NCBI GenBank assembly: GCA_002269645.1
Contig: NIVC01000506.1
Location: forward strand, 186,001 to 250,000
Direction: 5' to 3'
Length of the DNA: 64,000 nt
DNA from: Macrostomum lignano
Taxonomy: Eukaryota
Under the pieces are notes generated by a model. That model searched no databases. It saw only the letters and a list, made by a program, of their open reading frames with translations, and had not been told where the DNA came from. Positions 1 through 64,000 of this stretch are shown here, piece by piece. Each line of letters starts with the position of its first letter. Positions within the stretch are counted from its first letter, which is position 1. The translations under genes were made by a program, and so were the position numbers.

Positions 1-395
1 AGTGAGGGTGAGGGGCAAATAGGAGGCTTGCTGTGTGCTAAGCCTGTACAGTGGAGACGACTAAGCCAGTTTTTTGTATGGAGCACGCACGCCCTAGCAA
101 ATAGGAAAGTGGTCGAGCCCACACAAACATTCAGCGCAGCTTGCATTTTAGCTGGCTCTGAGCATAGCGCACGGTATCCATGGTCGCGAACTATAGTGTT
201 TCAGAATTAACACTCCACAACTAAAGCCCAGCTACACAAAAAGCTCGACTTAGGTTTATCCTAAGTTTTTGATACTGTCTCTAATAGCTCACTGCAGACC
301 TGATACTCTAGAATTGCCGACGTTCGACTAGCAATAAAACTGGTTGACATTGGCACAGGAGACAAGCAGATGCGGCGACTCCTGCTTCTGAATTA

Positions 396-1616
396 ATGCT
401 TTCTCACGTGCGCTCCATGTCTCCCAGGAGGCTGATACCGCCCCTGGTGCTGCTCGTGATCGCCAGCCTGCTGCTCGGGCTGTATAATTTCGGCTCAAAC
501 GGCTGGCTGCAAGGAATCAAATACCACGATATCGTCCAGTTCGACCAGAGGCCTGCTCCGGATAGCTTTGTACCGCGGGCCGCTATGCCAGCAGTTACTC
601 CTAAGGCTAAGGGATCTGCACCTTTGCAAGGCCTCGACACGGAGGCTCTGCGGCGAAACTTCCCAAAGCTTAAAGAAGCCACAAAACGGCACAGCGGGCC
701 GCACAAGGCCCGCTTGGACCAGATGATGATCAGCTACCTGCCGTTCATCAGCACCAGTGCGTGGATGCTACACAGTCCAAACGGAAAAAAGTTTACTGTA
801 TCGGAAGTTCAAGCTGTATCCAATTCCACAATTCAGCCTGGATTCCAGGTGCCAAACATTGCCCACTTTGTCATGCCGTTCGGCGAAACCAACCTGCAGT
901 TCCACCACATGGTCAGCCTCCTCAGCTGTCTGCACATAATGAAGCCTCACCGTCTGCTGCTGTGGTACGCTCCTGGCAAGCTGCCAAGCGGACAGTGGTG
1001 GGACAGAGTCAGGAAGAATCTGACCGAGTCGGAGTGGGAAGAGAAGATCATATTCGTTCAGAGACCGATTCCCACATCCGTGTACTCGGTTCCAGTTCAC
1101 GGAAAAGAGCACCAAGCAGATATGATGAGAATGGAGGCTGCGCTCGTATTCGGAGGACTGTACATAGACATTGATGTCCTGGTTCTGAAACCGCTGGAGC
1201 CTCTTCGGAAATTCCTTTTCACTATCGGCAGGGAGTTTCCACAGGGTCTATGCAACGGCGTCTTCTTGTCCGCTCCTAGCGGGACGTTTCTGGCGATGTG
1301 GCACACGGCGTACCAGGTGTTTTTCGACGGTTCCTGGAATGACCATTCGGTGTGGCTGCCAAACACCATGCAACCCATTTTCCCGGACCTGTGTCACGTG
1401 GAAGAGGAGAGCATGGACCGGCCGAACTGGACTCCAGAGGAGGTGAGCTGGATCTATGTAAAAGGAAAGCAGAGCAGGTGGGATTGGCGCTCGAAGAACT
1501 ATGTCATGCACCTGTGGTTCCGGAAGTACGGCAAGCAGCACAACATGGACAGCATCAAGACTTTGGACAGCATGTTTGGAGAAATGTGTCGCTTTATTCT
1601 TTTTGGAGCTGTTTAA
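396..1616 (+). CDS. GT32-family glycosyltransferase (alpha-1,4-GlcNAc/Gal transferase-like), copy 1, intact, single exon, type II membrane protein
   Basis: 406-aa ORF. N-terminal hydrophobic anchor (LIPPLVLLVIASLLLGLY). HQADMMRMEAALVFGGLYIDIDV contains the GGxYxDxD motif of GT32. Also GLCNGV and HLW motifs. Confidence 0.85.
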   Translation: MLSHVRSMSPRRLIPPLVLLVIASLLLGLYNFGSNGWLQGIKYHDIVQFDQRPAPDSFVPRAAMPAVTPKAKGSAPLQGLDTEALRRNFPKLKEATKRHSGPHKARLDQMMISYLPFISTSAWMLHSPNGKKFTVSEVQAVSNSTIQPGFQVPNIAHFVMPFGETNLQFHHMVSLLSCLHIMKPHRLLLWYAPGKLPSGQWWDRVRKNLTESEWEEKIIFVQRPIPTSVYSVPVHGKEHQADMMRMEAALVFGGLYIDIDVLVLKPLEPLRKFLFTIGREFPQGLCNGVFLSAPSGTFLAMWHTAYQVFFDGSWNDHSVWLPNTMQPIFPDLCHVEEESMDRPNWTPEEVSWIYVKGKQSRWDWRSKNYVMHLWFRKYGKQHNMDSIKTLDSMFGEMCRFILFGAV

Positions 1617-2904
1617 GTGCACGTTGGATGCTCGATCGTATATCCTTTTACAATTACATGTAGTTCGTAAGCGTAATGCCGCTGGTTCCTTTGCTTTCTA
1701 CGGAATAATTTCCAGTAGTAGCTGACCAATCTTCACAGCTTCGCCGCGACTCTGTCTTGGTAAGGCAAAATCAACTCAGTGGCTTTCCATTATCACACTG
1801 TGCTTGTTTCTGCGTTTTTTACTTTTCCTTTGCTTTTTAGTGCCACGTGCTTTTTCCAACAGAAATATACTCCTGCATGTACATGTGGATATTTTTTTGC
1901 TTTTCGGCCAAAAGTCCAGCGGAGCTGCATGGCATGTGTGAGCTCAAGATAACTTCGATCAAAAGTGTTTTGGTCACTGCTGGTTAAAGATGCAAAGATT
2001 AAAGACCGACAGAGAAACGGAGTTGTCTCAATGTTATCGATAGATAAGCTCATTTACTGTGTCCTGCTACTCACAACACAATTTGCTTAATACGATTAAA
2101 CAAAGTTTCAACAGTAAACATGTAAGCAAGCTCTCGTACCGATACCGATCCACACCTACCCCGAGAACTGCATGCATGCACTGGATACTTAATCGCCTGC
2201 CCATGGGTCTCTTGGACCGGCCCTATACGTTCTTCAGTTTACAAGCGTATGCAGCGCGATTGACGAATGCTACTTGTCGGGTCGGGCGTTAACTCCGGCG
2301 AACTCGATATTTCTGGCCCCCTTCATTTCACCTGTAAATAGAGCTATTCACTTCAGACTCATTGGGACCTGAGGCTTGGGGTTTGGAGAAGGGGCCAACA
2401 AATGTCTTGATCTTATATCCTCTCTGATTGGCCTCTTTGATGTGCAGTTGCATGAAATGGCAACGACTCACAGCACAAATGCCTTGGAAAATTTTGGCTG
2501 CCACATACACATAATGTGGCTCAAACTTATGAAGCTTCAGTTGTCAACAAATATTTTGAGTGCGGGTTGGCCTATGACAAAATCCGGACTCTCATCCATG
2601 GTACTACTAAACTAACGTGCATGTGCATTTAACATGCATGTTCATGTTTGCTGCCGAGTACAAAATAGCGATACCAATTCAATTCGTCCGTGCAAAACTC
2701 GAGGCCATTCTATATACTCGGTGTACCACATCTGGTAGCTCGCCATTGACATGTGAGCTTGGTTAGGGTTTTGCCACCTAGATGAAGATCTAAGCACATT
2801 GCTCTCCAGGATCAGTTGCCTTTGCTGGCCCCCATTGCCTTCCACAGGCGAGTTAAAGCTTACTATGCTCCTACCCTTCCATTTGATGCTCACAATAGAA
2901 CGTT

Positions 2905-3163
2905 CCTCATTCTGCTTTGGCGCCCCTCATTCTGCTTTGGCGCCCCTCATTCTGCTTTGGCGCCCTTCATTCCATTTTGGCGCCCTTATTCTGCTTTGGC
3001 GCCCCTCATTCTGCTTTGGGACCCCTCATTCTGCTTTAGTGCCCCTCATTCTGTTTTTTTGCCCCTCATTCTGCTTTGGCGCCCCTCATTCTGCTTTGGG
3101 ATTGGGACCCCTTATTCTGCTTTGAGACCCCTCATTCTGATTTAGGACTCCTCATTCTGCTTT
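2905..3163. repeat. 20-bp minisatellite (CCTCATTCTGCTTTGGCGCC)n, about 13 units, degenerating to the right
   Basis: 20-bp periodicity visible directly. Confidence 0.95.
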
Positions 3164-4042
3164 CAAATTTGAAACATCTTTTTTAGCGCCCTCATCCGGT
3201 CTTGGCATCTCATTTCTCGTTCTTTTTTTGACCTCTTTCCTACAATTTTGAAGTTAGAATGAAATCCATTACAAGTTGCGAGCTACGGTGTTTATAGTAT
3301 TAGTAATTTAGCTTTGTAGGTAGCATTCATTCAATTTTATATTCAAGCCCACATCAATGCGTTCCTTCATCTGAGGAGGGTTTGGAGTATGAGAGAAAGT
3401 TAATGTACATTGGGCCGCTGGGCGGTTATCAAAAGAAAGGCAGTGTACAGTGGAAGGGCAACACTGTCGGCTGCGATCGTTCACGGGGGAGTGGGGTGGG
3501 TTGCCGACCCCCATGGATCAAAATCCTGGCGCAGTCACATTCACCCCACACTCTGTCCCCCGTGCAACCCCCCCCCCCAGCCCGATGGCCATCTATTTCC
3601 AGTTCGTCTCGTCTCGCTTCCCTCGCGTCAACTGAAAGCGCTTCTCTCTCTTTGGTTTGTGTCTTGTGAATCATTTCTAGTTTTTTGGCTGTCTTCTGCT
3701 GCCTTTAGTAATTCGAGATTCAACTTAAATAGAATAAATAGCTAACAACTCAGCTTTCTCTAGCCGTTACTGTAAAACACTGAATAATAAATAAATGTAT
3801 GAAAGTTCATGGTAATACTTATATTATATTACGATCTTGCCTACATTTGATGCGGAGCAAGTTTTTGTAAACTCAAACCCGGCCTTCGAAATTCGAATAG
3901 AGACCATACTGCAGACAGTTACGGTAAGTCCCACGATCCCACTCAAATTTTGTGTGCTGCTGATATTGCAGGTTTGTTGAATTTTGACAAGTCTAAATTT
4001 GCACATTAAGAGCTCACTGATTTTCTCCGGATGCCTATACGC

Positions 4043-4131
4043 TTCCCAGCCAGACATTTGCCAGTCGAAGTTTCCCAGCCAGACATTTGCCAGTCGAAGT
4101 TTCCCAGCCAGACATTTGCCAGTCGAAGTTT
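4043..4131. repeat. Three perfect tandem copies of a 29-bp unit TTCCCAGCCAGACATTTGCCAGTCGAAGT
   Basis: Direct reading. No spacers between copies. Confidence 0.95.
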
Positions 4132-4368
4132 GCTAGCCGTCATCAAGTTAGTATACAAAAGTACAAGTATATATAATAAATGCAAGTATACAAAAGTACA
4201 AATATGTACTTGTAAATTATAAAACTAGGGCAGCTTAGTTAATACTGGCTGGCAAACTGAGTGGACCAGGTTTTTGGATGGTGAAAAATTGAAACACTTG
4301 CACATGCCGATACTTTGTTGGCTACAAATTGCGGTCATTGTTTTCTCCGCTGCACTCGCAGGCTCGTC

Positions 4369-5539
4369 ATGACGCAGCAATCGCCAAAGCGGCTGCTGTC
4401 CGCTCTGCTGCTCTGTCTGACGCTGGCGCTGCTGGTCAGCCTGTACTACATCGGGCCGCTAATCAGCATTGACAGTGCGTCTGTGCTGCACCGTCAACTG
4501 GCGCTGCCTATTGCCCTTTCTCTATCAGCCGAGCGCAATAGCAGCCCGTTGTACAGTTCTATGGACGTGGAGGCACTGCGCTTGAACTTCGTGCGCCTGC
4601 GTGAAGCAGTGCGACTCCACAGCGGCAGGTACCACAGCCGACTGGACCAGATGATGGCCACCTACCTGCCAGCTGTCGACACCAGCGCATGGTCTCCGCA
4701 CAGTCCCAGCGGCAAGAAGCTCACAATTGAGGAGGTCCATTCCGTGGCGAAGTCGACCATTCAGCCTGGATTTCAGGTGCCAAACATTGCTCACTTTGTC
4801 ATGCCGTTCGGCGAAACCAACCTGCAGTTCCACCAGATGGTCAGCCTTCTCAGCTGTCTGCACATAATGAAGCCTCACCGTCTGCTGCTGTGGTACGCTC
4901 CTGGCAAACTGCCAAGCGGACATTGGTGGGACAGAGTCAGGAAGAATCTGACCGAGTCGGAGTGGGAAGAGAAGATCATATTCGTGCAGAGACCGATTCC
5001 CACATCCGTGTTCTCGGTACCAGTCCACGGAAAAGAGCACCAGTCAGATGTGATGAGGCTTGAAGCTGTGCTCGTATTCGGAGGACTGTACATGGACATC
5101 GATGTCCTGGTTCTAAAACCGCTGGAGCCTCTTCGGAAATTCGTTTGCACCATTGGCAGGGAGGTTCCATACGGCCTGTGCAACGGCGTCTTCATGTCCG
5201 CTCCTAGCGGGACGTTTTTGGCGATGTGGCACACGGCGTACCAGGTGTTCAACGATGAGGCTTGAGCACTCAGTGAAGCTTCCGCACTCGATGCAAGCCG
5301 CCTTCCCGGACCTGTGTCACGTGGAAGAGGAGAGCATGGACCGGCCGAACTGGACTCCAGAGGAGGTGAGCTGGATCTATGTAAAAGGACAGCAGAGCAG
5401 GTGGGATTGGCGCTCGAAGAACTACGTCATGCACCTGTGGTTTCGGAAGTATGGACTTCAGCACAATATGGAAAGCATCAAGACTTTGGACTCAAATTTT
5501 GGTGAGATATGTCGCTACATCTTGTTCGGAATGTACTAG
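4369..5539 (+). pseudogene. GT32 glycosyltransferase copy 2, frameshifted (5-nt deletion near 5263 creating TGA); pseudogene or consensus error
   Basis: ATG at 4369, TM segment, GGLYMDIDV. Copy 4 reads GAGGCT TGG GGC GAA CAC, this copy reads GAGGCT TGA GCA C. The C-terminus continues in another frame to TAG at 5539. 1171+5 nt restores a multiple of 3. Confidence 0.8.
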
Positions 5540-6578
5540 TGCTTTTATATTTTATAAATTTTTGGGACCTGGAGGCTGTAGCTTTTAGTAGACCGCATTT
5601 TTGCTCTGTTTCCTGCATGCTTTGTCCAAACTCGAAACTGATATATAGTTTCTTTTTCCGAGTATGTCATCGGGATGCTATATTTTGTGCTTTGAACCTC
5701 ACCTTGCCCGTTTTTTGTGTCTATAATGAACTCCTATTGGCAGGTGATTGATTGTGTCTTACCCCGCGTTTTACAATTTCATTTTTCCGCATAAGTTCGA
5801 CTTCTGACTGTTGTATGAGCTCACCAACAATTGCTATGCACGGGTTTTTCATCAGCGCAAAGTCTCGTGTTCTGATTTCATTCATTTTTTGCTTAACGTT
5901 TGATTGCCCTAACTGTAAATTTGCAGCATAAGTAAACTCATCGATGATCTCATCTCGCGCGGAAGATTTGAACATGTGCCCGCATTTTGACGTTTATGTG
6001 CGAATACAGCATGTACGAGCGCTTTCAAGTGCTGCTTGTGAACAAATTTACAGGTGAAGTTTCAAAACGGGTTCCAGAAGTTTTACTGTGAGTGCTTGAC
6101 AAGCCAGTAAGTCCCACGCTGCACTCTTGTCATTCGATGGTCGAAATCATTGCGTACGCCTACTAAAAATCAATATATGAGACAATGTGCATGTGGGTTT
6201 TGTCATAGACAATGATAAATTTTTGCTCACTCGTGGCGAAGTTGTCTACCTCCAAAACCATGAATACAATCTACCATATATTTTACTAAAAAACGACGTT
6301 CCGAAAAATCCACGAAGAATGCAAAAACAATTGAAAAATTACCAGAACTTCCATTTGCATTTTTAAACCTTGGCTTGAGTAAAAGAAACTTATAAATTAG
6401 CCTCGCACATGTTTGTCCGAGTTCGAGCCGCGAGCTAAACGAATGCTCGTACGTTTCAACCACGTTCGGAAGTCCAAAAGGTGAGAATTTGTTGGTGTTA
6501 TAAGCTATAAAAACTTTCTGTCTCTCTAATGAATTTCGCAGAGAAAGCGGCCTCCAGAGAAACGATTTGTACGATTTT

Positions 6579-6960
6579 AGGGCGTAGCAACCGGGGCCGT
6601 AGGTTGGTGGTGCCAACGGCTCAGGCTCGATTCCAACAGTCATCAATTATAATATTAATTATTAATCATTAATTATTAGCCAATTAAATTGAAATCTGCA
6701 CTATTGCAGAAATATTGCACTCTGCTCGTGCAATTAGCGCCACTGAGGACCAATCCCTAAGGCACAGTGCAGACTTAATTGTACATGCCTAACGATAAAT
6801 AAAGTCCGGGCCACATGTACACTCCTGTGTCAGTGTGTGCCTGTGCGTATGACTGCGTACGCATCTGCGCGGCTGTGTGCCTGCTCAGGGGAGTCAGCAG
6901 AATAGACAGTGATGCCTCTCACCGGTTGTGTGACAATGTCGCTGAAAGTGCGCCAGGGTG
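6579..6960 (+). mobile_element. tRNA-derived SINE, older diverged copy lacking the 3' tail
   Basis: CAGGCTCGATTCC B-box-like motif. The 6724-6960 body aligns with the reverse complement of 8300-8530 (e.g. CCTGCTCAGGGGAGTC, AAAGTGCGCCAGGGTG). Confidence 0.75.
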
Positions 6961-7519
6961 ATTTTCAAGACTTGAGATACTTTTGAGATAATCGAGAAAT
7001 TGGATCCAGATTCGAGATTCAGCCTAATTTTCATCTAGTAGGCCGGCATATTTACACTTTTCTCTGTATCAATGTTAATATTGGAACTTGTTAAACGTAT
7101 GCATTGATGATAATAGAAAGAAAAACAAAGATTATTTAATTTTGAGCTTGTTAATAACTTGATTTATATCAAATGTAGTAATGTAAGTAAATGATATTGA
7201 ATAACATCGGCAAGCTTCCAGATTGTTTCGCGATATTATTACTATTTTCAAGTTTGAATCGGTGCCAAAACATAGTGCCTCTGAGCACTACTAGATAGAG
7301 CAGTTTATAGTATTAGGTAAATGGAGCAGTAGCAAATTGGTAGATGGAGCAATAGATAGGGCAGTAAAAGTAGCAATAGATGGAACGGTAGATAAGAGCA
7401 GTAGATAGAGTAATTTATAGAGCATTTTCTGATGCCATTTTCTATCTATCCCTTTTGGCATCAGATATCATTTTCTATCATGGCACTGTTGCAGCACCAA
7501 TTCAAAATAGAAAATAATA

Positions 7520-7650
7520 TTGCTTTTGCAGCCCATTTGGGCTTACGCGCTTTGAATTTAATCCAAGATACGTTTGCCAATGTAATGGAGCTTTTGTCTA
7601 TGGTAGAAAGGCTGGCACAGTGGCATTTCATTTGGTCCAACAAGCATCAA
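7520..7650 (-). repeat. Inverted duplicate of part of the transposase relic (matches about 8120-8250)
   Basis: About 125 bp at roughly 85-90% identity by eye to the reverse complement of 8120-8250 (AATTTAATCCAAGATACGTTT, CATTTCATTTGGTCCAACAAGCATCAAT). Confidence 0.85.
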
Positions 7651-7669
7651 TTTGGTCCATAATTTCATT

Positions 7670-8262
7670 TGCAACTGCTGCGGAGGAGCAAGATCAGCCC
7701 CAGAATTGTGGACCATATGCTAGGCTGTCAAACCAATGCCATTGGCTTGCAATTGCAGCACTCGAAAGAGTTGAGAACACCCAAAGAAAATTGCAAGGTT
7801 GCTGAATGTAAGAAATGATGGTTTACAGCATCCAGCAGCGCGTTAAAACTCTGACGGCAGAGATTGCAAGTCACTCGAGAGCCTCAAGTCCAACTGCTAC
7901 TCGATGCAGTTGAGACGAATCCTTTTTTGACGTTTCAGAAAATGCAGCATAAGTTGAGGGAACAGTTCCAGTTGGTTATCAGATTTCGACTATGAGCAGA
8001 AGCGCTGGAAAAGCAACTTAAAATTGTTGGTAGAGACGCTGACATTCCAGCGGTGCGCAACAACCTGCAGACGGTTGAGGAGAGAAGGCAAGAGTTTGTC
8101 CAATGGCTCACGAGTTTAGTATTGATGCTTGTTGGACCAAATGAAATGCCGCTGGGCCAAGCTTGCCATAGACAAAAGCTCCATTGCATTGGAAAACGTA
8201 TCTTGGATTAAATTTAATGCGCGTAGGCCCAAATAGGCTGCAAAAAGCTATATTCGGAAGCA
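7670..8262 (+). pseudogene. Decayed IS630/Tc1/mariner-type transposase
   Basis: Broken frames give GPYARLSNQ..AIAALER..KIARLLNV..MVYSIQQR (first HTH), LLDAVETNPFLTFQKMQHKLREQF (second HTH), RNNLQTVEERRQEFVQWL and GKRI..VGPN. This order matches Tc1-like transposases. Multiple stops and frameshifts. Confidence 0.6.
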
Positions 8263-8278
8263 AACTGATGATCACCAT

Positions 8279-8636
8279 TTTTTTATTAGAGGCAGGGGGG
8301 TTGTGTGCACCCTGGCGCACTTTAGGCGACATAGGCACACAACCGGCGAGAGGCATTACTGCCCATTCCGCCGACTCCCCTGAGCAGGCATACAAGCGCG
8401 CGGATACGTTACGCAGACACACACTCACACAGGAGTGTACAGCGGCCCTAACTTTATCAATTGTTAGGCATGTACATTTCACTGCGCCTTGGGGGGTTGG
8501 CTCTCAAGGCCGTTAATTGCACAGGCGAGCCAAGCCGAAATTCCAATTCAGCCCCAATTTAATGTGGCTGCACTTGGAATCGAGCCTGGGTCGCGGCACA
8601 CCAGAGCAGCTGCGCTACCGCTGGGCTACGGCCCCC
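8279..8636 (-). mobile_element. Full-length tRNA-derived SINE (358 bp) with 12-bp target-site duplication
   Basis: Minus strand starts GGGGGCCGTAGCCCAGCGG (A box) ... GGCTCGATTCC (B box) and ends AATAAAAAAA. TSD GATGATCACCAT at 8267-8278 and 8637-8648. Confidence 0.9.
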
Positions 8637-8993
8637 GATGATCACCATAACAGCATAATATCATAGTCACAAATAGTCATGTAATTTCAAATCTTGGCTT
8701 TTTTCGAGATCTTGAAACTGAAATCCAGATTGAAAAAAGTGCCGAGATCTTACCCGACCCCTAACCACTTCAAAGCACATCTATAAGCTGCGGTGAACGC
8801 TAAAAGCCGTTTAGAATTTCAGATCGCAGGAATATTACTTAGTTTTGCGCAATAGGGACTAAAACATCCCACATGCACATTGTAATTATAATTATAATTC
8901 AATAGCATCAACCTACTCCTTTCTCTTACTGCAGTGCTGCCTGTTCTGTCCAAAGTTCTTGAAACTGACTGCAGACTGCACTCTAGAATTTCC

Positions 8994-9609
8994 TGACATT
9001 CGACTGACATTGGCACCGATTGACATTGGCACCGACTGACATTGGCACCGACTGACATTGGCACCGACTGACATTGGCACCGATTGACATTGGCACCGAT
9101 TGACATTGGCACCGACTGACATTGGCACCGACTGACATTGGCACCGATTGGCATTGGCAACTGACTGACATTGGCACCGATTAACCTTGGCACCGACTGA
9201 CATTGGCACCGATTGACATTGGCACCGGTAGACATTGGCACCGATTAACATTGGCACCGACTAACATTGGCACCGATTAACCTTGGCACCGACTGACATT
9301 GGCACCGGTTGACATTGGCACCGATTAACCTTGGCACCGACTGACATTGGCACCGATTGACATTGGCACCGGTAGACATTGGCACCGATTAACATTGGCA
9401 CCGACTGACATTGGCACCGATTGACATTGGCACCGACTGACATTGGCACCGGTTGACATTGGCACCGATTAACCTTGGCACCGACTGACATTGGCACCGA
9501 TTGACATTGGCACCGGTAGACATTGGCACCGATTAACATTGGCACCGACTGACATTGGCACCGATTAACCTTGGCACCGACTGACATTGGCACCGATTGA
9601 CATTGGCAC
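8994..9609. repeat. 16-bp minisatellite (TTGGCACCGA[C/T]TGACA)n, about 38 units
   Basis: Direct periodicity. Ends about 47 nt upstream of the copy 3 ATG. Confidence 0.95.
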
Positions 9610-9656
9610 GAGAGACGAGCAGGCGCGGTGTCTTCTACTAATGACTTAAATTCTTC

Positions 9657-10873
9657 ATGCTTTCTCACGTGCGCTCCCTGCCTCCCAGGAGGCTGATACC
9701 GCCCCTGCTGCTGCTCGTGATCGCCAGCCTGCTGCTCGGGCTGTATAATTTCGGCTCAAACAGTTGGCTGCAAGGCATCAAATACCACGATATCATCCAG
9801 TTCGACCAGAGGCCTGCTCCGGATAGCTTTGTACCGCGGGCCACTATGCCAGCTAAGGCTAAGGGATCTGCACCTTTGCAAGGCCTCGACACGGAGGCTC
9901 TGAGGCGAAACTTCCCGAAGCTTAAAGAAGCCACAAAACGGCACAGCGGGCCGCACAAGGCCCGCTTGGACCAGATGATGATCAGCTACCTGCCGTTCAT
10001 CAGCACCAGTGCGTGGATGCTGCACAGCCCAAACGGGAAGAAGTTTACTGTATCGGAAGTTCAAGCTGTATCCAATTCCACAATTCAGCCTGGATTCCAG
10101 GTGCCAAACATTGCTCACTTTGTCATGCCGTTCGGCGAAACCAACCTGCAGTTCCACCACATGGTCAGCCTTCTCAGCTGTCTGCACATAATGAAGCCTC
10201 ACCGTCTGCTGCTGTGGTACGCTCCTGGCAAGCTGCCAAGCGGACATTGGTGGGACAGAGTCAGGAAGAATCTGACCGAGTCGGAGTGGGAAGAGAGGAT
10301 CATATTCGTGCAGAGACCGATTCCCACATCCGTGTACACGGTTCCAGTTCACGGAAAAGAGCACCAGTCAGATGTGATGAGGCTTGAAGCTGTGCTCATA
10401 TTCGGAGGACTGTACATGGACATCGATGTCCTGGTTCTGAAACCGCTGGAGCCTCTTCGGAAATTCGTTTGCACCATTGGCAGGGAGGTTCCATACGGTC
10501 TGTGCAACGGCGTCTTCTTGTCCGCTCCTAGCGGGACGTTTTGGCGATGTGGCACACGGCGTACCAGGTGTTTTTCGACGGTTCCTGGGTTGACCACTCG
10601 GTGTGGCTGCCAAACACCATGCAACCCATTTTCCCGGACCTGTGTCACATGGAAGAGGAAAGCATGGACCGGCCGAACTGGACTCCGGAGGAGGTGAGCT
10701 GGATCTATGTAAAAGGACAGCAGAGCAGGTGGGATTGGCGCTCGAAGAACTACGTCATGCACCTGTGGTTCCGGAAGTACGGCAAGCAGCACAACATGGA
10801 CAGCATCAAGACTTTGGACAGCATGTTCGGAGAAATGTGTCGTTTTATTCTTTTTGGGGTTGTTTCAATTTAG
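9657..10873 (+). pseudogene. GT32 glycosyltransferase copy 3, 1-nt deletion at 10539-10542; pseudogene or consensus error
   Basis: Near-identical to copy 1. GGGACG-TTTT-GGCG here versus TTTCT or TTTTT in the other copies. Downstream frame ends TAG at 10873. 1217+1 nt = 406 codons. Confidence 0.8.
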
Positions 10874-11878
10874 ATTGAAGTGCGTTACATCTTTATAGAG
10901 TAAATTTCTTTAATCGATTACACACATACCTACCGACAGACCATTTTTAGTATATGGAATGAAGCAAAGCTAGAAACAAACTAAAACGTTCTCAGTTAAC
11001 GATAAAATGCTAATCTTAAATAGCCTTTAGGCTTTAGGCTTACTTTTACGATGCCAGTATGTCCTGTATGCATGCAGTTTCTAGAGCATCTCTACTTACC
11101 TCATTGAGTTTGTAACGACTATCGATACTCGGTCCTTTATCCAAATGAGATTTCCAGGTGTTGCCAGATCCTGTCTGACATTCCAGAAACAACAAATGTC
11201 AGTAACGAGCTGGGGTTCGGTGGTGAGACTAACCACTACCGATGATTGCAAGCGAGTTACTGTTTTTGAATCCTTCAAAGTTTCCGTTTTCAGTTTTTCG
11301 TTTTCGAGTTTCTTTGAGGCACGTGCGTTCTGGAAGATGTATCATAACGGTTTGTGGTCACTCTCAACAGTCACTTTGTGCCCTCGGCTCCAACAGCTAC
11401 AGAGGAGGCACCAACTACAGAGGTCCCCACGACTGCTGTGAGAAGCGGGTTCCAACGAGCGCTTACCAGTGACTAGATGACTAAGCTTTTCGGCAATCTT
11501 CTTTTGGACGTTTTCAGACGGGAAAACTGACCGCGTTAAAAATTCGTTATCCTAATTTCCTCGCATCCTAACAAATTGATTGATGCCAGTTACATTTATC
11601 TACATGTGCAAAATGTAAACGTACATGTCTATGTAATGGAGGGTATCAAATCTACTGTACTGATGAATGATAACTGGAATGATGCCTACATCAATGGCGG
11701 CGGAAACGCGTGTCAGTTCGGGTGCGCACGTAACTTCTGATTATTCTCAAGTAGAAGGCAGCTGTCGCAGACAGACCGAATTAAGTTGTCTATGACCTTA
11801 GCTTTATGTCTTTATAAGCTAAATATACGAGAGCTGCAGATACGAACTAAGCGCAGCACAGACGGCTATGCCGTAATA

Positions 11879-13453
11879 CACCATTTTACCCTCGATTTTG
11901 AACAAGGAGAACTTCGAAACTGACAAACTCCTCTTCAATATTGACACTCTATGGTCGGGCACTCAAAATCTACAATCAATATTGACAGATCAAGCTTCAA
12001 TTTTGACAAACTCTGGTTCAATTTTGACAATGCACGTTTAGTCAACTTCTCCTGGGAGAATTCGGTAACAAAGTAATCAAATGAAAGCCTGAACGGGGCG
12101 AAAGTTATCTGTGCAAAATCAGCTGATTCTGACTTTTGGGATCTACAAGTATTGATAAAAAAATTTTCTCCATCCTTTTACACACAGACTAAAATATCCT
12201 GACTGGTTGGGCCGCAAAGTCCGATTCTATTTTGACAGAGTTGCTTCAAAACTGACACTCCATGGTTTGTGTACCCCAAAACTCCGCTTCATTTTTGACA
12301 ACTCCTAATCAATATTGAACAGTTTACAATCAGTTTTGACTGCTACCTTATTACTTCTGTTCTTGGTTGTGTATGTTTCAGAAAAAAAGCCGTAAACACG
12401 TAGCATTGTTAAAGATTCAAAAGAAGTATTGTACTCGTATTTTTAATAACACGCATTTGTTAGATTTCTAGGTTAGGTTAAGTATCTGGACATGGGCGGC
12501 GGGAGCTTGCGGCATCCCCTGCACGATTTCATGTGCCATGGTCCTCCTTCTCTTTATCCCCAACTGATTCGCCAGGTGCACAAAGTCGTTTCGGTTCTCA
12601 TGAGCAGAAATCAGGCGCTTTCGGTCCTGGAAGGACACAGACCGATTTTTGCGGCGGCCAGGCTGTTTCTGCTCCTCTTCAAAAAACCTTAAGTGGCGTC
12701 GCTATCAATCCTCCTGACTAAATTAGTGCTTCAGATTAGCGATTAAAAGTGACAAAACACGAGCAGAGCGAGAACTGCTTTCCTGCTCTTATGAATTCCT
12801 CCGTGACAAGATGTGCATTCGTTGGTCTGACCAACCATCTATGATAAAAACTGAAGCGTAGCCAATTAGATTCGAGGTACAGGCTGCCTCTAGACATGAA
12901 CAAAAACAAACTGCCATAGACAAAAGACTGCCTCGAAATTTCCAAGCTTAAGGGTTCTTAGTTAGAATTGTCAAAATCTTAAGCAAAAAGTCAAAACTGA
13001 TTGTAAACTGTTCAATATTGATTAGGAGTTGTCAAAAATGAAGCGGAGTTTTGGGGTACACAAACCATGGAGTGTCAGTTTTGAAGCAACTCTGTCAAAA
13101 TAGAATCGGACTTTGCGGCCCAACCAGTCAGGATATTTTAGTCTCTGTGTGTAAAAGGATGGAGAAAATTTTTTTATCAATACTTGTAGATCCCAAAAGT
13201 CAGAATCAGCTGATTTTGCACAGATAACTTTCGCCCCGTTCAGGCTTTCATTTGATTACTTTGTTACCGAATTCTCCCAGGAGAAGTTGACTAAACGTGC
13301 ATTGTCAAAATTGAACCAGAGTTTGTCAAAATTGAAGCTTGATCTGTCAATATTGATTGTAGATTTTGAGTGCCCGACCATAGAGTGTCAATATTGAAGA
13401 GGAGTTTGTCAGTTTCGAAGTTCTCCTTGTTCAAAATCAAGGGTAAAATGGTG
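11879..13453. mobile_element. Non-autonomous DNA transposon (1575 bp) with about 462/464-bp TIRs and TA TSD, inserted in the 5' LTR; Tc1/IS630-derived
   Basis: Ends CACCATTTTACCC ... GGGTAAAATGGTG. TIRs at 11879-12340 and 12990-13453. TA duplicated (11877-78, 13454-55) relative to the intact 3' LTR. Internal minus-strand HTH remnant. Confidence 0.92.
12522..12683 (-). pseudogene. Transposase N-terminal HTH remnant inside the long-TIR element
   Basis: Translates FEEEQKQPGRRKNRSVSFQDRKRLISAHENRNDFVHLANQLGIKRRRTMAHEIV, resembling Tc1-family N-termini (S.EDR.R+I.A.E.G.D+..+A..LGI.R.TA..IV). Confidence 0.55.
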
Positions 13454-13480
13454 TATAACATTCATATCCAAAACATAACA

Positions 13481-13490
13481 TGGTGTCAGA
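13481..13490 (+). other. Primer-binding site TGGTGTCAGA
   Basis: Directly follows the 5' LTR CA. Complementary to the 3' end of tRNA-Leu(CAA)-type tRNAs (..TCTGACACCA). Confidence 0.75.
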
Positions 13491-13539
13491 GGAAACCGTA
13501 AAAGTGCAACTTCAATTCGAGTTCCACTAAAGCATACAT

Positions 13540-16500
13540 ATGGCTGATTCTGGAAGCCTAAAGCCGCCTGCACCATTTTCCTTTGATGAAAACAAAACCG
13601 AGAAATGGCAAAAGTGGATCAACGGTTTCAAACTATTCCTCACGGCGACTAAGAGAGAAAAAGAGGCCGACGAGGTCAAGACAGTAATTCTCCTCACGGC
13701 ATTGGGTGAACATGGTAGAGATATTTACGATACGCTAGATTTGACTGAAGGTAATTCATTTGACCAAATTGTTGCCGCATTTGAGAAATTCTGCAAGCCG
13801 CTGGACTGTGAAACATTCGAAAGATACAAGTTCAGAATGCGCACACAGCAGCAATTCGAAGAATTCGATCACTATCTTGGCGAGCTGCGAACACTCATAA
13901 AACAATGCAATTTTGCAAAGCCAATGGCATCCGAAACAATCGAAAATGCAATTCTAAGAGACCAAATCGTGTATGGAGTGCACAATCCTTCGGTCAGGGA
14001 GAGGCTATTGGAACAGGACAAGCTGACGCTCGAGAAGGCAATCGCATTGTGTCGAGCATGTGAAGCATCCAAAGTGCAAGCACAGAAAATGATCGGTAAG
14101 GCGTGTGAAAACCCAAGACCAAGTGTGGATACAGTTAAAAAATGGCACCCACGGCAAAGCACCAGAGAAACCGAGTGAGAAACTCCTCCCAAGGCTCCCG
14201 CAAGGACTCGCATCAGGGCAGAACCAGCTGCAGATACTGCGGAAAACAGCACACCTTTGGTAGTAAGCACTGTCCTGCATTTGGAAAGCTGTGTAGTAAT
14301 TGTGGAAGAAAGAACCATTTTATAGCCATGAGTCAGCAAAAGTTTCGAAATAACCCTACAAGACATGTCAGACTGGTAGATGAACATGATGACGAAAATG
14401 ACGAAGACACAGGAGGCAGCTTAACAAAATCATGGGTTGTATCTTCAGTTGCTAGCTGTGACCAGATGGCTGGAAATAATGAAAATAAGACCGCTCGCAC
14501 GAACAGCAAGACAATCGCGAGTGTACTGGTTGAGGATCGTCAGTTGATTTCGTTTAAAATCGACACAGGAGCCGATGTTAACATTATGTCTGCAAAAAGA
14601 CTTAGGCAGATTACCAAGAAGGAATACCGAGAGGATAGAAGCACACAGTTAGTTGTGTACAACAAACAGAGGCTGACAGTTTTGGGACAAATTCAACTGC
14701 TTCTAAGACACCAAAATGAAGAAATTCAAGCAAAATTCTTTGTCATTGCTGAAGATATTATGCCATTGCTTGAGACAAATACAGCAGAGAGTCTCGGACT
14801 GATACGGATACTGCATGCTGTTCAACAGGATGTACCGGTATCGGAAGAACCACTTACAAAGGAAGTGATTTTGAAAGAATACGCCGATGTCTTTGAAGGG
14901 CTAGGTTGTCTGCCAGGAACACACCATATAGTTTTACAGACGAACGCTGTTCCCAGAGTTCAGGGTCCAAGAAAAGTTCCGTTTGCAGCATTGAAAGCAT
15001 TAAGAGATGAGCTGCATCGCCTCAGTGAGCAAGGAATGATTTCCCAGTGTTCGCACCCCACGGAGTGGGTATCCAACGTTGTGGTTGTGTGGAAGCCTGA
15101 CAGTTCTGTGCGTCTCTGTCTCGATCCGCAAAGTCTAAACGAGTTCATCATTCGAGACCGGTACCCAATTCCATCATATAATGAAATGATTAGCAAGATG
15201 ACTGGCGCAAAGTTTTATTCAACTTTTGATGCTACAGCAGGATTTCATCAAGTAGCTTTAGATCATGAAAGCTCTCTTCTAACCGCATTTCATACACCTT
15301 TCGGAGTCTACAGGTGGAACAGACTGCCATTCGGATTCAAGGATGCTCCAGAGGCGTATCAGAGAAAAATCAGATCACGAGTCATGTTGCAAACTCCGCA
15401 AACTATATTGACGATATAATCGTGTGGGGCAGAACAAGAAAAGAGCATGATGACTCGGTGAGGCAACTGCTACAGCAGTGCAAGGATAAGAATTTAAAGC
15501 TAAACAAGACCAAAGCTAAAATCGGACAGCGAGAGTTGAAATTCCTAGGACATATTCTAACCAGCGAAGGAGTCAAGATCGATCCGGAAAAGATACGAAG
15601 CATCAAAGACATGCCGCATCCGAAAAGTTACTCCCAGATATCTGAAAAAGCCGCGCAACTACAAAGATTCATCGGCAGCGCAAACTTCTTGTCGAAGTTC
15701 ATACCAAATTTCTCAGCGCTTGCTTCACCTTTGCGACAGTTACTGAAAAAAGATGTAGCGTGGAACTGGGGAAAACGGCAGGAAGAAGCATATGAAACAA
15801 TTAAGGAATCACTGTGCAAAGCTCCACTATTGGGACAATTTAACCCAGATCAGAGTGTCATTCTAAGTGTAGATGCCAGTAAAGATGGACTCGGAGCCGC
15901 ATTGATGCAAGATGGACACGTCATTGAATACGCATCGTCATCGATGACTCCTGCTCAAAAGAAATATGCTCAAATCGAAAAAGAATTCTTGGCAATAGTC
16001 TTTGGATGTCGCAGATTTCGACAATACTTATGGGGTCGGCACGTACAGGTTGAATCAGATCACAAGCCCCTGCAATTCATTATGAAAAAGCCACTGAGTG
16101 AACTATCAGCTCGACTGCAGCGACTAGCTTTGAAAATTCAAGAATTCGATCTCAATGTGACGTATGTACCCGGAAAAGAACTATACCTTGCGGATACACT
16201 AAGCCGCGCTTATCTGAAATCCGTACATTCATCCAATGATATTGATGATGACATTCAGTGCCAAATACTTGGAGTAGCTTGTGTATGCCTACCAGACAAC
16301 TTGCTAAAGGACATCCAGCATCACACAAATGCTGATGATTTATGTCATAAGCTAAAGGACCAGATTCGAGAGGGTTGGCCAGATGCTAATCCCAAATAGC
16401 TGAAGAACTGAAGCCATTCTGGAATATTCGGCATGAACTGATGGAGAATGACAGACTCATATACAAGAGCAGCAAAATATTCATTCCTGATGCAATGCAA

Positions 16501-17628
16501 AGACAAATGCTTCAAATCCTCCATGAAAGTCATCAAGGCGTGGAAAAGACGTTGATGAAGGCTACTGAATCTGTATTTTGGCCTCGAATGCGCCATGACA
16601 TTGAGCAATACATTTCTTCATGCGAAAAATGCCAAAGTTACCAAGCTCTTCATCAAAAAGAATCCATGAAAATGGTTGAAATACCTGAGTATCCATTTCA
16701 AGAGTGTGGAACTGACATTTTCTATTGGAAAGGGGAAACACACATTGTCCTGGTTGACAGGTTAAGTCGATGGATCTGCACTGATAAGATCACGACAACA
16801 TCAGCAGAGTGCGTCATAAAACAGCTGTCACAATATTTTGCTACCTATGGTACTCCAGAAGTGATAAGATGTGACAACGGACCTCCATTTGGATCCAACA
16901 GGTTTAAAGAGTTTGCTGAACAGAAAGGTATACAAATTAGGACATCGTCGCCAAAATATCCACAATCAAATGGCCTAACAGAAAGAGCTGTTCAGACAGT
17001 TAAAGGATTTCTAAACAAAGCAGAAGATATAAATTGTGCATTACTACACTATCGGAATACGCCAATTGAAAGAGGGCTACCGACACCGGCTGAGCTAGTG
17101 ATGGGACGAAAGCTCAGATATCAACTGCCACTGCCCATTGAACAGCTGAAACCAAGACAAGTCTGGACAAAACGTGAACTAGAGATTTTGGCAGAGAAGA
17201 ACAGTAAACAGGCATTCTACTACAATCGCACTGCACGAGACCTACGACCGTTTAAAGAAGGAGATCAGGTGTGGATGCAAGAAGATCGAAGACAATGGAT
17301 TCCTGCAGAAATCGTGAAACCTGATGTCACTGACCCAGACAGGTCATACAAAGTTCGAACTGCTACAGGTCGTGAATTCAGAAGAAATCGCAGATTTCTG
17401 GCAAAGCGCAATACAGACCGCAGAATGCAGACCATACCAGAGTATTCAAGGATTCAACTACCTAATCAGGATTCTAACAATGGAACGATTCAGACTTCCA
17501 GCTCAGACGCTCATGCATCCAATACAGTACACAGTTCTCAGCTGGATTCTGGAAAATCTGGTGGAACAAAATACATTACACGATATGGACGTGAAGTAAA
17601 GCCAACTCAATTTTACAAGGCTACATAA
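13540..17628 (+). pseudogene. gag-pol polyprotein with three frameshifts (about 14140, 15367, 16395)
   Basis: Gag LKPPAPFSF..KWQKW; zinc knuckles CRYCGKQH..C and CSNCGRKNH; protease FKIDTGAD; RT YIDD (15404-15415); RNase H VDASKDGLGA/EKEFLAI/SDHKPL; integrase H-H-C-C plus D,D35E (GTDIF, CDNGPPF, SNGLTER). Confidence 0.93.
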
Positions 17629-17706
17629 TTATATGCACTCAAACTGAACTAACTGACAATGCCATTTTCATTCATTCATCCATTAATGCGTATGACACTT
17701 CTTTTT

Positions 17707-17719
17707 GGAAAAAAAGGGA
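17707..17719 (+). other. Polypurine tract GGAAAAAAAGGGA
   Basis: Immediately precedes the 3' LTR TG at 17720. Confidence 0.9.
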
Positions 17720-18763
17720 TGTCGCAGACAGACCGAATTAAGTTGTCTATGACCTTAGCTTTATGTCTTTATAAGCTAAATATACGAGAGCTGCAGATAC
17801 GAACTAAGCGCAGCACAGACGGCTATGCCGTAATATAACATTCATATCCAAAACATAACAGCAGCCAATGAAAAGAGCGCACTCAATGATGCGTGTACAT
17901 CTGCTTGTGTACTTTTGTACGCTTGGCGACCTTCGCTGGCTGAACTGGCTGAAGATTTACCTATAATAATAGGTAAAATAATAATATAATAGTAATACGT
18001 ATAATAATATTTTTTATGATACTTGAAATCTTGAAACCGAGAACGAATAAAAGCGTACGAGGACTTAAGCCTTACTGCCAATTTTAATGGGGGCAAGGTG
18101 TTCTTGTTCTACAGTAAGTAGCATTCACTCCAATTTATATTTCACGTAGTTGTTGTCATCTATAGATAGATTTTAATTACCATCGCTGTGGCTCTCCCTC
18201 TACTTGGAGACCGTGCTCACTGCCCATCACAGTCTCCGGCAGAAAAGCACCCTTCTTCCTCGGCTTTCTCTCTCTCTCTCTGTCTCTCTCTTCCTCACGC
18301 ACTCAGGGAAGAGAGGAAATTTTGGGCGCTGAGCAGGGATGAGAGACGAGAATTGGATTCGGCCCCTGTTGGCGGTGCGCGCTGTCCCCTGTAAAATGAG
18401 CCAGAGACACAGACAGGTTTCTTGCGCACACCCACCTCTACCCAACATACACTGACTATAGCGTACGCGAAGATAAGAACAAAAAAGAACTGGCTAGCTT
18501 TACATTCACTAAGAATGTCAGGAAACAAACACGCGCGCGCACTAGCACAGCCCTATTTCTAGCTATATGTTATATCAAAGCCTGCTATTACCAGTTTAAC
18601 ACGGTGATAGCAGCACACACTTCGCACGCTCTGCAAGAAGCACAACTTCGTCAAGACAAACAGGCGTTCATCTCAAACTTTTATACAAACCAGAAACCGT
18701 ATCGAACTCAGTTGGAGTTACGCAAGCAATATTGTTTGAAAGCGCAATTGATGCTGCGCCCGA

Positions 18764-20143
18764 ATGCAGCACCTCCTGTGCAACTGGATTTTTCAGACAT
18801 CTAACCGCAGATGCGTGGCCGCGCTCGCTGTGCTGCTCAGTCTAAGCCTCTTTTACATCGGAATCAAACCCTGGATACGAACTCAAACTGTATTATTTGA
18901 TACAGAGGTAGTCGATGCGCCAAGCAGAAACACTGAGGTCTCAGACGAGCCGGCTCGCATGACTTCACAGAGCGCGCAGACTCCGAAGACAGGCCACAAG
19001 ACGGAATCACAGACTCCGAAGACAGTCCACAAGACGGACTCACAGACTCCGAAGACAGTCCACAAGACGGACTCACAGACTCCGAAGCCGTTGCAGAAGT
19101 CCAGCGCAATGAAGGAATCGGAAGAAAAACAAAAAGGCTTCAGCTCCTTGCCTGTTGACTCTAGAGCTCTAAAGAAAAACTTCCCGATGCTGAAGGAGGC
19201 TGCTAAGAAGCACAGCGGCAGGTACCACAGTCGACTGGACCAGATGATGGCCACCTACCTGCCAGCTGTCGACACCAGCGCATGGTCTCCGCACAGTCCC
19301 AGCGGCAAGAAGCTCACCATTGAGGAGGTCCATTCCGTGGCGAAGTCGACCATTCAGCCTGGATTCCAGGTGCCAAACATTGCTCACTTTGTCATGCCGT
19401 TCGGCGAAACCAACCTGCAGTTCCACCACATGGTCAGCCTCCTCAGCTGTCTGCACATAATGAAGCCTCACCGTCTGCTGCTGTGGTACGCTCCTGGCAA
19501 GCTGCCAAGCGGACATTGGTGGGACAGAGTCAGGAAGAATCTGACCGAGTCGGAGTGGGAAGAGAGGATCATATTCGTGCAGAGACCGATTCCCACATCC
19601 GTGTACACGGTTCCAGTTCACGGAAAAGAGCACCAGTCAGATGTGATGAGGCTTGAAGCTGTGCTCGTATTCGGAGGACTGTACATGGACATCGATGTCC
19701 TGGTTCTGAAACCGCTGGAGCCTCTTCGGAAATTCGTTTGCACCATTGGCAGGGAGGTTCCATACGGTCTGTGCAACGGCGTCTTCTTGTCCGCTCCTAG
19801 CGGGACGTTTCTGGCGATGTGGCACACGGCGTACCAGGTGTTCAACGATGAGGCTTGGGGCGAACACTCAGTGAAGCTTCCGCACTCGATGCAAGCCGCC
19901 TTCCCGGACCTGTGTCACGTGGAAGAGGAGAGCATGGACCGGCCGAACTGGACTCCGGAGGAGAGGACCTGGATCTACAATATAGGACAGCAGAGCAGGT
20001 GGGATTGGAGGACGAAGAACTACGTCATGCACCTGTGGTTTCGCCTGTACAATAAGCAGCACAGCATGGACAGCATACGAACGCTGAATTCAATGTACGG
20101 TGAGATGTGCCGTCGCATCTTGTATGGGAGCGGTCAGCCCTAA
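18764..20143 (+). CDS. GT32 glycosyltransferase copy 4, intact, with an extended stem carrying 11-aa repeats
   Basis: 459-aa ORF. TM segment VAALAVLLSLSLFYIGI. SQTPKTVHKTD repeats. GGLYMDIDV. Confidence 0.87.
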   Translation: MQHLLCNWIFQTSNRRCVAALAVLLSLSLFYIGIKPWIRTQTVLFDTEVVDAPSRNTEVSDEPARMTSQSAQTPKTGHKTESQTPKTVHKTDSQTPKTVHKTDSQTPKPLQKSSAMKESEEKQKGFSSLPVDSRALKKNFPMLKEAAKKHSGRYHSRLDQMMATYLPAVDTSAWSPHSPSGKKLTIEEVHSVAKSTIQPGFQVPNIAHFVMPFGETNLQFHHMVSLLSCLHIMKPHRLLLWYAPGKLPSGHWWDRVRKNLTESEWEERIIFVQRPIPTSVYTVPVHGKEHQSDVMRLEAVLVFGGLYMDIDVLVLKPLEPLRKFVCTIGREVPYGLCNGVFLSAPSGTFLAMWHTAYQVFNDEAWGEHSVKLPHSMQAAFPDLCHVEEESMDRPNWTPEERTWIYNIGQQSRWDWRTKNYVMHLWFRLYNKQHSMDSIRTLNSMYGEMCRRILYGSGQP

Positions 20144-20286
20144 TTAACTTGAACTTAACTTTAGTTTGTCATTTAGCACAATATGAAAGTCAAAGAGCTT
20201 TCAGAGTGTTTGCTAGCTTTTTCTTCTGTAATGCTCTTTACCTGACCTTACCTGACTAGCCTCATTATTTGTATTCCGATTCCTGA

Positions 20287-20643
20287 CTTACATGGCCTTT
20301 ACCAGCACTTTCACAAATCTGAAGCATCAGCAAAAATCTTACATGGCCTTTATCAGCACTTTCACAAATCTGAAGCATCAGCAAAAATCTTACATGGCCT
20401 TTACCAGCACTTTCACAAATCTGAAGCATCAGCAAAAATCTTACATGGCCTTTACCAGCACTTTCACAAATCTGAAGCATCAGCAAAAATCTTACATTGC
20501 CTTTACCAGCACTTTCACAAATCTGAAGCATCAGCAAAAATCTTACATGGCCTTTACCAGCACTTTCACAAATCTGAAGCATCAGCAAAAATCTTACATG
20601 GCCTTTACCAGCACTTTCACAAATCTGAAGCATCAGCAAAAAT
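20287..20643. repeat. 51-bp minisatellite, 7 copies, starting about 145 nt downstream of the copy 4 stop
   Basis: CTTACATGGCCTTTACCAGCACTTTCACAAATCTGAAGCATCAGCAAAAAT repeated. Confidence 0.95.
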
Positions 20644-21560
20644 ACTGTGCGAGACACAGCGAAGAATCACAAAAAAATCCACGGTAAGGTTATCAATTAC
20701 TTTAGTTTCAAAAAGCGAGAATTGCAAATTCAGTAAGAAACGGCTGTGCTACGAGTAATATCCTCCATGGCTGTAAATATTCTTTTATTTTAACATTTAT
20801 TTTGACATTAACGCCGTTTAGCAGAGCTTACTCACTCAAAAATATACAAGCCAAAAATCAATGACATCCATTCTGGAATAAAGAACGGACTATTCTGACT
20901 TTTTGAGGTCGCGACTCTGCTTCTATTGCCTGCTCTCCATGTCGAGTGTTATCTTATCCAGCAATGGCACGTACACTTCCTCCTCCTTGCGTAGCATGAA
21001 ATAATTCAATGAGCTTGTCTGAAGAGTTGCATTTGCATTTCCCTTGGATACCAAGAGAGCGAATTTTGGACAGTGAATCGCATTTGTTTCATTTGAAATT
21101 CTCGCCAAAGGTTACATCGATAAATAACCTCTCAGCATGATTAAAAATACCTTCGAGCATCGTAAACTGTTTTAGTTCAACCTAAAACGTACTTTAAAGA
21201 ACCTTTGACTCGTATCTCTGATTGATTTTTTTAAAGGTTTTGTTTAACAATTGTTTAGAAGTCTCCCCGCCTCGGTCCGTCGTGACGTCTTTGGATGGCT
21301 GAATGGTGTCTGTGAAACCTGTTTTGTTTCCTGCGTGTGCGGGTATTTGATATGCATCAGGCCACACGGAAACCCTTGCTACCATATATTTATAGCATTA
21401 CTGACAAGTCAATTTAGCAATGAAAATTCACACACAAAATAATAGAGGAGTCACTGAAGCTGTAGCTCTTTATTTTTATGCAAAGCACAAATGTTTTTTT
21501 TTAAAGCTGATTTTCAGGAAATTACAGAGTGCGGTCTATTTTCTTTGTGATTTGGAGAGG

Positions 21561-21878
21561 GAGAGCAGCGGTGGGAGGCAGGAGGGAGGCAGGGCAGCGG
21601 TGGGAGGCGGGGAGAGGGAGGCAGGGCAGCGGTGGGGGCGGGGAGAGGGAGGCAGGGCAGCGGTGGGGGCGGGGAGAGGGAGGCAGGGCAGCGGTGGGAG
21701 GCGGGGAGAGGGAGGCAGGGCAGCGGTGGGGGCGGGGAGAGGGAGGCAGGGCAGCGGTGGGAGAGGGAGGCAGGGCAGCGGTGGGAGAGCGGGCAGAGGG
21801 AGAGCAGGGCAGCGGTGGGGGCGGGGAGAGGGAGGCAGGGCAGCGGTGGGAGGCGGGGAGAGGGAGGCAGGGCAGCGG
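21561..21878. repeat. G-rich ~31-33-bp minisatellite (GGAGGCAGGGCAGCGGTGGG..GGGGAGAG), G-quadruplex-prone
   Basis: Direct reading. Confidence 0.92.
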
Positions 21879-22154
21879 AAAAGGATTTACATATACAACA
21901 CAAACGCATAAATAAGAGTACCAAAAAGGTAGTACAGGATAAAAGATGCACTAGCAACTATTTGTGCTGTCAAGCTAGACGCAAAACGCCAGCAAGATCC
22001 TTTGAGAAGCCAAAGTACCAGCAATACTAAACCGCATCAGCTGTGTGCGCTAATTGTCTAAGTGCTTCAGAGCGTTTGCACACATTTCAGTTCTGATATC
22101 GTCGGTTTGAGAATTCATATTTTATAACTTCTCTCTTTGCTTATGAGTCTCACC

Positions 22155-23346
22155 GACTTGACAAGAGAAACGCAGGTAATCGGGGCAGATTGACAAGAGA
22201 AACGCAGGTGATCGGGGCAGATTGACAAGAGAAACGCAGGTGATCGGGGCAAATAGAAACGCAGGTGATCGGGGCAAATAGAAACGCAGGTGATCGGGGC
22301 AGATTGAAACGCAGGTGATCGGGGCAGATTGACAAGAGAAACGCAGGTGATCGGGGCAGATTGACAAGAGAAACGCAGGTGATCGGGGCAGATTGACAAG
22401 AGAAACGCAGGTGATCGGGGCAGATTGACAAGAGAAACGCAGGTGATCGGGGCAAATAGAAACGCAGGTGATCGGGGCAGATTGACAAGAGAAACGCAGG
22501 TGATCGGGGCAAATAGAAACGCAGGTGATCGGGGCAGATTGACAAGAGAAACGCAGGTGATCGGGGCAGATTGACAAGAGAAACGCAGGTGATCAGGGCA
22601 GATTGACAAGAGAAACGCAGGTGATCGGGGCAGATTGACAAGAGAAACGCAGGTGATCGGGGCAGATTGACAAGAGAAACGCAGGTGATCGGGGCAGATT
22701 GACAAGAGAAACGCAGGTGATCGGGGCAGATTGACAAGAGAAACGCAGGTGATCGGGGCAGATTGACAAGAGAAACGCAGGTGATCGGGGCAGATTGACA
22801 AGAGAAACGCAGGTGATCGGGGCAAATAGAAACGCAGGTGATCGGGGCAGATTGACAAGAGAAACGCAGGTGATCGGGGCAAATAGAAACGCAGGTGATC
22901 GGGCAGATTGACAAGAGAAACGCAGGTGATCGGGGCAGATTGACAAGAGAAACGCAGGTGATCGGGGCAGATTGACAAGAGAAACGCAGGTGATCGGGGC
23001 AAATAGAAACGCAGGTGATCGGGGCAGATTGACAAGAGAAACGCAGGTGATCGGGGCAGATTGACAAGAGAAACGCAGGTGATCGGGGCAAATAGAAACG
23101 CAGGTGATCGGGGCAAATAGAAACGCAGGTGATCGGGGCAGATTGACAAGAGAAACGCAGGTGATCGGGGCAGATTGACAAGAGAAACGCAGGTGATCGG
23201 GGCAGATTGACAAGAGAAACGCAGGTGATCGGGGCAGATTGACAAGAGAAACGCAGGTGATCGGGGCAAATAGAAACGCAGGTGATCGGGGCAAATAGAA
23301 ACGCAGGTGATCGGGGCAAATAGAAACGCAGGTGATCGGGGCAGAT
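22155..23346. repeat. Minisatellite of interspersed 32-bp and 25-bp units sharing GAAACGCAGGTGATCGGGGC
   Basis: Two variants ending AGATTGACAAGA or AAATA. Lies about 100 nt past the GPCR stop codon. Confidence 0.95.
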
Positions 23347-23449
23347 TTGACAAAAACAAGAGAAGAAAAATTGAGTATAGAGATGGAGAAGACAGGATGA
23401 GACAGACAGCGAGCATTGCGATTCTCCGCACTGCCGCACACCTGCAGAG

Positions 23450-32030
<8,581 letters not shown>

Positions 32031-32490
32031 CGCTGCTGGTGTTGCAGGTGACGGCGGGCGGGCTGGGAGCGGCCGCCGTTCCGATTAAATAGCCCGGCTC
32101 GAGCTCTCTCTGGTCCGAACCGGTCCTCTTCTCAAACGGCCCTTTGATTTGTCCAACTGACTGCTTTGTCACCGGGGTGTCGGGTTGGTCAATCAGCGCC
32201 TGTGTTTCAGCTGCTGAAATCCCTTTGTAGTCGACAAAAGTCAAAGGTCTCAAAAAAGAGTTCTTGTCAGCAGCCGGTTGCAAGAGGAAAATAACTGAAA
32301 AAACTTTCGCACCTTCAAATTTCAGCACCGGAAGGGCTCAAAGTCAAAGTCAAAAACAAAGAAGTTGTGCCTCTTTCTTAAGAGCTGTCTTGCATCGCGT
32401 CCTTTTCAATTTCTGTTTTGCAAAACCAGCTGGGACTCGTTTTAATTATCTGAGCGAGCTCTCCAGTTTTACTTGCTCAAATTATCTCAG

Positions 32491-32680
32491 ATGAGAATTG
32501 GCTCAATGGGGAACTTCTTGGATGAGAATTGACTTAATGGGGAATTTCTTGGATGAGAATTGGCTCAATAGGGAATTGCTCAGATTAGAATTGGCTCAAT
32601 GGGGAATTTCTTGGATGAGAATTGGCTCAATGGGGAATTGCTCAGAGGGGAATTGACTCAATATGAAATTGTTCAGATGA
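32491..32680. repeat. Degenerate ~32-bp repeat (GAGAATTGGCTCAATGGGGAA..)
   Basis: About 5 imperfect copies. Confidence 0.8.
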
Positions 32681-33169
32681 GAATTGGCACAGTTAGCTGC
32701 AAATTGAATCGCATGAATCCAGTTGGAACAATTGCAGTTAGACCAATATACACCGGTCCTGTTCTATCGAAAGAAAATTCGATAAGTTTAACGGCTTGCA
32801 AGCAGGACCTAGCTACCCCTAGCATGCTGGAGACAGTTGAAGGTTTAAGAGGCATTCTCAGTCGGGAAGCCGTAGTCTATGCTCCAATAAACAAATTTTT
32901 AAACAAAGAACTTTAACAAAGACACGATTTAATTAAATAGAAATATTAATTTGCTAAGACTTCGCGCTAGCATTAATGAAAGCGAATACTACACTTAGTA
33001 GTATTTTCATATGCAAATTTATTTCAATTATAACGAAGAAATAAGCTATTATAAAAAATTACTGCTATAGCCAGCATTGTAGGGCCATTCAGTCATGGAG
33101 TGCATCGAATTCGAACTGATTCCAGTAACAGACGGAACGAACTCCCTTAGAGAGCGAGCGTCCGACGGA

Positions 33170-33503
33170 TCACAGACCGGCCTTGTACATCAGGATGGCG
33201 TAGGGGCCGTACTGGTAGTAGCCGAAGGTGCCCTTCTCGTGCGTCACGTGACTGCGGGATGATCATGGGGGAGGGGTGTCAGGACTCACCGAGCACAGCG
33301 GGAACAGCCAGACTCAGCCGGACTCACCTAGCAAAGTTGCGGCCGACCGTCACCTGCCAGGTGGGGCTGAGCTGGGCGTCCAGCTTCTTCTTCAAGTTGC
33401 TGGCGATGCTGTCGTCGTCCTTGGACTCGGAGCAGATCTCGTTGACGATTTCCACCACGGCCTGGCGGAGCTCGTCGCTCATGTCGCCCTTCTGCCAAGA
33501 CAT
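33170..33503 (-). CDS. Dynein light chain LC8-family protein, divergent, 85 aa, 2 exons (33503-33328, 33251-33170)
   Basis: MSWQKGDMSDELRQ...IASNLKKKLDAQLSPTWQVTVGRNFASHVTHEKGTFGYYQYGPYAILMYKAGL matches the LC8 pattern (DM..E, IA..+KK..D...PTW..+VGRNF.S.VTHE, AIL++K.G). 76-nt GT-AG intron. Confidence 0.9.
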
Positions 33504-33595
33504 TCTGCAGGCTGTTGGAGTTGGCTGAGCTGGAGATGGCTGGTTGGGTGCTGCGGTGGCTGCGGCCAGGGGGCGCGGAGGCCGCAGGGCAGTCC

Positions 33596-33602
33596 ATTTA
33601 TA
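33596..33602 (-). promoter_or_regulatory. Putative TATA box (TATAAAT) of the dynein light chain gene
   Basis: About 95 nt upstream of the ATG in otherwise GC-rich sequence. Confidence 0.5.
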
Positions 33603-34439
33603 GCCAGCGGCTGCCCCAGAGTTTCCAGTCTCTGCGCTCCATCTTTGGGTGCGGAGCGGGCCGGTCAGCTTTAGCTGCAGCCAAGCCCGCCTGGAGCAGC
33701 CAATCAGAGCGGGCGGCTGCAGCTCGGAGATGAAGCTAAGAACCCTGCCCGCGGGTGGCGGTCGCTCTATTGTCAGAGTTGTGCGAGCTGGTGGGCAAAC
33801 AGACCGCTATAGCCACGCTAGCCTGACTCACTCGACTCATTCCTAGGACAATTTACATGCAGAGCAGCCCCATTGTCAATGAGAGCGCAGTGTGCACGGC
33901 CTCGCGAGGGGCTTGAAGAGGCGCAGCAGTGAATGTTGCACAAATAAACTTCTTTTGATGGTTGTTTGCAGTCTCGGGAAGGCAGGGGCAGGCGCTAGGG
34001 AAAGAAGGTACGCAGAGTTCGGAATAAGCAACTGGAATTCAAACACAGAGCATGCGCAGGGGCAGAGCAAAGTTAGTTACGGACAAAGGTAAGATTTGTC
34101 AGGAATTGATAATTGAGAAAGGAACGAAAATATGCGGTCTGGCCTGAAATCAAACACGCACGCGAGCTCAGTTCTTGCATGCAAATAAATGCTAAACTCT
34201 GCCCAGCTTTGCATGACTCCAGAGGCGCCGTGACGGAAAAGTAGAAAATTTTGCTTTAAAAATAATGACACAAGCTCGCGACAGCTCAACGGGCTTCCCA
34301 TCGGAGCGTCAGTCAGCTTTGACGCGATTCGAAAGCAATGTGCTCACAGATGTGCTCACAGAATAGACTGTGCTGGATAGGACTGGGAGATGCTTGCCGA
34401 GGCGCGTGCTCTCATAGATGGATTCTCATGGAGCGGTTG

Positions 34440-37400
34440 CTTCTCATAGATTCTTATGTGTAATAATGGGTTCTCATAGATAGATTCTTATGTGTAGTAA
34501 TGGGTTCTCATAGATTATCATGTGTAGTAATGGGTTCTCATAGATAGATTCTTATGTGTAGTAATGGGTTCTCATAGATTCTTATGTGTAGAAATGGGTT
34601 CTCATAGATAGATTCTTATGTGTAGAAATGGGTTCTCATAGATAGATTCTTATGTGTAGTAATGGGTTTTCATAGATAGATTCTTATGTGTAGAAATGGG
34701 TTCTCATAGATAGATTCTTATGTGTAGTAATGGGTTCTCATAGATAGATTCTTATGTGTAGTAATGGGTTCTCATAGATTATCATGTGTAGAAATGGGTT
34801 CTCATAGATAGATTCTTATGTGTAGTAATGGGTTCTCATAGATTCTTATGTGTAGAAATGGGTTCTCATAGATAGATTCTTATGTGTAGTAATGGGTTCT
34901 CATAGATTATCATGTGTAGTAATGGGTTCTCATAGATAGATTCTTATGTGTAGAAATGGGTTCTCATAGATAGATTCTTATGTGTAGAAATGGGTTCTCA
35001 TAGATAGATTCTTATGTGTAATAATGGGTTCTCATAGATAGATTCTTATGTGTAGAAATGGGTTCTCATAGATAGATTCTTATGTGTAGTAATGGGTTCT
35101 CATAGATAGATTCTTATGTGTAGAAATGGGTTCTCATAGATAGATTCTTATGTGTAGAAATGGGTTCTCATAGATAGATTCTTATGTGTAATAATGGGTT
35201 CTCATGGATAGATTCTTATGTGTAGAAATGGGTTCTCATAGATAGATTCTTATGTGTAGTAATGGGTTCTCATAGATAGATTCTTATGTGTAGAAATGGG
35301 TTCTCATAGATAGATTCTTATGTGTAGAAATGGGTTCTTATAGATAGATTCTTATGTGTAGTAATGGGTTCTCATAGATAGATTCTTATGTGTAGTAATG
35401 GGTTCTCATAGATTATCATGTGTAGTAATGGGTTCTCATAGATAGATTCTTATGTGTAGTAATGGGTTCTCATAGATTCTTATGTGTAGTAATGGGTTCT
35501 CATAGATAGATTCTTATGTGTAGTAATGGGTTCTCATAGATAGATTCTTATGTGTAGTAATGGGTTCTCATAGATTCTTATGTGTAGTAATGGGTTCTCA
35601 TAGATAGATTCTTATGTGTAGTAATGGGTTCTCATAGATTCTTATGTGTAGAAATGGGTTCTCATAGATAGATTCTTATGTGTAGTAATGGGTTCTCATA
35701 GATAGATTCTTATGTGTAGAAATGGGTTCTCATAGATAGATTCTTATGTGTAGTAATGGGTTCTCATAGATTATCATGTGTAGTAATGGGTTCTCATAGA
35801 TAGATTCTTATGTGTAGTAATGGGTTCTCATAGATTCTTATGTGTAGTAATGGGTTCTCATAGATAGATTCTTATGTGTAGTAATGGGTTCTCATAGATT
35901 CTTATGTGTAGTAATGGGTTCTCATAGATAGATTCTTATGTGTAGAAATGGGTTCTCATAGATAGATTCTTATGTGTAGAAATGGGTTCTCATAGATAGA
36001 TTCTTATGTGTAGAAATGGGTTCTCATAGATAGATTCTTATGTGTAGAAATGGGTTCTCATAGATAGATTCTCATGTGTAGTAATGGGTTCTCATAGATG
36101 ATCATGTGTAGTAATGGGTTTTCATAGATTATCATGTGTAGTAATGGGTTTTCATAGATTATCATGTGTAGTAATGGGTTCTCATAGATAGATTCTTATG
36201 TGTAGTAATGGGTTCTCATAGATTCTTATGTGTAGTAATGGGTTCTCATAGATAGATTCTTATGTGTAGTAATGGGTTCTCATAGATAGATTCTTATGTG
36301 TAAAAATGGGTTCTCATAGATAGATTCTTATGTGTAGTAATGGGTTTTCATAGATTATCATGTGTAGTAATGGGTTCTCATAGATAGATTCTTATGTGTA
36401 GTAATGGGTTCTCATAGATTCTTATGTGTAGTAATGGGTTCTCATAGATAGATTCTTATGTGTAGAAATGGGTTCTCATAGATAGATTCTTATGTGTAGA
36501 AATGGGTTCTCATAGATAGATTCTTATGTGTAGAAATGGGTTCTCATAGATAGATTCTCATGTGTAGTAATGGGTTCTCATAGATGATCATGTGTAGTAA
36601 TGGGTTCTCATAGATAGATTCTCATGTGTAGTAATGGGTTCTCATAGATTCTTATGTGTAGTAATGGGTTCTCATAGATAGATTCTTATGTGTAGTAATG
36701 GGTTCTCATAGATTCTTATGTGTAGTAATGGGTTCTCATAGATTCTTATGTGTAGTAATGGGTTCTCATAGATTCTTATGTGTAGAAATGGGTTCTCATA
36801 GATAGATTCTTATGTGTAGAAATGGGTTCTCATAGATTATCATGTGTAGTAATGGGTTCTCATAGATAGATTCTTATGTGTAGTAATGGGTTCTCATAGA
36901 TTCTTATGTGTAGTAATGGGTTCTCATAGATAGATTCTTATGTGTAGTAATGGGTTCTCATAGATTATCATGTGTAGTAATGGGTTCTCATAGATAGATT
37001 CTTATGTGTAGTAATGGGTTCTCATAGATTCTTATGTGTAGTAATGGGTTCTCATAGATAGATTCTTATGTGTAGAAATGGGTTCTCATAGATAGATTCT
37101 TATGTGTAGAAATGGGTTCTCATAGATAGATTCTTATGTGTAGAAATGGGTTCTCATAGATAGATTCTTATGTGTAGAAATGGGTTCTTATAGATAGATT
37201 CTTATGTGTAGAAATGGGTTCTCATAGATAAATTCTTATGTGTAGAAATGGGTTCTCATAGATAGATTCTTATGTGTAGAAATGGGTTCTCATAGATAGA
37301 TTCTTATGTGTAGAAATGGGTTCTCATAGATAGATTCTCATGTGTAGTAATGGGTTCTCATAGATGATCATGTGTAGTAATGGGTTCTCATAGATAGATT

Positions 37401-39035
37401 CTCATGTGTAGTAATGGGTTCTCATAGATTCTTATGTGTAGTAATGGGTTCTCATAGATAGATTCTTATGTGTAGTAATGGGTTCTCATAGATTCTTATG
37501 TGTAGTAATGGGTTCTCATAGATTCTTATGTGTAGTAATGGGTTCTCATAGATTCTTATGTGTAGAAATGGGTTCTCATAGATAGATTCTTATGTGTAGA
37601 AATGGGTTCTCATAGATAGATTCTTATGTGTAGTAATGGGTTCTCATAGATTATCATGTGTAGTAATGGGTTCTCATAGATAGATTCTTATGTGTAGTAA
37701 TGGGTTCTCATAGATTCTTATGTGTAGTAATGGGTTCTCATAGATAGATTCTTATGTGTAGAAATGGGTTCTCATAGATAGATTCTTATGTGTAGAAATG
37801 GGTTCTCATAGATAGATTCTTATGTGTAGTAATGGGTTCTCATAGATAGATTCTTATGTGTAGAAATGGGTTCTCATAGATAGATTCTTATGTGTAGAAA
37901 TGGGTTCTCATAGATAGATTCTTATGTGTAGTAATGGGTTTTCATAGATAGATTCTTATGTGTAGTAATGGGTTCTCATAGATTATCATGTGTAGTAATG
38001 GGTTCTCATAGATAGATTCTTATGTGTAGTAATGGGTTCTCATAGATTCTTATGTGTAGTAATGGGTTCTCATAGATAGATTCTTATGTGTAGAAATGGG
38101 TTCTCATAGATAGATTCTTATGTGTAGAAATGGGTTCTCATAGATAGATTCTTATGTGTAGTAATGGGTTCTCATAGATTATCATGTGTAGTAATGGGTT
38201 CTCATAGATAGATTCTTATGTGTAGTAATGGGTTCTCATAGATTCTTATGTGTAGTAATGGGTTCTCATAGATAGATTCTTATGTGTAGAAATGGGTTCT
38301 CATAGATAGATTCTTATGTGTAGAAATGGGTTCTCATAGATAGATTCTTATGTGTAGTAATGGGTTCTCATAGATTCTTATGTGTAGAAATGGGTTCTCA
38401 TAGATAGATTCTTATGTGTAGAAATGGGTTCTCATAGATAGATTCTTATGTGTAGAAATGGGTTCTCATAGATAGATTCTTATGTGTAGAAATGGGTTCT
38501 CATAGATAGATTCTTATGTGTAGTAATGGGTTCTTATAGATAGATTCTTATGTGTAGAAATGGGTTCTCATAGATAGATTCTTATGTGTAGAAATGGGTT
38601 CTCATAGATAGATTTTTATGTGTAGAAATGGGTTCTCATAGATAGATTCTTATGTGTAGAAATGGGTTCTCATAGATAGATTCTTATGTGTAGTAATGGG
38701 TTCTCATAGATAGATTCTTATGTGTAGAAATGGGTTCTCATAGATAGATTCTTATGTGTAGTAATGGGTTCTCATAGATTATCATGTGTAGTAATGGGTT
38801 CTCATAGATAGATTCTTATGTGTAGAAATGGGTTCTCATAGATAGATTCTTATGTGTAGTAATGGGTTCTCATAGATTATCATGTGTAGTAATGGGTTCT
38901 CATAGATAGATTCTCATGTGTAGTAATGGGTTCTCATAGATTCTTATGTGTAGTAATGGGTTCTCATAGATAGATTCTTATGTGTAGTAATGGGTTCTCA
39001 TAGATAGATTCTCATGTGTAGTAATGGGTTCTCAT
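34440..39035. repeat. 4.6-kb satellite of 34-bp (AATGGGTTCTCATAGATAGATTCTTATGTGTAG[T/A]) and 30-bp variant units
   Basis: Direct reading. Variants differ by one TAGA, TAGT/TAGA and TCTT/TATC. Confidence 0.98.
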
Positions 39036-39320
39036 AGGACATTCCTTTGAAACTAAGAAAGTTTTAAATAGTATTGGCGAGTTTTCTTTATCTTTTTAAT
39101 GATTTCAGAAATCGACCTTATGCTACTACTTGAAGCAGCAGGAAGCGGAAAATGAGCAAAGCACAAAAGCTACAAAGACATTTTCTTCCAACAGTGAATT
39201 CACACTGGAATTCACTCGGCCCAATCTCAGAGACCTGCTTTTGCCAAATTTATTCTCAATCAGCATGCAGTCAACTCAGAGAGTCAAACAGAGAGCTGAG
39301 AGTCAGCTCAGTCAGACATG

Positions 39321-39893
39321 TCAATCATCGCTGGCTAGCACTGTGGATTTCTCGCTAACATAGACGCCGTCCAAGAATTTTCGGATGTCCTTGTTCTTCA
39401 CACAGCAGCACTGCTGGATCAGAGCGGCCGAGTGGCTGACCGCCTCGATGTCGTTGCCATCGAGCTGGATCTCGTCCTTCACGCCAGTCTGGGAGACGGT
39501 CACCCCGCGCAGCATGTTCACCGTCCGGTTGTTCTTCTCGCCGAGGAAGTTGCGAATCTCGATGGAGTCGCCGGCCTTGCTGATGACCATGTTGATGGGG
39601 AAGTGGGCGTACACGGACTTCATCTTGTAGCGGAAGCCGTACGTGACGCCCTTGATCATGTTGCGCACGTGGGTGATGACGGTGCGCACCGCGGCCAGCT
39701 CCTTGTGCACGCCGAACCACTTCTCCACCGTGAGGGTGCGGCCGTTGGGGGACACCTTGATGTCCAGGGACAGGTGACGGAACGAGCGCGACAGGGCGCC
39801 GCGCTTGCCTTTGACGCGGAGGACGCGGGAGCGGCTCTCCACGGTGACTCCCTCGGGGATCTTCATGCTGAGCGAGGACTTGATCACCTTCAT
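39321..39893 (-). CDS. RPL9: 60S ribosomal protein L9 (uL6), 190 aa, uninterrupted CDS
   Basis: [83 protein letters not shown] at 39254-39249 downstream of the stop. Confidence 0.98.
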
Positions 39894-39960
39894 GGCGCGG
39901 AGGGTTGCCGGGCAAGCTGCAATTGTTGTCGGGGTTCGGCAGCTGCTTGGCGAGTTGAAT

Positions 39961-40671
39961 CTGAGAAACCGGAACCAATTTCCTAGAGATAAGCATCTAA
40001 TTGTTTAGAAAAATAATTGCTTCTACTTTGGAGTAAAATGAATTCTTATTTTCATTTTTGAATTTTCATTTTTCATTTGTGCAGTGTACATTGGGGGATA
40101 GGTGGGGTTGGGCAGTGTACATTATGGGATGGGTGGGGTTGGGCAGTGTACATTGGGGGATGGGTGGGGTTGGGCAGTGTACATTGGGGGATGGGTGGGG
40201 TTGGGCAGTGTACATTGTGGATGGGTGGGGTTGGGCAGTGTACATTATGGGATGGGTGGGGTTGGGCAGTGTACATTGGGGGATGGGTGGGGTTGGGCAG
40301 TGTACATTATGGGATGGGTGGGGTTGGGAAGTGTACATTGGGATGCGTGGGGTGGGGCAGTGTACATTGTGGATGAGTGGGGTTGGGCAGTGTACATTGG
40401 GGGATGGGTGGGGTTGGGCAGTGTACATTGGGGGATGGGTGGGGTTGGGCAGTGTACATTGGGGGATGGGTGGGGTTGGGCAGTGTACATTATGGGATGG
40501 GTGGGGTTGGGAAGTGTACATTGGGGGATGGGTGGGGTTGGGCAGTGTACATTGTGGATGGGTGGGGTTGGCACATTGTACATTGTACATATATCAGAGC
40601 ACGAATTCGATAAGAAATTGACCTCCGTTTCCTAGAAAAGGTCACCTGATAAATTGGTTAAAAGCAGAGAG
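39961..40671 (-). other. Putative RPL9 5'TOP leader exon (40671-40646) and 5'UTR intron (40645-39961)
   Basis: Minus strand CTCTCTGCTTTT...TATCAG|GTGACC ... TTTCTCAG|ATTC. The proposed intron contains a minisatellite like the other introns here. Confidence 0.45.
40078..40575. repeat. G-rich ~31-bp minisatellite (GGATGGGTGGGGTTGGGCAGTGTACATT..)n
   Basis: Direct reading. Confidence 0.95.
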
Positions 40672-41486
40672 CGATCGCTTAGTCAATGCTCATTAGATTT
40701 CTTAGAAACAGACTAATATTCAATAAATACACATAGAATTTTATATAAAAGGACCTAATCTTCCTAGAAATGTGCATAAGACCTGTTAGAAACAGACAAC
40801 CAGTTCCAAGATCTCATTAAGAGTTGCATTTAAATCTCGTGAACTATTCATTATGAGAAAACGAGCCCTAGTTTCAAAATAAAATACCTGCGACGTAATC
40901 GATGTGCAACCGAAAAAAAAACACAAACAAACGCAGCATCAGGATGGAGCTGCGCAGTTACAATCTGCATTTATTTGAGCATAACACGCAAAAATCATTA
41001 TCTAATAAACTTGAAATCCAAGCTGCAGACTGAATTGGCCGCGTGATCGGCGCCCAATGCACTCATGCGCTGAATAAATTCTGCATTAAATATACACTGC
41101 GCCAAGGACCACCGGCACTGCGCACTGGACTGAAACGCCATCCAGACAAGAACAGTTTTAGAAGTCCCTGACTGCCCTGTGATAAATATTATTAATATAC
41201 TCCAGCATATACAGTAAGATAAACATAATAAATATAAAATGAACAATTTAGCTATTCATAATCTCCACTAACCGCATGATAAGCTCGCTCCCTATACAAA
41301 GTCGCACACACAGAAGCGACGAGCACGCAGTGTTGAGCATTGCAGTTGCTAATTATAATATTATAATGAAGTTAAGGTCTCCTCTTACCACTGGGGAGCT
41401 CATAAAGTAGCAGAACCATATTTATATAAAGCTTTCCCTACAAAAATTATACCAGCACTTTCAGTATGCCGATAGAAAAGGCTCAG

Positions 41487-41920
41487 GCAGAGTGTACATT
41501 GTGGGATGGGTGGGGTTGGGCAGTGTACATTAGAGATGGGTTGGGCTTGGCAGTGATCATTGTGGGTGGGTGGGGTTGGGCAGTGTACATTGGAGATGGG
41601 TTGGGCTTGGCAGTGTTCATTGTGGGTGGGTGGGGTTGGGCAGTGTACATTGGAGATGGGTTGGGCTTGGCAGTGTACATTGTGGGATGGGTGGGGTTGG
41701 GCAGTATACGTTGTGGATGGGTGGGGTTGGGCAGTGTACATTGTGGATGGGTGGGGTTGGGCAGTGTACATTGTGGATGGGTGGGGTTGGGCAGTGAATA
41801 TTGTAGGTGGGTTGGGTTTGGCAGTGTACATTGGAGATGGGTTGGGCTTGGCAGTGTACATTGGAGATGGGTTGGACTGGGCAGTGTACATTGGAGATGG
41901 GTTGGACTGGGCAGTGTACA
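41487..41920. repeat. Second array of the same GGGTTGGGCAGTGTACATT family
   Basis: Same core and orientation as 40078-40575. Confidence 0.93.
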
Positions 41921-42059
41921 TAGATAGCGCATTCACTACAGGTAGGTATCTAGTTTGTTACACAAAACTGAGTTGCACTTCAAGGATAGAAATCTCGCTT
42001 TCAGAAAAATAAAGCAAAATCTGCTCTTCGGCCATTAGGAACTGTACACGGGAATCCCA

Positions 42060-45000
42060 TCACAGCGGTGCGGGCAGCAGACAGTGGCGCAGCAGCAGGC
42101 AGGCCAGCAGGCTAGCGCTGTCGGTACCGCCGCCGACTGTCATCGGGGAGGCGCCGCCGCTGAGCCAGACGCAGCCGGATTCGGCGAAGGCGCGGGCAGC
42201 GTGGCGCAGAAGGAGCCGCGTCAAGCTGGGCTGGAGGCGCCGGCCGTTCAGGCTGATGCTGAGCATGCCGGGGTAGCGGGCGCTCGCCTCCACCTGCCAG
42301 GTTGGAAAGACAAGAAAATTCGATTGAAGCAAAACAGCAAATACAGGGGTTTCCCTAGTTGGGATAGGGGATTTCCCTAGTTGGGATAGGGGGTTTCCCT
42401 TGTTGGAATAGGGGGTTTCCCTAGTTGGGATAGGGGGTTTCCCTAGTTGGGATAGGGGGTTTCCCTAGTTGGGATAGGGGGTTTCCCTAGTTGGGATAGG
42501 GGGTTTCCCTAGTTGGGATAGGGGGTTTCCCTAGTTGGAATAGGGGATTTCCATAGTTGAGATAGGGGATTTCCATAGTTGAGATAGGGGACTTCCATAG
42601 CTGAGATAGGGGGTTTCCCTAGTTAGGATAGGGGGTTCCCTAGTTGAGATAGGGGGTTTCCATAGTCGAGATACGGGGTTTCCCTAGTTGGGATAGGGGA
42701 TTTCTATAGTTGGGATGGGGGATTTCCATAGTTGAGATAGGAGATTTCCATAGTTAGGATAAAGGATTTCCATAGTTGGGATGGGGGATTTCCATAGTTA
42801 GGATAAAGGATTTCCATAGTTGAGATAGGAGATTTCCATAGTAAGGATAAAGGATTTCCATAGTTGGGATAGGAGATTTCCATAGTTGGGATAAGGGATT
42901 TCCATAGTTGGGATAGGAGATTTCCATAGTTGGGATAAGGGATTTCCATAGTTGGGATAGGAGATTTCCATAGTTGGGATAAGGGATTTCCATAGTTGGG
43001 ATAGGAGATTTCCATAGTTGGGATAGGGGGTTTCCCTAGTTGGAATAGGGAGTTTCCCTAGTTGGGATAGGGGATTTCCATAGTTGAGATAGGGGATTTC
43101 CAAAGTTGAGATAGGGGATTTCCATAGTCGAGATAGGAGGTTTCCATAGTCGAGATAGGGGATTTCCATAGTTGAGATAGGGGATTTCCATGGTTGAGAT
43201 AGGAGATTTCCATAGTTGTGATAGGAGATTTCCATAGTAGAGATAGGGGATTTCCATAGTTGAGATAGGGGATTTCCATAGTCGAGATAGGGGGTTTCCC
43301 TAGTTGGGATAGGGGGTTTCCCTAGTTGGGATAGGGGATTTCTATAGTTGGGATGGGGGATTTCCATAGTTGAGATAGGAGATTTCCATAGTTGGGATAG
43401 GAGATTTCCATAGTTGGGATAGGAGATTTCCATAGTCGAGATAGGGGGTTTCCATAGTCGAGATAGGGGATTTCCATAGTTGAGATAGGGGGTTTCCATA
43501 GTCGAGATACGGGGTTTCCCTAGTTGGGATAGGGGATTTCTATAGTTGGGATGGGGGATTTCCATAGTTGAGATAGGAGATTTCTATAGTTAGGATAAGG
43601 GATTTCCATAGTTGGGATAGGGAATTTCCATAGTTGAGATAGGAGATTTCCATAGTTGGGATAGGAGATTTCCATAGTTGGGATAGGAGATTTCCATAGT
43701 CGAGATAGGGGGTTTCCATAGTCGAGATAGGGGATTTCCATAGTTGAGATAGGGGGTTTCCATAGTCGAGATACGGGGTTTCCCTAGTTGGGATAGGGGA
43801 TTTCTATAGTTGGGATGGGGGATTTCCATAGTTGAGATAGGAGATTTCTATAGTTAGGATAAGGGATTTCCATAGTTGGGATAGGAGATTTCCATAGTTG
43901 GGATAGGAGATTTCCATAGTTGGGATAGGGGATTTCCATAGTCGAGATAGGAGATTTCCATAGTTGAGATAGGGGGTTTCCATAGTCGAGATAGGGGATT
44001 TCCATAGTCGAGATAGGAGATTTCCATAGTTGAGATAGGGGGTTTCCATAATCGAGATAGGGGGTTTCTATAGTTGGGATGGGGGATTTCCATAGTTGAG
44101 ATAGGGGGTTTCCCTAGTTGGGATAGGGGGTTTCTATAGTTGGGATGGGGGATTTCCATAGTTGAGATAGGAGATTTCCATAGTTGGGATAGGAGATTTC
44201 CATAGTTGGGATAAGGGATTTCCATAGTTATTAGTTGGGATAGGGGATTTCCAAAGTATAGGGGGATTTCCATAGGATAGAGGGATTTCAATAGGATAGA
44301 GGGATTTCCATAGGATAGGGGATTTCCATAGAATAGGGGGATTTCCATAGGATAAGGGATTTCCATAGGATAGGGGATTTCCATAGTTTAGAAGGTGATT
44401 TCCATAGTTGGGATAGGGGATTTCCATAGTTATTAGTTGGGATAGGGGATTTCCATAGGATAGGGGGATTTCCATAGTTGGGTTGGTGTTGGATAGAATT
44501 CTTGTTTTTATTGTCGAATAGGGAGGGGACTTATTAGAAGAGTTTTAATTGCCACGGGGATTTATATTATCCCACCTGCAGCAGCTGCACCGACCGCATG
44601 CCACCGCCGCGCAGTCGAACAACGACAGGTGCCGAGCTGCGAGCCACCACCGTCAGGGAGCGTCGGGAGGCCGCCGCGGCGGCTGCGGCAGTCGAAGCGG
44701 CCACAGCGGCCGGGTCGGGCCGGCGCCGCCGATACCGCTGGATGCCACGGCTTTGGATTGCTGGGTAGCCGGGCAGCAGCCGGGGCAGCTGGTAGAGACC
44801 GGCCTGCAATGGCGGCAAATTAAAGTGGCGATGGCGTTGCTATGAACTTGTGCAAATTGACGGTTGACCAGGGAGTGATGATTCAGGGAGTGCAGAGTCA
44901 GGAAGTGATGATTTAGGGAGTGCAGAGTCAGGGAGTGCAGAGTCAGGGGGTGCAGAGTCAGGGGGTGCAGAGTCAGGGAGTGCAGAGTCAGGGAGTGCAG

Positions 45001-47319
45001 AGTCAGGGAGTGCAGAGTCAGGGAGTGCAGAGTCAGGGAGTGCAGAGTCAGGAAGTGATGATTTAGGGAGTGCAGAGTCAGGGAGTGCAGAGTCAGGGGG
45101 TGCAGAGTCAGGGGGTGCAGAGTCAGGGAGTGCAGAGTCAGGGGGTGCAGAGTCAGGGAGTGCAGAGTCAGGGAGTGCAGAGTCAGGGAGTGCAGATTAA
45201 ATATGCTGAGTTCCCCACTGACCTCAACGCTGGCCACCAGGCCTCCAGCGCTAACATCCTCATCGTCCACCTCATCATCGATGACGTCATCATCGTCCTC
45301 ATCTTCATCGGAGCTCAGGTCCTCGCTGAGTTCCTCCTCGTCTTCGTCCTCATCGTCTTCCTCGTCGCTGGTGTCGGGGGCCGCCCGGAACCGGCGGCAG
45401 ACGAAGTCCAGAGGCGAGTCAGCAGCGGAGGCAACCAGATCGCCGCCCGAGCCATCCAGAGCTGCCGCCTCTTCGAGCTGGGCGAGCAGGTCCTGCAGGC
45501 AGCAGTCCGAGGCCAGGCTGAGCGAGTCTGGCGACTCCGGCCTACCGCTGTCCACCAAGGCGGTGGAAGCGCCGGCTGCTGTCGCCGTCGCGTCGACCTC
45601 CTCGACATCCTCCGACAAGTCGGTGGCGGGCATGGCGGTGCCGTCCAGCAGCAGCCGGGGATAATCCACATCCGGGTGCGCGGCCCCATCAGCAGTCTGT
45701 GGCAGCAGCGGGTCGAACTCCGCCGGCTTCGCCGCATCCTCAGCTGCCGCCTGATCGCTGGAAGTCGTACAGAAGTCTGCTGTTGCTGAAGCATCTCCGT
45801 TCTCTTTGGGTGTCGCCTCGGAGTTCGTTGAAGCAGCGGCAGCAGTAGTATCTAGCGAGTTTTCCTCCATTTTAGTAGCCATTTTGCAGTCGCCAAGAGA
45901 GGCGGTCAGAATGTCCGCAGTGGAGGCTGGGGCAGTGGAATACGCGGCGGCGGACTCGTCCGTTTTCGGATCGGCCGCCAAGCGGTCCAAAGCGGCCAGG
46001 GCGGACACGGCGGCCGCCCCAGAGCCAGCGGCCTCGTCACTGCTCGGGTTCGAATCCGATGTAGCGGTGGCCCCGTCAGCCGACCCGGAGGCAGCCAGCG
46101 AGGGCGAGGGCTCGAAGCCGAGCGCCAGGGCGGCCTCGTGCTCCGCCCAGCCGTGATTCTTCTGAAAGGTGAACCCGTCAACTTCTTCGCCGCGCAGAGA
46201 CCTGCCGACATTCCTGATGAAGGTGGCCTGGTCAAGGCCGGACTCGAAGTAGCTGGACACCGGGTCGGAGATGTTGGGGTGGTACAGTAGAAACAGCAGG
46301 CCCTGCAGGCAGTCCTCGATGCCGAAGGTTCGATTCCATTCGTCGAATAGGTTGAGGCAGATGTTGTGCTCCAAGGTGAGGTCGGCATCGATGTTGGGGT
46401 GGTAAATGTCCGTCAGGCAGACCACGTCAGGCGCAGAGTCGGGATACTGCTCCGAGGCGTGAATCTGCGGGCGGGCAGCGGCAGGGCTTGGGCGTCACTT
46501 CTTGCGGGGGTCGGGGCGCACCGAAATGGGGCTTCAGCGTGCCGATGTGGGATCTCAGGGGGTGTTCAAGGCGCGATGTGGGATCTCAGGGGAGTCTTTA
46601 GGGTTCCGATGTGGGATCTCAGGGGGGTCTTCAGGGTTCCAATGTGGGATTTCTGAGTGTCTTCAAGGTGCCGATGTGGGATCTCAGAGTATCTTCAGGG
46701 TACCAATGTGGGATCTCAGGGTGTATTCAGGGAGCCGATGTGAGATCTCAGGGTGTCTTCAGGGTTCCGATGTGGGATCTCAAGGGGGGGGGCTTCAGGG
46801 TGCCGATGTGGAATCTCAGAGTGTCTTCAGGGTGCAGATATGGGATCTCAGAGTGTCTTCAGATTGCCGATATGGGATCTCAGGGGGGTCTTCAGGTGCC
46901 AATGTAGAGGGATCTCAGGGGGTCTTCAGGGTGCTGATGTGGGATCTCAGGGTGTCACCAGGGCTAAGCTTTTAAGCTTAAATTAAGATATGTGCCACAC
47001 TGGGTCTTCAGTAATGCCCAGAAATCATAAGGTAATATTTGGACGTCAAGAAAAAAGGGGCCGCTGCACATGAAACTCATCGCTAAAAATCTTTTTGTGG
47101 GCAGTTCAAAATACCCCATGCCATTAACAGCGAATGCGGCTTTACCCATACCTGGAATAAGAATTTGCCATGCTTGTAGGGCCCATTGTTAGGCGCCAGT
47201 TCAACAATAAAGCAGTTCAGGTTGTCGGCATCATAGTCCCGGATGCTGGCCTGTCCACTGAATTTCTTGTCTATTGACTTGATCAGCCTGTTGAATTCTT
47301 TCACAAACCTGGAGGACAT
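42060..47319 (-). CDS. Ubiquitin-conjugating (E2) fold protein most like NEDD8 E2 Ubc12/UBE2M, with a long acidic low-complexity extension. Exons 47319-47152, 46464-45223, 44803-44576, 42293-42060 (about 623 aa)
   Basis: GPYKHGKFLFQ|IHASEQYPDSAPDVVCLTDIYHPNID..NICLNLFDEW..LQGLLFLLYHPNISDP..FIRNVGRSLRG. All junctions are phase-0 GT-AG. Exons 1-2 are secure; exons 3-4 are inferred from splice sites and open frames only. Confidence 0.78.
42347..44485. repeat. 22-bp minisatellite (CCATAGTTGGGATAGG[A/G]GATTT)n, 2.1 kb, E2 gene intron 3
   Basis: Direct reading. Confidence 0.96.
44882..45195. repeat. 15-bp minisatellite (TCAGGGAGTGCAGAG)n, E2 gene intron 2
   Basis: Direct reading. Confidence 0.95.
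46540..46955. repeat. ~32-bp degenerate minisatellite (GATGTGGGATCTCAGGG..TCTTCAGGGT)n, E2 gene intron 1
   Basis: Direct reading. Confidence 0.9.
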
Positions 47320-48121
47320 GGCTGCAGGCTAGTCAGGGACTACTATTAGCAATATTTATCGAACTGCTTGAGCCTCTTTTGCCCATGCAAAAGCAGAGCC
47401 AAACTGTTACAACTATGCAGTGCCTGAATTAAAAATCAGTGGTCAGTAAGGAGATTTGCTCAAACTGGTGCATGAATAATAATGAATTGTGAGCAGATTA
47501 ATTGCAAAAACCAGGGCAGACTTTAAAGTATGACCTTGATTCAAAGTTCAGTATTGCTTATAATAAATAATTATTGCATGTACAGACTTATAAATATTAT
47601 ATATTGTATAGCTTGACAATATAGTAATTTTTATATACTGTCAGTTAAGCATGTCAGTTAAGCACTATCTTAATTGAGTGGCACAGACTATGCTAGAAAT
47701 AGCTTATATAAGACCATTAGTTATATAACTTAGTCTACTATACTTTTAGACTAATAATAACTTTGTTTTGCAACTTAACTATAAACTACCACAATTTACA
47801 TTAACTACAACAGTTAGGTTAGCTAGCAGTTGCACTATATAGACATATATAATCTATGTATTTTAGAATTTAGTATTTACTTATACCAACATTCTTTGTT
47901 AGTTTGAATTTATATTTAAATACACAATCCTTAGGCCAAATCATAAGTTTAATTTATATTAAAATATACTATACAATAAGCTATATTAGACTTAGTGATC
48001 ATATCACATTCTAGATATCATTTATGCTAGAATTTTCTGATGTATATTTGGTTTAGCATGCATTATATACATTTAGTTCTAGCATGAATTCTAGTATATA
48101 ATTAACTTAATATTAATTTTT

Positions 48122-48285
48122 TAGTGTAGTGGTTTGTGGTTAGAATGTCAGACTTACAACTTGAAAGTTGAGGGTTAAATTCTAAATCCCACTAGAACAG
48201 TTTGTGTCCTTGAGCAAGACACTTAACTCTGCATTGCTTTAGTTCACCCAGCTATAAAATGGGTAACAACATTAGCTGGGATAAT
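48122..48285 (+). mobile_element. Old tRNA-headed SINE with a CORE-like domain, decayed
   Basis: Eroded A and B boxes, followed by TGTGTCCTTGAGCAAGACACTTAAC...CACCCAGCTATAAAATGGGTA, which resembles the CORE-SINE central motif. Confidence 0.65.
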
Positions 48286-48670
48286 TGAGGGTATATGCAT
48301 ATGTGAATAGCTATATATAGCCTTTAGATACACTATGCAATAGCTGGTAATTAATTGGTATAAGTACAATTATAATTATTTTTAGTATTATAATTGATAT
48401 AATTTAAATAATAATAACTGGTATATAGTTGTTATTATATTTTTATTCATATTATTCATATTAGCCATAAAAAACCTACAAATATTTATTATAAAGGGAT
48501 CTAGATAAGTGACTTGATCTAAAATGTGACCATTATTGGCTATGGTCTAAAATATTCATATAATAAAACAAATATAATTAAATTATGATCCATCGGCCTA
48601 GTCAAGAAGGTGCACTGTGTTTGCTGGAATAAACTTCCCACATTTATTTATTATATGCCATGCATTAAAG

Positions 48671-48873
48671 CAGCAGTTTTCAACCTTTTTAGGCAACTCT
48701 AATTTATTAACTTGCATCATTTTTAAATGTTTGCAACCCCTTTTATAATCAATATAATGCATCATTAAGTATGATTTACTCACACATTTCTCATTGCTGC
48801 AACCCCCAGAAAATGGTCACATAATCCCACTGGGGGTTACATGACATCTCAACCCACAAGTTAAGAACCACTA
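48671..48873. mobile_element. Old hAT (Charlie-like) MITE, about 200 bp
   Basis: Ends CAGCAGTTTTCAACC ... GTTAAGAACCACTA, eroded forms of CAGTGGTTCTCAAC/GTTGAGAACCACTG. TSD not convincingly preserved. Confidence 0.6.
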
Positions 48874-50161
48874 TGCTAAATAATATTTTTTTGTGCCATG
48901 TGCCAATACTTAGGGTTGTCATAGCCCAAAAACGAAGTAAAAGATAAACATGTTCATATGAATTTGAGCAAAGTATAGTGAATTTTAACTTTGACCAATC
49001 TTTTGTATTTATATTAAAATTAACAATTGTTGTAAAATACTATTATAACACTCTTCTATAAAATACAAAGAATGATAATTCACAACACAAAAACAATTCT
49101 TGTATTAAACTGTTCAAAGGAATAACTAAAAGCCAGGCCATTGTTTCAAGTACACTAAGTTGCATGCTCTTATCTTATTTTTTTGTGCCATGAGCCAAAT
49201 ATACCAAGAATGCTAAAGAAATGGATAATTAGTGCCAGAATATTTCATGAAATCTATAGCGCATGACCAAGATAGCCACAGCTCTGAATGGCTGCTTGGA
49301 TAGGAATAGGTCTATATATTTCCTCATTTCCTATTGGCTGTGATTGGGGTGGGGTATGACCTATCTTCAAGTCTCAGAGAAGACAGATTTCATTAGTGAA
49401 ATTAGATTAGTAAAACAAAAAACACTTCCTTTATAGCAGGTATTACTACCTACTAAAGCTAGTAACACTACTAGCACAAGACATTTGATTTTTGTATCAT
49501 GGATAATAGTTTCAAACCTATCTCAATATATTAAAACTGACGTGTTGTTTGTATATATATTAAAAGTTAAAGGTAGAGGGTAAAGGTCTAAGGATATGCA
49601 CTTGCCATTTTGTATCTAAATGCTTAGACTGTTTTCAGTGAATGAAACAGATGAATTTTGAACAGGGCATGAAATTTACCCAGTTTTTATCCCTTTAAAC
49701 AAGTAAATTAGTCTTGACCAATAAGAGAAATTCAAAAAAGCTACATGAAGAAGAGATTTATTTAATACAAAATGTCTACACCTCTTAGGGGCCTACTATA
49801 AGTAGGAAATTATGACTCATAACCATTTTTGCCTTTAACCCAATATACTCAAGATTTTTTGACTGCCTGTCTAAACCCTCCCCCATTTCAACCCCACATC
49901 TCCCCACCCCCAAAGCTATCCAATAGTAAACCAGTTGTCATTTTCTGTGACCCCCATCCTAGCTGTGGCCATCTTAGTATGTGGCCATCTTGGTCTTACA
50001 CCAAATCTACTACCTTCTTGACTATGGACTAGGGCCTATAATAGAAGATATAATTAATATTGCCATTGGCACTAAACCTATGATTAAGTTTTTACTTTTT
50101 TTATTTAGTCAAAATGTCCTAATTTGATAAGTTTTAATGCAAACAAAATATTTTATATCAA

Positions 50162-51023
50162 CAGTGTTGGGCGCGATACTTTAAAAAAGTATTGTTTTAA
50201 AGCAATACTCCAATACTGATACTCTAAAAGGTATTGGCAATATTTGTTGGTCCAATACCAAAATTTGAGTATTGCGCGATACTTTATTCCAATACTTGGT
50301 CCGATACATCATTTTTTCGCATTTTCTTACTTTTCTGCATCTATCAAGCCAAAAATGAAGAAAAAGCTTTTAGCTACATAATTTTTAGAAACTAAAGACT
50401 AGAGTGAGATATGGCTAACCAGAGAAGAAGATTAAATAGGCAAAATATTGTTATACATTTCATTATATTTATATTAGCATCTACACCTACATAGTACATT
50501 AAGATGAAAAGACTATACTATATGATAGATGATACAAAAATAATAATGCACATGATACGTAAAAACTTACTCATTAATTAGAAATTAGATGTTAATTGAC
50601 TTTCACTAAATTAAATTTATGAACAATTTAACAGGAACATACTCGCTTAATAGCTAATATCATTTAAGAATTCAATTCAGAGTGGCTCGAGTAGCCGAGT
50701 AGGATATGCTGGTTGCCCCAGACGGCCAAAGAAGTACTAGCCTCATAAGGGTCAAATCAGCCAGTGGAGCGCACTTTGAACGGAGAATGTCCTTTCTTTA
50801 CTTCCTGATACTTTCTTTAATACTTTCTAGGCTTTTTAGTCAAATTTATTACTATTAGTATTAGTTTGCTTAAATGTATTGGATTATTGGACTTAAGAAA
50901 ATATATTGGCGATACAAAGGTTTCATACTGAGAAAAAAAGTAATGATGTCTAATACTCCGATACTCATATGGTATTGGCAATACTATTGGAGTATCAGAG
51001 TATTGGACCTGTGCCCAACACTG
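50162..51023. mobile_element. Non-autonomous hAT transposon (862 bp)
   Basis: TIR CAGTGTTGGGC / GCCCAACACTG. Perfect 8-bp TSD TATATCAA (50154-50161, 51024-51031). Subterminal [A/G]ATACT repeats at both ends. Confidence 0.9.
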
Positions 51024-51429
51024 TATATCAAGCAAAATATGCTAAATGAAATAGTAATATATAGGCCTATGCATTTAGGCAAAATGCCTTTAAAACATTG
51101 TTCTTTTTTATTTATTTTCCTTTTAGAATGAGAATTCTCTTTGCTAATGCAATGCAATGATGGATTTGGATTAGGCCTATAATTCTTATAGATGGACCTA
51201 GACCAAAAATAAAATAAATGCCAAAAAAATAAAAACAAATCAGTCCAAGTAGCCCAAATATATGACTAGTAGCAATTTGCCAACTAGTATAGGCCTAGTG
51301 GTAACCGGTAGGCATAGCCCTAAGCCTAGTAGTAGACTGCGCCTAGAACCTATGAGTCTATGACTGTGACTGGTTCTCTGGTTGTTAGAACTAAGTTTTG
51401 TATAGGCCTAGGCCTAGACAAAAAGCAGC

Positions 51430-51541
51430 GGCTATCCTGTAGTTTCGCACGTTTAATTATAACCCCCACCCCCCACCACCCTTGAATAGAGGGCGAAATA
51501 ATTCCGTAAAATAATTTAAAGTGCGAAACTACAGGATAGCC
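51430..51541. mobile_element. 112-bp MITE with 21-bp perfect TIR and 8-bp TSD
   Basis: GGCTATCCTGTAGTTTCGCAC ... GTGCGAAACTACAGGATAGCC. TSD AAAGCAGC at 51422-51429 and 51542-51549. Confidence 0.88.
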
Positions 51542-53491
51542 AAAGCAGCATATTTGTAATTGTATGCTCAATAGCTCAACAGCATGGAAATAATTAGGGG
51601 GCTATAGGTAGGCAATATAGATGGCGTAGCTTATTTTGAAATAAGTAGGATAGGAAGCTTTGATTGTAAACTAGGCCTCCCCTCACTTTGGCATGATAAA
51701 GTACCAAAATTAACTGCAAGATTTTAATATAGGCCTATTCAAATGTCAATTGTCGACTTGGCGCAAATGCTAAAAACTGAACGAATTTCTCAAAAGTTCA
51801 AATCTGACATCGGTTAGAGTTTAGGACTAGGACTAATAATTCAGGTTAGTGGACCCCACCCCGACCTCAAGAAAGATTACACAAGAGATTTTTTGGGACT
51901 ATATAGAGTACCTGCTACTTTCTAATATTTAATTTCGAATTCTTTTAAATCTTATGTAAAGTAAAACTAACTGTTGCTGATTTCTAAAGTAAGAAAAAAC
52001 TAATTATTTAGTAATATAAAAAGCACGATAATTAATTCGTTCAGTTACTCTTTTTTTAAACTTAGGCTTTTCTTGAGTAATAAAAGTTAGCTTCAACGGG
52101 AAATTTAACTTTCTAGAAGCTGCCTAATATTTTTCGTATTGATACAATGCTTGACCCAGATGGTAAGTAAGTACTTCGTACGTACATGGCATAAGATAAA
52201 TGGTATCTATTAAGCACAGAGCTATGGTAATTAGCTAATAAGAAAATCGGTTGAGCCGTTTTTTTAATCTATCGCATAGCTACATACATACAGACAACTC
52301 GTTTTAGTATATAGGATATGTCAAAGCTAGGATAGAGAAGAAATAATTCATTTTTAAGAAAGTCATAGTCAGGATGATTTTGTTTTTCTGGGAAAATGGA
52401 TTTCAGACCCAAATTTTTCGCGCAGACGGTGGAAAGCAGGTGATAGATGATATTAGGTAGGGAATATTGCATGAGCCGGTTTTGGGCGCAGAGGACACAC
52501 AGCACAGGGTGTAAAATAGGTGAACCATCTCTTGTCGCAGACGAATGAGACGATGCATCATCTTGACAGGAAATTACTGGCAAAATAATATTTTTGCAGA
52601 AAAAATTTTAAGTAGCACATTCCAGCATAACATAATCTTATTTATCTCATCTTTCAATTGTAAAAAATGACTGCATATTAGCTTTGTATTGGTTATAAAT
52701 TATTTTATTAATGTTGCAGCTGTTTCGACACTTTCAGCCAGCAAGATTTTTTCCAGAAAAAGCTATTATTATTAGTAATTATTGCTCTCACTTCTTAGTT
52801 CTTAGTACGTCAAATTGCATTACTTTGAAATAGCAACAGTCTTAAGAATTCTCGCCAGCAATGACTCAAAATGGCCAATGAACCATTTTGCAGTTGTTTA
52901 ATTCTTTTATGCTTACTTTTACCTTATAGTCTGTATTACCTTATCAGAAGTAAAAATACCAGTAACAATTATAGTCTGCTCTTAAGGATATTATGTTTTA
53001 TTATACAAGTAAGGGATACGAGTATAGTGTACCTGTAACTATTTCAATTGGGTAGAGAATAATTTGATTCTGTGTAATTCAGAAACGACATATGATCATT
53101 ATTGAGCACTTTGGATAGTATATGCATAAAAAGGTAGAATGCAGTACATTATGTGATCAAGTTAGCTGTCATATTGGATTGGCTACGCCGCTACATAGAT
53201 ATGGAAAATTAACAAATTGGTAGCTTTCAGTAGTCGATGCATTTTTTACTTGAAGTGAGAACTTTGTTTCCATTGAATAGAAATGTTTGTGGGGCGATAT
53301 TGCCGCCAAAAATAGTGCTTGATCGACACTTTGATCTTGAATAACTTTTAATGCCTGCTTTGCTTCAATACCGCTTTTCAGAGCGTCGGAGGCCGTAGTA
53401 ACTGTCAAGAGCAAAGTTAGTTAGTCATCAACAACCAAAGTACAGAGAGGCATTAGCAGCAGCTCGCTGCGGGGCTCATCTGGCCGCAGCC

Positions 53492-56400
53492 ATGCAGGCC
53501 CAACGCTACAGGCCGGCCTCCGCGTCGCCCTACCGAAGCCCCGGCGCCGCATTCTACGGCTCAACTGGCCGGCTCAGCTCGCTGGACAGGCGCGGCTATC
53601 GCAGCCCCGACAGAGGCGGCCTCATCGACCGCGGCATCAGGTTGGCTTGGCTGTGCAATTGGGGCTGACATAGGGACAGGCTGGGGGCTGGGAGAAGTAG
53701 GGAGAGACTGGGAGAAGTAGAAATGTAGAAGAAGTAGAGAAGTAGAGACTGCGAGAATGGGAGAGGTAGAAATCGACTGGGAGAAGTAGAGAGAGACTGG
53801 GAGAAGTAGGGAGAGACTGGCAGAATTAGAGAGCGAGACTGTGAGAAGTAGAGAGACTGGGAGAAGTAGAGAGAGACTGGGAGAAGTAGAGAGCGAGACT
53901 GGGAGAAGTAGGGAGAGACTGGGAGAAGTAGGGAGAGACTGGCAGAAGTAGAGAGAGACTGAGAGAAGTAGAGAGCGAGACTAGGAGAAGTAGAGAGAGA
54001 CTGGGAGAAGTAGAGAGCGAGACTGGGAGAAGTAGAGAGAAACTATGAGAAGTAGAGAGAGACTGGGAGAAGCAGAGAGCGAGACTGGGAGAGGTAGAGA
54101 TAGACTGGGAGAAGTAGAGAGAGACTGGGAGAAGTAGGGAGAGACTGGCAGAATTAGAGAGCGAGACTGTGAGAAGTAGAGAGACTGGGAGAAGTAGAGA
54201 GAGACTGGGAGAAGTAGAGAGTGAGACTGGGAGAAGTAGAGAGAGACTGGGAGAAGTAGAGAGCGAGACTGGGAGAAGTAGGGAGAGACTGGCAGAACGG
54301 CTTATGTATCACCGCACCGAATCAAACTTGGCAGTTCTACAACCCAAGTTATCTCAGTTCGTGATAATTTCCTCGATTCCAACTTTTACTTTTCTAGCAA
54401 TTGCATTTTTCTGCTTTTTCTATCAGCCGCCCCTGTTTACCGGTGCGCGTTTGCCTGTCTCACCAGTTGAGTACTCGTGTTTGAGCACTCCAATCTACAG
54501 CGGCGCGTGCGGTGGGCTGCTGAGCGCTTTTGAGAGCTGCCCCCGCCTGCGTACCACGCATGTTGCGGCAGTCTCTCGGCAAGCAGAGAGACTGGGGGGG
54601 GGGAGAAGCTTCAGCTGCATCAATTTCTTTCCGTCTTTCCGTCGCCCGAAATTTAGAAAATCTCCGTCTCACTGTGCTCAGCCCTGTCGCTTTGCAGTTT
54701 CTCTCTGGCCTGAGAGCTGCTCGCTGCTGGCATTCTTGGCTTTTATGTGCTCACCGGGTTTTTATCTGGCATTCTTGTGCGCACTTGAAAGCAGCCAAGC
54801 TCTTCAGCAGCGAGTAGTCACGAAATAGTTAACACCGGGGCTTGTGAGGCGTCATGCACTTGCGACTCTGACAGATTCCTGTTTAACATAAAGTTTTATT
54901 TTATCTCAGTCTCTGCTCCTTTTATTCTAAATGATTGCTGGTTTATGTTGCAGTTTTTTATTTGTTGCAGAGAAGACACCGAGGCAGTGCGCATTGGTCT
55001 GTTGGTCCCTTTGGCGTGTAGGGCTTAGGAAGTTCAGGCTGACTTTCGTCTCAACGGGTGACCCCTGTCCTACAGGTGACTCCCCCTGTCCTACAGGTGA
55101 CTTCCCCCTGTCCTACAAGTGAGTTCCCCTGTCCTACAGGTGACTTCCCCTCTCCTACAGGTGACTTCCCCTCTCCTACAGGTGAATTCCCCCTGTCCTA
55201 CAAGTGACTCCCCTCTCCTACAGGTGACTCCCTCTGTGACTCCCCTGATCTTATAGGCGACTTCCCCTGTCCTACAGGTGACTTCCCCTGTCCTACAGGT
55301 GACTCCCCCTGTCCTACAGGTGACTCCCTCTGTGACTCCCCTGATCTTATAGGTGACTTCCCCTGTCCTACAGGGTGACTCCCCCTGTCCTACAGGTGAC
55401 TCCCCCTGTCCTACAGGTGACTTCCCCTGTCCTACAGGTGACTCCCCCTCTCCTACAGGTGACTTCCCCTGTCCTACAGGTGAATTCCCCCTGTCCTACA
55501 GGTGACTTCCCCTCTCCTACAGGTGACTCCCCCTCTCCTACAGGTGACTTCCCCTCTCCTACAGGTGACACCCCTCTCCTACAGGTGACTCCCCCTCTCC
55601 TACAGGTGACTTCCCCTGTCCTACAGGTGACTCCCTCTGTGACTCCCCCGATCTTATAGGCGACTTCCCCTGTCCTACAGGTGACTCTCCCTGTCCTACA
55701 GGTGACTCTTCCTGTCCTACAGGTGACTCCCCCTGTCCTACAGGTGACTTCCCCTGTCCTACAGGTGACTCCCCTGTCCCACTAGTGACCCATTTTTTAC
55801 AGGTGACCTTCCTTCCTGCGTTACAAGAAAAAAAATAGGGTCTGACATAAATTAAGAAAACTTGATTCTAAAATGTGCAAAACAGCCTTCCTTAGACTTC
55901 CTCATCCGCATCGCCTCATCTGTGCCACCCAGCTTCACAGTGAACAGCCTGCGGGAGTCGCGGCAGGAGCTGGCCTCCATAGCCAACGATATTGATGAAT
56001 ATCTCGACGAGAAGGAGGCTGCGGCGGATGAGGCCACTTCCGAGAAGCTCCGCTACCGGCAGCAGCGGCTGTCGCGCTCGCCTTCGCCCTCGCCGTCGGC
56101 GAAGCAGCGGCGCACGTCGCCGAGATTCGCTCCCGCCTCCGCCGACTGGAATTACGGGGACACGGCGCCGCAGGTGAGGCTGCGATTGAGAAGATGGGGA
56201 TAAGGGGCTCCATGAGGGGACAAGAAGCGTCATGAGGGAATAAGGGACGCCATGAGGGAATAAGAGACGCCATGAGGGGATAAGGAGCGCCATGAGGGGA
56301 TAAAGGGGCGCCATGAGGGAATAAGGGGCGCCATGAGGGAATAAGGGGCGCCATGAGGCGATAAGGGGCGCCATGAAGGGATAAGGGGCGCCATGCAAGG

Positions 56401-59400
56401 GATAAGGGGCGCCAGAAGGGGATAACGGGCGCCATGAAGGGGATAAGGGGCACCATGATGGGATAAGGGGCGCCATGAAAGGGATAAAGGGGCGTCATGA
56501 GGGAATAAGGGGTACCATGAGGGGATAAATGGCGCAATGAGGGGATATGGGGCGCCATCAGGGGACAAGAAGCGCCATGAGGGGATAAGGGGCGCCATGA
56601 GGGGATAAGGGGCGCCATGAAGGGGATAAAGGGCGCCATGAGGGGATAAGGGGCGCCATGAGGGGATAAGGGGCGCCATGAGGGGATAAGGGGCGCCATG
56701 AGCTGCTTATCGAGTCAAGAAGCTCACAGCAGTTCTGCTTATAAAAATTTGAATTCATTTTCAAGCAAGTTTTGGTTTCAAACTTTCAGCCCAGCTCTCA
56801 TCACCCCGGCTACGGCAGCCAGCCGGGGTACCTGCCTCCGTCGGCCCCGCCGCCTCCGCCTCCGCCGCCGCTGCCACCGCAACCGACGCCGCGAGCGGAA
56901 CCTTTGAAAAATGAAAATGAACGACTTCGACTGGAGATCAAGGAGCTCAACGACTCGTGAGTGACCGCCATGGTGTGACTTTTGCCTCGCATCGGCTGAT
57001 GCACAAGGGTTCCTCGGACAAGGGGATAGATAGCATTATAGCATTATAGCATTATAGCAATAGAATGGATTGCTAATCTACTCCTCAGACATGGGGATAG
57101 AATGGATTGCTAATCTACTCCTCAGACATGGGGATAGAATGGATTGCTAATCTACTCCTCAGACATGGGGATAGAATGGATTGCTAATCTACTCCTTGCT
57201 CTTTTACCTTGGGGTTGCGATAGGGGCCTCGCGGCCTATTCGCGGCGCCTGCGCCCCCCGTCAGTAGTAAGTAAGTAAGTAAGTAATCTACTCCTCAGAC
57301 ATGGGGAATAGAATGGATTGCTAATCTACTCCACTCGAACTACCACTCCAGGCTGAACAACCAGACCAAGAAGCTGGACCAGCTGGCACCGCTGGCCAAG
57401 AGTCTGGAGCAGGAGCTGGCGGACAGTCAGGATCAGACAGACCGGCTCGGTGACGCCCTGGCTGAGAGGGACCAGCAGAACAAGCAGCTGGGCAATGTGA
57501 GCTGGTGATGGTGCAGTGTGAGCTGGTGATGGGCAGTGTGAGCTGGTGATGGTGCAGTGTGAGCTGGTTATGGGACAGTGTGAACCGGTGATAAAGAGCA
57601 TATTTAATATTTCAAGAACCGATGGCTTCCAGGAGCTGCAGCTGGCGAAGCGCCAGACGGAGGAGTACCGCAGGCAGATGGAATCGCTGACCCGCGCCCT
57701 GAAGGAGAAAGATGCTGCGCTGGGCGCGAAGCAATCGGAGCTTGACTGTGCCAAAAATGTGAGCTCACTTCATCATAAACATCTCAAATAAGTTGTTGCT
57801 TAATTCGACATCTAGATATCCCCAATTCGACATCTAGACATCCCCAATTCGACATCTAGACATCCCAATTCAACATCTAGATATCCCCAGTTCAACATCT
57901 AGACATCCCCAATTCGACATCTAGACATCCCCAATTCGACATCTAGACATCCCCAATTCGACATCTAGACATCCCCAATTCGACATCTAGACATCCCCAA
58001 TTCGACATCTAGATATCCCCAATTCGACATCTAGACATCCCCAATTCGACATCTAGACATCCCCAATTCGACATCTAGACATCCCCAATTCAACATCTAG
58101 ATATCCCCAATTCGACATCTAGACATCCCCAATTCGACATCTAGACATCCCCAATTCGACATCTAGACATCCCCAATTCAACATCTAGACATCCCCAATT
58201 CGACATCTAGACATCCCCAATTCAACATCTAGATATCCCCAATTCGACATCTAGACATTCCCAATTCGTCAGTAGCCACACTCAGCCGCGTCTCCAGCTT
58301 CCCCGCTCGTCGAAAATCCCCAGGAGGCAGCCCAGCAGCAGTCCGAGGCTGATTCGGCCAGGGACGAGGCCGCTCACCTGAAGAGCCTCAACGCTGTGCT
58401 CTGCAAGGAGTGCCAGGAGCTCATCGGCCACATGGCCAGGCAGCAGGAGGTGGGTTATTGGTTGGATTTGTTGGCAGTGTACATTGTGTTAGACAGGTGT
58501 TAGATGCCTGTTAGACAAAATCTAGAACTGTTAGACCAAATCTAGATCTGTTTAGACATGTTAGACATGCATATTAGATACCTGTTAGACAGATTCAGAT
58601 CTGTTAGACATACTGGACAGCTGTTAGACAGAATATAGAACTGTTAGACATGCCGGACACCTGTTAGACACAGCCTGGTCCCGTCGAACATCCGCAGGAA
58701 ACTGCAGGCCTCCGCGCCCAGCTGCAGGCGCTCCGCCGCGAGCGTGATCACGTGACCTCGGAGCTGGCAACCGCGGCGGCCGAGCGCGACCGGATGAAGG
58801 CCTCGCTGCTGGGCATCGACAGCTCCGATTCGCGCAGTCCAGCCGAGGTCATGGCCGACGACCTTCGACAGGAGCTGCTGCTGGCCCGCCAGGAGGCCGA
58901 CCGGCTGCAGGCGCGGTGCGCCGGCCTTGACGAGGAGCGTGCCGGGCTGCAGGAGGCGCACGACAGCCTGCTGGGCGAGCTGGGGGCGCTGCGCCGCGCC
59001 CTGGCCACCTTCCAGGAGACCGTGGCTGGCGAGAACCGCGCCATCGAAGAGGAGAACCGGCGGCTTGCGCGCGAAAACGAGGAACTGAAGCGGGGGAAAA
59101 GCCGGCCAGCAGGCAGGTCGAGGAGCGGCGAGGACGGCCTGGGAGAAAGCGATGAGGAGTGAGTTCGGGTCGGGTGGGGTCAGACTGGCTCGAAGTAGGC
59201 TAGATTGGGTGAAGGAAGTGAGTCAGAATAGGTAACGGCGAGTCGGGAAATATTCGAGTGAGTCATGCGCTTCACAGAATGTGTTAGACTATGATCAAAG
59301 TGAGTCAGAGTGCGTCAGAATGGGTCAGAGTGAGTCAGACTGGGTCAGAGTGAGTCAGACTGGGTCAGAGTGAGTCAGACTGAGTCAGAGTGAGTCAGAA

Positions 59401-62400
59401 TGGGTCATAGTGAGTCAGACTGGGTCAGAGTGAGTCAGACTGAGTCAGAGTGAGTCAGGCTGGGTTAGAGTAAGTCAGCCTGGGTTAGAGTGAGTCAGAC
59501 TGAGTCAGAGTGAGTCAGACTGGGTCAGAGTGAGTCAGGCTGGGTTAGAGTGAGTCAGAATGGGTCAGAGTGAGTCAGAATGGGTCAGAGTGAGTCAGAC
59601 TGGGTCAGAGTGAGTCAGACTTGGTCAGAGTGAGTCAGACTGGGTCAGAGTGAGTCAGACTGGGTCATAGTGAGTCAGAATGGGTCAGAGTGAGTCAGGC
59701 TGGGTCAGAGTGAGTCAGACTGGGTCAGAGTGAGTCAGACTGGGTTAGAGTGAGTCAGAATGGGTCAGAGTGAGTCAGACTGGGTCAGAGTGAGTCAGAC
59801 TGGGTCAGAGTGAGTCAGGCTGGGTTAGAGTGAGTCAGACTGAGTCAGAGTGAGTCAGGCTGGGTTAGAGTAAGTCAGCCTGGGTTAGAGTGAGTCAGAA
59901 TGGGTCAGAGTGAGCCAGACTGGGTCAGAGTGAGTCAGACTGGGTCAGAGTGAGCCGGACAATTCTTTCGCAGACTGGACAACCGGTTGCAAAGCCAGTT
60001 AGACGAGCTCCGACATCAGAACCGGCAGCTGGCCCAGGAGAATGAGCAGCTGAGACGACCTGCTGCATCCGGCTACCGGCTGCCAAGTGAGTGCTGACCA
60101 CACCTTGTCAACCCCCTTGTGCACCTCCTGATATCCCGTTACATTCACTTTGCTTATTGAAGACTTGGGAGCTGCAGCCTCAGCCCCGGGCCTCAGCCGC
60201 GATCTGCAGGACGTCCAGACCAGGCTTGCGGAATCGCGCGACCTCCTGGGTCGTCAGCAGTCGCTCATCGACCAGCTGGAGGCCGGGTTCGATTCGCCTC
60301 CGCAGCAGCGGAAGCGACCATCGACAGCAGCCGGAATCGGGACGGCGGCAGCGGCAGCCTCATCGGCGACGTCTCCGGAGGTAGCAGCGCTGCGGCAGGA
60401 GATCGGCCGCCTGCGCCAGCTGGCCACTGAGAGCCAGCAGCGACGGCCGGAGGTTGACGATCTTCTAAGGCGGCTGTTAGAGGACAGGTAAAAGTCACTT
60501 TAACTCATATTTTCCTCAAACGAGATCCCAATAAAGACTCCCAACTCTGCTCTCACCGACAGCCGCGGCAAAGACGAGGCGATTCGCGCCCTGTCCGCTC
60601 AAGTCGATGCTCTCAAAGCGTCAAGACACTCGCAGCAGCCGTCCGGTGCTGACGATGGGGTCAGCCAGGACGATGGTCTGAGGAATCGAGTCCGAGACCT
60701 GCTGACCGACTGGGGCCGCTTTCAAGGCGACCTGTCCGGCCAGTTGCGCGTCGAGTCGGATGACCGACGGCAGGCCATCCGCGAGCTGGACAGCCGCTTC
60801 CAGGCGCTCGCCAATGAGCTGGAGGCGCTGCGCCGGGGCCGCGGAAGCGCCAGAAACGCCCAGTCCCAGACCCAGACGCCTTGGTTGAGACGACCGCCCG
60901 ATCCGCAGCAGCAGCAACAACAACAGCAACAACAACAGGCTTCGTCCAACGCGGTCTCTTCAGACGACGGCCTGCACGAACGGCGGCCGTCGTCAAAGAA
61001 GCCGACGCACCTTGGCGAGGCCAAAGCTCGCTCGGATTCTTTAAACTTGCATCGCCCGCCAGCTGAGCAGCCGTACGGCACGGCTGGCGGGCCAAGCGTT
61101 GCCAATAGCAACGCAAACACCGCAGCCGCAGCAGCTGCCAGCGACAGCACTAAAAATATCCACACGCAGACGTCTCCACTGCCCCAAGCCTGCCCCGAGC
61201 ATTTTTTCAATAGTTTGCCTTACTTCGAAGGCCCCCGACTCTACGATGAGGTCTCCGATGCCGAGGGCCTGCTGAGCGACGGCAAAGGACGCCACACAAC
61301 GGTTGAAAGCGGCGCCTTTCATCAGCAGCCGCACCTGCAGGGGGAGCCGTCTGGCACATCGGAATCCGCTAATTTGAACCTGCGCTCATGCCCGCAAGAC
61401 CAAGACCGAGCTGATGGGCAGTGCAGCAGCATGTGGGCCAGGCTCAGGTCGGCGAATGCAGGAAACGAAGCCCCTACAGCGCAGTCGCAGCGACAGCGAG
61501 CCAAGAGACAGTCCAGACGGAGCTTCGCCAGCTCAGCCAGCCCATCGCTGCCGGGAAGTCCGCGCCAGTCCGGCCTTCGAGACTCAGCCGGGTGGCACAG
61601 TGAGCGGTCCTTGAGCGGCAGCCCAGCGCGGAGACCGTCGTCTCGTAGCAAAGCACCATGGGACCGTCACGAAGAACGCAACGATTCCGACGAGACTCTG
61701 TCTGGTTCACCGCGACGATCTCGACGCGACAGCGGAACTCGGCGGCGCAAAGTTCCAAAGCTGAACCTGGGCAGTGAGGTCGGGAGCCACGGGCGGCCTC
61801 TCAGCGCAGAAGAAGCAGAAAGTCGAAGCCGAGCAGAGCAGAGCCGGTTGGAGGCTTCAAAGGCTCCAGTTGACAACCTTGGCTTCCGTGTGCCCAGAGG
61901 CGAGGCTAGACATCCCAGCTTCGAATCCGACAGCGGCAAGAGCGCCCGGTTCTCGTCAGACAGACAGGCGCGCGAAAAGCAGCCACGCTCAAGTCTTCGA
62001 ACCTACAGTCAGTCGGAAGCCAGCGTTGGCGAGTCCACCGGCACGGTGAGGCCCACAGGGGCCAATCGACAAGGCGAGTTGGCTAATGAGCCAGCCCCAG
62101 GACGCGGTGTGCGGAGACGCGAAGGTGCTGGATCCGGCAGTGAGGAATCGAGAAGCTCCCGGAGACCGAGCGAACTTGGATACAATAGACGCCCTGATGA
62201 TGATGCTTTCAGTGACAGAGACAAAACCGGGAGCCCAGACAGGCATCCTGACAAACCTAGCCATGCGAATTCCAGCGACAGGACTCTAGATGCGCGGGAT
62301 TCCCAGTCAGCAAGTGCCAGGGACAAGACTCTGTATAAGCAGCGCAACGATTCTCATTCTCCCAGTAACAGGGATCAAAGTCAAGGTGAAAGATTTGTCG

Positions 62401-64000
62401 ATTCTCAGCCAACGAGTGCCAGAGACAGAAGTTGGGATCAGCAATTCGACCAGCTTGGCAGGACCAATTCTCAGGCCGGCAGCAAAGATGGACGCCGCAC
62501 AGGGGAATTCGAAAATAAATCAAATGCTGCGATTAGTAGAGATGGATACCCGGATCAACGATATGACGGTATAGCAGTGAGTAACAGGGACAGAAGTCCA
62601 GACGGACGGTATGACGGCTCTCAGCCTCCCAGCACTAGAGACAGAAGCCGAGACAGACGATATGACGGGTCTCAACCTCCCAGCGCGAGAGACAGAAGCC
62701 GAGACAGACGGTATGGCGGCTCTCAGCCTCCCAGCACTAGAGACAGAAGCCGAGACAGACGGTATGACGGCTCTCAGCCTCCGAGCACTACAGACAGAAG
62801 CCGAGACAGACGGTATGACGAGTCTCAGCCTCCCAGCACTACAGACAGAAGCCGAGACAGACGTTATGACGGCTCTCAGCCTCCCAGTGCGAGAGACAGA
62901 AGCCGAGAGAGACACAAAGACGACTCTCATCCACCCAGTGCAAGAGACAGAAGCCGAGACAGACGTTATGACGGCTCTCAGCCTCCCAGTGCGAGAGACA
63001 AAAGCCGAGAGAGACGTTATGACGGCTCTCAGCCTCCCAGCGCGAGAGACAAAAGCCGAGAGAGACGTTATGACGGCTCTCAGCCTCCCAGTGCGAGAGA
63101 CAAAAGCCGAGAGAGACGTTATGACGGCTCTCAGCCTCCCAGCACTACAGACAGAAGCCGAGACAGACGGTATGACGGCTCTCTGCATCCTTATGCGAGA
63201 GACGGAAGTCGAGACAGAAGCCGAGACAGACGATATGACGGCTCTCAACCTCCCAGTGCGAGAGACAGAAGCCGAGACAGACGATATGACGGCTCTCAAC
63301 CTCCCAGTGCCAGAGACAGAAGCCGAGAGAGACACAAAGACGACTCTCATCTACCCAGTGCGAGAGACAGAAGCCGAGACAGACGTTATGACGGCTCTCA
63401 GCCTCCCAGCGCGAGAGACAGAAGCCGAGACAGACGTTATGACGGCTCTCAGCCTCCCAGCGCAAGAGACAGAAGCCGAGAGAGACACAAAGACGACTCT
63501 CATCTACCCAGTGCGAGAGACAGAAGCCGAGACAGACGTTATGACGGCTCTCAGCCTCCCAGCGCGAGAGACAGAAGCCGAGACAGACGTTATGACGGCT
63601 CTCAGCCTCCCAGCGCGAGAGACAGAAGCCAAGAGAGAGACAAAGACGACTCTCATTCATTCAATAAGAGACACAAAAGCCAAGACAGAAGGTATGACGG
63701 CTCTCAGCCTTACAGCGTGAGAGACAGAAGCCTAGAAAGAGACAAAGACGACTCTCATCCATCCAATAAGAGAGATAGCAGCCGAGACAAACGGTATGAC
63801 GCCTCTCAGCCTCCCAGCGCGAGAGACAGAAGCCGAGAGAGACACAAAGACGCCTCTCAGCCTCCCAGCACGAGAGACAGAAGCCGAGACAGACGATATG
63901 ACGGGTCTCAGCCTCCCAGCGCAAGAGACAGAAGCCGAGACAGACGATATGACGGGTCTCAGCCTCCCAGCGCAAGAGACAGAAGCCGAGACAGACGTTA
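53492..64000 (+). CDS. Large coiled-coil / low-complexity protein of unknown identity, 3'-partial (over 1780 aa visible). Exons 53492-53640, 54971-54996, 55896-56173, 56790-56956, 57352-57496, 57633-57758, 58324-58449, 58698-59158, 59974-60086, 60163-60487, 60563->64000
   Basis: GT-AG junctions with matching phases throughout. Heptad-rich exons (ELQLAKRQTEEYRRQMESL, LRQELLLARQEADRLQ), poly-Pro and poly-Gln tracts. The final exon is open in one frame from 60564 to the window end. Exons 1-2 are less certain. Confidence 0.8.
53690..54295. repeat. GA-rich ~18-22-bp minisatellite (GAGAGACTGGGAGAAGTA)n, intron 1
   Basis: Direct reading. Confidence 0.92.
55045..55810. repeat. 21-22-bp minisatellite (TCCCCTGTCCTACAGGTGAC)n, intron 2
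   Basis: Direct reading, roughly 30-35 units. Confidence 0.95.
56195..56700. repeat. ~22-bp minisatellite (GGGATAAGGGGCGCCATGAGG)n, intron 3
   Basis: Direct reading. Confidence 0.93.
57060..57335. repeat. 37-bp minisatellite (ATGGGGATAGAATGGATTGCTAATCTACTCCTCAGAC)n, intron 4, interrupted by an insertion
   Basis: Direct reading. Confidence 0.92.
57197..57283 (+). mobile_element. 87-bp 5'-truncated non-LTR retroelement end with a (TAAG)n tail, RTE-like
   Basis: Flanked by a 12-bp duplication TAATCTACTCCT (57185-57196, 57284-57295) of the minisatellite unit. Ends GTAGTAAGTAAGTAAGTAAG. Confidence 0.65.
57497..57585. repeat. 20-21-bp repeat beginning exactly at the exon 5 donor (GTGAGCTGGTGATGG..CAGT), 4-5 copies
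   Basis: Direct reading. Confidence 0.88.
57805..58268. repeat. 22-bp minisatellite (TCGACATCTAGACATCCCCAAT)n, intron 6
   Basis: Direct reading. Confidence 0.95.
58490..58670. repeat. Degenerate TGTTAGAC-based repeat, intron 7
   Basis: About 10 TGTTAGA(C/T) motifs. Confidence 0.75.
59300..59955. repeat. 20-bp minisatellite (AGAGTGAGTCAGACTGGGTC)n, intron 8
   Basis: Direct reading, about 32 units. Confidence 0.95.
62590..64000 (+). repeat. Coding 51-bp tandem repeat encoding RDRSRDRRYDGSQPPS[A/T], with a variant RDRSRERHKDDSHPPSA
   Basis: In frame with the 60564 reading frame (codon starts at positions divisible by 3). No stops, and length variants preserve the frame. Confidence 0.88.

What the first reader, a model, noticed from the sequence alone, without database searches (positions are those of the whole stretch)
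396..20143. Four GT32 glycosyltransferase paralogs are segmental mosaics of one another
Seen in sequence: copies 1 and 3 share their N- and C-termini, but copy 3's middle block (about 10362-10498, HQSDVMRLEAV..FVCTIGREVPYG) matches copies 2 and 4 instead. Copy 2 is nearly identical to copy 4 from 4618 to 5365 (vs 19211-19963). It then switches to 77 nt identical to copy 3 (5366-5442 = 10694-10770) and ends uniquely. The QPGF..WEE core is essentially the same in all four. Inference: recurrent gene conversion is shuffling blocks around the DXD motif and the C-terminal (likely acceptor-side) region. This would act as a combinatorial glycan-diversifying cassette, for example for mucus or surface glycans.
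Basis: partly seen in the sequence, partly recalled or inferred. Interest (0 to 1): 0.72.

Follow-up and report, generated by a model that had tools for sequence, protein, structure and literature searches.

The report
Gene conversion among tandem flatworm glycosyltransferase genes
Five neighbouring copies of an uncharacterised sugar-transferring enzyme gene in the flatworm Macrostomum lignano keep overwriting parts of one another, which is a real but ordinary case of concerted evolution rather than a device for generating glycan diversity.

Summary
The window is Macrostomum lignano contig NIVC01000506.1. Its four GT32-like (PF04488) genes are block mosaics, and a fifth copy (c0) lies 7.7 kb upstream of the window.

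- **Two lineages.** Type I is c0, c1 and c3. Type II is c2 and c4. They differ by 36-43% in three blocks.
- **Shared core.** They share a 284-nt catalytic core with no synonymous differences. The nearest outside paralogs differ there at 40-45% of synonymous sites. This indicates homogenisation, not purifying selection.
- **Shorter tracts.** c2 carries 77 nt of type I sequence. c1 has a private patch around the DXD motif.
- **Reproducibility.** Both features recur in a second, 96-97% identical version of the array on contig NIVC01000952.1, so they are not assembly chimeras and mostly predate that split.
- **Recent event.** One tract is specific to this contig: c3 differs from c4 at 1 of 400 nt but from its own counterpart at 13 of 400.
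- **Broken copies.** c2 (5-bp deletion) and c3 (1-bp deletion) are frameshifted here.

The divergent blocks show dN/dS of about 0.2 and only two or three variants each. The "combinatorial diversifying cassette" reading is therefore not supported. The net effect is homogenisation.

The parts
396..1616 (+). c1: intact single-exon GT32-like gene, 406 aa, type I. N-terminal TM helix at aa 14-34, DXD at D258-I-D260.
   Evidence: ORF. PF04488 at 27.8 bits against a cut-off of 23. AF2 model with pLDDT 90.
4369..5539 (+). c2: type II copy, broken in this contig. A 5-bp deletion after 5262 creates an in-frame TGA at 5263-5265. It also carries extra private substitutions in the core.
   Evidence: Its counterpart B2 on NIVC01000952.1 is intact at 391 aa.
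9657..10873 (+). c3: type I copy with a 1-bp deletion in a T-run near 10541, causing a frameshift. This could be a recent lesion or an assembly indel.
   Evidence: Its counterpart B3 is intact at 405 aa.
18764..20143 (+). c4: intact type II gene, 459 aa, with a Thr/Pro/Lys-rich 11-aa repeat in the stem.
831..1114 (+). Homogenised catalytic core, in c1 coordinates. It corresponds to c2 4759-5042, c3 10083-10366 and c4 19352-19635. Divergence is 0-4% among all copies, with 0 of 61 synonymous sites differing between c0 and c4.
1115..1250 (+). c1-private patch spanning the DXD motif (aa 240-285). It differs by 12-15% from every other copy and is shared by the c1 counterpart on the second contig.
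   Evidence: Bootstrap for 'c1 alone' is 100%.
5366..5442 (+). Type I tract inside type II copy c2. It is 77/77 identical to c3 and 66/77 to c4, and is also present in B2.
10173..10572 (+). Maximal extent of a contig-specific tract in which c3 equals c4 (1 difference in 400). The minimal extent is 10297-10478. It includes the type II 'FVCTIG' patch and the shared K-to-R variant.
   Evidence: Fisher p=0.0017 against B3-B4.
698..830 (+). Block A, just upstream of the family-wide catalytic domain (aa 102-145). Type I and type II differ by 36-38%, with pS 0.68. It has not been homogenised.
1322..1379 (+). Block E (aa 309-328, a predicted helix). Type I and type II differ by 40-43%. Here type II resembles the outside paralogs.
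11763..18004 (+). Ty3/gypsy-type LTR retrotransposon between c3 and c4. Its LTRs start at 11763 and 17720, and pol is split into several ORFs. It is absent from the second contig and present in the third.

Best explanation
This is a head-to-tail array of five intronless genes (c0, c1, c2, c3, c4). c0 lies just outside the window. Each encodes a type II membrane, GT-A fold, DXD-containing glycosyltransferase of the PF04488/GT32 kind, in Macrostomum lignano.

The copies belong to two old lineages: type I (c0, c1, c3) and type II (c2, c4). Repeated non-reciprocal ectopic recombination (interlocus gene conversion) between neighbours has overwritten the catalytic core, so that all copies now carry essentially one sequence there. 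It has also left shorter tracts: type I sequence in c2, and c4 sequence in c3. Segments that have diverged too far to pair keep their lineage identity. These are the stem, block A, block E and the C-terminal tail.

**Shown:** the mosaic itself, the synonymous-site homogenisation, its reproduction in a second version of the array, and one event specific to one version.

**Inferred:**
- the direction of each transfer;
- that divergence limits conversion;
- that the unconverted C-terminal blocks carry any specificity difference.

In a neopolyploid carrying up to 15 copies, several copies are decaying. c2 and perhaps c3 are broken here, and c1 is broken on the other contig.
For: - **Site patterns and block divergences**. 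Type I vs type II differ by 36-38% in block A, 0-4% in the core, 40-43% in block E and 25-34% in the tail.
- **Synonymous sites**. Core pS is 0.00 between the types, against 0.40-0.45 to the outside paralogs P0002 and P0003. Block A has pS 0.68 and dN/dS of about 0.2.
- **Run and permutation tests** give p<0.0005.
- **PHI test** gives p=0.036 for four copies and 0.005 for five.
- **Block-wise bootstraps** conflict.
- **The same blocks recur** on contig NIVC01000952.1, which is 96-97% identical in the flanks, and on NIVC01001447.1 for c4.
- **Homology between copies is confined to the coding region** or a few hundred bases around it.
- **Sharing within one version.** 1045G occurs only in A3, A4 and C4. 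Positions 1215-1226 are type II only in A3. 890A occurs only in B0 and B3. 995G among the array copies occurs only in A0 and A1.
- **A3-A4 differ at 1 of 400**, while A3-B3 and B3-B4 each differ at 13 of 400.
- **Family assignment.** PF04488 is above its cut-off. All 92 sampled relatives match it. The AF2 model has pLDDT 90, and its best Foldseek matches are retaining GT-A enzymes.
Against: - All three contigs come from one PacBio read set and one Canu plus Pilon pipeline (PMC5730564). Small patches and the indels could therefore be polishing or assembly artefacts. I could not inspect reads.
- PHI on ten sequences was not significant (p=0.11).
- No GC3 rise was seen in the converted core, so there is no sign of GC-biased conversion.
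- Terminal block exchanges could also come from unequal crossing-over rather than conversion.
Confidence: 0.85

Rival explanations
1. The mosaics are assembly or polishing chimeras. Reads from one paralog were used to build or 'correct' another.
For: REAPR scored Mlig_3_7 as only 63.95% error-free bases. It was polished with Pilon using Illumina and RNA-seq reads (PMC5730564). 36% of the assembly length lies in scaffolds that are chimeric between subgenomes (PMC10733133). The c3 frameshift sits in a T-run. The c3=c4 tract is seen in one contig only.
Against: The main block boundaries are reproduced on an independently assembled contig that differs by 3-4% in its flanks and carries its own private substitutions. 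These boundaries are type I vs type II in blocks A and E, the c1 patch, and the c2 type I tract. c4 is reproduced on a third contig. Copies lie 3-9 kb apart, which is within PacBio read length.
Confidence: 0.06
2. One reading: the array is a selected combinatorial cassette system, and conversion creates new enzyme specificities.
For: The unconverted blocks E, G and H lie in the C-terminal part of the catalytic domain. In other retaining GT-A enzymes that part contributes to acceptor binding (my own knowledge, not tested here). Several different mosaic combinations exist among 11 sequences. Broken copies could still act as donors.
Against: Each block has only two or three variants. dN/dS is about 0.2 in the variable blocks. 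Most mosaics are fixed and shared between subgenome versions. The largest tract makes the copies identical rather than different. There is no expression-site and silent-cassette architecture: each copy has its own start codon, TM segment and stem.
Confidence: 0.05
3. Purifying selection or a local mutational cold spot, without recombination, keeps the core identical.
For: The core is the most conserved part of the protein family-wide. Most of the near-invariant residues of the 92-sequence alignment lie in it or in the adjoining DXD-motif block.
Against: Synonymous sites are also identical: 0 of 61 differ. The same codons differ at 40-45% of synonymous sites in the single-copy paralogs O2 and O3, and at 33% between those two. 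Selection on the protein cannot explain the c2 or c3 tracts.
Confidence: 0.02
4. Reciprocal unequal crossing-over between tandem copies produced hybrid genes, and gene conversion in the strict sense is not needed.
For: The copies are in tandem and in the same orientation. The lineage order is interleaved (I, I, II, I, II), which suggests rearrangement of the array.
Against: Internal tracts are flanked on both sides by the recipient's own sequence. Examples are the c2 77-nt tract, the c3 tract and the core between blocks A and E. These would need paired crossovers, which is conversion in effect. Copy number is the same, five, in both versions. Intergenic DNA shows no hybrid structure.
Confidence: 0.1

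Closest known systems
Concerted evolution by interlocus gene conversion in tandem duplicates, e.g. human RHD/RHCE, CYP21A2/CYP21A1P, gamma-globin HBG1/HBG2 and the red/green opsin genes (my own knowledge, not tested here)
   Same: The paralogs are close together and in the same orientation. Short non-reciprocal tracts make parts of paralogs more alike than their flanks or their orthologs. Pseudogene copies take part. Homology is confined to the genes.
   Different: This case has five copies of two old lineages in a neopolyploid flatworm. The homogenised part is sharply bounded, with adjoining blocks saturated at synonymous sites.
Hybrid ABO (GT6) alleles formed by recombination or conversion (my own knowledge)
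   Same: It is a retaining GT-A glycosyltransferase in which exchange of short coding blocks creates mosaic alleles. GT6 structures are among the Foldseek matches.
   Different: ABO hybrids arise between alleles or with distant paralogs, and a change of specificity is proven. Here the exchange is between tandem paralogs and no activity is known.
GT32 / PF04488 enzymes: Och1-type alpha-1,6-mannosyltransferases, and A4GALT and A4GNT
   Same: They share the PF04488 signature with the YxDxD motif, a GT-A fold, and a type II membrane layout.
   Different: There is no PF04572 (Gb3_synth) C-terminal region in the window proteins. No solved structure is detectable by sequence beyond the DXD stretch. 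The closest relatives are uncharacterised proteins of amphioxus, nemerteans, annelids and molluscs.
Variable-first-exon clusters (UGT1A, clustered protocadherins) (my own knowledge)
   Same: The GenBank models join the variable N-terminal part of one copy to the shared catalytic part of the next copy.
   Different: Here every unit is a complete ORF. The 'splice' sites are weak, and the junction lies inside identical sequence, where mapping artefacts are expected.

Membership tests
GT32-type glycosyltransferase (Pfam PF04488 Gly_transf_sug) | Match to PF04488 above the gathering score | tested here: met
   c1 scores 27.8 bits and c4 31.5 bits against a cut-off of 23. All 92 of 92 relatives match.
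GT32-type glycosyltransferase (Pfam PF04488 Gly_transf_sug) | DXD metal and nucleotide-sugar motif after a beta-strand | tested here: met
   D258-I-D260 follows strand 254-257. D258 and D260 are at least 90% conserved in the 92-sequence alignment.
GT32-type glycosyltransferase (Pfam PF04488 Gly_transf_sug) | GT-A fold | tested here: met
   The AF2 model has pLDDT 90.2. The best Foldseek hits are glycogenin, the UGGT catalytic domain, GT6 and XXYLT1, with probability 1.0 and TM 0.45-0.54 relative to the target.
GT32-type glycosyltransferase (Pfam PF04488 Gly_transf_sug) | Glycosyl transfer with retention of configuration | not testable with these tools
   Needs an enzyme assay.
A4GNT / A4GALT (the name UniProt gives the M. 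lignano proteins) | C-terminal Gb3_synth region (PF04572) | tested here: not met
   c1 and c4 give no hit at E<=0.1. Only 2 of 92 relatives match.
Interlocus gene conversion / concerted evolution | Paralog tracts far more alike than adjoining sequence, synonymous sites included | tested here: met
   Core pS is 0.00, against 0.68-0.72 in blocks A and E and 0.40-0.45 to the outside paralogs.
Interlocus gene conversion / concerted evolution | Conflicting phylogenies in adjacent blocks | tested here: met
   Bootstraps of 98-100% support incompatible groupings in blocks A, C, E and G. Run tests give p<0.0005.
Interlocus gene conversion / concerted evolution | Paralogs on one chromosome version share variants that their counterparts on another version lack | tested here: met
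   Sites 890, 995, 1045 and 1215-1226. A3-A4 differ at 1 of 400, A3-B3 at 13 of 400. Caveat: this rests on one assembly.
Interlocus gene conversion / concerted evolution | Non-reciprocal transfer (donor unchanged) | not testable with these tools
   Needs pedigrees, or populations with ancestral haplotypes.
Programmed diversity-generating cassette system (Ig pseudo-V, VSG or pilin type) | One expressed site plus many silent, diverse donors | tested here: not met
   There are five full-length units, each with its own start codon, TM segment and stem. Each block has two or three variants.
Programmed diversity-generating cassette system (Ig pseudo-V, VSG or pilin type) | Diversifying selection in the exchanged blocks | tested here: not met
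   dN/dS is about 0.2 in blocks A and E.
Programmed diversity-generating cassette system (Ig pseudo-V, VSG or pilin type) | Somatic or between-individual variation in the mosaics | not testable with these tools
   Needs population or single-animal long reads.

The most novel reading that the evidence does not exclude
The array could work as a variable-N-terminus system at the RNA level. Read-through transcripts would be cis-spliced from a conserved CAG|GTG site in one copy to the same site in the next copy. In the window these sites are c1 848|849, c2 4776|4777, c3 10100|10101 and c4 19369|19370. The result would join one copy's TM, stem and block A to a neighbour's catalytic domain. Conversion would keep the core, and this junction, identical.

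Two GenBank models (PAA74388, PAA74389) have exactly this structure.

The evidence does not exclude this. Mis-mapped reads or chimeric transcript assemblies within identical sequence are the more likely cause.
Probability: 0.04. Interest if true: 0.75.

Novelty: new member of a known kind. Interest (0 to 1): 0.3.

Why it matters
The practical consequences come first.
- This cluster is a trap for annotation and expression work in a model flatworm. The identical core has already produced chimeric GenBank proteins (PAA74387, PAA74388 and PAA74389).
- It will also cause multi-mapping in RNA-seq, and cross-targeting in RNAi or CRISPR experiments.

Biologically, it is a clean example of concerted evolution still acting after a recent genome duplication. 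The boundaries between homogenised and protected segments are sharp. Those protected segments (block E and the C-terminal about 55 residues) point to where any functional difference between the two enzyme types should be sought.

The family itself, found in marine invertebrates and amphioxus, has no characterised member. Assigning any activity to it would be new.

Tried and rejected
- **AF2 with a four-sequence alignment** gave an unusable model (pLDDT 34.5). I replaced it with a 92-sequence alignment.
- **phmmer of c1 against PDB** found nothing. The profile search found only a stretch of about 25-70 residues around the DXD motif. The hits were bacterial glycosylating toxin or effector GT domains and Och1, at E of 1e-4 or weaker. 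I treated this as motif-level similarity only and did not pursue it.
- **Exact-product look-up of c4** found no gene model.
- **A word-indexed protein search with the 92-sequence profile** added only two proteins, a distant M. lignano paralog and a Littorina protein.
- **P0013 and P0162**, from the older ML2-based proteome, turned out to be other, more distant tandem GT32 pairs. They are not an independent copy of this array.
- **A GC3 test for GC-biased conversion** showed no rise in the core.
- **PHI on ten sequences** was not significant (p=0.11).
- **Two-gene unit duplication** (c1-c2 matching c3-c4): the intergenic DNA shows no homology, so I rejected it.
- **Literature searches** found no description of this cluster, and none of gene conversion in Macrostomum.
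- **3D mapping of the blocks** was not possible because model coordinates are not exposed. I placed the blocks on the secondary structure only.


Full report
**Source and setting**

The window is eukaryotic: it is rich in satellites and contains an LTR retrotransposon. The best protein matches are all from Macrostomum lignano. Locus L006, from GenBank assembly GCA_002269645.1 (Mlig_3_7), contig NIVC01000506.1, is 100% identical to window 1-3917. The window therefore starts at about base 186,001 of that contig.

M. lignano is a neopolyploid with three subgenome versions (S, L1, L2) that differ by about 2-2.4% in SNPs (PMC10733133). The assembly is Canu on PacBio reads, polished with Pilon (PMC5730564).

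**The genes**

Four single-exon ORFs lie on the + strand:

| Copy | Window coordinates | State |
|---|---|---|
| c1 | 396-1616 | intact, 406 aa |
| c2 | 4369-5539 | broken: 5-bp deletion after 5262, giving TGA at 5263-5265 |
| c3 | 9657-10873 | broken: 1-bp deletion in a T-run near 10541 |
| c4 | 18764-20143 | intact, 459 aa |

No other copy lies in the window. A fifth copy, c0 (PAA81953, 403 aa, intact), lies 7.7 kb upstream of c1, outside the window.

c1 and c4 match Pfam PF04488 above its gathering score. A profile search of 1.84 billion representatives found 2506 relatives, and their match starts at about c1 residue 149. All 92 sampled relatives match PF04488, and only 2 match the A4GALT/A4GNT C-terminal family PF04572. 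Named relatives are uncharacterised proteins of amphioxus, nemerteans, an annelid and a mollusc.

An AlphaFold model built on 92 sequences has pLDDT 90.2. It shows an N-terminal helix (14-34), a disordered stem, and a folded domain from about residue 80. Its best PDB matches are retaining GT-A enzymes: glycogenin, the UGGT catalytic domain, GT6 and XXYLT1. No solved structure is close by sequence. The GT32-type label is therefore sound. The UniProt name 'alpha-1,4-N-acetylglucosaminyltransferase' is not supported as orthology.

**Checking the observation**

The DNA alignment and the site-by-site patterns show clear blocks, given here in c1 coordinates.

| Block | c1 nt | Pattern among the four window copies |
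|---|---|---|
| A | 698-830 | every informative site groups c1+c3 against c2+c4; 36-38% divergence |
| core | 831-1114 | 0-4% divergence among all four |
| C | 1115-1250 | c1 alone differs, at 19-20 sites |
| D | 1251-1321 | 0-3% divergence, the few differences private to c2 |
| E | 1322-1379 | c1+c3 against c2+c4 again; 40-43% |
| G | 1443-1502 | c4 alone differs; c2 equals c1 and c3 |
| H (tail) | 1503-1616 | c2 and c4 differ from each other and from c1 and c3 |

- c2 vs c4 is 97.7% identical over 4618-5365.
- c2 5366-5442 is 77/77 identical to c3.
- The c3 middle block is 99.3% identical to c4 and 86.9% to c1.

**Is it more than chance or rate variation?**

- Conditioning on polymorphic sites only, the longest shared runs for c2-c3, c3-c4, c1-c2 and c2-c4 were never reached in 2000 permutations.
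- The PHI test gave p=0.036 for four copies and 0.005 for five. It gave 0.11 for ten sequences. PHI is weak here because most informative sites support the same split.
- Block-wise NJ bootstraps with outgroups give strongly supported, mutually incompatible groupings. A single tree does not fit all windows.
- Nei-Gojobori counts are the most telling:

| Comparison | Region | Result |
|---|---|---|
| type I vs type II | 94-codon core | 0 of 61 synonymous sites differ |
| array copies vs single-copy paralogs O2 (P0002) and O3 (P0003) | same codons | pS 0.40-0.45 |
| O2 vs O3 | same codons | pS 0.33 |
| type I vs type II | block A | pS 0.68, dN/dS about 0.2 |
| type I vs type II | block E | pS 0.72, dN/dS about 0.2 |

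The core's identity is therefore homogenisation, not protein-level constraint. The divergent blocks are old rather than fast-evolving.

**Independent versions of the array**

Contig NIVC01000952.1 carries the whole array again (B0-B4). Its flanks are 96-97% identical to the window. It lacks the LTR element between c3 and c4, and has a 7-kb insertion after c2. Contig NIVC01001447.1 carries c4 plus part of the LTR element at 99.4% identity.

The eleven sequences were aligned with the two outgroups. The alignment shows that the A and B versions share:
- the type I/II blocks;
- the c1 patch;
- the type I tract in c2.

These features are therefore not chimeras of one contig, and they predate the A/B split.

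Over 1115-1212, c0 and c3 both look like type II, and only c1 (both A1 and B1) is different. So c1 is the copy that escaped or diverged. Only 1215-1226 is a patch in which window c3 is type II (GTGCT) while B3 and c0 are type I (CCTTC), as are the outgroups at most of these sites.

**Recent events**

Several variants are shared by different paralogs of one version but not by their counterparts:
- 1045G in A3, A4 and C4;
- 890A in B0 and B3;
- 995G in A0 and A1.

Over 921-1321, A3 differs from A4 at 1 of 400 sites. A3-B3 and B3-B4 each differ at 13 of 400 (Fisher p=0.0017). A3-B3 differences are also concentrated in this region: 14 of 490, against 5 of 721 elsewhere (p=0.004). The simplest reading is a c4-to-c3 conversion of 180-400 nt in the window's version after the split. 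This inference rests on one contig, and a polishing artefact could mimic it.

**Broken copies**

Frameshifts are specific to one version:
- A2 and A3 are broken while B2 and B3 are intact.
- B1 is broken by an 11-bp deletion while A1 is intact.

A2 and B1 also carry extra private substitutions in the otherwise invariant core, as expected of real decaying pseudogenes. A3 has only one private substitution besides the single-base deletion in a T-run. That deletion could be very recent or an assembly error.

**Interpretation**

The evidence fits interlocus gene conversion (concerted evolution) in a tandem array. Homology between copies barely extends beyond the coding region. The tracts are internal, flanked on both sides by the recipient's own sequence. 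The effect is mainly homogenising.

- variants per block are few;
- dN/dS is low;
- most boundaries are fixed;
- the DXD region is among the homogenised parts in all copies except c1.

It remains reasonable, but untested, that the protected blocks hold any difference in acceptor specificity between the two types. These are block E (aa 309-328, a predicted helix) and the last 55 or so residues. In block E, type II resembles the outside paralogs. Type I shares a 'PNT' motif with a more distant paralog, which hints at an older or imported segment, but over only 20 residues.

**A side finding**

GenBank proteins PAA74388 and PAA74389 are chimeras. Each joins the N-terminal 155-167 residues of one copy to the C-terminal 263-265 residues of the next copy across a 3-12 kb 'intron'. 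The junction falls in a 27-residue stretch that is identical in both copies. The only GT-AG-compatible position there is TTCCAG|GTGCCA, 18 nt into the homogenised core. PAA74387 joins B0 to the frameshifted B1 near its 3' end.

The likely cause is mis-mapping of reads, or of de novo transcripts, within identical sequence. Real inter-paralog splicing is not excluded, and I give it as the most novel reading.

**Verdict**

The functional gloss is not supported. This is a new example of a well-known process, in an uncharacterised enzyme family of a neopolyploid flatworm.

Noticed in passing
Upstream of the window: L006 10001-11212 (NIVC01000506.1 178706-179917): There is a fifth, intact copy of the gene (c0, PAA81953, 403 aa, type I), 7.7 kb upstream of c1. 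The array therefore has five members, in the order I, I, II, I, II.
   Followed up: yes
L001, L004 and L007 (NIVC01000952.1). Junction sites in the window: 848|849, 4776|4777, 10100|10101, 19369|19370.: GenBank gene models PAA74387, PAA74388 and PAA74389 are chimeras that join one paralog to the next across a false or unusual intron. For two of them the only GT-AG-compatible junction is TTCCAG|GTGCCA, inside the identical core.
   Followed up: partly
window 11763-18004: A Ty3/gypsy-type LTR retrotransposon lies between c3 and c4. It has gag, RT, RNase H and integrase domains, with pol split into several ORFs. The aligned 123 nt at the start of the two LTRs is 98% identical. It is absent from the second version of the locus and present in the third, so it is a recent insertion.
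   Followed up: partly
window 18977-19087 (c4 stem): A 33-bp coding repeat encodes a Thr/Pro/Lys-rich 11-aa unit (QTPKT(V/G)HKTDS). The counterpart B4 has one more unit than the window's c4. This looks like a mucin-like, length-variable stem.
   Followed up: partly
window 5263 (c2) and L004 about 17616-17621 (B1); c1 coordinates 1335-1353: Two independent frameshifting deletions, 5 bp in A2 and 11 bp in B1, fall within 20 nt of each other at the start of divergent block E. A2 and B1 also share three otherwise rare variants (c1 nt 1187, 1247, 1266), although they are different paralogs on different contigs. This is unexplained.
   Followed up: partly
window 9001-9609, 2905-3195, 20287-20643, 21557-21878, 22158-23293, 23699-24000: Dense short-unit satellites (16, 20, 51, 31, 32 and 14 bp) fill much of the intergenic space. 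The 16-bp array ends about 50 bp before the c3 start codon.
   Followed up: no
L007 5781-12897 compared with window about 6105-6116: The second version of the locus has a 7.1-kb insertion between c2 and c3 that the window lacks. I did not examine its content.
   Followed up: no
P0013 and P0162 (M. lignano proteins from the older assembly): Other, more distant GT32-like genes of M. lignano (45-53% identity) also occur as tandem pairs, fused into single gene models. One has a reverse-transcriptase segment between the two domains. The family appears to be expanded in several tandem clusters.
   Followed up: partly

What the first reader, a model, noticed from the sequence alone, without database searches (positions are those of the whole stretch)
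60563..64000. Giant open exon missed by the ORF track, ending in a 17-aa Arg/Asp/Ser repeat domain
From the acceptor at 60562 one frame stays open for over 1140 codons to the window edge (frame checked at 61200, 62040, 62520 and 63999). It passes from coiled coil through poly-Q and Ser/Arg-rich disorder into more than 25 repeats of RDRSRDRRYDGSQPPSA or RDRSRERHKDDSHPPSA. Length variants preserve the frame, implying selection on the peptide. Alternating R-D/R-S mixed-charge tracts with periodic Tyr and Ser resemble RS/RD domains that drive nuclear-speckle condensation and are kinase substrates (established). Fused to a long coiled coil, this suggests an undescribed scaffold or phase-separating protein (inference).
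Basis: partly seen in the sequence, partly recalled or inferred. Interest (0 to 1): 0.72.

Follow-up and report, generated by a model that had tools for sequence, protein, structure and literature searches.

The report
Giant flatworm exon with coding minisatellite
This is the start of a roughly 9.5-kb coding exon of an uncharacterised gene of the flatworm Macrostomum lignano, in which a 51-bp repeat encodes dozens of copies of a charged 17-residue unit; the gene is real and already in GenBank as a hypothetical protein, but its function is unknown.

Summary
The frame starting at 60564 (exon starts 60563, after an AG acceptor) has no stop for 1145 codons to the window edge. It ends in 27 full 17-aa units plus one in-frame 4-aa insertion.

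The window is Macrostomum lignano. This is exon 10 of a copy of BOX15_Mlig031120g1 (PAA74391.1, "hypothetical protein"). My 10-exon model, ATG at 53492, matches that protein with 14 substitutions and no indels over 1293 aa.

In the syntenic Mlig_3_7 copy (L001) the same frame runs 2667 codons. It passes through about 45 units and 1190 further codons, so the array is read through and is not a terminus.

The deposited proteins shorten or skip the array. The gaps in PAA74391.1 cannot be GT-AG introns, which points to repeat collapse. The other model's skips do look like gene-finder introns.

The protein has a heptad-periodic coiled coil (about aa 140-700) followed by a long tail predicted to be disordered. 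No Pfam domain was found, and the non-repeat part has no relatives outside this species.

The repeat only loosely resembles RS/RD domains. It fails the published thresholds for mixed-charge domains and RS domains. The proposed scaffold or condensate role remains inference. Interest is modest.

The parts
53492..53640 (+). Exon 1, with the start codon (MQAQRYRPASAS...); GT donor at 53641
   Evidence: ORF list and sequence. There is an in-frame upstream stop at 53454. The spliced model equals the N-terminus of PAA74391.1.
55933..56173 (+). Exon 2 (disordered N-terminal region)
   Evidence: AG/GT boundaries, correct phase and a match to P0001.
56790..56956 (+). Exon 3 (poly-Pro, then start of the coiled coil: NENERLRLEIKELNDS)
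   Evidence: A weak, sub-threshold Pfam CC4_CEP85 match begins here.
57352..57496 (+). Exon 4 (coiled coil)
57633..57758 (+). Exon 5 (coiled coil). The acceptor was corrected using the P0001 junction QLGN|ELQL.
58324..58449 (+). Exon 6 (coiled coil)
58698..59158 (+). Exon 7 (coiled coil, 461 nt)
   Evidence: Heptad periodicity is shown.
59974..60086 (+). Exon 8 (coiled coil)
60163..60487 (+). Exon 9 (coiled coil); donor GTAAAA at 60488
60488..60562 (+). Intron 9 (75 nt, GT...AG)
   Evidence: The junction LLEDS|RGKDEA is present in P0001.
60563..64000 (+). Exon 10, the giant exon, cut by the window edge. It is phase 1, with 1145 open codons from 60564.
   Evidence: The homologous exon in L001 is open for 2667 codons and spans about 9467 nt to its donor.
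60564..60860 (+). End of the coiled coil (about 99 aa, predicted helical)
   Evidence: AF2 gives helices at 2-20, 32-60 and 65-99 with pLDDT 66-85.
60903..60938 (+). Poly-Q, 12 residues (23 in the sister copy)
60939..62585 (+). Ser/Arg/Ala/Gly-rich region predicted to be disordered. It contains an NLS-like RRRKVPK and, from about 62210, degenerate ancestral repeat units.
   Evidence: AF2 pLDDT is below 50 except for a short helix at exon residues 415-432. No Pfam match.
62586..64000 (+). 51-bp coding minisatellite: 27 full 17-aa units, one RDGS insertion (63198-63209) and a partial unit. By analogy with L001 it continues for about 12 more units.
   Evidence: AF2 finds no structure, mean pLDDT 44.

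Best explanation
What it is (shown). The region is the first 3.4 kb of exon 10 of a Macrostomum lignano gene, a near-identical genomic copy of BOX15_Mlig031120g1. The gene has about 12 exons. Exon 10 is about 9.5 kb in the sister copy.

The product is a protein of about 3300 to more than 4300 aa. It has a short disordered N-terminus, a heptad-periodic coiled coil of about 550 aa, and a tail of more than 2500 aa that is predicted to be disordered and has no recognisable domain.

How the array arose (inferred). Inside that tail a 51-bp minisatellite expanded from older, now degenerate copies that still flank it on both sides. Expansion was probably by slippage or unequal exchange in a genome saturated with minisatellites. 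It persists in a coding exon because its period is 3 x 17 and it sits in a region that tolerates length changes. Copy number and unit order already differ between two genomic copies whose unique sequence differs by only 0.9%.

What it does (inferred). Each unit is a 10-residue arginine-rich mixed-charge block (RDRSRDRRYD) followed by a 7-residue uncharged Pro/Ser/Gln spacer (GSQPPSA). Coiled-coil oligomerisation would multiply the 40-50 blocks per chain. My best guess is a multivalent, probably phospho-regulated, weakly cohesive or RNA-binding scaffold domain, whose bulk properties matter more than exact copy number.

The confidence below applies to the structural account (real translated exon, coding minisatellite, orphan coiled-coil plus disordered-tail protein). 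The functional step alone I put at about 0.3.
For: Exon and frame:
- 1145 open codons, with P about 5e-10 for the non-repeat part.
- All nine introns are GT-AG. The spliced model has 1763 aa and no stops. It matches PAA74391.1 with 14 substitutions and no indels over 1293 aa.

Organism and deposited records:
- Macrostomum lignano, PAA74391.1 and A0A1I8FYU8, on NIVC01000952.1.
- That annotation is built from RNA-seq and de novo transcripts (PMC5730564). This is indirect evidence of expression.

The array is read through:
- In L001 the frame is open for 2667 codons across the whole array and about 1190 codons beyond it.
- PAA74391.1 joins the 5' flank, some units and the 3' flank in one frame. 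Its four gaps against the genome (36, 408, 12 and 1848 nt) are all in frame and cannot be GT-AG introns.

Array dynamics:
- The two copies share landmark units and differ by block duplications.
- The unique parts differ at 18 of 2025 nt.
- 31% of the window is tandem arrays, and 15% of the genome is simple and tandem repeats.

Peptide-level constraint:
- 61% of possible synonymous changes are realised against 33% of nonsynonymous, p = 0.019. There are no stops in 71 units.

Architecture:
- Heptad periodicity in aa 141-520 beats all 500 shuffles.
- AF2 predicts helix for the first 99 residues of the exon and pLDDT below 50 elsewhere. The array has mean pLDDT 44.
- The array is 25.7% R, 17.6% S, 17.0% D and 10.2% P, with K only 2.8%.
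- Arginine-rich mixed-charge tracts drive condensation and speckle entry in human cells (bioRxiv 10.1101/771592).
Against: - No direct RNA or peptide data were examined here. Short-read transcripts cannot show that the full array is in the mRNA.
- dN/dS between the two copies is uninformative: 6 synonymous and 12 nonsynonymous differences, omega 0.63.
- The within-array test is only p = 0.019, and the units are not independent of one another.
- The array fails the formal thresholds for mixed-charge and RS domains.
- There is no RNA-binding or other domain.
- Localisation is unknown. A long coiled coil is as typical of cytoskeletal, centrosomal or Golgi scaffolds as of nuclear bodies.
- A net charge of +2 per unit could favour the nucleolus over speckles (PMC9324279).
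- The AF2 runs used a single sequence, so low pLDDT is weak evidence of disorder.
- The L001 copy carries a 1-nt difference that truncates it. At least one copy may therefore be decaying, or misassembled.
Confidence: 0.85

Rival explanations
1. Neutral coding minisatellite. The array is translated but has no function of its own. It is a recent, tolerated expansion in a permissive disordered tail of a genome that generates minisatellites everywhere. Only 'no stop, no frameshift' is selected.
For: - Many units are identical at the DNA level, and unit order differs between copies that are 99.1% identical elsewhere.
- 29 arrays cover 31% of the window.
- dN/dS between copies is not below 1 with any confidence.
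- The non-repeat region has no homologue outside the species.
Against: - Synonymous variants are over-represented among the realised changes (p = 0.019).
- Degenerate units on both sides keep the R-D-x-S...D-x-S-x-P-x-S pattern and the frame over hundreds of codons. This suggests long persistence as peptide.
Confidence: 0.35
2. The array is not in the mature mRNA. It is removed as an intron, as in the A0A1I8FYU8 model, so the repeat peptide is never made.
For: - P0002 jumps from RDRSPDGR directly to TNDGDERY.
- The implied intron has a GT donor in the first unit (CG|GTATGA) and an AG acceptor at L001 22351.
Against: - The same model also removes 321 in-frame nucleotides (window 60750-61070) that the transcript-derived PAA74391.1 retains. 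P0002 therefore behaves like a gene-finder avoiding low-complexity sequence.
- PAA74391.1 contains repeat units and the 450 nt between the array and P0002's acceptor as coding sequence.
- The frame is open through the whole 'intron' for about 940 codons. That is not expected of an intron: other introns of this gene carry 20-22-bp arrays and stops.
Confidence: 0.07
3. A cytoskeletal or centrosomal coiled-coil scaffold (CEP85-like or similar). On this reading the charged tail is a spacer or an electrostatic binder of microtubules or membranes, not a nuclear-body domain.
For: - About 550 aa of heptad-periodic coiled coil.
- The best Pfam lead is CC4_CEP85, with E = 2.2e-4 and 22 bits.
- Other weak hits are to Taxilin, ATG16 and SOGA coiled coils.
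- UniRef names P0002 a 'CAP-Gly domain-containing protein'.
Against: - All Pfam hits are below their curated cut-offs and lie in generic coiled coil.
- No CAP-Gly domain was found in P0001 or P0002 at E <= 0.1, nor at E <= 10 in the separately scanned C-terminal and N-terminal pieces.
- PDB sequence search gives nothing below E = 0.07.
- The exon carries an NLS-like RRRKVPK.
Confidence: 0.2
4. Decaying duplicate or pseudogene. The window copy is one of several polyploid copies and is not itself functional.
For: - The M. lignano DV1 assembly holds 180 Mb of duplicated blocks that are at least 95% identical.
- L001 has a 1-nt difference that truncates the frame at 25477, relative to the reading in P0002.
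- Nonsynonymous differences outnumber synonymous ones between the copies, 12 to 6.
Against: - The window copy has no stop or frameshift in 1763 modelled codons, and all its splice sites are intact.
- P0002 matches the window residue for residue at the sites where L001 differs, and continues to a proper C-terminus.
Confidence: 0.08

Closest known systems
[quoted passage not shown]
   Same: Alternating R/D with interspersed Ser. Arginine, not lysine, is the basic residue (25.7% against 2.8%). The region is predicted to be disordered, is long and multivalent, and has a slightly positive net charge.
   Different: The charged blocks are diluted by a 7-residue uncharged spacer, so FCR is 0.47-0.53 instead of at least 0.7. 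There is no RRM or other RNA-binding module. The array is a strict 17-aa tandem repeat. It is fused to a long coiled coil. Localisation is untested.
SRRM2 and SON, the giant disordered nuclear-speckle scaffolds (PMC7671692)
   Same: Very large proteins made mostly of Ser/Arg-rich disorder. From my own knowledge, that disorder is encoded largely by a single giant exon, and SON contains tandem peptide repeats.
   Different: No sequence homology. No runs of RS dipeptides: the longest alternating RS/SR stretch here is the 3-residue RSR. No conserved N-terminal cwf21-type domain. A coiled coil is present instead.
Coding minisatellites (VNTRs) such as the MUC1 60-bp repeat or involucrin repeats (my own knowledge)
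   Same: The period is a multiple of three, copy number changes rapidly between copies, degenerate units sit at the array edges, and the array lies in one large exon.
   Different: Intracellular-looking protein with no signal peptide visible at the N-terminus. The composition is charged, not mucin-like or glutamine-rich.
PAA74391.1 (BOX15_Mlig031120g1) and A0A1I8FYU8, the deposited M. lignano models of this gene
   Same: Same gene family and locus type. Identical apart from 14 substitutions over the first 1293 residues.
   Different: Both deposited proteins lack most or all of the array. PAA74391.1 keeps about 3 units, through non-canonical in-frame gaps. A0A1I8FYU8 skips the array and a further 107 codons. 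The genomic reading frame implies about 750 more residues.

Membership tests
Mixed-charge domain (Greig et al. definition) | A 60-aa window with fraction of charged residues >= 0.7 | tested here: not met
   The maximum FCR is 0.53 in the window exon and 0.58 in L001, with 0 qualifying windows. The criterion is read from the paper.
Mixed-charge domain (Greig et al. definition) | Positive-to-negative charge ratio within 1:0.7-1.3 | tested here: inconclusive
   The array has 134 positive and 90 negative residues, a ratio of 0.67, just outside the range. If all Ser are counted as phosphorylated, 30 windows pass both criteria, but phosphorylation is unknown.
Mixed-charge domain (Greig et al. definition) | Arginine rather than lysine supplies the positive charge (R-MCD subclass) | tested here: met
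   R is 25.7% and K is 2.8% of the array.
Mixed-charge domain (Greig et al. definition) | Condensation in vitro and incorporation into nuclear speckles | not testable with these tools
   Needs expression of the tagged array.
RS domain / SR-related protein | A 60-aa window with S+R fraction >= 0.6 | tested here: not met
   The maximum is 0.50.
RS domain / SR-related protein | Runs of consecutive RS/SR dipeptides | tested here: not met
   There are 48 RS/SR dipeptides in 471 aa, but the longest alternating run is the 3-residue RSR.
RS domain / SR-related protein | Associated RNA-recognition or splicing-factor domain | tested here: not met
   No Pfam family was found on any part of the protein.
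CEP85 family | CC4_CEP85 (PF24555) at or above its gathering score | tested here: not met
   22.0 bits against a cut-off of 27.3, E = 2.2e-4, in generic coiled coil. The hit is absent when the whole protein is scanned.
CAP-Gly domain protein (UniRef name of A0A1I8FYU8) | A CAP-Gly domain (Pfam CAP_GLY) | tested here: not met
   No match in P0001 or P0002 at E <= 0.1, nor at E <= 10 in the separately scanned C-terminal and N-terminal pieces. No GKNDG-type motif was found.
Coding minisatellite | Period divisible by 3, with one frame continuous through the array and both flanks | tested here: met
   The period is 51. In L001, 2667 codons are open across the array and both flanks. The window shows only the 5' flank.
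Coding minisatellite | Copy-number variation between alleles or copies that keeps the frame | tested here: met
   Upstream of the shared MNOP landmark units the window has 20 full units and L001 has 27. All differences are whole units or 12 nt.
Coding minisatellite | The array is present in mature mRNA and in the protein | tested here: inconclusive
   The transcript-derived PAA74391.1 contains units in frame with both flanks, but collapsed. No long-read or peptide data are available here.

The most novel reading that the evidence does not exclude
The array is a previously unrecognised kind of 'diluted' mixed-charge polymer. Strictly periodic arginine-rich blocks alternate with Pro/Ser/Gln spacers, carry one SQ site and one Tyr per unit, and are mounted on an oligomerising coiled coil. 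On this reading it nucleates a flatworm-specific, phospho-tunable condensate or nuclear body in an orphan protein of more than 4000 aa, and the rapidly changing copy number tunes that body's material properties.
Probability: 0.12. Interest if true: 0.65.

Novelty: new variant of a known kind. Interest (0 to 1): 0.3.

Why it matters
- Annotation. Both public protein models of this gene lack about 750 residues, because short-read transcript assembly and gene finders collapse or skip the coding minisatellite. In a genome with 15% simple and tandem repeats this error is probably widespread. Long-read cDNA would correct it.
- Biology. The locus is a natural example of a very long sticker-spacer, arginine-rich polymer on a coiled-coil base. 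It occurs in an organism where transgenesis exists, so the sequence rules for mixed-charge condensation could be tested outside mammalian cells.
- Caveat. The finding is otherwise ordinary for this genome, and no function has been shown.

Tried and rejected
- The search for homologous proteins, three searches: the non-repeat model, the array, and the low-complexity-free N-terminus plus coiled coil. None returned PAA74391.1, which is in that collection as a cluster representative and is about 99% identical to the query and identical to the query. These negatives are uninformative. Whether the coiled coil has relatives in other animals remains open.
The single job therefore went to the contiguous non-repeat part of exon 10, which found only the two M. 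lignano proteins.
- The look-up of encoding contigs found nothing for two window ORFs or for P0002.
- Pfam on every part and PDB sequence search gave nothing significant.
- Rfam and tRNA scans of the window found nothing.
- dN/dS between the two copies had too few differences to be useful.
- My first exon model was wrong in three places: the donor of exon 3, the acceptor of exon 5 and the first base of exon 1. I corrected it against P0001.
- The other 51-bp array, at 20287-20643, is unrelated AT-rich non-coding sequence.
- Literature searches for the locus tag and for a characterised homologue found nothing.

Full report
**1. Observation**

Translating from 60563 gives many stops. Translating from 60564 gives 1145 codons without a stop, up to the window edge. 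The exon begins at 60563 after cgacAG, and its first base completes a Ser codon begun in the previous exon.

In the 675 non-repeat codons (60564-62588) the other five frames hold 12-34 stops. The chance of no stop is about 5e-10 from base composition, and 0 of 20000 shuffles were stop-free.

TRF reports a 51-bp period with 27.5 copies at 62589-64000. My parse gives 27 complete 17-aa units from 62586, one in-frame 12-nt insertion (RDGS, 63198-63209) and a partial unit at the edge. The 23-nt core of the unit occurs 25 times in the window, against 0 expected.

The ORF lister leaves out ORFs that run off the source. That is why the 'ORF track' missed this exon. Other frames are also open inside the array, so the case for coding has to rest on the flanks.

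**2. Gene and organism**

Upstream exons with canonical GT-AG introns encode a coiled coil. The introns are packed with 20-22-bp minisatellites.

An exhaustive HMMER search of 1.84 billion representative proteins with the non-repeat part of the exon found only two proteins. Both are from Macrostomum lignano:
- PAA74391.1, "hypothetical protein BOX15_Mlig031120g1", 2517 aa.
- UniRef100_A0A1I8FYU8, 2507 aa.

PAA74391.1 lies on NIVC01000952.1 of assembly GCA_002269645.1. This is the Mlig_3_7 assembly. Its annotation was built from RNA-seq, StringTie/TACO and BLAT-mapped de novo transcripts (PMC5730564).

After I corrected three boundaries against that protein, the window gives a 10-exon model. 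The ATG is at 53492, all introns are GT-AG, and the product has 1763 residues with no stop. It differs from PAA74391.1 by 14 substitutions and no indels over the first 1293 residues.

**3. The 'next window', seen in the sister copy**

L001 is a syntenic copy, with 91-98% identity in introns and 99.1% in the unique part of exon 10. From the same acceptor, the frame in L001 is open for 2667 codons. These comprise 686 non-repeat codons, an array of 45 units with two RDGS insertions, and about 1190 further codons that include many degenerate units.

The array is therefore internal to the coding sequence. It is in frame with both flanks and bordered by its own decayed relatives.

Compared with the reading in A0A1I8FYU8, L001 lacks one base after ...ATFAN. 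Without that difference the exon would run to a GT donor at L001 26939, making it 9467 nt. It would be followed by a 1.7-kb exon and a short last exon ending ...NSKHQLELLQED*. The intact protein would then have roughly 4300 residues. I cannot tell whether the L001 difference is real or an assembly error.

**4. Why the deposited proteins lack the array**

PAA74391.1 differs from the L001 genomic frame by four in-frame gaps of 36 nt (in the poly-Q), 408, 12 and 1848 nt. None of them can be placed on GT...AG boundaries, even allowing the gaps to slide. This is what collapsed short-read transcripts mapped back to the genome would produce. It is not splicing.

A0A1I8FYU8 skips the whole array, and also skips 321 nt at window 60750-61070. 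Both skips have GT...AG ends. However, PAA74391.1 retains the 321-nt stretch and the sequence just downstream of the array. I therefore read these as gene-finder introns.

Only long reads can show the full array in mRNA.

**5. Is the peptide selected?**

The single 12-nt insertion, and a period divisible by three, say little. Seven of the 29 arrays in this window have such a period.

Differences from the consensus fall 25, 39 and 77 on codon positions 1, 2 and 3, but the units are copies of each other. I therefore pooled the 71 units of both copies and counted each variant once. Of 36 possible synonymous single changes, 22 are realised. Of 117 nonsynonymous changes, 39 are realised (binomial p = 0.019). 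No unit carries a stop.

Between the two copies the unique part shows 6 synonymous and 12 nonsynonymous differences, omega 0.63, which is uninformative. Constraint on the peptide is therefore modestly supported, not demonstrated.

**6. Array dynamics**

Written as peptide types, the unit order is:
- Window: ABCDEFGBHHIJKBBLBBLBBMNOPQBB...
- L001: ABCBBCBDSKBGBHHGBCSKBLBBHHBTUMNOPVBGGWXYZabccde

The two share landmarks and differ by block duplications. Upstream of the shared MNOP landmark the window has 20 full units and L001 has 27. By analogy, the window's array continues for about 12 more units. The poly-Q is 12 residues here and 23 in L001.

Tandem arrays cover 31% of the window, and simple and tandem repeats make up 15% of the genome. 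The mechanism of origin is thus the ordinary one for this genome.

**7. Protein architecture**

Hydrophobic residues show strong 3.5-residue periodicity in aa 141-520 (0 of 500 shuffles reach it). The periodicity is weaker in aa 521-700 (7 of 500) and absent in the tail and in the array.

Single-sequence AF2 predicts helices for exon-10 residues 2-99 with pLDDT 66-85. Everything else is below 50, apart from a short helix at residues 415-432. The array has mean pLDDT 44 and no secondary structure.

No Pfam family reaches its cut-off on any part of the protein. The best lead is CC4_CEP85 at 22 bits against a cut-off of 27.3. PDB sequence searches are empty. The UniRef name 'CAP-Gly domain-containing protein' is not borne out.

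**8. Comparison with RS and RD domains**

The array is 25.7% R, 17.6% S, 17.0% D and 10.2% P. Its FCR is 0.48 and its net charge is +0.09 per residue.

Greig et al. define mixed-charge domains as 60-aa windows with FCR of at least 0.7 and balanced charge. They define RS domains as windows with S+R of at least 0.6. Here the maxima are 0.53 and 0.50, and no window qualifies. Thirty windows qualify only if every Ser is counted as phosphorylated. The longest alternating RS/SR run is RSR.

The unit is better described as a 10-residue R-rich mixed-charge block (FCR 0.8) followed by a 7-residue uncharged spacer. Arginine dominance matches the cohesive R-MCD class. The net positive charge could instead favour the nucleolus. 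Each unit also carries one SQ site (4.9 per 100 aa), one R-x-x-S, one S-x-x-D and one Tyr. From my own knowledge, these are the consensus motifs of PIKK, basophilic and CK2 kinases respectively; this is a lead, not a finding.

**9. Verdict**

The exon is real, and its size was if anything underestimated. It is not new to the databases, but it is misrepresented there.

The most likely account is a translated coding minisatellite in the disordered tail of an orphan coiled-coil protein. A pure 'tolerated expansion' is a serious rival to any specific function.

**10. Limits**

The three word-indexed homology searches failed for technical reasons. Homology of the coiled coil and of the C-terminal exons outside M. 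lignano was therefore not properly tested. I examined no expression, localisation or peptide data.

Noticed in passing
window 1-64000: Twenty-nine tandem arrays of at least 100 bp cover about 19.9 kb, or 31% of the window. The largest is a 34-bp unit repeated 140 times (34446-39037). Only 7 of the 29 have a period divisible by 3.
   Followed up: partly
window 396-1616, 4315-5265, 9657-10697, 18764-20143 (+): Four tandem, intronless paralogues of a DXD glycosyltransferase-like gene (Pfam Gly_transf_sug confirmed on the first and last). Their N-termini differ. The last one carries an in-frame 33-bp coding repeat at 18977-19087. The second and third ORFs are shorter and diverge from the others near the C-terminus, so they may be damaged.
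   Followed up: partly
window 13540-17628 (+): Ty3/Gypsy-type LTR retrotransposon interior. It has a gag-like ORF, then RT, RNase H and integrase domains split over three overlapping or adjacent ORFs in different frames. It is probably a degraded copy. LTRs were not sought.
   Followed up: no
window 25466-26491 (-): An exon encoding the transmembrane region of a family-C GPCR (Pfam 7tm_3, E = 1.6e-20). It runs directly into a 22-bp minisatellite that is open in several frames.
   Followed up: no
window 39321-39893 (-): An intronless 190-aa ribosomal protein uL6/RPL9 ORF (Pfam Ribosomal_L6, E = 5.6e-31). It sits between two large minisatellites.
   Followed up: no
window 44653-47319 (-): A gene encoding a ubiquitin-conjugating-enzyme domain (Pfam UQ_con). 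Its long ORF continues into an acidic tail and a 15-bp repeat (44869-45196, HSLTL...). The same region is syntenic in L001.
   Followed up: no
L001 about 25333 (NIVC01000952.1), beyond the window edge: The sister copy lacks one base after the codons for ...ATFAN, relative to the reading in A0A1I8FYU8. This gives a stop at 25477 and removes about 1100 C-terminal residues. It is either a real truncating allele or copy, or an assembly indel.
   Followed up: partly
window 60903-60938; L001 17816-17851: The poly-Q tract is 12 residues in the window copy and 23 in L001. PAA74391.1 has 12 although it is annotated on L001. This is another sign that the deposited protein follows a transcript rather than the genome.
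   Followed up: yes
P0002 (UniRef100_A0A1I8FYU8): It is named 'CAP-Gly domain-containing protein', but no CAP-Gly domain is detectable by Pfam or by motif search. The origin of the name is unexplained.
   Followed up: partly
tool behaviour: The word-indexed protein search returned no hit for queries 99-100% identical to a protein that is a cluster representative in the same collection. Negative results from that tool for coiled-coil or low-complexity queries should not be trusted.
   Followed up: yes
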